From Monocercomonoides exilis PA203 (Eukaryota; Protista; Preaxostyla), in assembly GCA_001643675.2 (NCBI GenBank), contig LSRY02000002.1, positions 310,001-374,000 of the forward strand: a DNA stretch of 64,000 bases, read 5' to 3'. Positions 1-64,000 of the stretch are shown one piece after another (position 1 is the first letter of the stretch; every line of letters starts with the position of its first letter). The position numbers and the translations under genes are program-made. The notes under the pieces are model-generated. The model had not been told where the DNA came from. It saw only the letters and a program-made list of their open reading frames with translations, and ran no database searches.

Positions 1-339
1 CTCCCACAACACTCACTCCGCTTCCCACTTTCATATCAACCCGCTTCCAGCTCGGGTTTGTGTCGAACATCACAGCGCTGCAATCTCCTATGCTCGCTGA
101 AAACTTCTCCTTAAATTTTTCGAACAGATGCGACTGAAGTATCAACGAAATCAAAAACAGAACCATCACTTCTTGCACAGAGAAACCAACGAAGAAGATA
201 TGAAAAGCTTAACCCCCATCCACAAGTTTCCGCTAACCATCCACACTCACAACTCCGTCCTGTTGCATCTTGCGTTTCTTTTCATTCGAAATCCACTCAA
301 CACTCAGCTCAACCTTCTCATTGTCGTAACAGGCTGACA

Positions 340-1520
340 TGCGTCTCCTTCACCTCTTCATTGCACTTCTCGCTCAGCTGAAGAATCTTCCAATCACTTA
401 TCTTGATGAGATTGCCATTCTCCTGTTCTCCTCCATTAACCATTTGTCAGCTTCAATAGCCGCTTGTCATTTCAAAAATATTTCGTCCACATGTTGAACT
501 CCATAAACTTCTTATCCTTCTCCTGTTTCACCACTTAATGTTTTTTTTTCTCTTCTTATCCTCCTCCTCACTCTTATCCTTCTTCTTCCCCTTCTTCTGC
601 TTCTATTGCTTCTTCTCACTCCTCTAGAACAACCAGCACAATCGCTTCCATCACATGAACGACATCCTCCATCTTCAACATTTCCGCCTCCAGCGCCATC
701 TCCCAAACTTTTCCAGCACTTTGTTCACTGCAGCCACTGGCCGCATCACTTCCTCTTTCATCTTATTCGTCACCACAACGCTCCTCGACTTCATTGATTG
801 CAAAACCAGCCACGCCGTCTCCAACGGAAGCAGCTATGGACTAAAAAGATTTGTAGATCGATGGGAACGCATCCACACTTGCACAACAAACACATTCTTG
901 CTTTCCGACTTTATCAACGGCAATTCATCAATTGAAGAAAGCGGAGCAACCAGCACAATAGAAAGCATCACAGAAAGCACCACATCAGAAGTGCACACAA
1001 CGGCCACAAACAGCACAGCCCGCCGCGCAACAATATAACCCAGCAATTTCTGCAGCAGCATCTGCTTGTTACGTGCATACACGCCAGCCGCCTTAGGCAC
1101 CAAAATCCGCAGTCGAATCTCGATTTCATTCATAGCTGCTGCCGACATCTATGATGCCACCGCAGCCGAGACACCCGATGGATAAATCGCAGGTGCTGAT
1201 GAAGATACGGATGATTTATTACCCCTGTTGCATCCTTCTCTTTTCTTCTCAACATCAAGATTGAAGAGCCAAAATAGAGTAATGCTCCAGTTGAAGAAGA
1301 AAAAGAGGATAGAGAAAATTATAAAGGCGCAGAGTGAAGCGAAGACTTCAGTGAAGGATCAACCTCTGGAAGATTTTTCAGTTCCCCCCAAACGTCTATC
1401 CGTAGTTCTTCCAATAACAGGAACAACGCATTCGCATCAGGATCAGAAATGTTAATCATCCGCCAATTTTCCTGTTTTTGTGTGATAAGAACTTTTTAAC
1501 AATAAATACTCCTTGCAATG
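340..1520 (-). pseudogene. Degenerate coding relic of unknown family (stops and frameshifts)
   Basis: GC-richer block. The minus strand gives protein-like pieces (RMINISDPDANALFLLLEELRIDVW; MSAAAMNEIEIRLRILVPKAAGVYARNKQMLLQKLLGYIVARRAVLF, ORF 834-1148) broken by stops and frame changes, preceded by a pyrimidine tract+AG at ~1515-1540. No intact long ORF on either strand; boundaries approximate. Confidence 0.45.
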
Positions 1521-2250
1521 TCTAAAAGTGAAAAGAAAAAGATAAGAAAAAAGCAAAAGAGAAAATTTCCTCCACAAAAGATGTGATTCGTCATTTGATT
1601 CAAAAAATGATTAATATCATTTTGAAATATTGATTTCAGGTCTTTTAATGTTGATATTGCAGATAATATTAGATTTTTTTAAAACATAAGTAATCAATTA
1701 ATTTGTTTTAATTCTTGAATATAATTTTTATTTCATGAGTATTATTACGTTTGAATTCTCGTTATCATTAACTTTCAAAAAATAACACAAGACATACGAC
1801 TTTTCACCTTTTCGTTTTTTCAATTCATTGAAATAATGAAATGTTTATGAAAGTTCAAAAAATCAAAATGTCTTTTCAAATGGATGAAACAAAAAAGGCA
1901 AAAATTTATGGAAATAAGTGTTTGCAACAAATAACAACAAATAGTTTATTTTTTAAATCAAATATGAAAAGTGAATTCAAAAATTTTGTGAAATAGATCT
2001 TTTTGAAACTTTATATTCGATGATATATGAAATAAATACAAATGTGGAATTCACAAAAATAAATGATGGGAACGGAATGATCAACATTTAATGTTCATTT
2101 TTTAAGGGATAAAACTAAAATCTTGCAGCTTCTCACAGAAAAATACCCATTTGTTATTATTATAAATATTCCTATTAAAATAATTTGTTTTTTTCACCAA
2201 TTCAATCTGTCACATTTGAAGTGTCGAATTTAATGATCCCATAAAAAATC

Positions 2251-2580
2251 ACCCATATATATAAGACACACAATGTCCTTCGCGCTAAGAAAGAGACGAT
2301 GTTTGCTTTATAAAGTTCTATAAGAGACTTCTTTTCGGCATTTGCGGAATCTGAAGAACCATTTTCCTTCGCTTCCTCTAATCAAAATCTTTAATGAACG
2401 ACAAGTTGCTATTGGGCATCTTCTGACAGTGTTAATCACATTTTTGTGAAGCCATTGCATGGTTTCTCCATTATCTCAAAAAATCTTCAATAAGTTATGA
2501 TTTTCCTCCATTAAATGATAAAATGCTTGACATTCGTTAATGTTTTTGGTATAATAGATATACTCATCAATATTAAAACA
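2251..2580 (-). mobile_element. Relic of a Merlin/IS1595(ISXO2)-like transposase N-terminal Zn-ribbon region
   Basis: Manual single-frame translation: FNIDEYIYYTKNINECQAFYHLMEENHNLLKIF*DNGETMQWLHKNVINTVRRCPIATCRSLKILIRGSEGKWFFRFRKCRKEVSYRTL*SKHRLFLSAKDIVCLIYM. This fits the pattern WL...CP..C...W.(C)..CRK.VS.R...L....I..LIY. Two stops, one Cys lost, no DDE core seen. Confidence 0.5.
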
Positions 2581-2908
2581 AACAATTTTGTGCACCTATT
2601 TTTGGATCTCGAATGGGTTGATCAAAATTTTTTTTCAATAAAATCTGATTTTTCCACTAATTAACGATTGAATAATCTTTTCAAATGTGCTATAAACATA
2701 TGATCTAAAGTTTATCTTTAATTTGGCAAGGTGGCGTATAAGTACCATATGCTCAAATTTTGCTGTCTTTGAAACAAATCCTTGACAACGTTATAATATC
2801 AGTTTTGGTGTGGTTTCGTGAGTGAAAACAGAAATTTGATCGAAATATGATATTTTTATTTTTTGGAAAATTAAACAAAAGGAACTTTTCAAAATAATTT
2901 AGACATAT

Positions 2909-3090
2909 GGGATGATATTTTTTGCTTTATGAATTTTGTTCCATCCTGAATATTCGAACCTATTTCTCATTTTTTTTTTTAGTTTTTCCGTATTTTTTTG
3001 ACATGGAAATGAAAGACTTATAATGATAAAGCTGGAGAAAAAGTTTGGAACAAATCGTTGTTTTTTTCATAAAAGCAAGAATTTTGTCCC
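2909..3090. mobile_element. 182-bp MITE-like element with imperfect TIRs, GGG...CCC ends, ATAT on both flanks
   Basis: Left GGGATGATATTTTTTGCTTTATGAATTTTGTTCCA (2909-2943) is the imperfect reverse complement of TGGAACAAA...TTCATAAAAGCAAGAATTTTGTCCC (3046-3090). ATAT at 2905-2908 and 3091-3094. Confidence 0.55.
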
Positions 3091-3704
3091 ATATCTCAAA
3101 AAAAAAAAAATTATATTCATTGTCGATTAATAAAATAAAAATTAATTTTCAGAACACTATGAGTTTATTATCAAAGATATTCGTCTTTTGCCAAATAACA
3201 AATATTTTTTATATTAATCAGGAAATATTAATCGGAACAAGGCACGAAGAAATAATTCAATCAAATAAAAAAATGAAAAAATTGTCAAAGAAAATTTTCG
3301 TTTATTTGCTTGATGGATTAAAATAACCATCATTATTGAAAAAGAAACTGCAAATGAAATAATTATTTGTAAGAAAATTAACTGCAATTTGATAAAAGAA
3401 TAAAAAATTGTTTGCTTGAAATAGAGAATTTCAACATTAATGACAAACAAACAATTATCAATGTATTGAAGAATGATTGCAAATTAATGGAAGGAAAACA
3501 GGATGTATGAGACAAGATGAAAATAAATCAAAGGAAATTTATGTGAATTGATTTGAAGGTAAAATAAAGAGAACAATAAAAGAGATATTATGCAAGGAAA
3601 GGAAAACGAGAGGAGAGAACAGACTGAAGATAAGCATGAAGTGTTCGCTTGATGGATGTAACATCAAAATTTCGAATTATATCAAAATATCAAAAAAAAA
3701 ATGT

Positions 3705-6700
3705 TCAAAGCTCTCCTTTTCGGATGAGCTCGACCCATTCGCGGTTGTAAAGCTCAAACTTGCGCTGCCTTATGATTTCTCCTAGTTTCGGAGCAAATTC
3801 CTGAAAAAATATCAAAAAGATGAAAAGAAAGAAAGAAATTAATAATTGAATAAAAAATGAAATAAAAAATAAAAAAGATAAATACAATTGAATGCTTTTT
3901 ATATAAAAAAATTAAAAATACACACTGAAATGAGATCGAGAGAAAGATCAGCCACTTTCCTCAGCTGCTCGTCCTGATGATCGTAAATTACGTGCAGATC
4001 ATATCCAATCAGCGACCCTGCATGTTCCATCACCTGATTGCGTGTGCTTTCAGAAAGAAGGAAGTTGTAGAAAATTGTGATGCAGCACGAGAAGAGATCA
4101 GGATCATAGTAGTTGTCTGAAGCAAATGCCAATTATGCCATTTAATAACAGTCATTTTCATTGAAAAAGAAAGAAAAAGAATGAAAAAAAAAAAAGAAAA
4201 GAAAAAAATAAAAATGAAGATAAATATTAACAATTCAGTAATTCAAACTTTGAAGCACAGCCATCAGCAGCGAAACCCAGTTTGTAGAAGCGAATATGGG
4301 CATCATATCTGGCAATGCAGACAGCCCCCCAATCAGCCTCACAATCTCCATGATCATGCTGTTCTCTTCTTCCTCTTCCTCAACGTCTTCATGGTCAAAC
4401 GAGCTGTCATAGCCAGACTCCATGCTCTCTTTCATTTGCTCCTCCTTTATCCTTTTCCGCTCCATCTGCTTGTCCATCTCGCCTGCCATCATTTGCGCCA
4501 AAAGCGGCAGCAAATCACACGACATGGCACACTTGGCCAGATCGACATAAGCTGGATCCACTGTAGATATAATAGACAGCACATCAGGCAATATCGAGTG
4601 ATGGTTCGCATCCTCTTCTCCATCAACGCTTCTTCTTCTGCCTTTTCTCAGCTTGTCGTGGGCTCGCTGTCTTGCCTCTCTTTCTGCCTCGCCTTTTGTC
4701 AGATCAATGAGCGGGGGCAAAAGACGGTTGAACTGCGAAACATACTCTGCGTGATGCGAAGCCAAGTTGCGTAGCAGCCGAAAGAGAAGCGGATTCAGCG
4801 AGACAATCGCAGCCTCCATCAAACGGAGCAGACCTCGGCCGCCCGAAGCAGCAGCGATTTTAATAGCAGAAGGAAGTGTCTGCGAAAGTGTGAGAAGCAG
4901 AGCAATCACATCAGACATGAATGCCTTGTCGACTGTCGCGTACGGCGATGCAGAAAGAGGCGAAGGTGAGGCAGAAGATGAAGCAAGAGGAGAAGAAGCA
5001 GCAGCGTTGTTTGTAACAAACGAAACAAGTGCCGGAACGAGAGTCGTATGACTTGTCAAAACCTCTTCTGAATTGTTCACTTGGAGAAGATTAAAGATGA
5101 TATGCAAGCACTGAAGTACCCCAACACCCGACCTTCCCAAGTCTCTCAGCTCAGCAGTCGGTATGCCATCGCCCATGTCGTCCAAATCATCAACGTCCCC
5201 TCCTTCATCCGCTGGACTGGCAGCGCCTTTCTTCTTCTTCTTCTTCTTCTTTGCGCTGGTGCTTCTGCTTCTCCTCTCTCCGCCTCCAGCGGCGTTGATG
5301 ATCCACACGATTGTCTGCAGCAGCTGCAGCCGGCGGAGCATCTGAGTGCGATGGCGCGGGTTGAACGAGAGATTCAGAAGGAGGCGAAGTGTGGCGTCGA
5401 GGATGGTGATGTCTGAATGCACAGATGGCAGCACTTCCTCAGAAAGAGCAGAAGAAGGGGATGTGGTGGCTGATGTTGCTGAGAGAGAAGATGATTGTGA
5501 TTCTGGTGTGGCAGAAGAAGACGAGGAAGACGAGGAAGACGATTGCGAAGTGGATGATATGGATAGTCTGGAGGAGGTTGGGCGGGGTGCTCCGACAATC
5601 TTTGCCAGTGCTGCTGCTCCAGCTGCGTTGTTCAGTCCGCACCCATCCAGAACAACCATCTGAAGTTTCTCAATCACAGACCCGCGAGACATCAGAGCAT
5701 CCTGCGTGACAGGATCTGCAGAGACAGAAAGCTTCTTCAGAAAGACAAGAGCCAAGTTCACCAGATCGCCGAAGTCGAAGTCGAGCATCGGCAGCAGCTG
5801 CCCAACCAGCCCGCGCTCCACCATGTTGCACTCTTCCTCTTCGACCTCGGCCACATTCAGCAGAAAGTGGAAGGACGAGTAAAACAGCATCTTCTGCTGC
5901 TCCAGTTGCTGCGCCAGCTGATCCTCCATCTTGCGGATGGCTTCTTCGCTCTGGAAAATCTCCATTCGCGATGGCTGAGTCTCAGACTGCTGCATTGCTG
6001 CAAGTGCTTCTTTTCTTTTCTTGATTCGTATTCTGAGCTGTCGATTCTTCTCCAATTCTTCAGCCACAACTGCTTGTACAAGTTCGGGTATTTTGTTGTA
6101 GATCAATCCTTTTAAGAAATTTGTATAGTGAGAAATACAGAAAAAGATGAGTACAATATTCAGTGCAAGATTTGATGATCTTGATTGCTTTTCACCCAAA
6201 AGCCGTTGAATAGCATTCATCAGTCCAATATTTCTTACAAGTTTCCCTAAGTTCTCTTGATCTTGTGCAAGTTCAAGAATTCGCGATGCTCCTTTTGTTT
6301 GTTCGTCTGGATTTTCATCGTAGAGGAGTTCAATATAAACTTGCAGTTCATCCATTCGAGCTGCTTGAGTTTTTGGAATTTGACGAAGCTGCTTTTTCAT
6401 TGCGCCGTTCATTAAAGAGTCTCTTCTTTTTTTATCAACAGTTAAATCTAATTTATATGGAAAGAGTTATGAAATAGTTATAGTTTTCAAAACTTAATTT
6501 CGAAAAATCGCCAAACTCGCGCTCTTTCCTGGAGAAAATTTGAGTTTAATTAATTGTCGGAGCCTTTCTTCAATTAATGGATATTTTTGTCTTGGGATCA
6601 ACCCTTGAGCTTGCTGAAACACCATTTGAGCAGTTTTGGGAATATTCATAAACTCGCTCAAAGCTGTCAAGACAATCCTATTTTTGGATAAAACAATAAC

Positions 6701-6916
6701 CATTTAAATCTAATCATTAATGCATGAAAAAAAGTTTCATCACTTTTTTGAATGAGGTTTCTTTTCCGAATGAACAACTTTTCCTTCAAAATCTAACAGT
6801 TGGACAGTAATGATTGACTGGATAACAAGAGCACTATTATCCGTGTCAACATCAATATCAGAAAATTCTACAATTCTTCTGATATTTTGAGCAGATTTGA
6901 AGGCATCAATGCTCAT
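3705..6916 (-). CDS. KAP3: Kinesin-associated protein 3 (kinesin-2 accessory subunit); 5 exons: 6916-6744, 6677-6517, 6447-4249, 4116-3926, 3800-3705; ~939 aa
   Basis: Frame-consistent GT-AG joins. N-term DIDVDTDNSALVIQ...HSEKKPHSKKIVLTALS...LIEERLRQL; core YIELLYDE...KGASRILELAQDQENL, LLNVAE, LVFLKKLSV, LRLLLNLSFN; C-term IIRQRKFELYNREWVELI. All match KAP3/KIFAP3 motifs. Confidence 0.92.
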
Positions 6917-7127
6917 ACTGGCGAAGTTTTTTTAACTGACTTGATCAAATTTTAAAATGAATATATATGTGGATCGAAAGCAAACAAAAAAACAAAAATC
7001 CCTAAAAAACTATCAAGAATGAGAACTCTGCATTTCTTCTCTTTTGGACAAGTTAAGAAATATTTTTGGATTTTCCATAATTAATTAGCTTTGTCTTGAG
7101 TTCAATTGAAAAAAACTAATTTCAAAG
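6917..7127. promoter_or_regulatory. 211-bp divergent intergenic region (probable bidirectional promoter) between KAP3 and CLASP
   Basis: Predicted ATGs at 6916 (-) and 7128 (+) face away from each other across a short AT-rich spacer. Confidence 0.5.
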
Positions 7128-10100
7128 ATGCGGTCTTCACATAATGTTTGCGAAATAAAACCAATATATTATACGAATGACAAAGCTCTTTGCCAGCGCA
7201 TGGATGATATCGTAAAAACATTTGAAAGAGTAAAAATCAAAGAAGACGAGTGGAATAATCGTTTAAATGCAATTCAAACCATGCATGGACTTGTACTTGG
7301 GGGGTGCGCGCAACAAAAAGTGTTTATTCAATATCTTCAAGGTCCACTTCATACATATATTTGCCAACAATTTACGGATCCTCGCTCAACAATCGTTAAA
7401 GAACTTGGCTCAACATTTTCTGATATGGTTGCAAGTTGTGGTCAAAGTTTTGAGAGCGTAATGGATTTTTTTATGGAAGATATAATCAAGCTTCTTGGGT
7501 CCACAAATAGTGTTATGAAAGAATGTGGTCATCGATGCATGATGTCTATCTTACGAAATTGTTCATGCAACAAGACTTTTCCATATTTAATAAAATCAGT
7601 TACAACAAAGGGAAATTCTGTATATGTTCGGCAAAGATCTGCAGAATATATTCGATTTGTTTTGATTGCTCAAGAATTTATTAACCAGGAATATCATCTA
7701 CCTTCAGATAAACCTAATCTTCTTTTAATCCAACTTTCTGAGAAAAATATATTGCTTTTAGAAGATAATATCATATCAATTATGCAAGATGCAGATCAGG
7801 AGGTTCGAACAACTGGTCGTCAGTGTTACTGGCTATTTAACGAGATATTTCCTGAAAGAACAGAACGAATAAAAACTTTAATTGAATACAAAATATTGGA
7901 ACTTCTTAACACAGAAAAAGAAACATTACAGTCGCAAATCAACAATCATAGACAGCGGATTATAGACGGGAACGATGCGATAGCCCCTCCTCGATTGTCT
8001 TCTTCTAAACATCTGTCTTCTCAGTCAACTCTGAATACACTTTCTTCTTCTCCTCGTTCAATGCCTTCCAGCCCGCCCAGTTCTCAACCACTTTCTTGTT
8101 CCCAAGAGCCAATTTCACTTCAGCCTTCACCTTCTTTTTCAGCAGGCTCAGCCACAGTTCAGACTTCATCTCTTCCACATCCTTCTTCTGCCTCTTCTTC
8201 TTTGAATGATTCGCATCCGAATGTTCGACAAGCATCTGCAATTACACCACCGCCTCCTCCTCCACCTCCACCACCTTCAGCTCCACTACAGCTGTCTCCA
8301 ATTGACTCTCATGCAACAACAGAAACTTCAAAGACTTTGATTCAAATATCATCAAGATCTCATTCTCCTTCTTTGCCATCTTCATTTCCTTCTTCACTTG
8401 CATCTTCGAGCGAATCATTTCATTCCATTCAGAACGAAGATTTTCAGTCAATTTCATCAGCGCCATTTTTGCCACCGCATTCGTGTCCATTGCCCCCTTC
8501 TCCTTCTCTTTCACTCTCTCCTTCAACATCTCCCATTCCCACTTTTATCAATTCTCCCTCTCCTTCTCCACCACCGCCACCTCCTCCCCTTCATTTGTCC
8601 ACTCTTTCACCAACACCCTTTTCTAATTACACCCGTTCTGCTTCATCGACGCCTTCTTCTGCTTCTCCTTTGCCTCCTCCTCCTTCTCCTCCAAAGTCAA
8701 TCAATTGTGCGAATTTGCCTTTGCCTCCTCAGCAGCTCCCATCTGAAGCAGACATCGCCAACAAAGCTGTCAGTCCTGTGCCACTTCCTGCTATTCCTAC
8801 TTCGGCTGTGCAATCAACTTGCCTTCCAACATCATCTGCTCCACAAAACAATGTGGCAAAAAATGCAGATGAGTCATCTTTCCATTCAGCCATTCCATTT
8901 TCGTCAAATTCCTTTGCTAAAAAAGTGTTCGAAGATTCGCTTCAGCAAAGTGTTATTGAACCAGCCAAAGAAGCAGAATCTTCTTTGACTGAAGATGAAG
9001 CAAGGCTGCTTTTGACATCTACGCCAACAACGCAAATGAATGAAGACGTCTTTTTCTCTGTTGTTGAGGCACATTTCATCCTTCCCCTCCAAAAACATTT
9101 CGCAGAAAGTAGAGTTTCTTCCATTTCATCTGTCAATTCAAATAATGCGAACAATCAAGAAGTGATTGATTCGTGTGAGCGTATGTTCAAACTGATACTT
9201 TCACATCATTTTCCATTGTTAATTCTGCCTCAAAAGCGCACAGAAGACAAAGATTTGCTCTCTTTCAATTCATCTTCCTCTTCTTCTGATCCGTCTCAGC
9301 CATGTTCTTCTTTCATTTCTTCCATTTCCTCTGACAGTTCATCAGTTCACCAAACATTTTCTCCTTGTCTTCTTCCTCTTCTCCAAATATTCGCATATGC
9401 CGATGATTCAGCAGCAGATTCAGATTCCGTTCTTCGAATATCTTCCCTTTTTGATTCATTTGTCGTTGAACTTGTGAAAAATGTTGGCAAAACAGAGAGT
9501 TCGACAAGTCTTCAGAATGAAAATGATGATGAGTCAGCAATGCAACATGATGAGCATTCAGCAATAGAAGCAGCTACAAATCTTCTTCATGAATTCTCAG
9601 AAGAGCCAAGCAGAATTGAAGCAATGGAATCATCTGATTTTGTTGCATCTTCGTCAGAGCAAATCAAAATGGTGAAAACTGTTCTGGAAGCTGTTCATAT
9701 ACAGTTGGAGAAGTGTTTGAAGGATAACAGCAATTCGTTGAATGCGAATGAAGATGGAAATTTAGAGTCAAATTCTTTGGTCAGTGCACAAAAGCCTTCT
9801 TCTTCTTCTTCTGCTTCTGCTTCTTATCCAGGTGAGAGCACTTCTTCACAGGCAAATTCATTTCAACAGCATTCTCCTTCGAACGATAAAGTTGTGAAGA
9901 GATTGTTGGGATTTATCGTGAAAATAATAGAAGCATTTTCAGAGAGTGTTTCAAAGTCATATTTATTGAATGACATATCATCATCATCATCTTTTTCTTC
10001 ATCAGTGAAAACAGACTGTTTCTCAAGTTCAGATTTGCCACAAAATTCTGTTTCAGAATTTATTTCAAAAATAAGATCATTTTTGTTTTATCGCTTTCGG

Positions 10101-10301
10101 AATAGCATTCTTCATCTTCTGTCCAGTTCATCATCACTTTTGAGAATGAATGTGTTGGATTGTGTAGCAAGCATTTTATATAAGTGTACTCAAATGGACC
10201 TTTCACCTGCAATTGAGCCATTCTCCGAAGCATACAAAAGGCTTCTGAAAGCGCATATACAAATGAAGCAATCAAGACAAATTGTAGATGGACTTCTTTA
10301 A
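7128..10301 (+). CDS. CLASP: CLASP-family microtubule regulator (CLASP_N/TOG domain, Pro/Ser-rich linker, C-terminal HEAT-like region); 1057 aa
   Basis: EWNNRLNAI, DPRSTIVKE, VRQRSAEYI and QDADQEVRTTGRQCYWLF...PERTERI are CLASP_N hallmarks. C-terminal LRMNVLDCV...AYKRLLKAHI resembles the CLASP C-terminus. Confidence 0.82.
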   Translation: MRSSHNVCEIKPIYYTNDKALCQRMDDIVKTFERVKIKEDEWNNRLNAIQTMHGLVLGGCAQQKVFIQYLQGPLHTYICQQFTDPRSTIVKELGSTFSDMVASCGQSFESVMDFFMEDIIKLLGSTNSVMKECGHRCMMSILRNCSCNKTFPYLIKSVTTKGNSVYVRQRSAEYIRFVLIAQEFINQEYHLPSDKPNLLLIQLSEKNILLLEDNIISIMQDADQEVRTTGRQCYWLFNEIFPERTERIKTLIEYKILELLNTEKETLQSQINNHRQRIIDGNDAIAPPRLSSSKHLSSQSTLNTLSSSPRSMPSSPPSSQPLSCSQEPISLQPSPSFSAGSATVQTSSLPHPSSASSSLNDSHPNVRQASAITPPPPPPPPPPSAPLQLSPIDSHATTETSKTLIQISSRSHSPSLPSSFPSSLASSSESFHSIQNEDFQSISSAPFLPPHSCPLPPSPSLSLSPSTSPIPTFINSPSPSPPPPPPPLHLSTLSPTPFSNYTRSASSTPSSASPLPPPPSPPKSINCANLPLPPQQLPSEADIANKAVSPVPLPAIPTSAVQSTCLPTSSAPQNNVAKNADESSFHSAIPFSSNSFAKKVFEDSLQQSVIEPAKEAESSLTEDEARLLLTSTPTTQMNEDVFFSVVEAHFILPLQKHFAESRVSSISSVNSNNANNQEVIDSCERMFKLILSHHFPLLILPQKRTEDKDLLSFNSSSSSSDPSQPCSSFISSISSDSSSVHQTFSPCLLPLLQIFAYADDSAADSDSVLRISSLFDSFVVELVKNVGKTESSTSLQNENDDESAMQHDEHSAIEAATNLLHEFSEEPSRIEAMESSDFVASSSEQIKMVKTVLEAVHIQLEKCLKDNSNSLNANEDGNLESNSLVSAQKPSSSSSASASYPGESTSSQANSFQQHSPSNDKVVKRLLGFIVKIIEAFSESVSKSYLLNDISSSSSFSSSVKTDCFSSSDLPQNSVSEFISKIRSFLFYRFRNSILHLLSSSSSLLRMNVLDCVASILYKCTQMDLSPAIEPFSEAYKRLLKAHIQMKQSRQIVDGLL

Positions 10302-10552
10302 AGATTTTGTCAAATTAAGTTTTTTATGATTTTCTGTTTTTTGTTATGTTAAATCCATATAATAATAAATTTTTGATTTGAAATTTCTTTTCAAACAAAG
10401 AAAATTCTATTGTTGTGTTAAAACGCATTTGTTTTCCAGAAGTTACCCTTAATTAGGGAAATTTCAATTTTAAGTTTGATAAGCATTTTCTGTGAGAGTA
10501 ATAGAGTAAGCTTGATTCCATCAACAAAAATTGACACGCAAATAACTTTTCA

Positions 10553-13500
10553 ATGATGGAAATTATAGCTGAAGACGAACTTGATGTTCCAGAACGTCCA
10601 GAGTTTGTTTTTAATTTTTTGTTCATTTCAGTTCAATAATAACAATATTGATTTTATTAAGGTCATCTTCACAACGTAGAAGCACAATCAAGAGTAGCTC
10701 TTTAAAAAAATCACGAAATAAAAGAACTACTCCCAGAGCTTCAAAGGCAAATGAAAAATGTGCAATTTGTGGAAAAGGTCCAGAAGCAGGTCCGACAAAA
10801 TCATTTAAAGAGAATTCAGGGAAACTAACAATTAAAATGGTCATATTGCAATATCGTAGAGAATTTTTGGAAGAGCAATGCTATCTTGATAGACTTATTG
10901 AAAGCGAGACAAAAGGTGAACAACAGCCAATTCTTCAGCAAAAGCTTCAAACATCTCTTCGAAAAATCTCCTCTTCCAATCATCATGGAAGATTGTCAAC
11001 TGACGCATTAATTACATTACCAGCTCGCAGGTTAAATACAACCGTTCAAAAAGCTGCACGCGTTTTTGATGGAAGGTTATCTCTTAAATCAGCATTAGAA
11101 CTTATAAAAAAAGAGAAAGATGCAGCTAAAAAATCGAAATATATTTCTCAATCTTCTAATAATAGCGGAAAGCCAGCAAATCCTCATTCAGCAAACGATC
11201 AGCAACTTGATCAGTCATTAAAAATGAAGCCTTCAAAAGTTGATCCGTTAAAAATTGAAGCAGATAAGCTTCAGCAAACGGTGTCCTCTGAGTCAATTTC
11301 AGAAGGAGAGGAAACTGATCGAACAATGCAATCAGCCTCGGGAAATGCTCAGATGAACTCAAAATCAAAAAAGCGAACATCCGTTTTTGACAGGTTGTCG
11401 CAAGACCCAAGCAGCAAAGAGCTTCCACTTCGCAAAGGAGATCTTCCATTTCCGTCAGCAAATTTTCCTTCTGATATTCTTCAAAATACTCAACAGGAGT
11501 CGCGTAACATTCATTTTGGGATCGAATTGAAAGAGCTTGAAAAAAAAAGTGGAACACCGAAGGCAAACAATTCTGGTGGTTCAATGCAGAAGCACCGCCA
11601 ATCAGGAGGGCTTCAGCCAGGTCTGCCTATTCAAACACTGTCAATAACACCATCTTCGAGAAAAGACCAGCCAAACACAGGCGATTCCTCTGCATCGTCC
11701 ACTCCCTTCACAACATCCACCTCTCCAAATTCTCAGTCAGCTTCACATCTGTTAGCTTCCACGCCCCACAATCTCACAGGGCGGCAGTCTTTGTCTCCGT
11801 TCATCTCCACCCCGCAGAGCAGCACGGCAGATCTGCTGGGCACAATTGAGACACGCAGGAAAACGAGGTTTTTGACGCCTGCTGGCGACTTGTTCAATTT
11901 GGAGATTGACTCTTCGCTGAGCAGAAGAGAAAGCAGAACGCCAAATGAAGAGATGAAATACACTCAGGCTGTTCAAAAGAGCAGCGGCAGAAATAGCTTC
12001 AGTGGAGACTATTCGTCACGAATAACATCTGCCCCTCGTTTGGATGTGTCACCATCTTCTGCAGCATCACTTGACTCACCTTTGCGCTCAAGACCTTCTC
12101 CTTCATCAGCACACTCCACTGCATCTTCCTCTTCCTCTTCCTCTTTTCACTCTTCTTCAAAGATGCATTCTTCTGCTGTGATGCCGTCCAGGCATAGAAG
12201 CTGCCCAAAGTCTCATCCAGACGCAGATGCAGCCACAAGGCGCTGGAGACAAAAGAGTCGGGAGATGTCTTCTGTGATCCACCCGCTGAGCTCTCTTCGC
12301 CCAGACACTCGCCTGGCTGACGACGGAACAAGGCCGATTTCGTCTTCTTCAGCATTCTACGGCAATCCTGCTCATTCGTTCTCCCCGCCTCTCTCAATGC
12401 GACACTCAGACTCAAAAATAAAACCACCCATTGGAGATTCAGAATTAAACGACGAAGGCGGGCTGTTTGGCTCAGATTTCGAAGACAAAAGCAGAAAACC
12501 AGAAAAAAACACACAAAGCAACGGAGCAAATACAGCAGCCTTTGGAAGAGAACATGGCACCACAGGCGATGCCAGCGTGTTGACTGCCTGGGACGAACCA
12601 GTCGCCTCTTCCTTTTCGCCCACGAGAGCAAACTCAGCCACTCACAAGTCTCAAAAGCCCCTCAGTTCGCATCCGTCTTCCTCGACACGCAGATCCGCTT
12701 CGACGCGGCTGGGCTCATCAACCAAACAAAGTGCCCAGCCAGCGAAGTCGTGGATCGAGCAGCAGGAGGCCAAAAAGAGCAGATGGATGGCAAGGCTCTC
12801 TTCTCGAAGTGCTCTTCCTATGTCTTCTTCGCTGTCTGCCTCAACATCAGCAGCAGCATTTAACAGAACTCAGAATGACTTCGTGGAAACATACAGCCGC
12901 TCGTCTTATCGACCTTATTCTGCTTATTCGCAGTCTTCAACTGCAGAGCGAACAACAAACGAGATGCTGCTGAAAGGGATGGAAGACAACTATCGCAGAG
13001 GAGATGGCAGAGATTCACATGCAGAAGATGATGAATATGAAGAAGAAGAAGAAGAGGAGGAGGAAGATGGGGAGGAAGAAGAAGAGGTGGAAGAAGAAAT
13101 ATTTGCAGACAATGATATTGAAGAGCTCGATGACAATGAAATATTAAGTGGAGAAGAAGAATTGGAGGCACTTCAGAAGCGCTTTGATCAGATAATGCTG
13201 TTTGACTTGGAAGAGTACAGTAAAAGCGAAAAGGAGGAAGTTAGCACACCCACAGCTAGTAGAGACAAGATTCCGCTGCAGTTTGCCACGCTTCCATCCT
13301 CACCTCCGTCGCAGCCAGCAGCAAAACCTCCTTCTTTTGCTCAGTCACAACAAGCACAGGCACAAACATCGTCTTCCTCCTCTTTGCATGCTTCTGGCAC
13401 TGCCTCTTCACGAACAATCGCTTCGTCTTCGTCCACACCTCGTTTGAAGCACGAAAATGAACAGAACGAATCTTTATCTTCATCTCAAGTGAACACTCCA

Positions 13501-14091
13501 TACTCATCTCGCATTCTCCCTTCATACAACTCTCAATCCGATCTTCATGATTCTTCTTCTTCTTCTTCTTCGTCGTCTTCTTCAACTTCTTCACACAACA
13601 CCAGCGGCAGCCGTCCGTTTATCAGTGGCATCGATCGCCACGGTACTCAGATTCTGCCAGACAAAGTTCTGTCGATGATAACTCCGCCCCAGAACACCTT
13701 CAGCTTCTTGTTTGCTTCCTCTGCTCGTTCCAGTCTGTTTGAAAGCAGCGCCCAAATGCAGACAATCACTCCACCACTTCAAGTGCCAGCCACTTCACAG
13801 CTGAGTTATGCCACTCAATCAGCAGACACTTCATCTCATTCACAACATCTTCGGAACGGTGCAAATTCTGCCCCAATAAAAGTCAGCCAGCGCCGCTTTG
13901 CTGATGCGTGCATTGTTCTGGATAGTGGCAGCGATGAAGAAGTGCCCCCGCTTCTGAAGAGGATCCTGCCATTCATCTCGAAGCAGAAGTACAACAACCT
14001 CAAAACAGACCCGCTGTTCCTGTCTCAGACGGTGACAGTCTGTCTGAAGTGCTCTCTGGCATTTCGCTCTCTTTACAATCAGAAAAAGTGA
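10553..14091 (+). CDS. Hypothetical, mostly disordered Ser-rich protein with terminal CxxC pairs; exons 10553-10602 and 10662-14091; ~1159 aa
   Basis: 1147-codon ORF lacking an early ATG, plus an in-frame upstream exon MMEIIAEDELDVPERPE joined through a GTTTGT...TTAAG intron (10603-10661). CAIC at 10759, CLKC at 14041, poly-Glu tract at ~13030-13100. Confidence 0.75.
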
Positions 14092-14585
14092 AGTCTCACT
14101 TATTTTTGTGGAGAAAGCGCTTTTCCAGAATTGTGTGTGAGTTATTGGAGTTTAATTATCTTTGATGTTTGTTATATTGACAGTTTTCGTTGAGTGTTTT
14201 CGTGAATGTGTTATATCCATTTATTTTTTTTTCTTTGTGTTGTTTTTCTAAGTTAAATTTCCCCACATTTGATTATGAAAAAATATATTTTTTTTTAGTG
14301 CGACGATATTTTTCAGTATGTTTTTTATTAAAAAAAAAAATAAACAAAAATTGGTGTTGTTTGCATTGCAACTTCAACATTTTAAACAGCACATCTCAAA
14401 AACAAAACAAAAAAAGCAACAAAAAAGATAACCAACGTCAATAAAAACAAGTGAAATTAAAGTCTTCTTGAAAACGAAATCTTCCAAGAATATCAAACAC
14501 AAATAGAAATCCTAACTTTTAATAGTGAAATAAAATATCTTATTTTGTAAACACACAAAATATCACAAAAACCGAAATAACATCA

Positions 14586-17411
14586 TCAAACAGTTGGATG
14601 TGGACGAGGGCGCGGACGTGAGTGAGGTGTCTGTGTTGAATGGACAAAAGGCATTGGAGAAGGAGACACAGAAGAAGCATCAGAAAATAATGCATCTCCA
14701 GTTTCATCTGAGGGAAGTGAGTTGAATGAAGGCAAAGGAAAAGAGGATGTAGGCTGTGAATGAATTTGAGGATGCATTTGTATTTGTTGCATTTCACGCC
14801 GCTGATGAGGTGCATGAGAAGAAGATGAATCATGCGGGAAACTATTATTATTGACTTCAGATTCACCATCTTTCTGATTGTTTTGCGGCAATCCCCCAAA
14901 AGAAGATAAGGAATCAGCATGTGAAATGCTATTGTCAACGTGTTGTTCCATCTGAGTGTCAGCAACATGATTTCTCGTCGAAGAAGCAGAACATTCAGAA
15001 TGCTCATCATCTGACAGATGCGTTGGCAAATAAGGTGAAATGGATGAATTGCTGGGAGTAATCAAAGAAGTGGAAGAAGACGACAATTCTTGTGAGTTGA
15101 TTGATGGGCGTGGAGTGAATAAAAGAGACGAAACAGAATTGTGAGCGGAAGAAGAATGAGAGAAAGGCTGAAGAGGCAAAGGCGGAAGTGAGGAAGAAGA
15201 TGAAGATGATGTTATCATTGGGGTAGAAGGAGATAAAGAAGGCATAGCACCACAAGAGGTCAAAGAAGCAGATGCCTGTGAAGGAGATTGAGTATTTGGC
15301 GAAGCAGAAGAAGGAGAATGAGAGGGCTCTATTGATGGACTGATAACAGTTTGAAGTGGAGAAGATTGAGAAGCTATTGATTGATTAACAGGTTCAGTTG
15401 ACGAAAGAGAAGGAGGCTGTGAGGAAGGTAAAGGAGCCCCCATTGCTTTGTCTAATGAAGAAACCAAATCATCAGAAAGAGAAGGATATTTGGTGTAGTC
15501 TGACTGGAAGGAGGAAAGAGACGGGTGATTCCGCGAAGAAGGGAAAGACGAGTCGATGTTTCGGGCGACGCTCATCATCTGTCCGAGAAGAAGAGAAGAA
15601 AAAGAAGGAAGCGATTCGTCAAGTGCCGTGACGGTGTCTGAATGTTCTGTCAAATACTCAGAATTCAACGGAGGTAGAGGCGTGAATGTTGACCGAGATG
15701 AAGTGAAAGACAAAGGAGTGGATGGAAGTGAATTGACATCAGGTAACTGCGAAATGAAGCTTGGCGAGTCAATTGAATGTGAAGCTGAATGAAATGGAGT
15801 GAATGTGCTCACGTCGTCTGGTGTTGGAGACTGAGATGATCGTGAAAGAGGAGGAAACTCTGTTTGTGTGAAGACTCTTGGGAAATGCTCGAAAGAAGAA
15901 GAAGAAGAAGAAGACAATTGTGAGTGTTTGAGAGAAAGATGCATTAACTGGTGTGTTGTCAGAATGGTCGGTTCGACTGGAACAACAAAAGCGGACACTT
16001 CAGATGGCTGAGGATTGATTGCGGCTGAAGAAAAGTCCATTTCTGGAACTGAGTGGGTGCTGCTGGATTCTTCCTCTTTCTTTGCTTTTGCTTGTGTTTC
16101 TCTGTCTGTTTTGCTGTCTCTATCAACTTTGTGCACTTCTTCAGATTCAAAGTTTCCACCTAGTTCATTTTGCGGTTGTTCAGATCTTTTTGTTCTGCTC
16201 TCTTTTTTCTTGTTGGCGAATTCCTTATTGTTTCTATTTTTTGTTTGAAATTCATTTGCATAATCAGAGAAAAACTGAGCTTCAATTTCTGAGTCTCGAA
16301 ATCCGACGACTAAAGCAGCACCAAGAGACGGTAGCGGAACGACACCCATTTGGATAGAAGGAAGATTTGAAGAGAACGAAGTGAAAGTTGCTGGACGAGA
16401 TGAAGGATTGGAAGGTGTGTGAGTTGATTGTGCTCCCTCGACAGTTCCAAAGTGAGAGGTGCTTTTGTCCATTGCATCTGACGATCTTGATGAAAAAAAT
16501 CCTCTGTGAAAGAATAAAAGATAAGGAATGTCATTTTGATGTTGGGAAGAAACGGTTTCCTCCAACAATAACCCACCAATATGAGAAGTGAACTTTGAAT
16601 TATGGCTAGGATGTTGAGCTGCCTGTCGATCTTTCTGATCGCAGTTACGAAAATCCTCGCTTTTTTGATTCCACAGCGATAGTGAAATAAAAGAGAAGAG
16701 AAATGCTAGCTCGCTCGGCTGCAGAAATAGTTTCAATGAAATTTCTTGTGCAAAAGAAAATTCCGTTTTTTGGGATAAAATCCAATTGTCATCAACTTGA
16801 AATAATAACTCTGTTCCACAAGGAAGCACAATTGATGCAAAATATACAATTGAAGATGGAAACATTGCACTAATAAGTGAGGAATTCCTGAAAAATGGAG
16901 AAAACCATGAGCGTGAATATGTTGTTGGTAGAATAATAAGAGGTCGAATGTAATGGTTTGAAAATTGAATGAATTGTTCCTTTGTTCGTATTTTTTGAGG
17001 CCATGTTGCGCTGTCCTCATCAACACCAATAGAACTGTGCGCATCATATGAAGAAAGTTCTTTTTTTTTCTTTTCCAGTTCTTCGAGTAAAATCCGCTGT
17101 ATGGTTATTGGAAATAATAACTGAAATGCATTTAATATCTGGAAGCTCAAAAGAGAATTATTGTATTGCTCAGAGCGATGCTTTGTGAGAATTGCGACAA
17201 TCATGTCATTTCCCTCTGCCGTTGCAATAATCCAGTCGTATAAAACAAAGGAAGACAACGATAATTTATTGGATGCAAACATATGCATAGCTACAATAAA
17301 ATCAATCAAGTGTTGAATATGAATTTGGCTGCATTGTTGTTTTGTGGCAGTATTCACAAAAACCGTTCCTAATTTTGATAAAATAAGACAGAACTCACTC
17401 CTTAATTTCAT
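14586..17411 (-). CDS. Hypothetical 941-aa protein; putative N-terminal longin-like domain, long Ser/Pro-rich tail
   Basis: Uninterrupted ATG-to-TGA ORF. The N-term pattern LILSKLGTVFV / LIDFIVAMHMFA / LSSFVL / IIATAE / MIVAILT / FQILNAFQLLF fits longin beta-beta-alpha-beta-beta-beta-alpha order (inference). Confidence 0.72.
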   Translation of the reverse strand: MKLRSEFCLILSKLGTVFVNTATKQQCSQIHIQHLIDFIVAMHMFASNKLSLSSFVLYDWIIATAEGNDMIVAILTKHRSEQYNNSLLSFQILNAFQLLFPITIQRILLEELEKKKKELSSYDAHSSIGVDEDSATWPQKIRTKEQFIQFSNHYIRPLIILPTTYSRSWFSPFFRNSSLISAMFPSSIVYFASIVLPCGTELLFQVDDNWILSQKTEFSFAQEISLKLFLQPSELAFLFSFISLSLWNQKSEDFRNCDQKDRQAAQHPSHNSKFTSHIGGLLLEETVSSQHQNDIPYLLFFHRGFFSSRSSDAMDKSTSHFGTVEGAQSTHTPSNPSSRPATFTSFSSNLPSIQMGVVPLPSLGAALVVGFRDSEIEAQFFSDYANEFQTKNRNNKEFANKKKESRTKRSEQPQNELGGNFESEEVHKVDRDSKTDRETQAKAKKEEESSSTHSVPEMDFSSAAINPQPSEVSAFVVPVEPTILTTHQLMHLSLKHSQLSSSSSSSFEHFPRVFTQTEFPPLSRSSQSPTPDDVSTFTPFHSASHSIDSPSFISQLPDVNSLPSTPLSFTSSRSTFTPLPPLNSEYLTEHSDTVTALDESLPSFSSLLLGQMMSVARNIDSSFPSSRNHPSLSSFQSDYTKYPSLSDDLVSSLDKAMGAPLPSSQPPSLSSTEPVNQSIASQSSPLQTVISPSIEPSHSPSSASPNTQSPSQASASLTSCGAMPSLSPSTPMITSSSSSSSLPPLPLQPFSHSSSAHNSVSSLLFTPRPSINSQELSSSSTSLITPSNSSISPYLPTHLSDDEHSECSASSTRNHVADTQMEQHVDNSISHADSLSSFGGLPQNNQKDGESEVNNNSFPHDSSSSHAPHQRREMQQIQMHPQIHSQPTSSFPLPSFNSLPSDETGDALFSDASSVSPSPMPFVHSTQTPHSRPRPRPHPTV

Positions 17412-17626
17412 TGTAAAAATTACAATAAAACAGAAGGTGTGAATGGTTTTTGTTTCCTCTTTGAGTAAAATTTATTATTCTGAAAATTAAAAATGGGTAT
17501 AATTCTTTAAAAATAAAAATTGTAATATCCATTTGAATGCATAAAATAACGTAACTACGCAATATAAATTTAACACGATTAAAATATTAAATACAAAGAC
17601 TCACGAATCATTTTCTGATTGGTTTT

Positions 17627-19384
17627 TTATTTCTTCTTATTCTTATCTTTGGAACTATGCTTTTTTGTATTTGACTTTTTTGGTTGGATTTGTGTTTCTG
17701 GCTTCTTTGACTGTGATTGTGACTTTGACTTTTCAGGTTGATTTTCGACTTTTGGACTCGACTTTCTGGTCATTTCAATATTTCCTGCCCAGAAGACGCT
17801 CACAAAAACCTATATTTTTATATATTGCAAGAAAGAGAGAAAGAAAAGTGAGAGAGAATTCTAAAAAGTTTCAATAAAAATTGGATACATACCACAATGA
17901 TTCCGAATGTTTGTCGTGGTGTAACTTTGTGTCCAAAGAAGACGACTGATAAAATCAGCGATAAGCACTGTCAGAAGAAAGATTTCAAAATTCGTTTGAA
18001 GAAGAAAGAATTCAATGATGAATAACAAATGAAAGAAAGATAAAAAAAGTCAAATTTCTAAAAATTGAAAAATGAAAAAATATTTTTTAAAGAAGAACTT
18101 TTCACGATTTTCAAATTTATCTTCTTTTTTTAAGTCCATTCATTTGAACAACAAATCTCTTTTATTCAAACTTTTCTTAGTGAGGTCGCAACATTCTTCC
18201 ACCAGATGCCATATTTCTGTTTTAAGGAAATAATCATAATCTGCCCCATAAGATGAAATATGGATATCAGTACAATTCCTGCCAATTGCTTTGGATTCTC
18301 TTTCATAAGCTCAATTGAGTGCTCTAATTTGTGATTAACGACAATGACTGATAATATTCAAATATGCAATTGCTCAATGTTGCATCGTTAAATAATTCGA
18401 AAAAGCATACATAGAAACAAGAATAAAGCTGCGACAGGCATGTTGCATGCTAAAATTAAGTTCATTGAATGCCTGAGAAACAAAAAAGCAAAACTAACAT
18501 TTGTATATGTTTGAGAAAAAATTCACACCCTTTCTTTAGCAACTTTGACTGTAATTCATCGAAAAAGCTGTTAAAATTCGTGCTCACAACAACCAACATC
18601 TAATCAATAAAAACAATGGATGAAATGCTCTTTAATATAAATCAATAAATAACAACACACAATTCCCAACCAAGAAACATTTTCCAAAAGTCCCTGTTGG
18701 GCTTTAGGCGACAACAACACAATCACAAGTCCGGAAAACAGCATTAAGGAGACAATAATTTCTTGGTAAGAATATCCTAAAATTCCTCCTGTTTTCTTTT
18801 TGCTACCATTTATTATAAAGCTTGCGGGCATTGCTTTAAAAAAAAAAAAAATCAAATTTTAATACATAAAACATTCTACTTTCATGAAACAAACCAATAA
18901 GAAGCTTTGCAGATGAAAGCAAAATTTTGAGCGGATACGGAAGGTAATTGACTGAAAGACTCATCAAAAACACTGCTGTTGCATAAAACGCTCCGCAAGC
19001 AATGTTAATAAAAAAGTCTTTTTTGGTAAATTTAACATGTTTTGTATTCTTTTTTGTTGCAATAACTGTACAAGAGAGAAACAAAAATTGTTTTTGTTAA
19101 ATCAAAACATGAGTCTGAAACATAATACCACATAAGCTGAACAATGTCGTGGTTATGCAATCCACAAATGGTATTAACAGAGCAAATGTCATGTCCTTCT
19201 TGTTTCCGGTCATTGATAATCTTCAAAAATACAATCAGAACACAAAATATTAATGATTTTAAACAAATGCAAACATCTTTTCTGTTCCAAATTCTTGGAA
19301 TAAGCACGTTAAAAGAAGAGCGCAAGAATGGAGAATAAACATGACAATATCTCCAACAGATCGCTGAGATTGTACTTGTGTCAT
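17627..19384 (-). CDS. UAA/SLC35B-family nucleotide-sugar transporter; 9 exons: 19384-19275, 19220-19129, 19065-18895, 18833-18661, 18599-18529, 18472-18411, 18347-18172, 17967-17893, 17809-17627; ~370 aa
   Basis: All 8 GT-AG joins keep frame. Family motifs FQE..EKI, VNYLPYPLKILLSSAKLLIAM, GQIMIISLKQKYG...ATSLRK, SLILSVVFFGHKVT. Multiple hydrophobic helices and a C-terminal KNKKK (ER-retrieval-like). Confidence 0.85.
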
Positions 19385-19633
19385 TTACACCAAAATACAA
19401 AATGATGGATCTACGAACCATTATGAAGTTTTGATTATAAAAATTACAAAATATGGCAATGTCACAAACTATTCTTTTGCGCAAAAACATATGTTAAAGA
19501 AAAAATCATATCAAAAATGCATTGAACAACAAAATTAAGCATAAAAATCATTCCACAATCGAAAGAACGAAAAAGATCAATTCAAAACATTGAAAAAACA
19601 CAAACATTTAAAGCCGATAATAATAAAAAAATA

Positions 19634-22600
19634 CTAATTACCAATGAGCCAAACGGGCATGCTCAGATCAATAGTGGTTGAATCGCCTTCATTGGGATCA
19701 TCATTTGTAACAGCGATATATCGTTTTCTTTCGAATGAAAGAGTAATTTCATCCTCTTCTTTTTCGTAATCCCTAACAATTATACATCCTTCTGGTATTC
19801 TGTTTATTTCTTGTTGACTCTTCTCACCATGTCTGAGATCTCTGTCAAGTGCTCTAATCGCGTTTTCCATTGGCGTCAGCTCTCTCACAGCAGCGCGCTC
19901 CACCTTCTCTACACCTGTCACAAAGAGACTGAAGATGTCAGCCAGAAACAGCTGAATGCCGCCAACAGAACTCATCTTCTGCTCTTTTCGAGTGCGCAAC
20001 ACACGGCCAGATGTTCTCGAGCGGCTGTCCAAAGACATCTGCCCTGCCTGCTCGCTGTACTCGCTGCTGGACTCGGCTGAGCTTCCTGAATCTTCACTGC
20101 CATATTCAGACAAGCTTTCGTTGCTGTCCCCGTCTGCCTCACCTTCAGCAGCTGTGCTTCCCAAATGAAGAACAGCTGCCCTCTGCAGACTGCGCTGCTG
20201 CTGGAGAAGCAACCTTCTTTGGGCTGACTTCAGAAGTGATGATGGAATAGACAAGATTGGCGTCAGCAGCCGGCCAGCCACTTCGAGTGGGATGCTGGCG
20301 AGTCTCTTCATACCCCCTACGAGCATCTGCTGCCAGTTTCCCCTCACCACCCCTGCCTCCACATCCTCTCCCAGCCCTTTTGCATGCCCTGCCACTGCCA
20401 CAAGTGCTGCCACCACCTGCCCGAAGAGCGGAATCACACGCGACAGCTCAGCTTTGTGTGTCACTGCGAGCTCAGTCATTGCCTTCTTCGAGAAAGGCAT
20501 CACGATCCCTTTCATGAGACCGCCTTGGTAGCCATCCTGGCTGAAGAAGGGGAAGTCCAAGCACACACCTTCGAACGAAGGGATGATCGATGTGATGTTG
20601 TTGAATGTGAGAGAGCCCCCAACAGCATTCAGCACTACACGGAACAGCGACGCTTTTGCTGGCTTTTTGACACTTTTGTCAGGCGAATCTGACATTCCTT
20701 GCTCTGTTGGGCTGGCTGGATTGGATGGTGTCTGAGCACTTCTGTCGTCGTCGGTGTCTGACCGGAACGAGAGAAAGAGCGTGAATGGATCCATCTCAAA
20801 GGAGAAGCAGAAGCCAGGTGCTTCTGATGGGTGTGCAGCACTTCCAATTGTGTTTGAAAGTTCTTTTTTGGAGTTCCGGATGAAGTTTTGATAATGTGAA
20901 AAGTAAATTCTGGGGACAGATGGTCTTGATGAAGACGATGAAGCATGAGAAATTGTTGCTCTTCTTCTCAACTGCATTCGATTGAGTTCGAAAATGTTTT
21001 GTTTTCCACAATGAAACGGCAACTGTGAAGGGAGAGGATGAGAAAGATAAAACAATTCTGGATGATGTTTCTTCTGCTTTTGCAGCAAGTAATCGTCGCT
21101 GAATGGACTGTGGAAATTCAGCCATCTTTCTGATATTCTCCTCATCGCTCTCTTCTCTTCCTTCTCCTTCGCAGCAGCAGACGGAGGAGGCAGACACCAC
21201 TGCATCACAAACGTGAGCAGCGCAGAAATTGTTGACTCGTTCAAAGAGACTGCCACAAGTGAAGGTAAATGGAGGCGAATGAACGAAGAGCCGAATGTGT
21301 CGACTGATGTGCCAACAACTGAGTGTGTCTCCATATGCAGCAGAAGAGGCGCCGGGTGGCTGGCAATCGCAGGTAGACAACGTGAATCAGCCAGCGCTGA
21401 GACAAAAGTGGAGTTTTCATCAGAAGATGACTGGGAAGACGAGCCGTCGTGCTTTGAGGGCAGGTATGCTCTGTGGACAAGATAGCAGGAAGGATATGAT
21501 GCCATTGCCTTTTCATACAGCTTCCGTCTTCCAGTTGATGTCACAACAGAGTTTGCAAGATTTGCTGGCACGCACAAGTCAGTCATGCATCGGGGCACAT
21601 AAAGCGGATGGAGCTGTGATGCATGCAATTGAGAAACTAATTCAGCAGGCGATGGAGTGACAGGTGGTGGCGATTCTGGAAAAGCCACAAATCCGACTGC
21701 CTGTTCAGATGTGTGACGAATAAGACGCTGTATGGACAAAGCTTTCTGCAGCTCATCGTCGACTTTCAGTCTGTTCATCGAATGCGTCGAAAGAAGATAA
21801 TCGAAATGTGGTTTTTGCAGCGGTGAGTGGAGGAAAGATGCAATTGTCCTGTCTTTGATGATGAAATCACCTATAACTGTGTCGTTTACAGAGCGCGGAT
21901 ACGAATTCATCATTTTTGAAGTTGCATATGATCCATCTGCTTCGCTCAGAACAGGAGGAAGAAAACCGTCCAAATGATATGCAATATCCATCATTTGCAT
22001 CTCTAAGAACGGAACATGTTTGCCATCGGTGTGTTTTCCTGCATCCTGTTTTTGTGTGATGTTGTTCCAAGTGCCCTGTTGAGGCAGCACCACGTCGAGT
22101 GTGGCCTGCTTCACATCTGCGTGGAAGGAGTAGTTCAGAGGAGGACGAGGATGACCAGAGGGAAGCAGAGCACCTGCGGGAGGAGGAGGCGGATGGGAAT
22201 TGACCCTGTTTGAGGCATAGGAAGAGCGATGAGCCACTTTGCGGATTGCTTTGGTGTTTTGTCCAAGAGGCGTGTGGAGAGAGGCAGAGCAGGCTGTTTG
22301 GATTGAGCCAACCAATGATTTGCCTGTGGATGGACGGTTAGCAGCAAGATTATCTTTTTCTCTGTTTGTTGAACAACTTTGCTTTATGGCGTTGTGAATT
22401 GGGCGAACACTCGAAGAATTCGAATTAGTTGTCAAAATTGGTATTTCTGGAATGCTCACAAACGAAGTCTTACCAACAAATAGCTTACGAGGCGTAAGTT
22501 TGTTGTTTTCCTCTTTCATTTTTTGTTTTGTCTTTCTATCTGTTCCATATCTTAGTTGCCATTGCTCTTGTGGGATGTTAAGTTCGATAGAATAAAGAAC

Positions 22601-25600
22601 ATCTTTCTTCTCAGAAGAAGCATTGTCTCTTTCAGCAACATCTGATGAACCTCTGCTGATCACATTGAACATGTTTTGTAATATAAATTTTCCTTTTTTG
22701 GCTTTTTTCTGCTTTTTTGATGATTTCTGCTGTTGAATTGCAGCAGAACGATTCGCAGAAAGCGAAAGAGGATAAAAGCGATGTGGATGCGAAGCAGCTC
22801 GAAGAAGAAGGCGCGAAACATCGTTTTGCTGTGGCTGTACAGGAAACATCAGCTGAAGCTGTGTTGTGTCTGCTTTTCGTGTGGTTTTCGCATCTTTCTC
22901 TTCGAGTGGATTGGTAAGTGCTTCACTGAGTTGGGCAGAGCCTGTGAATTGTTGTTCCGTTGAGATATTTTTATTGTTAATGTTGATTTCATTGCTCTCT
23001 TTGACATCCTCCTCCTCTTCTCCTTCCACTTCTTCTTCTTCTTTCCAATTCCATTCTGGAAGTTGAGCTTCCATGATTGTCTTAGTTGTTCTCGGGACGA
23101 ACTTGCCTAGATGCGTATTCCACTCCATAAAACCTTTCCCCATCAGGAAGAGGTGTCTGTCGTCCCACATGTGCATAATCTGCCAGAACATGCTTGTCAC
23201 TCCTGCCAATTCCGTCCCGTCGACTCTGCCAATCGCATTCACACAGCTCAGCTCAGTGATCGATGGGCGACGGAAGAGCGCTGAAACTTCTTCTAACCCA
23301 CTCACAATCTCAGGCACAACAAATGAATTTGTGCTCTCCTTCATTGCTTTAATACGTTGTGTAATAAACTGATCTTTCTGCTGTTGCTTTTCTTTCTTTG
23401 AAATGTGTTTTCCTTCATTTGCTCTCACAACTCTGTTGCAAAAGCGCTGTGCTATTCTTCTAGCTGCATTTGTGAGCAGTTCCATCAGATGCGTCTCTTC
23501 CTCAATTCTCAGCTGAACACTCCCAAAGGAGCATGCGGTGCTGTCGAGTCTAACCAAAATCTTGCAGCCTGTCTGAAGAAGATCCCTCCTTAGAAGCAGT
23601 GCAGAGTGTGTGTGGAATGGATGCTCAGAAAGTGTCGAAGAACCCAAACTAGTTATCTTCTGCGACAGATCCAACGGAGTGCCTTTTGGCTGAATTTGAG
23701 GCATGGCAAGGAGAATGGTCGGGACATGCGGTGGGAAAAAGCCGCCATTGTTCTGCGAAAGAGAAGTCACAGCAGCCAACGAAAGAGGAGAGAGTGTTGC
23801 ACTTTCAATGAGAGATGCTATGCTCGGCGCAATTGACGCAAAATAGACAGCGATTTCTGCAACTTTTCGAGATGTTTTTGTGTGAGTTGCTTTTTGTTTG
23901 TTTCGGAAGGCCAGTTGTTCGCTGACTGAAAGTGGAGGTGGAGTTGGAGGCAGAAGCTGCCACATGCGGAACTTAGTTACATCGTCAATGTAGAACAACT
24001 CAGCCAGATTGATCTTGCATCTGATTGGAGGATTGATAAAGAGGCTGAGCGCTGAATCGTTCAACACGATGTCCTCGAATGTCTTGTGCTGCTCAGAATG
24101 AGCTGATGCTGTGTCACCATTGCTTTTGCCAATCGCTTTGCCAAGTTCAAATACAAGTTGCTTCTGTGCTGTCTCTGGAATGCCTCCTTTCTTCTTCCTC
24201 TTCCAATTAGCACTTCCGTTTTTGCCGTCATTTTTCCTTTCGGCTTCCTTTCCGTTCCTGTTTGAATCGCCTATCCTCCACATTTCAACAGGCGAATGAT
24301 CAAATGCCAGTACTGATCGGCAGAGCACGGTTGCTCCATGAATGGCATCATCGTCTGAGAGATTGACGTTGCTGTGCTGTTCAACTGCAGCTGTGTGAGA
24401 AGACAAAGGGATTCCAAAGCGCACTGCATCAGAAAAGAGGCGCTGATGGAGTGGATGTGCCGATGGATTCAAAGCAGAAGGAACGTGGAGCTGATGGCAA
24501 AGGAAATCGGATGATATGTTTTCTTGTTGGTAGAATTTATAAGAATACACCTTATTCAACTGTTCGTTTGGAGGCCTAGAATTGTTGGGGTTATTGCACA
24601 TTTGCATCAGTTTCTTGGATTTTAACCACTGAGTCAGTTTATTTATTCTCATCTGTTTTGTTCTTTCTTTGCCAAGATGATTGCGCGGATCCAAAGTGAC
24701 AAGAATGTCATCTCCCCAAACCTCCCAATTCATAAATGTAGGTTGTGTGCTGATAAGCTCAAGTTCTTCTTTCCTTTTTGGTTTTTCGGTTTCTTTCTCT
24801 TTATCCTCTTTATTGACAATCTCCTCCATTTTTCCTGTAGCATTGTCAGATGAATGGTCAGAGCCAGATATCTGACTTTGTGTTTTGTGTGTTAATTTCC
24901 ATTCGTTTGCGATTGAAGCGACCGCATTGTAAACATCGTCTACGACAGACAGAATCATTGGAGTGTGCACAACTTCTGTTTCTTTCAGCACACACGAAAG
25001 ATTCAAAAGTGAAAGAGGCTCAGCCGAAAGAACACGATGCATTTTCTTATTCAGCTCAGAAGTCGCTTCGCTTCCATCTAATTCGTATTCCTCTGCTATT
25101 TTGAGCAGATCACTCACTTCTTCATACGCCCAGCTGTCTAATTCCTTCTTCTCATTCTCCTCCTTCTTCTCCTTCTTTCTCGCCAGGCTTCTTCTGCTGA
25201 ATGTGAATGCTGCTTGTATTGCTGAGTCATACGGCACAAAACTGTCAATGCCATTTCTCTTTTGCATTTGCCTGTCCTTCTCTGCTTTTTGCATCTTCCA
25301 GTCTTCCTTTCTGATTCTCCATTGTTTGTCACCTCTTCCTCTCTTCCTCTCCTCCTCGTTGTCCTTCAGCCTCCCCAGCAGAACGGAGGTTGGTCCAATC
25401 AGAGTCGCACAATGCTCACTCGGCCCACACACAAGCGAAATCCAGTCAGCAGAAAAAGCGCCAGTGAGTTGGCGGCAAATGAAGAAAGGAGCAGGAGAAG
25501 AAGGAGAAGATTGAGAAGGAGGAGGAGGAGGAGGTCGTTGAACAATTGGCTTGTCAGAAATCAAAGAAGAGAGCGATCGAAAGCGCAGATCTGTAAATTC

Positions 25601-26762
25601 AGAGGAAAACACTTGAGAACTCGAAGAATTGTCAGAAGGAAGAGTCAAATCGATATGAGCAGGGATGTTTGTGAGGGCAAGAGAAGGGCTGTGAATTCGA
25701 AGGGAGACGAATGAAGGGAGCATCGTGAAGAAGATTGAAGAGTCATCAAAATCAACAAGAATGTGCGTCAGAATGGGCAGGTGAGCAGAGGCAGAGGTTG
25801 TTTGAGATGCAGCCAAAGATGCTAACTGACTTGTCGTTACAGCAGAATTAGACTGAAAACTATCTTTTTTAACTTTTTCATTGGCAGAATCTGATTGATT
25901 GCTTTGTTTCTGTGTGTCTGCCTTCAGAATCTTGCTGTTGCTCTCTTCAATCCTCGACAGAATGTCTGGTGCGATTTCATCGAGTGCAAGCACAGTCGCT
26001 CTGACAATCGCAATCAGCGGCTGAGGAACGCCATCGTCTTCAGCTGCACCAAAATCAGAAGAAGACGATGTGGTTAGCAGAAGATCTGAGTCATCCGTCT
26101 TCAAAAGAATTGTCTCCTGTTCTGTTTGTGTGTCTATGCTGTCCAATTCATCTGTGTCGATGAAGAAGAAAGTGTCTGGAATGCATACACGAATAAAGAG
26201 AGGGTCATCCACACTCAAAAGTGGTGAGGAAAAGAAAGAGGAAGGTTGGGTGATGCCATCGAGATCGAAATGAGGGCGTTTGAACGTGCTGCTCAAGCGC
26301 TCTGAGATTATCTGCTCGTTTGTGTAGAACTGATTGACGTCTGCCTCTTGCTTCTGACAAGATTCTTGGTCTGTTCCTATTCGGTGGAGCATCTCAGAAA
26401 AGAGGGCTGAGTGAAGAGAAGAAGCTTCAGAAGCAGAAGAAGAAGACGACGACGATGATGAAGGAGAACTGAGACAGGACAATAGATGCTCGTGAATAGA
26501 CAGCTGAGGAGACTTCAGACTGGTTGAGTGGCCAGGCGACGCTGCTGATGAAAGAGAGCTGTCTTCGTTGGGAGGCAGAGAAGAGAGCTGAGGCGTGTAA
26601 AGAGAAGGCACAGCGAAATGAAGAGAAACAATGCGGTCGACAAGAAGAATGGCAGATTGCGTCTTTTTGAGCGGATCGTATTCCAAACGCTGTGGAAGAG
26701 CATTGTTGACAAAGTTGTTGTCGAGAAGAGGAGCATAACTGGATGAATGATACTTTGAATGT

Positions 26763-26794
<32 letters not shown>

Positions 26795-27902
26795 GGCAGA
26801 GTTTGAAAAGAATGAAAAAGAAGGGGAATATGTTTTCTTCCTCTTCTTCAAAAGAGAAGTCGAATACACAAAAAGCGAATGAAAGCTGACTGCAACACTA
26901 ACATCAGGACAGCGCTTGATTTGTCTGCAGTCAGATGCCTCATCAACCTCAGAGACATTCGCTTCTTGTGCAATTTGAGTGATACTTGGTGATTCAGATG
27001 GAGAGGAGGAGGAGGAAGAAGAAGAAAAGGAAGAAGAAGAAGAGGAAGATGATGATGAACAAGATCCGCTATTTTTTGGTGGAAGCATACAACCAAACAT
27101 GTCCTGAGTGAATGCAGTGAGTGAGGGGTGGATGAATTCTTCTCTTTCTGCCTCTCTTTCGCTGCTGAACGGAGCAGAAATGCGGATGAGATCGCTCTCA
27201 GACGCCGAGTGTATCTCAAACGGAGAGTCGAAAAAGGCAGCAGAAGTCGATTTTTCTGTGTGGGATTCGATGCGATGGCGGATGGTGGAGACGAAGAAGG
27301 CAGAAAGAGGGTCGTTTATGGTGACAGGCACATCATCTGCCTCGTCCTCGTCGTCAGAGGCAGACAGTGTGAGTGCTCGGAACATGGACGATTCGAGTGG
27401 AGAAGACTGACTTTTGCGCTTGGGAGGGAGAGAGAAGAAGAGGAAGCGCTGTTCGTGTGGATGAGAAGCAGAAAGAGGAGGAAGTGGAAGAGAAGAGGGA
27501 ATGGAAGAGGAAGAGGAAGAGGAAGAAGGCGAGAGTGGAGGTGAGATGGGTGCTGATGAAGAGAATGAACGCAATTGTGTTGGTGGAATTGAAGAAGAAG
27601 ATGAAGCAGCAGCTGAAATGATTGACAGAGGCGATTGAGATGATGATGATGAAGAGGCAGACGAAGATGAAGATGAAGGCAAAGGCAAAGATGAACGAAG
27701 AGAAGAATTATTAATTGGAGAACGGAATCTTTCGCGTGGCTCAACTTGAGAAGGAGGCGGTGGGTCTGTTGGCAAGCAGACGCCGAGCATAAACAGAACA
27801 TCAGAAAGAGAGAAGCAGAGGGCATGGCTGTATGAATGCTCAATGAACCGGATGGAAGAAGAAGTGTTGCTGGATGACTGTTTGAGAGAAGAAGAGGAGG
27901 AG

Positions 27903-27935
<33 letters not shown>

Positions 27936-30900
27936 AAATGAATCGAATCTGATTGACTCTTCTGAGAAGGGACAAGCACAAAGAGAGAGAGGCCGTCCAG
28001 TTTGAATGTCATTCCAATCACAAACAGCCTCTTTTGAGAGGATTCAACAGCAACCACAAGCGTCTCTGCCCGTTTTGCCTCGTCTGACGAAGAATGTTTG
28101 AGAGACAAGATTGTTTTGGCATCTGCTATCTTCTGAAGAGACTGAGATGTTGATGGCTTGGTTGTGTGTGATTGATCAGTCAATGAAGATGATGAAGAGG
28201 AAGAGGAAGAAGAGGAAGAAGAGGAAGAAGAGGAAGCTGATTGAGAAGAAAGAATGTTGAACTTATCAGAAGAGCTATCTGACTCATCCAAATGGAATGA
28301 AGAAGATGTTGCGTGAGGTCTGAGAGAAGAAGAAGAAGCGATGGCAGAAGTGACGTCGTCAACAAGAGAAAGAAGCGGAGTGACGAGAGAAAGAGGAAGC
28401 ATCACAGAAATAGGCTGAGCAGAAAAGGAGAGCGAAACGTGGAAGACGGTGCGGAAGAGAAGGGCAGAGGAAGACGTGGCAGCTTCAGAAGTGGGTAAGA
28501 GAGAAGGGAGAGGAGAGGTTGGGTACATTGGATAGACCTGGATGTGGAAGGAGAAGGGGTCTTTGGAGAGAGAAGAAGAAGAAGAAGGAGAAGATAGAGA
28601 AGATGGAGAAGATGGAACAGGAAGAGAGGAAGAGGAAGAGGAAGAAGAGGAAGAAGAAGATGATTGATGAGAAGATATTTGTGAATTGGATGATGATGAT
28701 GATGTGGAAGAGGAAGAGGAAGATGAAGAGGAAGAGGAAGAAGAAGATGTCTTTGAGTGCGTGGTTGGAGTTGAAGATGAATGTGAAGATGAAGTGGATG
28801 AAGCAGCATTTGATGTGGAAGAAGGCAAAGTGGAAGAGACTGTTGAAGAAGAAGAAGAGGCAGATGCAGATGCAGATGCAGAAGAAGAGGAAGAGGAAGA
28901 GGAAGAGGAAGAGGAAGAGGAAGAGGAAGAGGAAGAGGAAGAGGAAGAGGAAGAGGAAGAGGAAGAAGAAGGAGGAGGAGGAGGTGATTTTGTAGACGTT
29001 GAAGTGGATGCTGATGTGATTGAAGCCTTTTGATTAGCAGAAGAAGCAGAAGAAGAAGCAGACAAAGATTGTGTTGAACTCTTTTCAATCAAAGAAAAAT
29101 TCGGAATGCAAATCATTTGTATCAAAGAATCAGCACTTCGAAGCAACTCATCTTCTATTTTCGAATTTGGATTCTTTTTCTCTTCTTTCTTCTCATTTTG
29201 CTCAGAAAGCAGAGGCATTATCAGGTTTTCTGGTATTTTCAGTGGAAGAATTTTCGATCTGCTGAGAACTTCGAGTTTTGCAGAGCGCAGAACAAAATGG
29301 ACAAGCACAGGGGACAAATACTTGCTGATGAAGTTTTCTCGCCTTTTCTCCTCTTCCGACAGCTGAAATGCACTTTCATTTGAACTTTTGTCTTCGACTG
29401 AATTGTTCTGCTTCTGCTTCTGCTTCTCCTCCTCTTTCTCCTCTTTCTCCTTCTTTTCTTGTGTGTCTGTTTCGTGTGGAGTGATTGCATCCACATTGTT
29501 TGATGTCTCAGTCTTCGTTTTTTCCTCTTTGTCTTCATTTTGCAATGTTATCTTGTCTTTTTCATTGGATGTTGAGCTGATTGCGCTTATTTTGTTGTTT
29601 TTGTCTGTTGAAGTGTTGCGAATGAGTCTTTTTGGGGCAGCTATGCAGAGATGGATGCTGTTGACAGAGAGAGAAAGATGCTCCTTTTGTTGGATTGGCA
29701 CATCTGAGCAATGAGAAGAAAGAGAAGAAGAGGAAGAGGAAGAGGAAGAAGAGGAAGAGGAAGAAGAATAGCATCTTTTTGAGTGTGAGAAAGGCATTTC
29801 AGCTGTGGCTGAGTCGATGCCAATGTGGATGACAGCATCATACAGCCATCGGATGTTATGCTTTGGTGTTAGCCGTTCTCTTTCTGCCTCTTCTTTAGAC
29901 ACATCTGTTTGTTCTTTTTCATTGCTTTTCTCTTTCTCCTTTTTCTCTTCCTCTTCTTTCTCTTCTTTTTTCTCTTGTTCAGTTTCATTCAAATCTTCGT
30001 TTTCTTGTTCATTTCTGTCTTCTGCTGTCTCTTTCTTCTCATTCTTCTCGTTTTCTCTCTTCTCACTGTCACTCATGGCAACACGCATTCTCTCTGAAAG
30101 CATCGCGTCTGACCCATTTTTTGTGCTTTTGCCCATCGGAGACGAATGTTTGATAGGAAAATGAGTCAAATTTGAATGCGTCTGCATTTGCGGCTGAAGA
30201 ACATCTGATGTTTCATCTGATGTTTCTTCGGCTGTTTCTTCAGGTGTTTCAGAGAGCTTTTCGAGAAAAGCGTCTTCGATAGATGGAATGGAGGAGAGAA
30301 TGAGAGACGAGGCATTTTCGCGTGTGAGTGTGCTGAAGACACACTGGAGAGAAGGAAGAGACTCATTTTGCAGCGGATTCTGAGTGAGTGACTCAGAAAT
30401 GAAGGAAAAGGGATCAGAAGAAGAGGAAGAAGAGGAAGAGGAAGAAGAGGAAGAGGAAGAAGAGGAAGAGGAAGAAGAAGGAGAAGAGAAAAAACAAGCT
30501 GTTGAAGAAGAGCAATATGAAGGAGCAGGTGAGTTTGATGGATAGTCAGAGGAAGGACAAAACAAAGACGAGAGAGGAATCAACTGCTCCTGCAGCTTTC
30601 TCTCTTTCTTCAGTCGCTTGCGCTCTAATTTCATTTCCTGCTCTTCATCCATCTCTTCGTGCTCTTTCTCGCCACTCACTAGACCACTGCCAAAAATCAG
30701 CTCTCCCACTTTTCTTTGCCCTTCTCTTTGGCTTCTGTCATCTTCACCTCCTTCTCCTCCTTCTCCTTCATCTGCCATCTCATCGCTCATCACCCCTCCC
30801 GTCAGTCTATTTAGCCTTCTCCTCAGTCTGCTCCTCTTCTCTCTGATTGTCTGCTTCTGCTGTGCAATCATCGCCAGTATCTCTTCTTTCTCACTTGACG

Positions 30901-33096
30901 AGAGAACACGAGAGGCAGAGCTCCAGAGCGGGACACGCATTCGGAGGAAGTCTTCAGCCGAGGCATTTCGGAGGGAGTGGATGGACAGCAGCTGAGAGGG
31001 TTGGGGGATGAGGGCATCGTATGCGATGTTCAGACGGAAGAGAGGCAGACGCTGCGGCTGAGAGGATGTGCTGGCGAGGGAGTTGGAGGTGCGATGGAGC
31101 TTTGATCGTCTGTACGAAGAGGATGTTTGGCGGAGAGAGCTGTTTTTGGAGTGGGGAAAGGAGTTATAATAGACATCGAAGTCGGGTGTAGGGTGTGCAA
31201 GTGAGGGCGAAGAGGCAAAAGGCGAGGCTGCAGAAACAAGAACTGTTGACCCCAGCTTTGACGAAGCATCTTTCGATGATAATTTTGCTGTGTTTTCCTC
31301 TTCCTGCTCGTTGAGGAGCTGCGGTTTCTGCTGCTCTTCTTCTGCTTTTGCCTCGTCTGCCTCACTGGAAGAGTCTCCGCTGTTTTTAGACGATTCTTCC
31401 TTTGCCTTTTGCGGCAGCACAACTCTTTCCACTTTCTCAACTTCTCCTGCCGTTTTGAGCAGCGACAAGATCTGGTTGATGCCTTCTGTGGTGACATGTG
31501 CCATCACCTGGTGCAGGTTGAAGAACACACGCAGATCAGAAAACCCGCCCCACCTAAAGGGAAAGATCACGGGCGTTAAGGGCGACTCCTTCTCGCCACT
31601 TGTGAGGGCGCTGTCAGAAGAAGACTCAACTTCAGCACCTTCACTCGGGTCGCTGATGTTGAGCATCATCAGATTCTGCAGGAATTGTGTTTCGAATTCC
31701 GTTGGCTTGCGCTTGGAAAACAGCGCACAGACATCCAAGTCGACTGAAGGGAGTCTCAGAAGCATGAGAGGCGGGGATGCTGGTGAAGAGAAGTCAAAAT
31801 AAAAAATAATGAAAAAAAAATATGTGAATGTGGATAGTAAAATAGAAAAAAGGAGCAATTAGCAATGCAATTCTATTTCAATCAGAGAAATACAAGGAAA
31901 GCAGCACACTTTTCGTGCAGCCGACGACAGAAAGCGAAATGTCCTTGAAAGAGAGGTGGACGTTCCACTGGTCTTTCCTCTTTTTCGACTGCACAACGCC
32001 GTCTTTGACTTCCACGTCGTCCATTTCTCTGTTCCGCCAGATGTCTTCAAACGACTCGCCCTGCTCAGTCTCCATCCCTTCCGGAGTTGCAGCCTCTGAC
32101 GGCGCAGAATTGTCGGCAGTCAGCTCGACGTGGGAGATGTTCAGCAGAATGTCTCCTTTGCGGGGGTTGTGCGACAGAGACGGATGTTCTGTTGCTTCTG
32201 TGGAATTTCTATGGACTTGCTCTGGCTGTTCTGTGGCGTTGATGGGTGTAGATAAAGCTTGTGCCAACAAAACAGTGGGCCTGTCATTTTCTTCAAAAGA
32301 CGGTGCGTTTTTATGCACAGGTGAAGATAAAATAAAAGAGTTTGTTTGATCTTTTGAACATAGTTTATTTGTATTCTCAGGATTACGAAGAAGTATCGAT
32401 ATTGATTGTATTGTCAGGCCTGATAGATGAAGTATTTTCAATATCAGATTCATATAATTTTCTAACGCATTTAGAAAGCCAGATTTTTGATTTGCTTGAT
32501 CTTCTTCAGTTGATTTTTCATCTTGAATCTCCGATTCTGCTGGCATTACATTAATCATCTGATAATCTAGAAATGAATAAAAGTGAAAAATGTATTCATT
32601 AATTTTAAGATGTGTTGTTCAACCTCGAATTTTAAGAACTATGAAAAATGATTTGAAAGTAATTTTGAGTGGAATAGAAATTTGTGGATTTGTTAAACTA
32701 CCATATTCAATTTCAAATAATGTTGTTTCCAGCTCTGAATTTAAGTTCTAAATTTTTGTACTTATTTTTAAGCTCAAATGAAAATATAAAAACACAAACC
32801 TCAACGTTTAATTCAAAAATATCAGGTGAATTGGTTTTCAATCGACTTATATCTCCAAGTATGTATTTTTCAAATTGAATTCCGGTTAAATTAATAATTT
32901 TCCCTCTAATTTGCTCTCCAGACCATCTTCCGACTGCACTAACTCCTTCACCGACCATTTGAATTCCTTTAAATCCAACTTTTGTAGCCTCTCCCCCAAC
33001 TCGAATTGCTGCTCCTATAGCAGCTGCAGTAAGATGTGCTGCTCCAGTTATTGTTGCAGAGCCTACTTTTTTTACTGCATTAAATATAAATGACAT
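19634..33096 (-). CDS. ATG2: ATG2-like bridge-type lipid transfer protein (chorein-N family); exons 33096-32800, 32747-32624, 32566-31910, 31779-19634; ~4,407 aa
   Basis: Spliced N-term ELNVENLNSELETTLFEIEYGSLTNPQISIPLKITFKSFFIVLKIR is chorein-N-like. IGDFIIKDRTIAS resembles ATG2 DFEIxD. FSFEMDPFTLFLSFR and IIPSFEGVCLDF...VIPLFGQVVAAL...LVGGMKRLASIPLEVAGRLL resemble the ATG2 C-terminal region. Three frame-preserving introns. Confidence 0.68.
28860..28985 (+). repeat. Coding microsatellite: (GCAGAT)3, then perfect (GAAGAG)13 at 28884-28961, then (GAA)n(GGA)n; encodes poly-Pro/poly-Ser on the minus strand
   Basis: Read directly. Shorter GAAGAG/GAA arrays also at ~27000-27060, 27890-27935, 28185-28235, 28620-28745, 29720-29768 and 30417-30490. 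Confidence 0.95.
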
Positions 33097-33380
33097 GATA
33101 ATTTATTATTTTTTAAGATATAAAAAGGTAAAGGGTTTTCAATTTTTTGGAAATTATAAATATTTGATTTAAAATATCGTATGAATCATTACAGAAAATA
33201 TGTTATTCATGAGCTAATTTTTATGGAATAATTAATTCTCTTGATTCACATTTCATTTATGCAAAATAACTTTTTTTGATATGAATAAAAAAACTCATTT
33301 AATTTGTTATGTGATCATTTCTTCAAAAAAATTTTTTATTGGAAAAATTATCTTAAAGCATTCCTTATTTGTTGTTAGTA

Positions 33381-33417
33381 TTTTTTCTTTTTTCTTTCTT
33401 TCTTTCTTTCTTTCTTT
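33381..33417 (+). repeat. (TTTC)n intergenic microsatellite
   Basis: TTTTTTCTTTTTTCTTTCTTTCTTTCTTTCTTTCTTT read directly. Confidence 0.8.
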
Positions 33418-33575
33418 AAAATAAAATACGCACTTTTTTTAAAAACAAATTTTGCTTTATTTTTAAATTTTTTTTTATTTTTATTTTTTCTCATCATCTG
33501 GAAAAACGAAATTATAAAACAACAATTCAAGAGCTTCGCGTTTTTTCCATGAAAGGGATAGACATCTTCATTTCT

Positions 33576-34999
33576 TCAGAAAACATAATTATCCATGCAC
33601 TCAACAGATGACCCATTCAACTTGCAACAAAACGATTTCATGAAGCAAAGGATCATCTCTTCGCACCCTTCGCTTTCCAGTTTCTCACATGCCCATCTTC
33701 TGGTGCTCTCCTCGTCTGAATTGGTTCTTTCTCTCAGCTTCTTCAACATCTTTGAAACAAAACCCAAGCAATGCTCAGTTGCAAGATATTCCAACGTTGG
33801 CTGGCTCAGTCCTTCCAGGTCAATATCAACAGCTCCACCTCCCACCAGCACGGCAATCAACACACTCTCCAACCTCATCAGAAACTCAACCTTTTCGATG
33901 TAATTCAGAAACATATCTTCCTCACAGAACTTTGTTGTTCTGTCCAGCTGCACAACACACCCAACCAACCCAACACATTCTTTGGAGCACAATCGACACT
34001 CCCTAAAATAGTTCCATATTGCCACCATCCATCTCTTCATCAGCCACACTTCCTTCTTTTCTTTTCTTTCTTTTTTTTTTTTCTTTTTCTTTTTCCATTT
34101 CTGTCCAATTCACATATCCCATCAGCTCCTCAAGCTCGCTCGCTGTCTCTTCCGCAAAGTGCAGCTCTCCCTCAATCACATCTTCCAGTCCCGCCTCTTT
34201 TCTCTTCAGCTGCAAAACCAGAAGATCCCAAGCAGTCTGACACGTCACATCTGTGAGGTTGCCATGCTCCTCGTGACGCCTTATGATTCCCGAAAGCCCA
34301 TCAACACATATCCTTGCTTCCATCCACTGTCGAAAAAATAGAAAAATATCATATTCTCACAAATCCCTTCAAACAGGCAACAATGTGCACACTGCATATA
34401 TTCTCATGAACTTCAAAGCCAGAAATGCATATTCTGCTTTTTTTGCGCTTCTGCCTTCTCCTCCCCCTCCTTGTTCGAAGGAACCCTCAGGAGACAGCGA
34501 GCACGCGTGGAGGCCAAGTCCTCCTCCATACAATAATGATGCCCATGCAGAGAAAAGAACACTTCGCAGAGTTCACTCAGCCACTTCTCATTCTTCCCTT
34601 CTGTCTTCTTCTCCTCTTCCCCAATCGCCAACTCAAAACGCTTGCACAGCGCAGAAGAATAAAAGTTTGGATTCTTTTTGTCATTCAGCATCCGCCAACA
34701 TCCAATCTGCTTCATCAGCGGGACAACCTCTTCAAACGAGATTTTCTTTTCTCCAACCATTTTCTCGATTTCATCAAAGACTTCCTTCTTCGAAACCATG
34801 CCCAGCTCCTTTTTGCTCATGCCCCCCACTAGGCCTGCCATTTCTCTGATTTTCTGCCTTCTCTCAGCATCACGCAAATTCCCAAGCTGGAAAAGCATTT
34901 CTTCAAAAAAAGAGATATTCCATCAACACAAAACATCACATGCAAACGCCAAAATATATCTGCACGCTTCGCCTTCCTGTCTGCAACTTCCTCACTCAT
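33576..34999 (-). pseudogene. Helical-repeat protein of a lineage-expanded hypothetical family; 3 exons (34999-34948, 34900-34393, 34326-33576) with two homopolymer frameshifts (pseudogene or assembly error)
   Basis: Pieces ERRQKIREM, KNEKWLSELCEVF, HGNLTDVTCQTAWDLL, ELHFAEETASELEEL and EKLESEGCEEMI resemble a large oxymonad family as recalled. Both introns are frame-consistent. The frame breaks only at T7 (34438-34444) and in the T-rich run around 34060-34095. Confidence 0.7.
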
Positions 35000-35499
35000 T
35001 TTGCCCATCAATTCTTTTGTCTTTTTGAGTGAGAAATTCAACACAGCCACAGTTTTAGCAACATCACAACAAAAACACATCGCAATAAATACACAGATTT
35101 CTCAGTCAAAAAACATCTGCAAATAATTGCGTTCAACCAAAACTGAGCTGGTGAAAACAAAATAACGGATAAAAAATTGTTTCCTTAAAAATGTTTCACA
35201 ACGATTTCAGTTTTTCTTGGAATCATGAAGAGATGTTGTCTTTCAAGCACCAACAAAGAGAATAAATGAAAAGATGAATAAATTGGAAAAGATAATCGAT
35301 AAACATTGACAAAATTTGATGTTGTTGCGTGAAAATGGATAAAATGCTATTATAAATATCAAACAAATCACCTTTTTGAATTTTGTTTTGATGATTTTTT
35401 CTCTTTTTTTCAGAAAAAGAAATGATGTTTCATCAAAGATCAAATAATAATTTGAGTTTTCTGAAGTTTTGTGGGCAAGAACCCGAACAAATTCCTGCC

Positions 35500-38400
35500 A
35501 TGCGGCTACTCCATCTGGTCTGTGCATTTTTCTATTTAGCAGCTGAACAGCTTGCGTCTTTAAACCACGAAAAAGCCGCAATCAAGCCAAAAGAGCAGTT
35601 TTTGCCAGCTGTTCTTTTGACGAACAGTTCCTTGAAGAGCTCGAACCTGGTGCTGGACGAAAGAGGATGTTCTGCAGTTTTCTCGGTGGACAAGGACTCA
35701 AAGTTGCATTTGACGCGCGTCACTTCGTTGAAGCCTGTGAGCCATTTCCATCCGTCTTGCGTGTCAAGCGGGCAGTGCTTTTTTGTTAATTTTTCAGTTG
35801 CCTTCGAGGCAGCTTGGAATCGCTCTGTTTGCAGTTTGACGGGGCTTTCTGGTGGAGCAGGAAGGTCATCAGTTTTGTTTTCCTCATTTGATTCTTTGGT
35901 TTTTTGCCCCTCGAAATCTTCTTCGCTTGTCTGCGGGGGCATCGGAGATTTTGAGTCCGTTGAGGGATGCGCCTTTTCGAATGTCACAGCAAAAGAGGAA
36001 CCCATCAAGGAGCTGCAAATGGCAGACCATTTATCCGCTGTTAACTCGTCTGTCCTTCTCAACAACACTTTTTTCCGATGTGCAGACGTTTACTACGGAA
36101 CAGTTGTGCACGGACTGTCGCCAAGTTCCCCAGCTTGTGATTTTCGATCATCATTCGACCGGTTTATTCAATGCACTCATTCACAATCAACTGAAAAATC
36201 TTCAAAATTCCACTTATCTAAAACTGAGCGTAAAGAAATGGAAAAGCAGAATGGAATATTTGAAAATGAAGAATGGGTTGAATGTCAAGGGCAACAGGGG
36301 GGTGCAATATATTTTAATGGGTATAGAGTTAATTATAATTGGGATCTTAATATTAGCAATTCCGTTTTTGAAAAATGCCATTCAGAAGATAAGGGAGGGG
36401 CAATATATATACATAAAATCTACAGACACAAATGCACTGGCTGCCACTTCTTTGGAAACACGGCAGTGAATGATCCGCAAGATATATACTTTGCAAATCC
36501 TGATACTTTCCATGCTCCTGGTAACTATATTTTTTCGAATTCTTATTCAACAACAACTGGCTCTCGATTTGTTATCAATGGACAAGGTGACTTTTCTAAT
36601 TATATTGCCACAATGAACGAGCAGAGAAGCATTAAGCCTTCTGGGGTTGATGAATGGGGATGTGGATTGGGAGCCCTTCCGTGCCAAACAATTGTATATG
36701 CGTATTCAGCTCAAAGAACAAAGTATATTATGCCAATGCTCTGTGAAGAAGGCACATATGCACCCCCAACTCTGACGATTTCAGAAAAGCCTCTGACATT
36801 AGCAGGCACAGGAATGGACAAAACAACGATTGGAAACTCATATGCAAATAATGCTATTTTTATGGTTAGCAGAAACAAACTGGTTGTTCAGAATTTGTGT
36901 TTTCTGCTTTCAACGAGCAATGCAAGAATACTGAGAATGACAAGCGCCTCTTCATTTTCCTCGTCAGTTCACTCATCCAATGAACCAAATTCTTTTTATT
37001 CCTCAAATTGTGGTCAAAGCAATTCTCAGTTTGAGTCAATCAAAATCAACCAGACGGCAAACTCAGAGCTATCTACATCGCTGTTTTTGATTGAGTCTGG
37101 ACAGTTTTCTGTGTCAAAGCTAACAGCGGTTAATATTAAGCTATCGAATTCTGCATTTTCTTTCTTTTTTTTCTCTTCTTGCGACAATCCTTCGATCAGC
37201 GATTGTGTGTTCAATGGAATTACTGCGCTGTCTTCTTATACCTCAGCCTATTCTCCAATTTTTACTCATCTAAGCTCATCAAATGCCAAGCTTTCTCTTC
37301 AAAATTGTTCGTTCAACAACATTTCTTCAAAAGATTGCGGAACTGGTGGGTGTCTTGCATTCAATGCGAAATTAACATCATCGTCAAGTGATTCTTCATT
37401 TTCGAATGTTGCCTCTTCGCTCAGCATTGTCAACTGTTCTTTCAGTTTGTGCGCATCCAGGCCCACAAACAGCAAAGGAGGTGCTATTTATGCCAATTAC
37501 GGCCAGTCAAAACCAACAGCAGCAGATTTTTATGTGTTCAACACGAGTTTCAGCTCAAATCAGGCTACTTTTGGAAGCGATTTGTATTTTGTGTGCTTAA
37601 ACTTCGAAGAAAGCGTTAACGAGACACTGTTTGGCTTTGTTTCAACAGCAGAATCGATAAAAGGAATTCAAATGTCCGCTTTCGGAAACGATTTCAATTA
37701 TTTCCAAGTTGATCCTGTTGATTTGAGGATATTCCTGAAAGGTTATTTTGCAGTGTGTGTGTATGCAGCATCTGGCTCAGACAGCGTCGACAGAATTTTC
37801 TGTGGAGAAATCCGTCGCAAATGCTCCACTGTGAACTATGCACTCAGCAGATTGGCAAGTTCTTCTTCTTCTTCTTCTTCTTCTTCACATTCAAATGGAC
37901 AAAGAACTGTTTTTATTTCAGGTGCTTCAACTGTAACATCTAGCGGGAATCTTTTGAACTCAGTATCAATTTCAGCTGAAGCTACGTTAGCAGCCAAGTC
38001 TTCATTTTCATCATCATCTTCTTCTTCCTTTTCTTCTTCTGACAGTGTTAAAGCCAATCTTCGCATCCCATCTTCTGTTTCTGGTCAAAGCAGTTATATT
38101 TTCCACTCCTCTGATGAGACTTCTTTGAACAGCCTTGCATTCTCAATTGCTCCGTCAGTGACTGACGAGGTTAAACATCTGCTTCGGTCGCTTATTTCTT
38201 TGCAAAATGGAATATTAACATTGAGTGATTGCGCTTTTCAATGGGATGAATCATCGTCTAATTCTTATTCATCTTCTCTCATTCTGATCTCATCTGAACA
38301 AAGAGCAGATGCCAAGCTTGTTATCAATCAATGCACCATCAGCCATTCCGCTCCTTTGGCTATTTCTGCTCCCATCTTTGATCTGTCACAGGGTTCAATC

Positions 38401-41400
38401 AGCTCCCAGTTTTCTTCTCTTCATATTCATAATGTCACATCCAGCAGTCGAAGCTCAGCTGTCTTTGCGTTTAAGTCTATTTCTTCTTCTTCTGATTCTG
38501 ATTCTTCTTCATCGTCTTCGGAAGCCAATCCGCAGACCTCATTTTCTCAGTGCAGCTTTGCCAGCATCAAAGGAAGCGAAGGCACAAATGCACTTTTTTC
38601 GACAAGTCCATTGATGACAGGCTCAGTTGTGTTTGAGCTGTGCAACCTGACAGATTGTGTGGGAGCCAGTTCGACTGAAGGGGGAGGGATGCGATGGGAT
38701 GTGTGTGGCTCAGAAGAGATGAAGATGATCAATTGCAACATCAGCAGCTGTGCTGCGAAAGAGAGCGCTGGAAGCAGCAGAGGCAAAGGAGGAGGCGTCT
38801 ATCTGATTCTGAATGGATCTTCGAGCGACTTCCTTTTTGAGTCATGCACTTTCTCAGGCAACCGGGCAGAGGTGGGCAGAGATGTGTTCATTCAGTGCGA
38901 GAAGTTGTCGCAGGCAGCCGATTTGTCGAAATATGTGGATGTGTTTTCGAGTGCATTCGATGCAGAAAACTCGTTCTTTGGCGCAGAAAGTGCAACATTG
39001 TCGAATAATGCTGATCTGCTGGATGCGATGCGATACAGAAGCACAGTTGTGTTTGTGTGTGGGATTGCTCCTTCCTCTTCTTCTGCCATCAATTTTGCCA
39101 TCAATTCTGACCCATCTGCACCAACCAGCCAAACAGGTATCGACTGGTTTCGCTGTGGTGCTTTGGATGATCCGTGTGAAACGATCGATTTCGGTCTGAA
39201 GCAAAAGGCAGCACCAGAAACGGAAGCAGAAGCAGAAGAAGATAAAATACAGACGATAAAAGTGAAGGAATCTTCGTTCATCAAAGCAGAGATTGACCTT
39301 TCTGATTCGATTTTGACATCCGCAAAAGAAAGCGAGGAGTGCAGAGTGGATTTTGTTCGGTCGATTCCAAAGGCAACAGGAACTGCTATCACAAACACGA
39401 AAACAATGAAAATGGCTCATGTTTCGTTCAATGTTCCAACTTCATTCACAAATGGCATGACACTCCTGATTTCCTCGCAAAGTGGAACAGCAAAATTCGA
39501 GTCGTGCAATTTCTATTTGAATTCATCTTCTTCATTTGCCCATTCAAATGGTAATGCTGATGCTGATTCTTTCTCGTTTCCTCTTGTTGGGGTGTCTTCG
39601 GGTGTGCTGTCTGTTGTTTCGTGCTGCTTTGGCTCAAACTCAGCAGTCAATTTTGGTTCTGGTTTGATGGAAATCAGCGACTCAGTCGACTTCACCTTTG
39701 ACACAGCAACATTTCAGAATTTGTGTGTGCATTCTGATTGTCTCTTCAAAGTTGTGCATTCAAACGAGCCTTCTCTGCTTCATTCGACTTCTGCTTTTGC
39801 TTATGCTTCTGCTCCAACAAGAGCACAAACAGAACAAACAAAAAGAGAAGGAGAAGGAAATGTTTCTGATGAAGATTTTTCAGAGTATTCATTCAAATTC
39901 ATGAACTGCACATTCAACTCGATCTCTTCAGTCTCTTCAGTCTCTTCGGCTGTTCAGACTGGAAAAGCGTCGCTTCTGTCTCCTAAACACGCTGTGGGTG
40001 TTGTTCTGTCGAACTGCACTGTCTCCACATGCCTCTCTGAAGGATCCCTCGAAGGAGGAGCACTTCGCCTGTCTGCCTCGTGTCAGGCGCCTTTCACTCT
40101 GAAGAAGAGCAGCATCAGCAGCTGTGCATGCAACACAGCCAGCGGAAAGGGCGGATTCTTGTTCCTCTGCTTGGACGGAAGAGATGCTGAATTCAATTTT
40201 GAAGAGCTGACATTTTCTGGGAACGAAGCAAAAGTTGGGGAGAGCATGTTCCTCGCTTGCACAGAATTGAATGCTTCCATCAAGACTTCGAAGTTCAACT
40301 TTGATTTCTCTGGTTTTGCAGGGAACATCAACGCCTTTGTTGGCAATGACACCAAATATGGAAACACAGATTTGACAGTGTTTCTGTTTGCTTATTTGGG
40401 AAGCCCAATCAACGTTGGCTCGGAAGGATTGGATTCAGTTGGGTGTGGTGCTCATGTTCCGTGCTTCTCATTCTGGACATCTATAAAGCATATTGACACA
40501 AACGCCAGCAACAAGCGAATAATCATAACCTCTTCAACAGACATCGAAGACGAACACGACATTTCTGGGCTGACAATATCATCGCAAAATGCTTTGGACT
40601 CACTTTCTGGCTCGCCTTCGCCTTCTTCAACGCTTTCCATTCATTCCAAACTGAACAGTTTGAACAATTCACAAAAAGGTGTGCTTGTCAATTCTCGCAG
40701 AGCCACAATAGAAGATGTTCTTATTTCGATTCCTTCGTCCTTTTTGGATGGGAATTCTGCTTCGATCAATGAGAATGTGCTGTTTGCGAGTGAATGCGAC
40801 GATGCAGCAGATTTGGGAGGGAGTGGGCTGAGTCTGACGAAATGCATGTTCCAAAAGCAGACAGATGAACCTGTGAAGTTCAAGTTGGTTGCTGCCATGA
40901 AAGGGAAAGTGTCTCTGTGTGATGTGTGGGTGGAGGAGATGGCATTCAGCTGCTCTGCTTTTGCATTCAGTTCAGGTGGCGTTTTGTGGTTTGAAGAATG
41001 TCATTTCTCATCAGTCAATTTGGAACCGAAATCTTTCATAGAAATGTTGGAAGTGGAAAAGCCGAAAAATGAAAGAGAAAGAGAAAAAGAAGGAGAAGGA
41101 GAAGGAGATTCATCAACAGCTGTTCTTCTGTTGAACGCTTCTTCATTCAGCAGCATCAACAATGGAGCATCGAATCCGTGTTCTTCGATATTCTCTCTTC
41201 AGAACAGCTACGAAATCGATGTTGTTGGATGCACTTTCCAGACACTCGGCTCAGAAGGATGCAAAAAGGGAGGAGCGATGTCTTTTGAGCTGAAAGGGGC
41301 AGATGGACAGCTGAAGATGAGGAATGTGGGAGTGACGAACAGCATCTGCAGCAGTTCTGAAGGATTTGGGGGTGGAATCTATTTGATATGTGCAACAGAC

Positions 41401-44400
41401 AACAATGACAGATATTCATTTGCAGAGATAAGTGTTGGAGGAAACAAGGCACACCAGGGAAGAGATATGTTTATTGTGGCGAATGATCTGAGGAATGGTG
41501 TGAATTCTGAATTGTTTGCATTTGCGACACAATTTGAGGACAAAACGAATGCTCTGGTTGGGTTTGACAGGAGCTATTTCAACGAGGCGGTTGATCTGAT
41601 GATTTTTGTGGAAGGCTTTGTGAGTGCATCTGTTCTGGTTGAGGCGCCAGCAGGGCAGAACGAGGTGTTTTGTGGGAACAAATATGTTCCGTGCCAGTCG
41701 CTTGACTATTCAGTCAAACGACTTGCCGAGTGCAATGCAGATGTGCCACTTCGCGTGATCACTGTGAAGTCGAATGGCTCGATCGAAAATGACATTTCGC
41801 TCAACTCAGTCAATGTTGTGTCATTTGGCAGAGGAAACAGCGGGATTAACATCAGCACCAATACTCAGTTTGCATCTGGAAGTGTTGTTTCATCCATAGC
41901 CGATCTTTCGTTCTCTTCGATCGATTTTTATATTCCTTCTGTTTTTGCTATTGAGACACCCGAAGGTGCTTCGTTGTTTTCCTCTTCGACAGAAACAGGA
42001 AACATCCAATTTTCATCGTGCTCTTTCATTCTCACTTCTTCAGAATCGCAAGATGTTTCAAGTCGCGTGCATTTGATCAGCGTTTTGGGTGGAGTTGTGC
42101 AGCTTTCTCAGTGCCATGCAGATAAAGCAACATTTTCTGCTTCGCCTTTTGTGATTTCGCAAACAGCCCAAGCTTCATTCGAGGGAGTTAGCTTTACACA
42201 TCTATCATTTTCAGCTTGCTCACTTTTCGATCTGATTTCTTCAACACCAGAAGCAAAAAATGATTATTCCTCTTCAGCCAATCAAGAATCTCAGCCAGTT
42301 GAAATAAGCTTCAAGAACTGTGAATTCAAATCTCTCCATGTGAGCGAGTATGACGAGCAGCCTTCGTTTGGGTCTGTTCAGCTTGAGACGCATCTGTCAA
42401 TTGTGAACTGCTCTTTGGATGATTTGACATCTGGATTGAGTGAGGAAGGTGGAGGAATGAAAATTGAACTTGGAACAGAAGGAAGCTTCTGTCTGAAGGG
42501 AGAAAATTCTGAGCAGTTCAGTTCTGTTAGCCATTGCACTTGCTCGACTTTTGTCGGAAAAGGAGGGTTTTTGTATTTGAGCTGCTGCAACTCGATTGAT
42601 GGATTCACTTTGTCTGACTTGGTATTTTCTGAGAATGAAGCATTTGTTGGCAGAAACGTGTTCATATTGAGCTCCGATTTGAATGCCTCTGTTGTCATTG
42701 AAAGGTTGATGTTTGATTGGACTGAATGGAAAAACACAACAGCTTTCTTTGGGGCAGATGAAGTGAACTTTACAGAAGGCATATCTTTGGACAAGCTGCT
42801 GTTTGAGCACACAGGCACTTCTGTTGTTGTGTCGTCGAGTGGAAGAGACATTCGCGGGTGCGGATCAGAAAGGGAGCCTTGTCTGTCGTTTTGGGAAGGA
42901 ATGAGGCATTTCAGAGAAGGAGTCCAATTCAGAGAAATCAAAATCAACACAAGTGCTGTCATTTCAGACGAGTGGGATCTTTCAAACAGCTCAATAAGCA
43001 CAGCTGTTCCTTCTTCTCCTGGTTATTCTTCTTCCTCCTCTTCTTCTGATGAGCCTTCGTCAGATGAATGCACAATCAATGTGGGAAAAACGATTCAATC
43101 TCTTTCTGAGCCTTCTGAGGCTGTGCTCACAAACAAGCTTATGCTCACATTCACCTCCATCAATTTCTGCCTGCCTTCGTCTTTCGAAACACCACAAAAG
43201 GAACTTCTTTTCACTGAGGCAGGAACAGCCACACTTAACAAATGCTCCTTTGTGATGCAGACAGCAGAAGAAGGCATTGCGTTTGTGCTTTTCCATGTTT
43301 CGTCTGGGACACTTTCGATTGAAGAGTCCAAAATGGCCGAGCTCTCCTTTGCGACATCGGCCATCCGACTTGCTGCGCCAGCTGCACATTTTGTGGCAAG
43401 CACGTTTTCTGTTGATGTTCTGAATTTTGCAGATGGATCGTTTATTTCTGTGGGCGATACAGAAGAGAAAGGAGATGAGGAATCAAGTTTATCAGGGAAT
43501 GGCAAAGAAATGATAGCGAGCGAAATCAGACTGGAGAATCTTCAGTGGCATCTCATCCGCAGCACAAGTGCGAAGGCATCGATCATTTCTTATGAGAGCG
43601 CGCTGTCTGTGGAGCTGACGATGGACAACTCGACATTCAGCGACTGCAACAGCGAGTCTCTTCTGGGAGGGGCGTTTTGTGTGTGGATGAAGGAGAAGGC
43701 GGGTAGGTTGGCTGACAGCTGGGCAAATGAAGGCAGTCTGGTGGCGAATCTGTCTTCATTTGTGACATGTGCGTGCTCAACGAGTGAAGGCAGAGGAGGC
43801 GCAATTGCATTGAATTGTCTGGACGATCCAGAACATTCAGATGCACAGTCTGCGGAGAAAGCGAAGGCTCTGCCAATCAAATTTCGGCTGATTCGGTTTT
43901 CTTTGAACAGAGCGAGTGTGGGGAAAGATCTTTTCATTGTTAGCCGATCGATTGCTGAGCAGATCAACGAGGCGCTGTTTGCGATGGACTTCAGCGAGTT
44001 GGCCTTTGACAGAAATAATGCCATCTTCGGGATGGACAAAGAAAACGAGGAGCTGATTGATTTGGTGCCATTTATTGTGTTCTACAAGTCAGAGCGGATA
44101 TTTGTGTCAGCAGAGAAAGGGAAGAACGAGAAGGACTGTGGGCGAAGGGAAGACCCGTGTGAGACACTCAGCGAGGCTGTGCGGCATCTGAACAACGAGC
44201 CATACCAGAGCGTGCTGGTGGTGAAGAAGGCAGCTGTTTCAGCGGAGATGGCCATTTCATCAGCGACAGTGCAGACAGTCGGAGGCAGCCAAGCTGTTTT
44301 TGAGTTCAACTGCGAAATCGCTCAGACGGATGGAAGTGCAGATTGTGTTGTGTCTTCGTCTGAGGAGTGCAGCATTTTGGGGATGGACATCGTCTTCGGA

Positions 44401-47328
44401 CCCGGCTTTGCTTCTCCGCATCGCTCTATCTTTGGCGTGAGGAGTGGAAATCTGACGCTCAGTGACTGCACAATCACGTCAGAAGAGCCGGCGCAGCTGG
44501 CAAATACTGTAATTTGTGTTGAGAGTCATTGTTTGTGTTTGAGCAATGTTTCGTTCTCGGCCATCCGCCTGCAGGCATCAAGGCAACAGTCATCAGCAGC
44601 AGCATTTGGAGCAAAGCAATTTGGACAGTCTTCTTTTGCTTTGTCTTTATTTGAGCCAGAAGCAGGGAATTCATTCATTGAGGCCTGCTCAGGCGCTGCT
44701 GTGATGCTGGATGGTGTCTGCTTCAAAGAGCTATCTTTATTTGTCGTGTCGGGCGATGCCTCGCAGTCGGCTCATGTCATCAAGTGCGAGTCGTCGTCTC
44801 TGACAGCCAGCGGACTGAGAATAGAAGATTGTTCTGTTTCTTTCATAACACCTTCCGATTCTTCATCCTCTTCATCATTATCATCTTCATCGTCTTCTCA
44901 TTATCCCAATTCCTTTGAATCATCAGCAAACTCTCTCATTTCTGTGTCTGGTGGCAGCGTGGCTGTGCTGGGAGACATTCAGATTGAGCATGTTTTCGAG
45001 TGCTGCGGTGTGCTCTCTGCAGAAAGTGGGTGCAAAGTGCAAGTGAAGCGGAGCAACGTCTCTTCGCTCTCTTCGCACTCGTCTGCCTTTGCAGCCGAAA
45101 TGGCAGCGTCTTTTGTGCTGAGAGAAGTTCATATCAGCCAAGTGACTGTGGAAGAAGGATGCTTGTTTGCTCTTCTGCCTCCTCTTTCTCCTCGTCTTTC
45201 TCATCTTTTCAATGAAAAATCGGATAACATTGGATTTGATTCTAATCTTTTCAAAGCAGCCGATGAAGATAATAACGCATCATTTGAGTTGGTTCTGTGT
45301 GAAGTGAGGGATGTGCAGCTGAAGCATTTGGAAGGAGCAGCTGTGAAAGCAGCCAGTTGGAACAGCCGCATTCTGATTGACTCGTGTGTGTTCAGCAACA
45401 TCAGCGGGCAGCGCGAAAGAGGAAGCTATTTGGATTTAACCTCGTGTGGAAATGTTGCAATAGAAAAGAGCTCGTTTTGTGGGATTTCCGAAAAGAAAAA
45501 TAACAACATACAGAATGTTCATTCAAAAGCGAAAGAAAACGGTGAAATTGGTGAAGAAACTGATTTTGTGTGTGAATGGAACAGCTCATCAGTCAACTTT
45601 GTAGAAAGCACAGTGAATATAAGAGATGCCTCATTTGAGAACTTCTCTCAAGGAGCCATTTCTCTGTCTAACTCGACTGTAACGATTGAAATGGGGATGT
45701 TTCAGAACAACAATCCATTTGTTTCAGGCTATCCTTCTCTTCGGCGCAACATTTTGTGTTCAGATGGAAGCACGTTGAATGTGAAGAGTGTGAATGGAGG
45801 AGACGGAATGAAGGACAACCCCTCATTTTGGGTGCTGGACAAAGATGGCACTTTGAATAAGAGTGATACAGAAGTTCCACTGTCTTTCTTTGTTCCTTCG
45901 ATTAAGTCTGTTGAAAAATCAGAGAACGAAAACAAAGACATCGAATTGAAATTCATTGGCGCGCTTTTGCTGCCTTGTTCGCCTGTTTTGAGGGTTCATC
46001 GGATTGAAGGAGAAATAACAACGATTGAAGATTTGGCAATAAAAGAGCTGAAGAGCATTGACGAAAACACATTGGAATGTCTGATTGACAGCTCTGCAAA
46101 AGGCAAATTGGAAAATGAATGCAAAGTTGCTGTTCTTCTTCAGTTTCGAGATGAGCACAACAATTCGATTGCGCAAACGAATGAATTTGTGATCAACGAA
46201 GCACAACCACCGACAACAGACGAAGACACCAACAGGACAGACGAAGGTGAAATTAAAAGAGAAATAAATGCGAGTGACACAGGGAGCAGCACCGAAAAAA
46301 AGAGTGTGATTGAATGGAGTTTAATTGCATTGGTTGGATGTGCATTTGTTTTTGTGGTATTTGTGTTGGGACTTGTTGGGGTTGTGTGTGTTCTGAGGAA
46401 GAGGCTGAAGAAAGCAGAGAAGAAAATTGAGGAAGTGAGCTTCGAAAACATGGTTCTGATGGGAAAAATTGAGAGGAGAAGAGGAGAAAACAATGGAGGA
46501 AGCTTTGAGATGAGCGAGATGCCATCGACTTTGCTGGAGGGGATGACGAGCCAGATCCCACTTCTCATTGACAACGATGAAGATCTTCCAGAGCCTCCGT
46601 CAATGACTGATGAAGAGTTGAACGAAAATGATCTGCCAGATTTGGAGTTGCCATTGCCATTTTCTGAGGATGATTGTGTTTCATTGGTATCTCAATCTCA
46701 TTCATTCAATGTCATATCAGCAAAGAAACCATTTCGAGAGAAGGAGAAAAAGAACCTGAAAACGTTGCACTCGACAATTCATTCAGTTGAAGGGGATTTC
46801 ACACTGGGAACAAGAGCGATGGAAGTTGTTGATGGGAAGGAAGTTGTTTTGGCGGTGGCAGAGCTGTTTGAGCATCTGATTTCAGCTGGAGACGAAAGGG
46901 TGGAAATGATGGGGAAGCAATTGTGCCCGTATTCAATCTTTGTTGAGGAAGGAAATGGAAATGGAAATGAAGTATTTGTCTTGGGAGAGGAATTGGAGGA
47001 TGAGAGGCAGAAAGAGGAAATGAAGCGATGGCAGGCACCAGAGCTGGGGAATGAAAGGAACGAAGAGGAAGAGGATGGGATTGAGCAGGCAGTTGTGTTT
47101 TCACTTGGGCTGATTCTGCATGAGATGACAACAGGAGAAGTGCCGTTGAGCGAGTGTGGTGCAGAAGAAGCACAGGAGATGATGAGGGATGGGGTGCGAC
47201 CGCTGACAGAAGGAATCGAAGGAGAAGAAATGGTTGAGCTGATGGAGAGGATGTGGGCAGATGAGCCAAATGAAAGACCTTCGTTGGCTGAGGTGATTCA
47301 GTTGCTGATGGAGATGGCAGAGGGTTGA
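35500..47328 (+). CDS. Giant single-exon type-I surface protein: signal peptide, beta-helix (Pmp/pectin-lyase-like) ectodomain with 7 stalk modules, TM helix, degenerate kinase C-lobe; ~3,942 aa
   Basis: 11.9-kb ORF (track start 35422; likelier start MRLLHLVCAFFYLAA at 35500). Repeated GGA[IFL]/GGG.YL...F..N.A..G.D motifs. TM WSLIALVGCAFVFVVFVLGLVGVVCVL-RKRLKK at ~46315-46413. RWQAPE, VVFSLGLILHEMTTGEVP and MWADEPNERPS match kinase subdomains VIII, IX and XI. Confidence 0.88.
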   Translation: MRLLHLVCAFFYLAAEQLASLNHEKAAIKPKEQFLPAVLLTNSSLKSSNLVLDERGCSAVFSVDKDSKLHLTRVTSLKPVSHFHPSCVSSGQCFFVNFSVAFEAAWNRSVCSLTGLSGGAGRSSVLFSSFDSLVFCPSKSSSLVCGGIGDFESVEGCAFSNVTAKEEPIKELQMADHLSAVNSSVLLNNTFFRCADVYYGTVVHGLSPSSPACDFRSSFDRFIQCTHSQSTEKSSKFHLSKTERKEMEKQNGIFENEEWVECQGQQGGAIYFNGYRVNYNWDLNISNSVFEKCHSEDKGGAIYIHKIYRHKCTGCHFFGNTAVNDPQDIYFANPDTFHAPGNYIFSNSYSTTTGSRFVINGQGDFSNYIATMNEQRSIKPSGVDEWGCGLGALPCQTIVYAYSAQRTKYIMPMLCEEGTYAPPTLTISEKPLTLAGTGMDKTTIGNSYANNAIFMVSRNKLVVQNLCFLLSTSNARILRMTSASSFSSSVHSSNEPNSFYSSNCGQSNSQFESIKINQTANSELSTSLFLIESGQFSVSKLTAVNIKLSNSAFSFFFFSSCDNPSISDCVFNGITALSSYTSAYSPIFTHLSSSNAKLSLQNCSFNNISSKDCGTGGCLAFNAKLTSSSSDSSFSNVASSLSIVNCSFSLCASRPTNSKGGAIYANYGQSKPTAADFYVFNTSFSSNQATFGSDLYFVCLNFEESVNETLFGFVSTAESIKGIQMSAFGNDFNYFQVDPVDLRIFLKGYFAVCVYAASGSDSVDRIFCGEIRRKCSTVNYALSRLASSSSSSSSSSHSNGQRTVFISGASTVTSSGNLLNSVSISAEATLAAKSSFSSSSSSSFSSSDSVKANLRIPSSVSGQSSYIFHSSDETSLNSLAFSIAPSVTDEVKHLLRSLISLQNGILTLSDCAFQWDESSSNSYSSSLILISSEQRADAKLVINQCTISHSAPLAISAPIFDLSQGSISSQFSSLHIHNVTSSSRSSAVFAFKSISSSSDSDSSSSSSEANPQTSFSQCSFASIKGSEGTNALFSTSPLMTGSVVFELCNLTDCVGASSTEGGGMRWDVCGSEEMKMINCNISSCAAKESAGSSRGKGGGVYLILNGSSSDFLFESCTFSGNRAEVGRDVFIQCEKLSQAADLSKYVDVFSSAFDAENSFFGAESATLSNNADLLDAMRYRSTVVFVCGIAPSSSSAINFAINSDPSAPTSQTGIDWFRCGALDDPCETIDFGLKQKAAPETEAEAEEDKIQTIKVKESSFIKAEIDLSDSILTSAKESEECRVDFVRSIPKATGTAITNTKTMKMAHVSFNVPTSFTNGMTLLISSQSGTAKFESCNFYLNSSSSFAHSNGNADADSFSFPLVGVSSGVLSVVSCCFGSNSAVNFGSGLMEISDSVDFTFDTATFQNLCVHSDCLFKVVHSNEPSLLHSTSAFAYASAPTRAQTEQTKREGEGNVSDEDFSEYSFKFMNCTFNSISSVSSVSSAVQTGKASLLSPKHAVGVVLSNCTVSTCLSEGSLEGGALRLSASCQAPFTLKKSSISSCACNTASGKGGFLFLCLDGRDAEFNFEELTFSGNEAKVGESMFLACTELNASIKTSKFNFDFSGFAGNINAFVGNDTKYGNTDLTVFLFAYLGSPINVGSEGLDSVGCGAHVPCFSFWTSIKHIDTNASNKRIIITSSTDIEDEHDISGLTISSQNALDSLSGSPSPSSTLSIHSKLNSLNNSQKGVLVNSRRATIEDVLISIPSSFLDGNSASINENVLFASECDDAADLGGSGLSLTKCMFQKQTDEPVKFKLVAAMKGKVSLCDVWVEEMAFSCSAFAFSSGGVLWFEECHFSSVNLEPKSFIEMLEVEKPKNEREREKEGEGEGDSSTAVLLLNASSFSSINNGASNPCSSIFSLQNSYEIDVVGCTFQTLGSEGCKKGGAMSFELKGADGQLKMRNVGVTNSICSSSEGFGGGIYLICATDNNDRYSFAEISVGGNKAHQGRDMFIVANDLRNGVNSELFAFATQFEDKTNALVGFDRSYFNEAVDLMIFVEGFVSASVLVEAPAGQNEVFCGNKYVPCQSLDYSVKRLAECNADVPLRVITVKSNGSIENDISLNSVNVVSFGRGNSGINISTNTQFASGSVVSSIADLSFSSIDFYIPSVFAIETPEGASLFSSSTETGNIQFSSCSFILTSSESQDVSSRVHLISVLGGVVQLSQCHADKATFSASPFVISQTAQASFEGVSFTHLSFSACSLFDLISSTPEAKNDYSSSANQESQPVEISFKNCEFKSLHVSEYDEQPSFGSVQLETHLSIVNCSLDDLTSGLSEEGGGMKIELGTEGSFCLKGENSEQFSSVSHCTCSTFVGKGGFLYLSCCNSIDGFTLSDLVFSENEAFVGRNVFILSSDLNASVVIERLMFDWTEWKNTTAFFGADEVNFTEGISLDKLLFEHTGTSVVVSSSGRDIRGCGSEREPCLSFWEGMRHFREGVQFREIKINTSAVISDEWDLSNSSISTAVPSSPGYSSSSSSSDEPSSDECTINVGKTIQSLSEPSEAVLTNKLMLTFTSINFCLPSSFETPQKELLFTEAGTATLNKCSFVMQTAEEGIAFVLFHVSSGTLSIEESKMAELSFATSAIRLAAPAAHFVASTFSVDVLNFADGSFISVGDTEEKGDEESSLSGNGKEMIASEIRLENLQWHLIRSTSAKASIISYESALSVELTMDNSTFSDCNSESLLGGAFCVWMKEKAGRLADSWANEGSLVANLSSFVTCACSTSEGRGGAIALNCLDDPEHSDAQSAEKAKALPIKFRLIRFSLNRASVGKDLFIVSRSIAEQINEALFAMDFSELAFDRNNAIFGMDKENEELIDLVPFIVFYKSERIFVSAEKGKNEKDCGRREDPCETLSEAVRHLNNEPYQSVLVVKKAAVSAEMAISSATVQTVGGSQAVFEFNCEIAQTDGSADCVVSSSEECSILGMDIVFGPGFASPHRSIFGVRSGNLTLSDCTITSEEPAQLANTVICVESHCLCLSNVSFSAIRLQASRQQSSAAAFGAKQFGQSSFALSLFEPEAGNSFIEACSGAAVMLDGVCFKELSLFVVSGDASQSAHVIKCESSSLTASGLRIEDCSVSFITPSDSSSSSSLSSSSSSHYPNSFESSANSLISVSGGSVAVLGDIQIEHVFECCGVLSAESGCKVQVKRSNVSSLSSHSSAFAAEMAASFVLREVHISQVTVEEGCLFALLPPLSPRLSHLFNEKSDNIGFDSNLFKAADEDNNASFELVLCEVRDVQLKHLEGAAVKAASWNSRILIDSCVFSNISGQRERGSYLDLTSCGNVAIEKSSFCGISEKKNNNIQNVHSKAKENGEIGEETDFVCEWNSSSVNFVESTVNIRDASFENFSQGAISLSNSTVTIEMGMFQNNNPFVSGYPSLRRNILCSDGSTLNVKSVNGGDGMKDNPSFWVLDKDGTLNKSDTEVPLSFFVPSIKSVEKSENENKDIELKFIGALLLPCSPVLRVHRIEGEITTIEDLAIKELKSIDENTLECLIDSSAKGKLENECKVAVLLQFRDEHNNSIAQTNEFVINEAQPPTTDEDTNRTDEGEIKREINASDTGSSTEKKSVIEWSLIALVGCAFVFVVFVLGLVGVVCVLRKRLKKAEKKIEEVSFENMVLMGKIERRRGENNGGSFEMSEMPSTLLEGMTSQIPLLIDNDEDLPEPPSMTDEELNENDLPDLELPLPFSEDDCVSLVSQSHSFNVISAKKPFREKEKKNLKTLHSTIHSVEGDFTLGTRAMEVVDGKEVVLAVAELFEHLISAGDERVEMMGKQLCPYSIFVEEGNGNGNEVFVLGEELEDERQKEEMKRWQAPELGNERNEEEEDGIEQAVVFSLGLILHEMTTGEVPLSECGAEEAQEMMRDGVRPLTEGIEGEEMVELMERMWADEPNERPSLAEVIQLLMEMAEG

Positions 47329-47640
47329 GAGTGGCAGCAGAGCTTCTGTTTATTTGTTGTGATTTCAATAGGAAATAAGTCAAGAGCACAGAAGCACAAG
47401 AAAACCAAAAAGAAAGCTATGAATCTTCCAATCGATTTGCTCAAAATTATAAAGATTGTGAAAATGAATAGATTTCCCTCTTTCTTCTTCTTCTTCTTTT
47501 TCTTCTCTTTCTTCTTGTTATTCTTTTTGAACATCATTTTTCAAAAGAGCTTTATGTTTTTTTGCAATTTTTTGTTCTTTCTTTTTTTGATTTTTCGTTT
47601 CGGAGTATTGATTGATTTGTTCTCATTTAGCCATTCCTTT

Positions 47641-47820
47641 TTTCTGAGAATTTTCAGTTGATGTTATTATTGTTATTTTTTATTCCATTTGTTCTGTTTT
47701 ATTTTAACATTGCTCATTCATTCAAGTTTTTCTTTCATGTTTGCTGGAGCAAAATAATCTCTCGCTGTGTCTGCGTTTGTGCACATTTATTCCCTTTTCC
47801 ATCTGGGTCATAATTTTTGC
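47641..47820 (+). repeat. Dispersed ~180-bp repeat, copy 1 (3' flank of giant receptor gene 1)
   Basis: TTCTGAGAATTTTCA...TTTTATTCCATTT...TTTTAACATTG.TCATTCATTCA...GAGCAAAATAATCTC...TTTGTGCACATTTATTCCCTTTTCCATCT recurs at 60959-61140. Confidence 0.85.
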
Positions 47821-48129
47821 ATTTTAGGAAAAAAAAACAAGATTTATTTCAAATATTTTCTGTTTGTATATCTCACAAAATTTAACATTCTCATGGAAAT
47901 AATATATGTATGATCAATTTTGGAATCATGTTTTTTCCTTTCAAAATCTTCTATTTGATTTTTTATCAGAAAAAATTGGAGATCACTCCAATATTATTGA
48001 TAAGGAACAAAAATTGGTTCGTTGCATTTATTAAAATTAAGATATTTACGTTGTAAACAATTTCTAAACAAGAATTCTCAGTAAAAATAATGAAAAATAA
48101 CTCAAATTCAAAAAATTTTTTTCAATCGA

Positions 48130-51100
48130 AAAGGGCACCAGTGTTTAGCTTTGAAATAAATCATCGCAGCTGAAGGGCTGTTTTGCAGCACCTGGCGATG
48201 AAAAGCAGCACGAAAGATACGCATTCCTTGCAGATGAATCCAATAAGCTTTGAAACTCTGAAAAGTCTTTGCTTAACTTTGATAATGAAGGTAGATTCCA
48301 TGACAACCTCAACATGTTCCGAATGGTAATTTCAAAAGTGTCAGTGAAATGGTCGGGTGCTTCTTCCTCGCTCTCTCAGTTGCGACTTTTTGTTCATTTC
48401 TTCACCATCTTCTGCCTGGTATGTTGAATTGTTTGCTCCTTCACTTGACCTGCCACGTTTCTTCTTTCTTTCGTCTTCCTCTTCATCTTTTGCATTCTTT
48501 GTCTCATTCTTCATTTCATGCTCTCTTCTTTGCGCTGCCAGAATGAGAAACGCTTTCATCTTCAGCCACTTATTCGCTCTAACAACAAGCATGCTCGCCA
48601 TAACGTATTTGATGGTAAACGAGGAGCCAAACGATGTGCTCGACATTGAAATTGTACGAAATGGCAATGAATGTGATTTTGGCGCAGAAGCAGAAAAGGC
48701 AGAAGAAGAACAAGAAGATGACGATGATATTGATGAAGATGAAGATGAAGCAGAAGAAGAAAAGGAGGATGATGAGATGGAGGAGGAGATGGAGGAGGAG
48801 ATGGAGGAGGAGGAGAAGAAGGCGCATTTGATTATTCTGATGAAGCTGATAAAAAGCGCGGAAATGCAGATGAGAAAGAAGGGTTGAAAAGAAAAGGAGA
48901 AGGTTGTGAAGGAACAGTAGACGAGGAACAATTGACAAATTGCGAGCCAAATGGCGATGAAGGGCGCAAAAGAGCATTAACAGAAGAAGAAATAGAAGAA
49001 GAAGAAGAAATCAAATCACTTACAAGAGTCAAAAGAAGCACAGAAGATAATTGCAATGAAGATGCAGTGGAAAAGGTAAATGCAGCTGAATCAGACGAAA
49101 ATTATTTAGAAGCATTCGAAGAAGGAGGATGCACTGCCAATGCTGTTGCTATTGAAGCTGCTGGTGGGATGCCTATTTCAGTTGTGAAAAAGGGATGAGG
49201 AAGAGAAGAAGAAGAGCCACGCACAAAACTGCAAGGAGAGCCAGATGACTTGTGGAAAGAAGAGCTGGCATCCCATCTCGCCAACTTCGAGGAACCCAAG
49301 GGAAAATGTGATATCTTTAGCTTCGGAAGAGCAGGCGAAGACACATTTGCCGAAGGGTCACACGGCGAGGGAGGAGACGACAGCGCCAAAGACAAGCTGC
49401 CCTGCTGTGCCGCCTGCTACTGCACTGCCATCAGGCTCTTCAGCCGCTCCATCTCAGTCCTGCTCAAAGTCCATGCACGCCAGTGAATGAAAAGCGACTG
49501 TGAATGCGACACAGAAAGAGCACAGAGGACAGACAGCGATGCCATCAGAGAGAATGCAATGCACAGGATGAGCTGCGGGGCAAGTGCTGAGCGATAACAA
49601 AAACAAGAAGTAGAAGATGAAGAAGAATGAGTACTGAGAACATAACGATGAGGAAGAAACAACAGAGTGTGCGAGCGTCGGATCAAAGACGGCTGCCAAA
49701 AGCTGCTGAAGCTCCTAGTCGATGATTGCTACAAAGCCTCTATTGAACATCCCTGCTCGTCTGCCTCGCATCGCTGCGCTGAACACAGACACCCAAATAC
49801 CCTCTTCTCTGAAGAGCTATCTTTTTTCATCCGTCAATGATCCATGCCTCTCGCCCCCTGTGCCATCAAAGGTTTCAGCACTGGCAGCGGCATAAACAAC
49901 CCATCAAAATTGGTCGCATACGGAACCAGCGCATTAATCTCTTAAAATACTGCCTCAGCTGACAGTGGCACATTCAAAACATTCTACTCTGAGGCACTTC
50001 TACAAAAACAAGAAAAAAAAAGAATAGAAATTCATCAAATAAAAATGGAAATAAAAATTCCTACAAAAACGCACACACAAGTCTCTCACATCCAATCTCT
50101 CCTCTTTTCAGAAGACACTAGCAAATCATTCGATAGTCGATCTTTCACATCTTTCGTATTCTTGTTCATCCACTGTATTTTTTTTTTTTTTTTTTTTATT
50201 GCAAACATTAGAAACTGCTCAAAAAGTTTGCCATCTTTTCCTTTCAATCAATCCTTCATCGTGCTTGTAATTATGTTAATGAGTTACCATTAATCATTTT
50301 TTTCCCTTTTCTTTTCTCTTCCAAAACGACGATAATGAATGAGGATGCATGAAAATAGCATTTGACTGGTTTGTTTCAATTGCATTTCTCCATTCTTTGC
50401 ATCCACAATCATCAATGTTGTTTGTTCTTTTCCTCTTCAATAGCATCTCAATCTCTTTCTCCAAAAAATTCTACCAGTTTGCAGAATCATCAGGAATTTC
50501 TCGTATAACTTCCATGTTCCTATCAAATGAGAAAATAATAATAAAAATAAACATTTTCATTTTTCATGAAAATATTCGAATAAAACAGAGTTTGTCGCTA
50601 CCATTTGCAAATAGCACATATTCAACGCAACTCCTTTGCATTAACAAAATATGTTCATTTTCGCTTATTTCTTCATTCTGCCTCTTTCCCTTGAACTGAA
50701 ATTTCATCTCTTTCTGCCAAAAATATACATCAAAAACCCAACCCAAATGCTCATATAACCTTGTTCTACGCACCCCATCCCTTCTGCGAAAAGTGCCCAT
50801 TTCAGCAGTCGAAGCAAAAACAGTCATTTCTTTCAAAATATCGAAAATAACTTCAAATAAAAATATTACAAAAAAATCCATCAAAAGACATACATTTACA
50901 TGTGGCGCAGAACCACAAAACTTTCATCACTCATACCTCTTCCATTCATCTGTTTTCATCAATCTTCACAACATTCATTTCTTTCTCAGATGCCTTTTCT
51001 TATGAAAACACATACATTGAAATTATATGCTCTTAATCAAATGTTATTCTATCTCGGAAGCAGATATTGCTGGACAAAAAGTGACGGCTGAAATATCAGA

Positions 51101-51140
51101 ACATCAACAAAAATGGATGAATCATCCTCTATTATTCATC
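48130..51140 (-). pseudogene. Decayed multi-exon Ser-rich gene of unknown family
   Basis: Co-framed minus-strand ORFs 49417-49686, 49102-49395 and 48832-49056 are separated by single stops, then shift frame into 48341-48931. Exon-like blocks at ~50060-50170, 50320-50520 and 50590-50850 lie between AT-rich intron-like spacers. Boundaries approximate. Confidence 0.55.
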
Positions 51141-51290
51141 GGATCATAAATAAAAAGAGATATACAACAAAAGAAAATATTTATTTTTTTATAACAATAT
51201 GATATTCAACAAAAGTTGAATGTTATTTTTTTGATGATGTGCCCATATTAGTCTGTGATCGAAAAAAGAAAAGAATATTGTTGGAGAGGC

Positions 51291-54200
51291 ATGGTATTTG
51301 TGTTGTCAGGAATATTTTATTGTGTGTGGATAATTAGTGTGGAGAGCATGTGCAAGGGTGCCACAAGCGATGGAGCAGGATTTAGAGAGGAATCAGCGAA
51401 TGAAGGAGAATTGGATTATCCCAAAGGCACATGGCGAGAGAAGGCTCAAAACAACAAACATAGAGATGACCATTTATTTGATGCATATGTTGAAGGAAAA
51501 GAAGTTGAAGTGAGAGAGACCTGGAAAGAAGAGAAAATGATGAAGAAATTCATAAAACAATGGAATGAAGGAGGTGGAGAGATTGGGAAAGTTCAAAAAC
51601 GGGGTTTTTGTGATGAGTGGAAAATGTGGGGAAAGGAGGGTGCGCGTGGTGGGAGTGGGGTTGAGGGAAGTGTTGTTGCGGTCAATTCATCAATGCAACT
51701 GAATTCATTGGGATTGATGGAAATCGGTGGGGAGAGTGTGCTCAGGGCATCGGATGGAAGTTTTGTTGAGGTGAGTGGCTGTGTTGTTGGAGTTGAGAGA
51801 GAGACATCCCCCTTTGATTTTTGTGGGAGCTGTGGATTGCTCAACAACATTTCCCTCAGATCATCTTCAACCTTGACAGAACAGATATTTCCTTCACTTT
51901 TCTCTTCAAAAGCAATGGAAGGGGAGATTTCAGAGAAATGCCATGTTTCTGTTTGTTCTTCACAATTCTCTTCGTTTTGTGTGTCTTCGGCCCCATTCCT
52001 CTCATCCCCTTCGATGCCCCTTGTATCTCTTTCCAAACTGACCTTCTTCAACATCTCCACAAATCCATCGAAAACTTCACATATGGCTGAAGGGCTGGAT
52101 CAAAGTGCGTTTCTGATGAGTGGGTGCTCATTTTCATCAGTGTGGGATGTGTATGATGGGGGCATTGTCCCTTCACTGAACAGCCCCTCATCATCCTTGG
52201 CTGCCTCGAACACCTCATTTGTCAGGTGCTATCGCTCTCAGAATGTCGCAATCAGCGGGAGTGAAGGGAATCCATCGAAACCAGCGAGACAAAATCAGAC
52301 AGACAATGGGGCGAATTCGTTCACCTGGTGTGAGTGGAATGGCTCAAATACAACTGGGACAAGTGATTCTGATACAGATGGGATATCGAGCGGAGGTTCC
52401 ATTTGCATACATGATCTGCCATCAGGATCACTTTCTGTGAAATTTTGTTCGTTCAATGACTGCTATGCGTTTTATGCGGGGGGAGGAATTATGTGCCATG
52501 AGATCAGTTCTATCAAAATCGAGAACAACTCGTTCAACGCATGTACTGCCAAAAATTATCGTGGAGGAGGAATGTATGCTTATTCGATAGCTTCTTGTGT
52601 CAGGATAAGTGGTTGCGAATTCAAGAAATGCACAGCAAATGGCTATGGAGGAGGACTTTATCTGGAATATTTTCAGGTTTCGAATCCTGACTGTATTGGA
52701 ACGGAAAGTGGGAAAGGGGAGAGTGCTTGCGTGTTTGAATGCTCGTTTGCTTCATGTTCAATTGCATTTGATTGTGGTGGTGGAATGTATTGCCAAGATG
52801 TTCCGGCTGTATTCAAAATGAGGAACATCCAATTCATTTCTTGCAATGCATCGTCAACTGGCGGAGGATTGAGTTTTAATCCAAGTCAATCAACAGCACC
52901 AAGCAACAACATTTATTGCTATTTCTTCTTCTTCCACGATTGCAGATGCACAACCACTTCCACTCCATATGGCCACGATGTATTTTTCCAGGATAATAGC
53001 AATCTTTTTTCGTCGAGCAATCCATTCCATGAATCATTTTCAACAAAAAGCGATGATTATAGGGTGTGCTATGAATATTATTCGGACGGTTGGAAATATC
53101 AGCACAAAGAAAAGAAGTGGTGGTTGATGGATAAATTTTTGGATCGGTTTGTGGGGGCGAGTGGAGATGATTTGAATGAGAAATGCGGAGAGAATGAAAT
53201 TCTCCCGTGCAAAACAATCGGGCACGCGGTGGAGGCGAGCATGTTGGGGCTGAGTTCGACAATCACAGTACTAGTTGGGATGCATGTGAGCGAAGTGTCA
53301 ACGATCAGTATTGGGGAAAAGAAGATTTCTATAATTGGGAGAGGGAAGACAGCGAGCGTGATTGGGACGAATTCTCTTTCTCCGTCTTCGACAACGCTGT
53401 TTAGCATATCTTCTGGTCAACTGGAGGTGGGGCATTTGGGGATCGATCACAACGCAGCAAGAAGCTCGTCTCCGAGTGTGTTTGTGGTGTCTGTGGGGAG
53501 CGGGTCGCTTTCGCTGGAGGATGTACTGATATCAGGAACAACTGGAGGAAGTTCAATATCAGCATCTGTGTTTGAGGTGGAGCTGAGGCAGCTGAAGATG
53601 GCTGATGTGGAGATAAAAAATTTGAAAATGAGCCAACCTCTGTTTGCAGAACCACCATCATCAGGATCGTCATCAGGAGAGAGTGTTTTAGCGAATGTGA
53701 CAATTCGGAATGTGAATCGGACAACAGGAGATGGCGTGGTGATGGAAAAGAGTGTAAATGCAGGAGAGACATTTGTGGTGTGGAACACAACAATGGAAGG
53801 GTGTGAGTGCGTAAATGGGAATGGAGGAGGGATGAAGATTGAGTTGGAAGGAATATCAAGCAAAGCTCGAATTGGAGATTCAACATCGCACAGCGGTGGG
53901 ACAACAGCAATTTATCAATGCAAGAGCAGTGGAAATGGAGGAGGGATGATGCTTTCTTTGGCAGGTTCAGATGCAAAGTTTGAGTTAATTGATACTCTTG
54001 TATTTGATGGAAATGAGGCAGAATATGGAAAGAACATGTTCGTTTCGGCAAATGATTTAAACGCTTCGATTACAAATGATTCATTCAAGTTTAATTATTC
54101 CTCAATGATAGATGATAAAACTTTGTTTGTAGGAAGTGATAACATTCATTCAAACAAAGATTTGTTCATGTTCCTCGTTCCATACAGCTCCATTGAGATA

Positions 54201-57200
54201 TTTATCTCATCCGAAGGATTTGACGTTGCAAGATGTGGAAGTGAGGAGGAGCCATGCTTCACAATGTGGAAAGGGATGGAAAATATGAAAAAGGAGATTG
54301 GAAAGAAAACAATTCAGATTGAAGGATCAACAATTATTCAAGATTCATTCAACATGTCCAATTATCAGATCAAAAAAAGTGTAAAGATGGGAGAAGAAGA
54401 GGTGAAAGCAATGTTGAATTTTGAAAAGGCGATTGGAAGTCAACTGGAATATTTCATGGGAAATGATATTCATCTTGAATTGATAAATATCCAATTTCAA
54501 CTAGCATCGGGATTTGACAACTCGGCCAAAACAATTATTTCAAATATAAATGGAGATCTTGTGATAAGTGGATGTGCATTCCATTCAGAAGCAGGAGTTA
54601 ATAATGGATTTGATTGTGCGTTTGTGGATGCGATCGGAGGAAGTGTGGAAGTGAGCGATTTGTCGATGGAATCGTGCAATGTTGGAAGCAGTATTTTTGT
54701 CATTCGCGATTCTGGAGTTGTTTGCCATTTGATGAATGTTCGAGTGGAATCATTGAATGAAAGTGGAGGATGCATTTTGTCAATCAAGAAATCTGAGCCA
54801 GGATCAAAATTGAAAAACAAAAATGAGAAAATAAATCTTCAAATTGAGAAATCATCATTTTCAGGAGTGAAGAGGAGCGACAATGGAGCGAGCATTTTGG
54901 AATCTGCGAGTGAGAATAAGATTTATTTGGTTGTGAATGAGAGCAACATCGCAGAAGACAAAGCAGAAACAAGTGAAAAAGGAGGAGCAATATTCTTTAT
55001 GTTGGGTGCATCTGGATCAATGAAGATGATTGACTCAACAATCAGTCATTGTTGCTGCAGCAACAGCACGGGAAGAGGAGGAGGAGTGTATCTTGCAACA
55101 AAAGAAAGAGGGGAATTGAATTTCACATTTATGGGAATGAAATTCAGTGCAAATACAGCAAGCGTGGGGAATGACATTTTCATCGAATGTAATAACATCA
55201 CATCGCAGATCAATGAAAGCCAATTTCAGTTTGATCTCCGAGAAGGTCATTATTCGAGAATAAATGCGATATATGGAAGAGATGAATGTGATTATCAAAG
55301 TGATTCAGATCTGATTGAGTTTGTGACTATTCATCAGAGTGACACGATCATTGTGAGCAGTGCGGTTGGATCGAATGACAGACAATGTGGAACAATCACA
55401 CTTCCATGTGCTTCAATTGATCATGGTCTGATGCATTTGACCTCAGATATTCTGAGTCTGATATTTGTTGTTGAAGAGAGTGTGATTGGAGGAGAGATAA
55501 ATCTGGAGGAGATGAGTTTGAGCTCGAAGAGCAGAGATTTGTGTGAAGTTGAAGTGAAATCAAGCATTGGAAAAACAAGAGGGGAATTGATAACAACAAC
55601 AGGAACAGTCTCGTTGGTGAGAGTGAACTTTGTGTTTGATTCGAATTTCATTTCTCAACATGAATCACTGATATCACCAGATGGAGGGATTCTTGAAATT
55701 GAAAATTGCTCATTCACAACAAAACAATCTGATGAAGAAGGAAATGCAGAATTTGCAAACATTCCATTTCACATTATAAAAATGGGAAAAGGAGAATTAC
55801 AACTTGATGGATGCACAATATCAAATCTCATTCTTCAAAAATCTTCAATGAATCTATCATCATCACTTCCATCAGTTATTGATTCATTTACAATATCCAA
55901 TTCAACAATTAAAACTTCTCTGATAGATATAAATGAATGTGGACAATTAGCAATTAAGGATTTCAATACAGAAAATATCACAGTTGAAGGAAATGATGAA
56001 TCATTGATATCTTGCTTGTCAATGAAAAAGGCAATTCAATTGACAAATTGCACAATGGGTGGAGTCTGTTCAAAGACTATAAAAGGGAAATTGATGAAAC
56101 TGGAAAATTGTTTCGATGTGAAAATTGACAGCTGCGTTTTTGATGGAAGTTCAATTGAAAGAAATAGGCAGAATTTGAATGAAGAAGAAGAGATGTGCAA
56201 ATGGGATGGATCTCTTGTGGATGTTGTGAAGAGTTTTGTGATGATGAAAGATTCAACATTATCAAATTCACCAGAATTTGGAATAACAATGAGTGGAGGA
56301 AATGTGATAATTGAAGCAGGGAATTTCTCAAATAACAATCCATCTATTGAAAGATATCCATCACTGAGAAGAAACATCATCTGTTCAGACTCAGGAACAT
56401 TGAATGTGATGAGTTTGAAGGGAGGAGATGGATTGGAAAGAAACACCTCACTTTGGATGTTGAATGAAGGGTGCAGTTTTGAAGGGATTGTTTCTGAGAG
56501 GGATTCATCATTTTTCATTCCTGTTCTGGAGAGTGTGGAAGCAAAAGAAGAGACAGATAGAATGAAATTGACATTCAAAGGGATACTTCTTGTTCCATGC
56601 AATCTGTCATTTTCAGTTGTGAAGAAGAAAGGAGAAGAGAAAGAGATTGAACATTATGATTTTGATTCAAATGGATTCTTATCGGAAAGAGAAGTTGAAG
56701 GAAGTGTGGGAAAAGATCTTATCAGCAACTGCGGGGACGAGACAGAAGTGAGTGTATGCATTCTGTTTGGAGATATCAATAATCCATCTTCAACTGATTC
56801 TTTCATTCTGAAAAACAGAAGTGAGCCCAAAACAAATGGAGATGCGAGGATTGCTGAAGGAGGAAAAGAAGGAAAATCGATTTGGCCAATCATTGTTGTA
56901 ATATTGGCTATGATGTTTCTAATTGTTCTTATCGTATCAATAATATTGGCGGTTCGATGGAGAAGGGCAAAGAATGAGAATAAAGATCTGAGAGAGATTG
57001 TGAACGATACAGTGAAAAAGGATCCGAAGTTGATTGAGATGGTGACGATGGAGATGTCTCCAGAGGCACAATGGAGGAGAGCAGAGAGGGAGGCAGAGAA
57101 GAAAAACGAGGAAAGAATCAAGAAGAGAGTTTATGAGAAAAGCCTGGGACACTCCGAGTCAGAAGAGCATTTATTGTCTGAATGTGGATCGACAGAATAT

Positions 57201-58226
57201 ATTCTGGGGAAAGATTCAGACAAGATCCCAGAATGGATGTTGGAAAAATTGGAAGATGAAGAAGAAGATATTTCGAGAAAGCGAACTCCCTCACCATCCA
57301 TTTCATCCACTTCAACAACTGATTCAGATTCCACATTTGTTCGAGGGGAGGATCTGTGCCCAACAACCTCATCGATGTCGAATCTTGTGGATGCAATGGC
57401 CTGTTCATCCCCTCATGAAAAGCTGATTGTGGACTTGAGAGATTCATTGTTCATGCTTCTTCATGGAAAGAACAAGACAAAGGAGATGGCGATTGGCTCC
57501 TTGAAGGAGAGGGAGCAAACAGCTGCTCAGATCCTATTCTGGGTAGCTAATCTTGCGCTCCACTCCTTTGATGAAATGGAAAATCCACTTCAATCATTAT
57601 CCAATTTGAGTCCCCACATTGTATTATTCTCTGAGCACATGGTGATCTGCATTGTGATGCACTCTGACTTCTCATCTGATTCAGATTCATCGTCTATCTC
57701 TTCATCAACAGTTGTGACATCTGCAAGTGATGATAATGATGATGATGATGACTCTCTGCCTTCATCAGCGTTTGAGGATGAGGATGATTTCAGGAAGGAG
57801 TGCTTGAGGTGGAAGGCGCCAGAGCTGCTGGTGAACAAGAAGATGGAGGCAACAAAGAGCTCAGTTGTGTTTTCGATTGGGATGATGCTGTGGGAGATCC
57901 TGACGCTGGAGATTCCGTTTGGGGAGTATGAGGCAGCGATTGCAGGAGACAAGAATGTTCGTGGGGAGAGGCCGAGGATGGGAGATGAGCAGTCGAGTCT
58001 TGAAGAGGTGGTGAAGGAATGCCTGTCAGCTGAGCCATCAGAAAGACCATCGCTGCAAAATCTGAAGAGAGAGTTTATTCAGCATTTTCCAGCAGGTTCT
58101 GCAATGATAACGATGCCAGATGCGATCGATGTGACGTGCATGAGATCGAGTCAATATACGATCAACAAAAGCGGAAGAATCATCATTTTGGAAACAAAGA
58201 GTGAATGTGAAAATATTGAAGAATGA
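51291..58226 (+). CDS. Second single-exon receptor-like protein: signal peptide, Cys/Gly-rich beta-helix tip, 3 stalk modules, TM helix, degenerate kinase C-lobe; ~2,311 aa
   Basis: ORF 51255-58226 with first ATG at 51291 (MVFVLSGIFYCVWIISVES). GGGIM/GGGMY/GGGLY...C.F..C repeats. TM IWPIIVVILAMMFLIVLIVSIILAV-RWRR at ~56880-56966. LRWKAPE, VVFSIGMMLWEILTLEIPF and CLSAEPSERPS. Confidence 0.88.
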   Translation: MVFVLSGIFYCVWIISVESMCKGATSDGAGFREESANEGELDYPKGTWREKAQNNKHRDDHLFDAYVEGKEVEVRETWKEEKMMKKFIKQWNEGGGEIGKVQKRGFCDEWKMWGKEGARGGSGVEGSVVAVNSSMQLNSLGLMEIGGESVLRASDGSFVEVSGCVVGVERETSPFDFCGSCGLLNNISLRSSSTLTEQIFPSLFSSKAMEGEISEKCHVSVCSSQFSSFCVSSAPFLSSPSMPLVSLSKLTFFNISTNPSKTSHMAEGLDQSAFLMSGCSFSSVWDVYDGGIVPSLNSPSSSLAASNTSFVRCYRSQNVAISGSEGNPSKPARQNQTDNGANSFTWCEWNGSNTTGTSDSDTDGISSGGSICIHDLPSGSLSVKFCSFNDCYAFYAGGGIMCHEISSIKIENNSFNACTAKNYRGGGMYAYSIASCVRISGCEFKKCTANGYGGGLYLEYFQVSNPDCIGTESGKGESACVFECSFASCSIAFDCGGGMYCQDVPAVFKMRNIQFISCNASSTGGGLSFNPSQSTAPSNNIYCYFFFFHDCRCTTTSTPYGHDVFFQDNSNLFSSSNPFHESFSTKSDDYRVCYEYYSDGWKYQHKEKKWWLMDKFLDRFVGASGDDLNEKCGENEILPCKTIGHAVEASMLGLSSTITVLVGMHVSEVSTISIGEKKISIIGRGKTASVIGTNSLSPSSTTLFSISSGQLEVGHLGIDHNAARSSSPSVFVVSVGSGSLSLEDVLISGTTGGSSISASVFEVELRQLKMADVEIKNLKMSQPLFAEPPSSGSSSGESVLANVTIRNVNRTTGDGVVMEKSVNAGETFVVWNTTMEGCECVNGNGGGMKIELEGISSKARIGDSTSHSGGTTAIYQCKSSGNGGGMMLSLAGSDAKFELIDTLVFDGNEAEYGKNMFVSANDLNASITNDSFKFNYSSMIDDKTLFVGSDNIHSNKDLFMFLVPYSSIEIFISSEGFDVARCGSEEEPCFTMWKGMENMKKEIGKKTIQIEGSTIIQDSFNMSNYQIKKSVKMGEEEVKAMLNFEKAIGSQLEYFMGNDIHLELINIQFQLASGFDNSAKTIISNINGDLVISGCAFHSEAGVNNGFDCAFVDAIGGSVEVSDLSMESCNVGSSIFVIRDSGVVCHLMNVRVESLNESGGCILSIKKSEPGSKLKNKNEKINLQIEKSSFSGVKRSDNGASILESASENKIYLVVNESNIAEDKAETSEKGGAIFFMLGASGSMKMIDSTISHCCCSNSTGRGGGVYLATKERGELNFTFMGMKFSANTASVGNDIFIECNNITSQINESQFQFDLREGHYSRINAIYGRDECDYQSDSDLIEFVTIHQSDTIIVSSAVGSNDRQCGTITLPCASIDHGLMHLTSDILSLIFVVEESVIGGEINLEEMSLSSKSRDLCEVEVKSSIGKTRGELITTTGTVSLVRVNFVFDSNFISQHESLISPDGGILEIENCSFTTKQSDEEGNAEFANIPFHIIKMGKGELQLDGCTISNLILQKSSMNLSSSLPSVIDSFTISNSTIKTSLIDINECGQLAIKDFNTENITVEGNDESLISCLSMKKAIQLTNCTMGGVCSKTIKGKLMKLENCFDVKIDSCVFDGSSIERNRQNLNEEEEMCKWDGSLVDVVKSFVMMKDSTLSNSPEFGITMSGGNVIIEAGNFSNNNPSIERYPSLRRNIICSDSGTLNVMSLKGGDGLERNTSLWMLNEGCSFEGIVSERDSSFFIPVLESVEAKEETDRMKLTFKGILLVPCNLSFSVVKKKGEEKEIEHYDFDSNGFLSEREVEGSVGKDLISNCGDETEVSVCILFGDINNPSSTDSFILKNRSEPKTNGDARIAEGGKEGKSIWPIIVVILAMMFLIVLIVSIILAVRWRRAKNENKDLREIVNDTVKKDPKLIEMVTMEMSPEAQWRRAEREAEKKNEERIKKRVYEKSLGHSESEEHLLSECGSTEYILGKDSDKIPEWMLEKLEDEEEDISRKRTPSPSISSTSTTDSDSTFVRGEDLCPTTSSMSNLVDAMACSSPHEKLIVDLRDSLFMLLHGKNKTKEMAIGSLKEREQTAAQILFWVANLALHSFDEMENPLQSLSNLSPHIVLFSEHMVICIVMHSDFSSDSDSSSISSSTVVTSASDDNDDDDDSLPSSAFEDEDDFRKECLRWKAPELLVNKKMEATKSSVVFSIGMMLWEILTLEIPFGEYEAAIAGDKNVRGERPRMGDEQSSLEEVVKECLSAEPSERPSLQNLKREFIQHFPAGSAMITMPDAIDVTCMRSSQYTINKSGRIIILETKSECENIEE

Positions 58227-59057
58227 TTTATGACTTTGAATTGATGAATGAAATGAGAAAGGTGAATGAAAAGATTTTTTGTGAAAAAGTTTGTTGAAGA
58301 GAGATTATTTGAAAGAAGTCTGGAAATCATTGTTTTTGCGTTTCATTTTATTTTTGATATTGTTAAATTATAAGTTTATTTCATTTTTCGCACACACTCA
58401 CCACCTGCTTGTAATTTGTTTGTATAATTTCACTGAATTCAGACACACACCAAAACAACTGTTTTTATTTGTCTTTTTTTTTCTATTTTCAAGTTTTTGT
58501 GATTGTATTTCCCTTTTTGATTGTTTGTTTCATTTGATTGATTTTTATACATGAGTGGTTATTTCCTGTTGTTTCATATTTATTCTTTTGATTGATTTTC
58601 CAACACCTTTTCGAATGTTTTAATAAATGGAGTTTTTGTTGAATTACCATTCTTATTTTTCGATGTTAATCCGATATGTATTTGCATACATCTTCTTGTG
58701 TAAATCAAACTATTTTCGTTATTTATTAATCAAATTTTCTATCTTTTTTATTCGTTTTTAATCGATAAAGTGTTTTTCAGCACACAACACAACACAGTTT
58801 GAAAAATCATGTTAAATGGAGAAACATATAAACACTATCAAATTTTTTTTTGACAACTTGAATCAAATGATTAAATCTCTGTGACATGACAAGTTATATA
58901 ATCATTTATCTGTTTCAATATAAAAAATATATTAAGTTGAATAACATTGATATGAACAGGAAAAATATCTTAATTGAAAATTTTTTAAACCAAACAATTG
59001 TGAACTCTTCCAAAGTGCTTAAAAAAGTCTTTGAAAAAGATTTGTTGAAAGCATCTA

Positions 59058-59775
59058 AAACATGTGTGATTATTTTTGAGACCATATTTTTTCTTTCAAA
59101 AACTTATATGTGAATGTTCGAATAGAGGGTTTGTTTGTGAGCACAGAAAAGTGATAACTCCAATTAAAATTGTTACTGTTTTTCTTTTATATCAAACACA
59201 GTTTTTTGACACAATATAAATGAAATCCACATTACAAAGAAAGTTTGAAAAAATTTTCTTTTGATTTTCATAACAATCAACACTCCGAAAAAAAGTTATG
59301 ATTTCAAAAATAAACTCACATTTCAATCATAACCCCTTTTGTCAATAACGGTCAATAAAAAAATGGACAAAAAATTCCCAAACAGACATTTCCAGTCAAT
59401 AAAATTAATAATTTTTGGAGCTAGATCGTCAAAAATGTAAATTTGATATTTAATAAATATCTTGAATAGTACAACGTAGATTCATTAATAATGTGTTTGC
59501 TTCATCAATAATTGATAAAACGTCGAATAATGTCAATTTTTGACATATTGATAAAATTTTTTCAGCAATTTTTTCTTTGTTTCAATTTTCTCTTGTTTCA
59601 TCACAAAAACCCAAATGATTTTTTCTTTTCATTTCTTTTTGTTCATTTCGATTAATCCAATTTCATTTTTTTCTGTCATTCTAATTTTGAAAGACATGTG
59701 TGATTATTTTTGAAATCATAGCTTTTTTCTGGGTGTTTATTTTTCAAATATCGATTGTCTTTGGGGAAAACTTTT
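59058..59775. repeat. Three copies of a ~40-50-bp motif in alternating orientation (degenerate foldback-like region)
   Basis: CATGTGTGATTATTTTTGA(G/A)A.CATA..TTTTT at ~59061 and ~59695. Reverse-complement copy AACACTCCGAAAAAAAGTTATGATTTCAAAAATAAACTCACAT at ~59279-59321. Confidence 0.6.
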
Positions 59776-60185
59776 GAATTCAAATGCTTTTATATATCAC
59801 AAATGTTTAAAGAATTAGTGAATCAGCTGTAATAAAGATTTTTATTTTTTTTATTGAGCCTTTTAACTCTTCAATGATCATTTATTATTACAAAAATGAA
59901 TTTTTGAACAGAAATTATTTATTGAAGAATAATATTTTCAAGGCATACTGCAAATAAAAGCACATCAGTTATTTTTCACAATTTAATCATTCAAAGAAAA
60001 AATCGAAGTTATTTAAGTTAATTATCATCCCTTTGTTATGAAAGCATGAAAAATTTTCAAAAAAACTTTAATTTGAGTAAGAAAATTTTAAAAACAAATA
60101 ATATAAATCATTTGATCACTTTGATCTGAAATTTTCAAAATAAAAATTCTCTCGAAATAAGACTTTTCTGGATAAAAAAAAAGTA

Positions 60186-60636
60186 CAGTTAATACCGGAT
60201 ATAATCACGTCGAATACAATCACATTCGTTTATAGTCACAATTTTCAATGCACCGACATTTTTTGCTTATTTTTCATTCATTTTTCATCGCATATAATCA
60301 CAGGGCTGAAAATATATAATCACATTTTTTATTACTATGGGTGATTTTTTCAATGAAAAATCTGTTTTTTGATTAAAATTTTCAATTTTTCGCATTTTTA
60401 AAGATGTGCTCAAATAAGTCAAAATAATGTGTATTTATTATCAAAATTGTTCAAGCTAGTGAAAAAAGTGTATTTGTGCGGAATTTCCAAAAATAAAAAA
60501 ATCGACCCAAAATTAATTATTTCAAAAATTAATTATTATTTTTTTTCTGTGAAAAGCATCATCGTGTATAATCACAATCGGATATAGTCACAAAAAGTTG
60601 TGCAAAACCCCATGTGATTATATCCGGTTTGGACTG
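60186..60636. mobile_element. 451-bp non-autonomous Tc1/mariner-superfamily (pogo/Tigger-like) MITE
   Basis: TIRs CAGTTAATACCGGATATAATCAC and reverse complement CAGTCCAAACCGGATATAATCAC. TA on both flanks (60184-60185, 60637-60638). Internal repeats of TATA(A/G)TCAC; no ORF. Confidence 0.88.
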
Positions 60637-60958
60637 TATTATTGCAAAGACATCTAACATTTGCATGCATATGTTTCGAAAAAGAGACAAAATTTGAGGA
60701 TAATAAATTGAGGGTGTTTGTTGTACTCTAATCATTTTCTAATATTTTCACTTTTAAAAAACTTCATCGTCAATTTATCCATTTTATTTCAGACACATAA
60801 ACTATCCTCAATAAAACTGAAAACTTAAAGAACACAATAATAATAATTAATGAATATTTTTAGGTTTCATTAATGTCCTTCAAGTTTCATTATGCCAAAA
60901 ACTTTTACAAACAATGAAAAAAATAAGCAGAAACCTCAAAAACATTTTTATATCCTAT

Positions 60959-61140
60959 TTTCTGAGAATTTTCATTTGATGATATTATTATTATTTTTTA
61001 TTCCATTTATTCCTTTTTATTTTAACATTGTTCATTCATTCACGTTATTCTTTCATGTTTGTTCGAGCAAAATAATCTCACCATGTTTCTGTGTTTGTGC
61101 ACATTTATTCCCTTTTCCATCTTTTGTATTCATTTTTTGA
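60959..61140 (+). repeat. Dispersed ~180-bp repeat, copy 2
   Basis: Diverged direct copy of 47641-47820, sharing an exact TTTGTGCACATTTATTCCCTTTTCCATCT core. Confidence 0.85.
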
Positions 61141-61903
61141 AGTTATTGTGGTTTATTGAGCTGAATGCGAGCATCAAAATAATGAATTTCAACATTTATT
61201 TGAAAATACTCTTGCACAACTGTCACGATGAATTGTTAAAAATTTTATTTTTTTAATATTTTCATGCTTAATTATTTTTTCAAGAGTAAATTAGTTTCAA
61301 TTTTGCTTTCTTTCACATCAACACCATCGTTTATAATAATTATTTTTGTGCAAAGGCATTAAATTAAACAATATTTGAATTTTTCTCAAGCATGTAATTT
61401 GGGAAGGTAAATTTAGACTGTACCTTTTCTTTTTATTATTAAACATTCATTAATCAATATCCATTAAATGCTTGAGATAAACTTTGAGTATTAGAATTAT
61501 CATGTTCAACATTTAGAATCTTTTATTATCAATTACGTTTATTTTAAAAGAAAAGTTCAATTCGAAATACACTCATTCAATTTCAGCAAAATACGAATGC
61601 TGCAAAACAAATACAGAAAGCAAGTTCATTCAAGACGTCAGCTCAGAAGCTAGTTCTCGAGGAAAACAAACATCCTCAAAAAGTTCAAGACTGTATAAAA
61701 AATTTTTTTTTCGGGAGAATTTGCTTTAGACTAGTAATTGCAATATTTGCATGAATCATGATTGATGCAAATCAGTTTATTGATCGTAATGGAATCCTTA
61801 AAAATGAAAATGAAATCACATTATGGTTTCTTTTCATCTCTTAGATTCAAAATAAAAATGTGAAAACACTCAAACAATATTCAAAATAACACATTTAGAG
61901 CTT

Positions 61904-64000
61904 TCACTTTTCTTTTTCCGAAAATGAGAAAATTGACGGAGAAGAAGAATGAAGAGACAAAAGTGAAGATATGTGTGAGAGAAGTCTTGTGCATACAACA
62001 ATTAGTGGAGCTTGAAAATAATCAGATTCTGTGTTTATTTTCAATGAATAAGGATGCTGACAAAGGAATTCTGATAGCCTTGCCAGAAGAGTATGCAAAG
62101 TGAGGAAATTCATTTGGATTGACAAACATTTTTGAGATAAAGAAATTGGTAAAAGCTGCGATGAATAGATTTGTTGATGGGCTTTGGGAGATGAAGAATA
62201 ATTTTGTTGATTTTCAGAAATTATGTTCAATTGACTATGCTTCAAACCAGAACCGGAAACAATTACGAGTGGAATGCAAGAATGTTCAATTTCTTTCTTC
62301 ACATTGTACTTAAATATTGGTGAATCAAACAAACGGTTTGTCCATGATCCAACAAATATTGTATTCACAGTTTCAGAAAACGTTACAGAAGACGCTTCAT
62401 ACAAAAATACTTTCATTATCCTCTCAAATCCGTGATAGAGCTTCAATGAATGAGGAGACTGAATATTTGAGTGGATTGAAGGAGGAAGAGGAAAAGATTC
62501 AAAGAAAGAGATCAAAGGTGACCAAATACTGAGAAGGAGTAGATCACGAGAAGAAATTGAAAGAAGAGCAGGAATTTTGTCGAACAACAAAGAAGACGAT
62601 GATTGGGCCGAAGAAGATGTTTGACATTGTAATGACGAAATGTTGGATGAACTGTAACTTTCCAAGGCATCATTTTGTTTACCACTAAATAATCCGATGA
62701 TGTCAATTCTTTGAGAATCTGCTGAATGAAGAGAAGAGAATAAACAGTCAAGTGCAGATAGAGCGATATGAGAAAGTGGAAGAGAGCATGGAATTAGTCG
62801 AGAAGAACCAAACTTTTGAAATGAATTGGAAATTGATTTTTGATTAAAACGATGCAAAGTCAATTTAGCCATCGAAGGATTTGCGATAGAAGCAAAAGGT
62901 GTTATGGCCGAAGAAGAGTAAGTTGATGAACTTGGATATTCTTCATTGAGAATCGAAAAGCAAGTGCAGAGCAAGTGGCTAAGAGGTGTCGAAAAAGAGA
63001 ACTCGTGGAGTTCTTCTTTGGAAGATGATGAATCTTCACAATTTAGGAATGATTGTGCCAACAGAGCTATATCATTCAATTTCTCTAATGAATTTCTTGG
63101 AATAATTGGAATTTTTCTCCCAACCTTTAACAGTTCAGAAAATCGTGAGAAAATGTTAAATGCCGAAAGAGGACTGCAATCTTTGCACTCACAAATTGAT
63201 CCAAGTTGTTGCCTTAATTTTTCTGAGTCTGCACTTGAAGCAGTGCATTCATTTTCTTTTTCCTCTTGCTGCTTGAGTTGATTGTTGTCTTCAATGTTCT
63301 CTCTATTTGAATCATTGCTATAACACTTCAAGACAAATGAGCTTGCATCTGGAATGAATGCATCCCCGAAAGACCGAAGCAGTAAAAGTGAAACTTCAGT
63401 TTCCGAACGGCAGATCGAAGCCATTGTGGGACGAGATGTGCTGAAAAGGAGAGGTGTTGAAAAAGAAGAGTCAAAAGCTGCGATCATATGACTTTGAGGT
63501 AGAAAGCTATCTGATGGTGCTGATTGAACATCTTGATTGTCATTTTTCAAATCTTGTTGGCTCAATCTTGAAGGCTCTGAATAAACATCCAAAGGCGTTA
63601 CTGAAAGAGTGGCAAGAGGTTCTGTAACCTCGATAATTGCTGAGCATTGCACATTTTTCACGCCAAAAGAATTATCAACGTCATGCATCAATTGCTTTGA
63701 CACTTTGCTTGCTGATTGCCCAAACTTGGATTTGATGATCTTCGCCCGAACCGAACTTCCATATGAGCATAGCAAATAATTAGACATATCACAAAACTGC
63801 TCTTTTAAAGCAGAGTTTTCTTTTTTTGAATTGTCTTCAATGAGAGATTCAGCAGAAGAGCTCTGCTTCAATGAAGCAGAACTCTGAGTCAAGTTTTGTG
63901 CACCGTCTTGTGAATTGTGCATGTCAGGAAGAACAAAAGCGTTTTTGACTGAATCAGAGTCTGATCTATCTGTTTGCACACACCATGAACTCGAAAAAGA
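61904..64000 (-). CDS. Large Ser-rich hypothetical protein, 5'-truncated by the window edge; 3' end may be spliced
   Basis: Frame open from the window end to the TGA at 61904 (>690 codons). The track start is a GTG. A GTGAAA donor-like site overlaps the stop. No recognisable domain. Confidence 0.7.
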   Translation of the reverse strand, partial: SFSSSWCVQTDRSDSDSVKNAFVLPDMHNSQDGAQNLTQSSASLKQSSSAESLIEDNSKKENSALKEQFCDMSNYLLCSYGSSVRAKIIKSKFGQSASKVSKQLMHDVDNSFGVKNVQCSAIIEVTEPLATLSVTPLDVYSEPSRLSQQDLKNDNQDVQSAPSDSFLPQSHMIAAFDSSFSTPLLFSTSRPTMASICRSETEVSLLLLRSFGDAFIPDASSFVLKCYSNDSNRENIEDNNQLKQQEEKENECTASSADSEKLRQQLGSICECKDCSPLSAFNIFSRFSELLKVGRKIPIIPRNSLEKLNDIALLAQSFLNCEDSSSSKEELHEFSFSTPLSHLLCTCFSILNEEYPSSSTYSSSAITPFASIANPSMAKLTLHRFNQKSISNSFQKFGSSRLIPCSLPLSHIALSALDCLFSSLHSADSQRIDIIGLFSGKQNDALESYSSSNISSLQCQTSSSAQSSSSLLFDKIPALLSISSRDLLLLSIWSPLISFFESFPLPPSIHSNIQSPHSLKLYHGFERIMKVFLYEASSVTFSETVNTIFVGSWTNRLFDSPIFKYNVKKEIEHSCIPLVIVSGSGLKHSQLNIISENQQNYSSSPKAHQQIYSSQLLPISLSQKCLSIQMNFLTLHTLLARLSEFLCQHPYSLKINTESDYFQAPLIVVCTRLLSHISSLLSLHSSSPSIFSFSEKEK

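Follow-up and report, generated by a model that had tools for sequence, protein, structure and literature searches.

The window, a 64,000-nucleotide stretch of contig LSRY02000002.1 from Monocercomonoides exilis PA203, contains two uninterrupted open reading frames on the + strand, at 35422–47328 (3968 aa) and 51255–58226 (2323 aa), referred to here as genes A and B. Each is a single exon, in agreement with the initial annotation, which described them as a same-strand and apparently intronless pair. Gene A is likely to start at M27 (35500), where MONOS_1932 begins too; MONOS_1932 is 85% identical to gene A over its full length. Similarly, gene B is likely to start at M13 (51291), where P0001, a database protein, also begins. 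A hydrophobic signal-like stretch follows each of these methionines, and a hydropathy scan finds exactly one strong hydrophobic span in each protein. The parts of the two genes are as follows, in window coordinates.

35500–47328, + strand: gene A, a predicted single-exon type I membrane protein of 3942 aa from M27, with the frame open from 35422
35500–36627, + strand: signal peptide of gene A plus its N-terminal cassette, bearing CADVYYGTVV and two copies of GGAIY
36628–44103, + strand: gene A stalk of six β-helix modules, from anchors, alignment and module HMM (aa 403–781, 782–1233, 1234–1663, 1664–2072, 2073–2468 and 2469–2894)
44104–46302, + strand: gene A terminal partial module and extracellular juxtamembrane region, with a near-invariant block at 45514–46239
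46303–46407, + strand: gene A transmembrane span (aa 3628–3662, hydropathy scan)
46408–47325, + strand: gene A cytoplasmic tail of 306 aa, an acidic, proline-rich linker and then a kinase C-lobe remnant
46999–47304, + strand: Pfam kinase match in the gene A tail
51291–58226, + strand: gene B, a predicted single-exon type I membrane protein of 2311 aa from M13, with the frame open from 51255
51291–53150, + strand: signal peptide of gene B plus its N-terminal cassette, bearing VWDVYDGGIV and five GG[AG][ILM] motifs
53151–55352, + strand: gene B stalk of two β-helix modules (ORF aa 633–982 and 983–1366), the second of which was folded
55353–56870, + strand: gene B terminal partial module and juxtamembrane region, with a near-invariant block at 56178–56855
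56871–56963, + strand: gene B transmembrane span (ORF aa 1873–1903, hydropathy), modelled as a long helix
56964–58223, + strand: gene B cytoplasmic tail of 420 aa
57792–58073, + strand: Pfam kinase match in the gene B tail

Both genes therefore have the plan that had been proposed for them: a signal peptide, modules, a shared juxtamembrane block, one transmembrane span and a kinase C-lobe. In the gene B tail, a helical membrane-proximal segment is followed by a conserved linker and then by the C-lobe, which runs from αD (~57447) to αI and has its activation segment replaced by an acidic, serine-rich insert. Gene A belongs to a short-tail subfamily ("A-type"), with 37 database relatives whose tails are ~300 aa long, and gene B to the main long-tail subfamily ("B-type"), with more than 120 paralogues that are 67–81% identical over the last 684 aa.

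The two genes are members of a large family. A DNA pattern for the juxtamembrane block has 505 matches in the M. exilis genome and 0 in the control, so that the family numbers at least ~500 copies and not the few that would have weakened the initial proposal. The best 120 relatives are all M. exilis proteins. A profile of the juxtamembrane block finds 807 clusters at 50% identity (E ≤ 0.001), and matches near E 1e-45 are Blattamonas proteins of 2000–3800 aa. The proteins of Blattamonas nauphoetae have the same architecture, and their tails likewise match the kinase model only at positions 160–257. On these comparisons, giant type I membrane proteins form a family in oxymonads, to which genes A and B belong as members of its two different tail subfamilies.

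The juxtamembrane block is nearly invariant: in 61 members, 14 of its columns are invariant and ~40 more are at least 90% conserved. The strings that the initial annotation quoted from this region are found in both genes, within the near-invariant block. Exactly one membrane span is present in 119 of 120 sampled members.

The extracellular part is built from repeated modules, each full module being ~400 aa long and opening with a near-invariant C-G-x(4–7)-P-C. There are six full modules in gene A and two in gene B, each set being followed by a terminal partial module; the gene A modules start C-G-x-P-C and end GKGG..F.F...F.GN.A..G.D.F. The module boundaries were set from the Cys anchors and the HMM. 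Comparison of either protein with itself by BLAST shows no internal HSPs, as the identity hit masks them. The Cys anchors, the alignment and the module HMM agree that the proposed Cys-capped stalk modules are true repeats. Across the family the number of modules per protein varies from 1 to 7 or more, and the length of the protein follows as ~1170 + 409 aa times the number of modules.

The N-terminal cassette of gene A is found at 76–87% identity in five paralogues. The motif that was proposed as common to both genes (CADVYYGTVV in A, VWDVYDGGIV in B) is real, but it is limited to one type of cassette: among 156 sampled members, 25 carry a single DVY.G..V, compared with 1 match in shuffled sequences. 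Among paralogues, identity over the N-terminal 400 aa is essentially uncorrelated with identity over the C-terminal 300 aa (r = 0.09), and in 72 pairs with different tail types the N-terminal cassettes are ≥60% identical. P0001 and P0141 are alike at both ends of the ectodomain, yet their tails are of different types and their module regions differ in length by ~1600 aa. These comparisons show that N-terminal cassettes, module numbers and tail types are shuffled among paralogues.

The structure of the second gene B module was predicted using AlphaFold, with good confidence (pLDDT 90.8, pTM 0.90). The model is a three-sheet right-handed parallel β-helix, the pectin-lyase-like fold. VIA-align matched it to right-handed β-helix proteins with Z of 22.7–17.7 and rmsd of 3.1–4.4 Å, over 275–320 residues in all but one match and at 6–14% identity; the best match had Z 22.7 over 295 aligned residues with an rmsd of 3.8 Å, and almost all of the 50 matches listed were right-handed β-helices. 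The top 50 Foldseek matches all have this fold (best E 1.5e-3). The β-helix, which had been a guess made from the letters, is thus shown by the predicted structure. A model of the membrane-proximal ectodomain of gene B (P0001:1355–2311) is all β over residues 1–490, at pLDDT 70–96.

The sequence relatives of the modules are consistent with this fold. A profile made from 128 modules found six metagenome proteins (E 3e-9 to 8.5e-4, computed for 5.8 billion sequences), which carry PF02415 or PF13229, with PF02415 present in five. Structural matches in a protein atlas (TM 0.62–0.75) fall mostly in Beta_helix/Chlam_PMP or β-helix-type clusters; the atlas neighbours carry PF02415, PF07602 and PF13229, and the protein-language and structural neighbours agree. 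Pfam found nothing significant outside the kinase part in the whole proteins or in ectodomain pieces, the Chlam_PMP match to the gene A N-terminal cassette being below threshold at E 0.12, and the module profile had no significant match among PDB sequences (E 0.76). We therefore regard the modules as probable remote homologues of Pmp-repeat and Beta_helix surface proteins that do not reach the threshold of a curated family; the kinship with Pmp-type repeats that had been suggested from short motifs is borne out by the profile matches to PF02415/PF13229 proteins.

Across the 128 modules, every column that is at least 90% conserved is G, C, P, F, A or L, and none of the conserved columns is acidic, basic or histidine. 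This pattern speaks for a role in structure or binding and against a common active site. N-glycosylation sequons are more frequent in the part placed outside the cell than in the part placed inside (1.6 vs 0.5 per 100 aa), as is cysteine (3.6% vs 1.7%), and this excess is a hint as to the topology.

The tails are half a kinase. The Pfam model PK_Tyr_Ser-Thr (PF07714) matches the tails of genes A and B above the gathering score (E 4e-9 to 5e-10), but only at positions 160–257 of 258. A profile of the family tails aligns with PDB kinases from αD onward only, with TNNI3K as the best match (E 1.3e-13), followed by TAK1, Roco4, EphA2 and MLT; by sequence, the C-lobe is closest to kinases of the TKL group. 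Alignments of six genuine M. exilis kinases with 157 members never begin before kinase position 71, and Foldseek superposes the tail model on kinases over only ~95 residues (2–2.5 Å, 24–30% identity). The tails contain the elements of a kinase C-lobe, namely the APE motif, the subdomain XI arginine and helices αD to αI. The N-lobe, with its Gly-rich loop, VAIK lysine and αC glutamate, is absent according to Pfam, the profile comparison with PDB kinases and the alignments of 157 members, and with it the ATP site. The most conserved stretch of the tail, the linker, is predicted to be disordered (pLDDT <50). We note that the 40 residues before αD (…SNLVDAMACSSPHEKLIVDL…) resemble by eye a relic of β4–β5, in a region where AlphaFold confidence is low.

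The catalytic residues have also been lost. Among 82 members, the column of the HRD aspartate contains N in 43, Q in 30, S in 6 and D in 1, the catalytic-loop lysine position contains S or C, and the catalytic-loop asparagine position contains I, S, T or A. At the DFG stretch B-type tails have HSD(L/C/F) and A-type tails have a deletion, so that the tails do not have the combination of HRDxxxxN loop and DFG aspartate found in active ePKs. By contrast, the structural residues of the C-lobe are retained: the APE columns are kept in 80–82 of the 82 members and the subdomain XI arginine in all 82, with little or no variation in the C-lobe W, A, P, E and R. The tails are therefore predicted to be an enzymatically dead kinase C-lobe, and the description of a dead half-kinase tail holds, with the C-lobe alone present and the HRD aspartate mostly replaced by N or Q.

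Matches to PF07714 that span positions 2–258 inside giant open frames do exist in the genome. With the exception of one ordinary family member, the longest ORFs at these loci, inspected as pieces that were partly misplaced or ended at 10 kb, have neither a membrane span nor module matches. Eight of the full-span domains were translated, and read as kinases that include SNF1-like, NEK-like, Wee1-like and two TKL sequences. No family member with an N-lobe was found among the full-span loci examined.

The tail is under strong purifying selection, judged from its substitutions in 12 genes (pN 0.07–0.11, pS 0.53–0.56, ω 0.08–0.12), while constraint on the ectodomain is weaker: ω is 0.2–0.4, and dN/dS reaches 0.5–0.8 in the first ~170 aa of gene B. 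Gene conversion was considered as a cause of the tail conservation and rejected, because ~54% of the synonymous sites in the tail differ; together with the low dN/dS, this points to purifying selection instead. The strong constraint fits a scaffold that is active inside the cell. As averages over gene regions, the ectodomain values indicate no overall positive selection.

Expression, whose absence would have spoken against the initial proposal, is found for gene A. RNA contigs match its tail and stop codon exactly, at 46788–47189 and 47289–47450, in four runs from one study; they record presence only and carry neither expression level nor strand. The same runs include spliced contigs of a neighbouring gene, and therefore hold real RNA. 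Contigs at 51.4–52.0 kb, in gene B, carry mismatches and may derive from a paralogue.

The family is almost certainly one that has already been published under another name. The searchable text of Karnkowska et al. (2019; PMC6759080) describes the largest gene family of M. exilis as "protein tyrosine kinases", 320 of 332 being TKL, and that of Treitli et al. (2021; PMC8767320) reports that these "PTKs" overlap unclassified repeats. Our family is likewise the largest in the genome, is found via PF07714 and overlaps the unclassified repeats. The published papers count its members as kinases, whereas we find giant β-helix membrane proteins that have neither an N-lobe nor the catalytic residues. 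The searchable text of the two papers does not describe the ectodomain, the lost N-lobe and catalytic residues, the juxtamembrane block, the shuffling or the selection. The system is thus not undescribed, as first proposed, in that its genes are known as kinases.

Several known systems resemble parts of these proteins. The closest functional analogy for the tail would be the KIND domain, which is also a kinase C-lobe without N-lobe or catalysis and serves as a protein–protein interaction module, although in cytosolic proteins of the animal lineage rather than in receptor tails. When three tails were searched with hmmscan against Pfam-A, no KIND model was listed at E ≤ 10; the tails match only ordinary kinase models, and the resemblance is therefore convergent and not family membership. 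Large families of single-pass proteins resembling receptor kinases occur in another anaerobic gut protist, Entamoeba histolytica. Some of these TMKs are catalytically dead and some have been implicated in phagocytosis; they combine a bilobal kinase domain with an ectodomain of Cys-rich CXXC repeats. They are at most analogues, from which the β-helix modules and half kinase set our family apart. The receptor pseudokinases, such as human HER3, RYK, ROR, PTK7 and EphB6 (PMC13259870) and the plant RLK pseudokinases, are also single-pass proteins with a kinase-derived intracellular domain, which in their case signals as a scaffold, but they keep the whole bilobal fold, have unrelated ectodomains and number a handful of copies rather than hundreds.

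For the ectodomain, the closest likeness is to the chlamydial Pmps (PMC11166332, PMC10715098, PMC2997323), which share the right-handed β-helix with coil motifs of the GGA(I/L/V) and F..N types and, like the present proteins if these are indeed at the surface, are adhesin-type surface proteins in polymorphic families. Pmps are bacterial autotransporters with a C-terminal β-barrel, whereas the present proteins are eukaryotic, are built from Cys-capped tandem units of ~400 aa, and have no C-terminal outer-membrane β-barrel translocator, the C-terminus consisting of one hydrophobic helix and the tail. Phage tailspikes and depolymerases also have a β-helix rod followed by a small β domain, and Foldseek aligns the membrane-proximal ectodomain of gene B with CBA120 TSP2 over ~530 columns (E 4e-5); they are, however, trimeric viral enzymes, and ~10% identity implies no sequence relationship.

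As a whole, these observations are best explained by recognition receptors whose output is a dead C-lobe, and on balance we lean towards this reading. The proteins would lie in the plasma membrane with the β-helix chain outside, where it would bind particles or glycans; the likeliest targets would be the surfaces of gut bacteria, which are both cohabitants and food. Occupancy or clustering would be relayed to the cytoplasm via the dead C-lobe and the conserved linker, which, by analogy with KIND domains and receptor pseudokinases, may form a docking scaffold for partners in the cytosol, for example active TKL kinases or the machinery of uptake. Breadth of recognition would come from the size and shuffling of the repertoire. 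The lack of overall positive selection in the ectodomain counts against a receptor, since a fast arms race might be expected to produce it. A stronger form of the proposal, in which tip cassettes, modules and tails are recombined into an oxymonad system of combinatorial recognition that feeds a single invariant juxtamembrane and C-lobe output, is rather unlikely.

The proteins could alternatively form a variable or protective surface coat, a thick glycosylated glycocalyx with possible switching between copies, in which the tail would serve only for sorting and anchoring. Large families of surface proteins are found in Giardia and Trichomonas, and the size, diversity and shuffling of the present family, together with ectodomains that are long, rigid, sequon- and serine-rich β-helix rods, give this explanation an appreciable, if clearly minor, chance of being right. 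Such coat proteins, however, have very short tails, whereas here no other part of the gene is as constrained as the tail of 300–420 aa (ω ~0.1, with synonymous change saturated), which is kept across genera and has invariant structural salt-bridge residues in its C-lobe. It is improbable that the modules are instead active glycoside hydrolases or lyases, anchored in the membrane for surface digestion of bacterial or dietary glycans. The top structural matches are indeed β-helix hydrolases, lyases, epimerases and phage depolymerases, but at 6–14% identity, and the pure adhesins PfbA and Vag8 use the fold too; moreover, the 128 modules lack any conserved column of the acidic, basic or histidine type, and their sequence relatives, the Pmp-repeat proteins, are adhesins and not enzymes (PMC2997323).

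Retained kinase activity, with the C-lobe completed in trans by a separate N-lobe or working by an atypical mechanism, is very improbable. Many genomic PF07714 matches are limited to positions 2–165 in short open frames, and B-type tails keep the aspartate of the HSD stretch at the DFG position. The search, however, matches exon by exon, so that the simplest source of the short N-terminal matches is single exons of ordinary kinases whose genes have introns; the catalytic-loop aspartate survives in 1 of 82 members, the Lys and Asn positions are changed and the A-type DFG is deleted. We know of no split protein kinase of such a kind. A selfish or decaying repeat or pseudogene family without cellular function is close to refuted by ω, which is far below 1 along the whole gene at a synonymous divergence of ~0.3–0.57. 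Some copies do contain stops (e.g. C43:34557–36611, where the longest open frame ends at 1766 aa), and RepeatModeler, according to the searchable text of PMC8767320, placed a large part of the family among unclassified repeats. Nevertheless, of 65 copies scored, most are free of stops in the matched tail and most lie in open frames of 2000–4500 aa (~10 are under 1500 aa), the architecture is kept in another genus and RNA contigs exist.

At ~500 genes of 6–13 kb, the family occupies roughly 4–5% of the 82-Mb genome by our estimate. It is the largest single investment of the model amitochondriate M. exilis, and has so far been taken as an expansion of kinases; its module and its juxtamembrane block are domain families for which Pfam has no model. 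If its members are not kinases, the published M. exilis kinome is too high by hundreds, and the genome's largest family turns out to be a surface-recognition system. It would also provide a natural example of a receptor in which a kinase C-lobe alone is under strong selection, making the capabilities of a lone C-lobe directly testable. Should the combinatorial proposal be true, the family would be a single-celled analogue of innate immune or prey-recognition receptors, signalling through half a kinase without a known receptor counterpart. The finding is also relevant to the way in which a gut commensal that feeds on bacteria recognises the microbes around it.

The window (C14:310001-374000 in the 82.3-Mb, 101-contig M. 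exilis genome) contains two genes, A and B, of a receptor family of giant β-helix membrane proteins with a kinase C-lobe tail. They are flanked by ordinary cytoskeletal genes (KAP and CLASP), and the features are as follows:

4238-6412, minus strand: KAP (kinesin-associated protein), E 2.6e-38
7128-10298, plus strand: CLASP, E 4.8e-30
19637-31858 (perhaps also 31881-32558), minus strand: 4074-aa open frame
35422-47328, same strand as gene B: gene A, uninterrupted open reading frame, 3968 aa
48133-50756, minus strand: further transcribed, spliced gene in the 3.9-kb space between A and B
51255-58226, same strand as gene A: gene B, uninterrupted open reading frame, 2323 aa

Gene A is likely to start at M27 (35500), the first residue of its 85%-identical paralogue MONOS_1932, and gene B at M13 (51291), the first residue of its database protein P0001. 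Just downstream of both lies a hydrophobic stretch that resembles, and probably is, a signal peptide. Both proteins contain a single strong hydrophobic span, which lies 306 aa (A) or 420 aa (B) from the C-terminus, and 119 of 120 relatives likewise have exactly one. The ectodomain is predicted to lie outside the cell, a topology that fits the excess there of N-glycosylation sequons (1.6 outside vs 0.5 inside, per 100 aa) and cysteine (3.6% vs 1.7%).

The gene between A and B has RNA-contig joints at 49999/50079, where the CT..AC ends read GT..AG on the minus strand, and at 50518/50601, in three or four RNA runs, and contains ORFs of 176-196 aa at 48341-48931. The 4074-aa frame has no Pfam match at E ≤ 0.001, no membrane span and no kinase end; lacking the latter two, it falls outside the receptor family. 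A language-model search with its last 1500 aa gave ATG2/VPS13-type proteins as neighbours (score 0.81-0.87), which is a lead only.

Identical RNA contigs at 46788-47189 and 47289-47450, from four metatranscriptome runs of one study, span the C-lobe and stop codon of gene A, although level and strand cannot be read from contigs. The same four runs include spliced contigs of a neighbouring gene and therefore contain RNA, and cover is zero in some intergenic bins. Contigs over the 5′ part of gene B are mismatched and may belong to paralogues.

The last 684 aa of gene B match 611 database proteins, the best 120 of which are all M. exilis ‘uncharacterized protein’ entries, 67-81% identical to the query. 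A first look at the genome gave 1962 candidates. Scoring 65 of them showed 76-83% identity, and most of the 65 lie in open frames of 1100-4500 aa. Searched on all contigs, a degenerate DNA pattern encoding the juxtamembrane R-R-N-I-x-C-S-D matched 505 times (258 + 247) and its reversed control 0 + 0 times, so that the family is far from being a matter of a few copies; at about 8 kb per gene it would, as a rough estimate, occupy 4-5% of the genome. Gene A belongs to the smaller, short-tail (A-type) subfamily, with 37 relatives, about 50% identical, and tails of about 300 aa. Five paralogues of 3900-4330 aa are close to gene A, and two of these lie on its contig. One copy, at C14:301890-303389 (minus strand), lies about 8 kb before the window start in divergent orientation, in an open frame of 3952 aa, and is 87% identical to gene A over the first 500 aa; a third gene A-like copy is at C14:538725. 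The closest paralogue of the gene B tail (C43:34400-41750, 81% identical) has one TAA and a longest frame of 1766 aa, and is probably a recent pseudogene, illustrating birth and death within the family.

Every sampled member ends in the same C-terminal unit of ~860 aa (A-type) or ~960 aa (B-type, the main long-tail subfamily), which consists of a partial module, the juxtamembrane region, the membrane span and the tail, in that order. The extracellular juxtamembrane block contains C.W.GS, NNNP…YPSLRRNI.CSD, GGDG, FFIP and LL.PC, and with them the strings singled out in the initial annotation; when both subfamilies and Blattamonas are compared, 14 of its columns are invariant and about 40 more nearly so. 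The extracellular 490 residues of a P0001:1355-2311 model are β with good confidence (pLDDT 70-96), and about 530 columns align with phage tailspikes in Foldseek.

A juxtamembrane profile searched among 1.84 billion representatives matched 807 clusters (50% identity) at E ≤ 0.001 and 317 at E ≤ 1e-30; at around 1e-45 the clusters come from Blattamonas nauphoetae, with protein lengths of 2000-3800 aa. Six of seven Blattamonas tails scanned match only positions ~154-258 of the kinase model; P0304, the remaining one, gives no kinase match. In JARBJD010000078.1 (11105-11140) the frame continues through one TAG into R-W-S-A-P-E … D-R-P-S-L. BLNAU_10572 is annotated to end at this TAG, and the next called gene, in frame 27 nt downstream, encodes 143 aa with a kinase Pfam match; the two models belong to a single family member, divided by a stop, a sequencing error or read-through. 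Because Blattamonas has the same architecture, including the missing N-lobe, that architecture predates the split of the two oxymonad genera.

The ectodomains of A and B are built from modules capped by a near-invariant C-G-x(4-7)-P-C, spaced ~350-450 aa, with seven in gene A (including one degenerate C-G-x-C) and three in gene B. The aligned pieces form a true repeat ending in GKGG..(Y/F)L ... F.F...F.GN.A..G.D.F. A module HMM finds 1 to 7 near-full modules per paralogue, protein length being ~1170 + 409 aa per module, and the modules are diverse (median pairwise identity 30%). The second module of gene B, modelled with an alignment of 128 modules, is all-β (pLDDT 90.8, pTM 0.90). Its top 50 PDB matches in Foldseek are all right-handed parallel β-helices, with weak E-values (best 1.5e-3). 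VIA-align (48,161 chains) gave Z 22.7-17.7 and rmsd 3.1-4.4 Å over the 50 matches listed, all but one of which align over 275-320 residues; the matches are β-helix hydrolases, lyases, epimerases, phage tailspikes, the adhesin PfbA and the autotransporter Vag8. ESM Atlas matches (TM 0.62-0.75) are mostly to Beta_helix/Chlam_PMP or β-helix-type clusters. The β-helix fold proposed initially is thus borne out. The proposed kinship with Pmp proteins holds as remote homology but not by Pfam's own threshold: Pfam gave no significant ectodomain match (a single Chlam_PMP score, E 0.12), while the module profile matches six metagenome proteins (E 3e-9 to 8.5e-4, computed for 5.8 billion sequences), five with PF02415 and three with PF13229. 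This search was restricted to proteins of 210-670 aa, which excludes the giant paralogues. Language-model neighbours carry DUF1565, Chlam_PMP and Beta_helix. The N-terminal motif DVY.G..V is real but marks only one cassette type (25 of 156 sampled members, vs 1 in shuffles).

The tails are accurately described as a ‘dead half-kinase’. Only positions 160-257 of the 258 in the Pfam kinase model are covered in A and B. A profile of 82 C-terminal cassettes matched 842 PDB kinase sequences, the best being the TKL kinases TNNI3K (1.3e-13), TAK1 and Roco4; the alignment runs from helix αD to the end of the C-lobe, with nothing aligned to the N-lobe. Likewise, phmmer alignments of six genuine M. exilis kinase domains to 157 members never begin before kinase position 71 (αD). 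Across 82 members the HRD aspartate position is N in 43, Q in 30, S in 6 and D in 1. S or C takes the place of the catalytic-loop Lys, and I, S or T that of the Asn. B-type tails read HSD(L/C/F) at the DFG stretch, and A-type tails have lost it by deletion. R-W-x-A-P-E is invariant, as is the subdomain XI arginine. In structure, no more than about 95 residues superpose on kinases (2-2.5 Å, 24-30% identity), and the segment from the membrane to αD is modelled as a helix plus ~130 residues of pLDDT below 50.

Of the M. exilis kinases, the one whose alignment reaches deepest into the receptor tails, starting at position 71, is a TKL-like domain within an 861-aa open frame at C5:1365458-1366297. 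It keeps its N-lobe (VAVKK), has HGD for HRD and GFG for DFG and, among bilobal kinases, may be the tail's nearest relative.

Selection was scored in 100-codon windows after codon alignment of gene B with 11 genomic paralogues that are similar in length. Omega is 0.5-0.8 in the first ~170 aa, 0.2-0.4 in the ectodomain and 0.08-0.12 in the tail (residues 1899-2176; pN 0.07-0.11, pS 0.53-0.56). The low pN in spite of this pS indicates that the tails stay nearly identical because purifying selection acts on the protein, the predicted-disordered stretch included; the pS rules out recent duplication and gene conversion. N-terminal (400-aa) and C-terminal (300-aa) identities are almost uncorrelated (r = 0.09, 3360 pairs), and 72 pairs with different tail types have a common N-terminal cassette (≥ 60% identity). 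Gene B and P0141, another database protein of the family, have both ectodomain ends in common (61% and 72% identity), P0141 having about 1600 aa of extra modules and an A-type tail. These comparisons show the family to be a mosaic whose parts can be exchanged.

The initial annotation called this a candidate undescribed system. The genes have been annotated and counted, but described as kinases: Karnkowska et al. (2019) write of the largest gene family in M. exilis that it ‘encodes protein tyrosine kinases’ (TKL 320/332; PMC6759080), and Treitli et al. (2021) that the ‘PTKs’ overlap unclassified repeats (PMC8767320). The accessible part of a 2023 Preaxostyla comparison does not discuss the family, and no paper found in our literature search links Monocercomonoides with pseudokinases, β-helices or Pmp. 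The true architecture therefore appears to be unpublished.

Several explanations of function were considered. A surface coat whose tail serves only for sorting is rather unlikely, though the most credible of the alternatives. Membrane-anchored depolymerases would suit the hydrolase and lyase matches of the fold, and are improbable: module columns conserved at ≥ 90% are G, C, P, F, A and L only, which argues against a shared catalytic site. Kinase activity completed in trans would have to work with the replaced catalytic residues and is very hard to credit, and a selfish repeat, for proteins with such constrained tails, is the least plausible of all.

We favour a receptor. The best analogies for the tail are receptor pseudokinases (PMC13259870) and KIND domains, in which a C-lobe without its N-lobe serves as an interaction module (PMC2064798, PMC11231147); a Pfam-A scan of three tails did not place them in the KIND family. 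The original interpretation is borne out in part, in its architecture, fold and dead C-lobe. In the receptor reading the β-helix rods would bind glycans or particles, and the C-lobe and linker would transmit as a docking scaffold. The finding would then be a receptor pseudokinase with an adhesin-type ectodomain.
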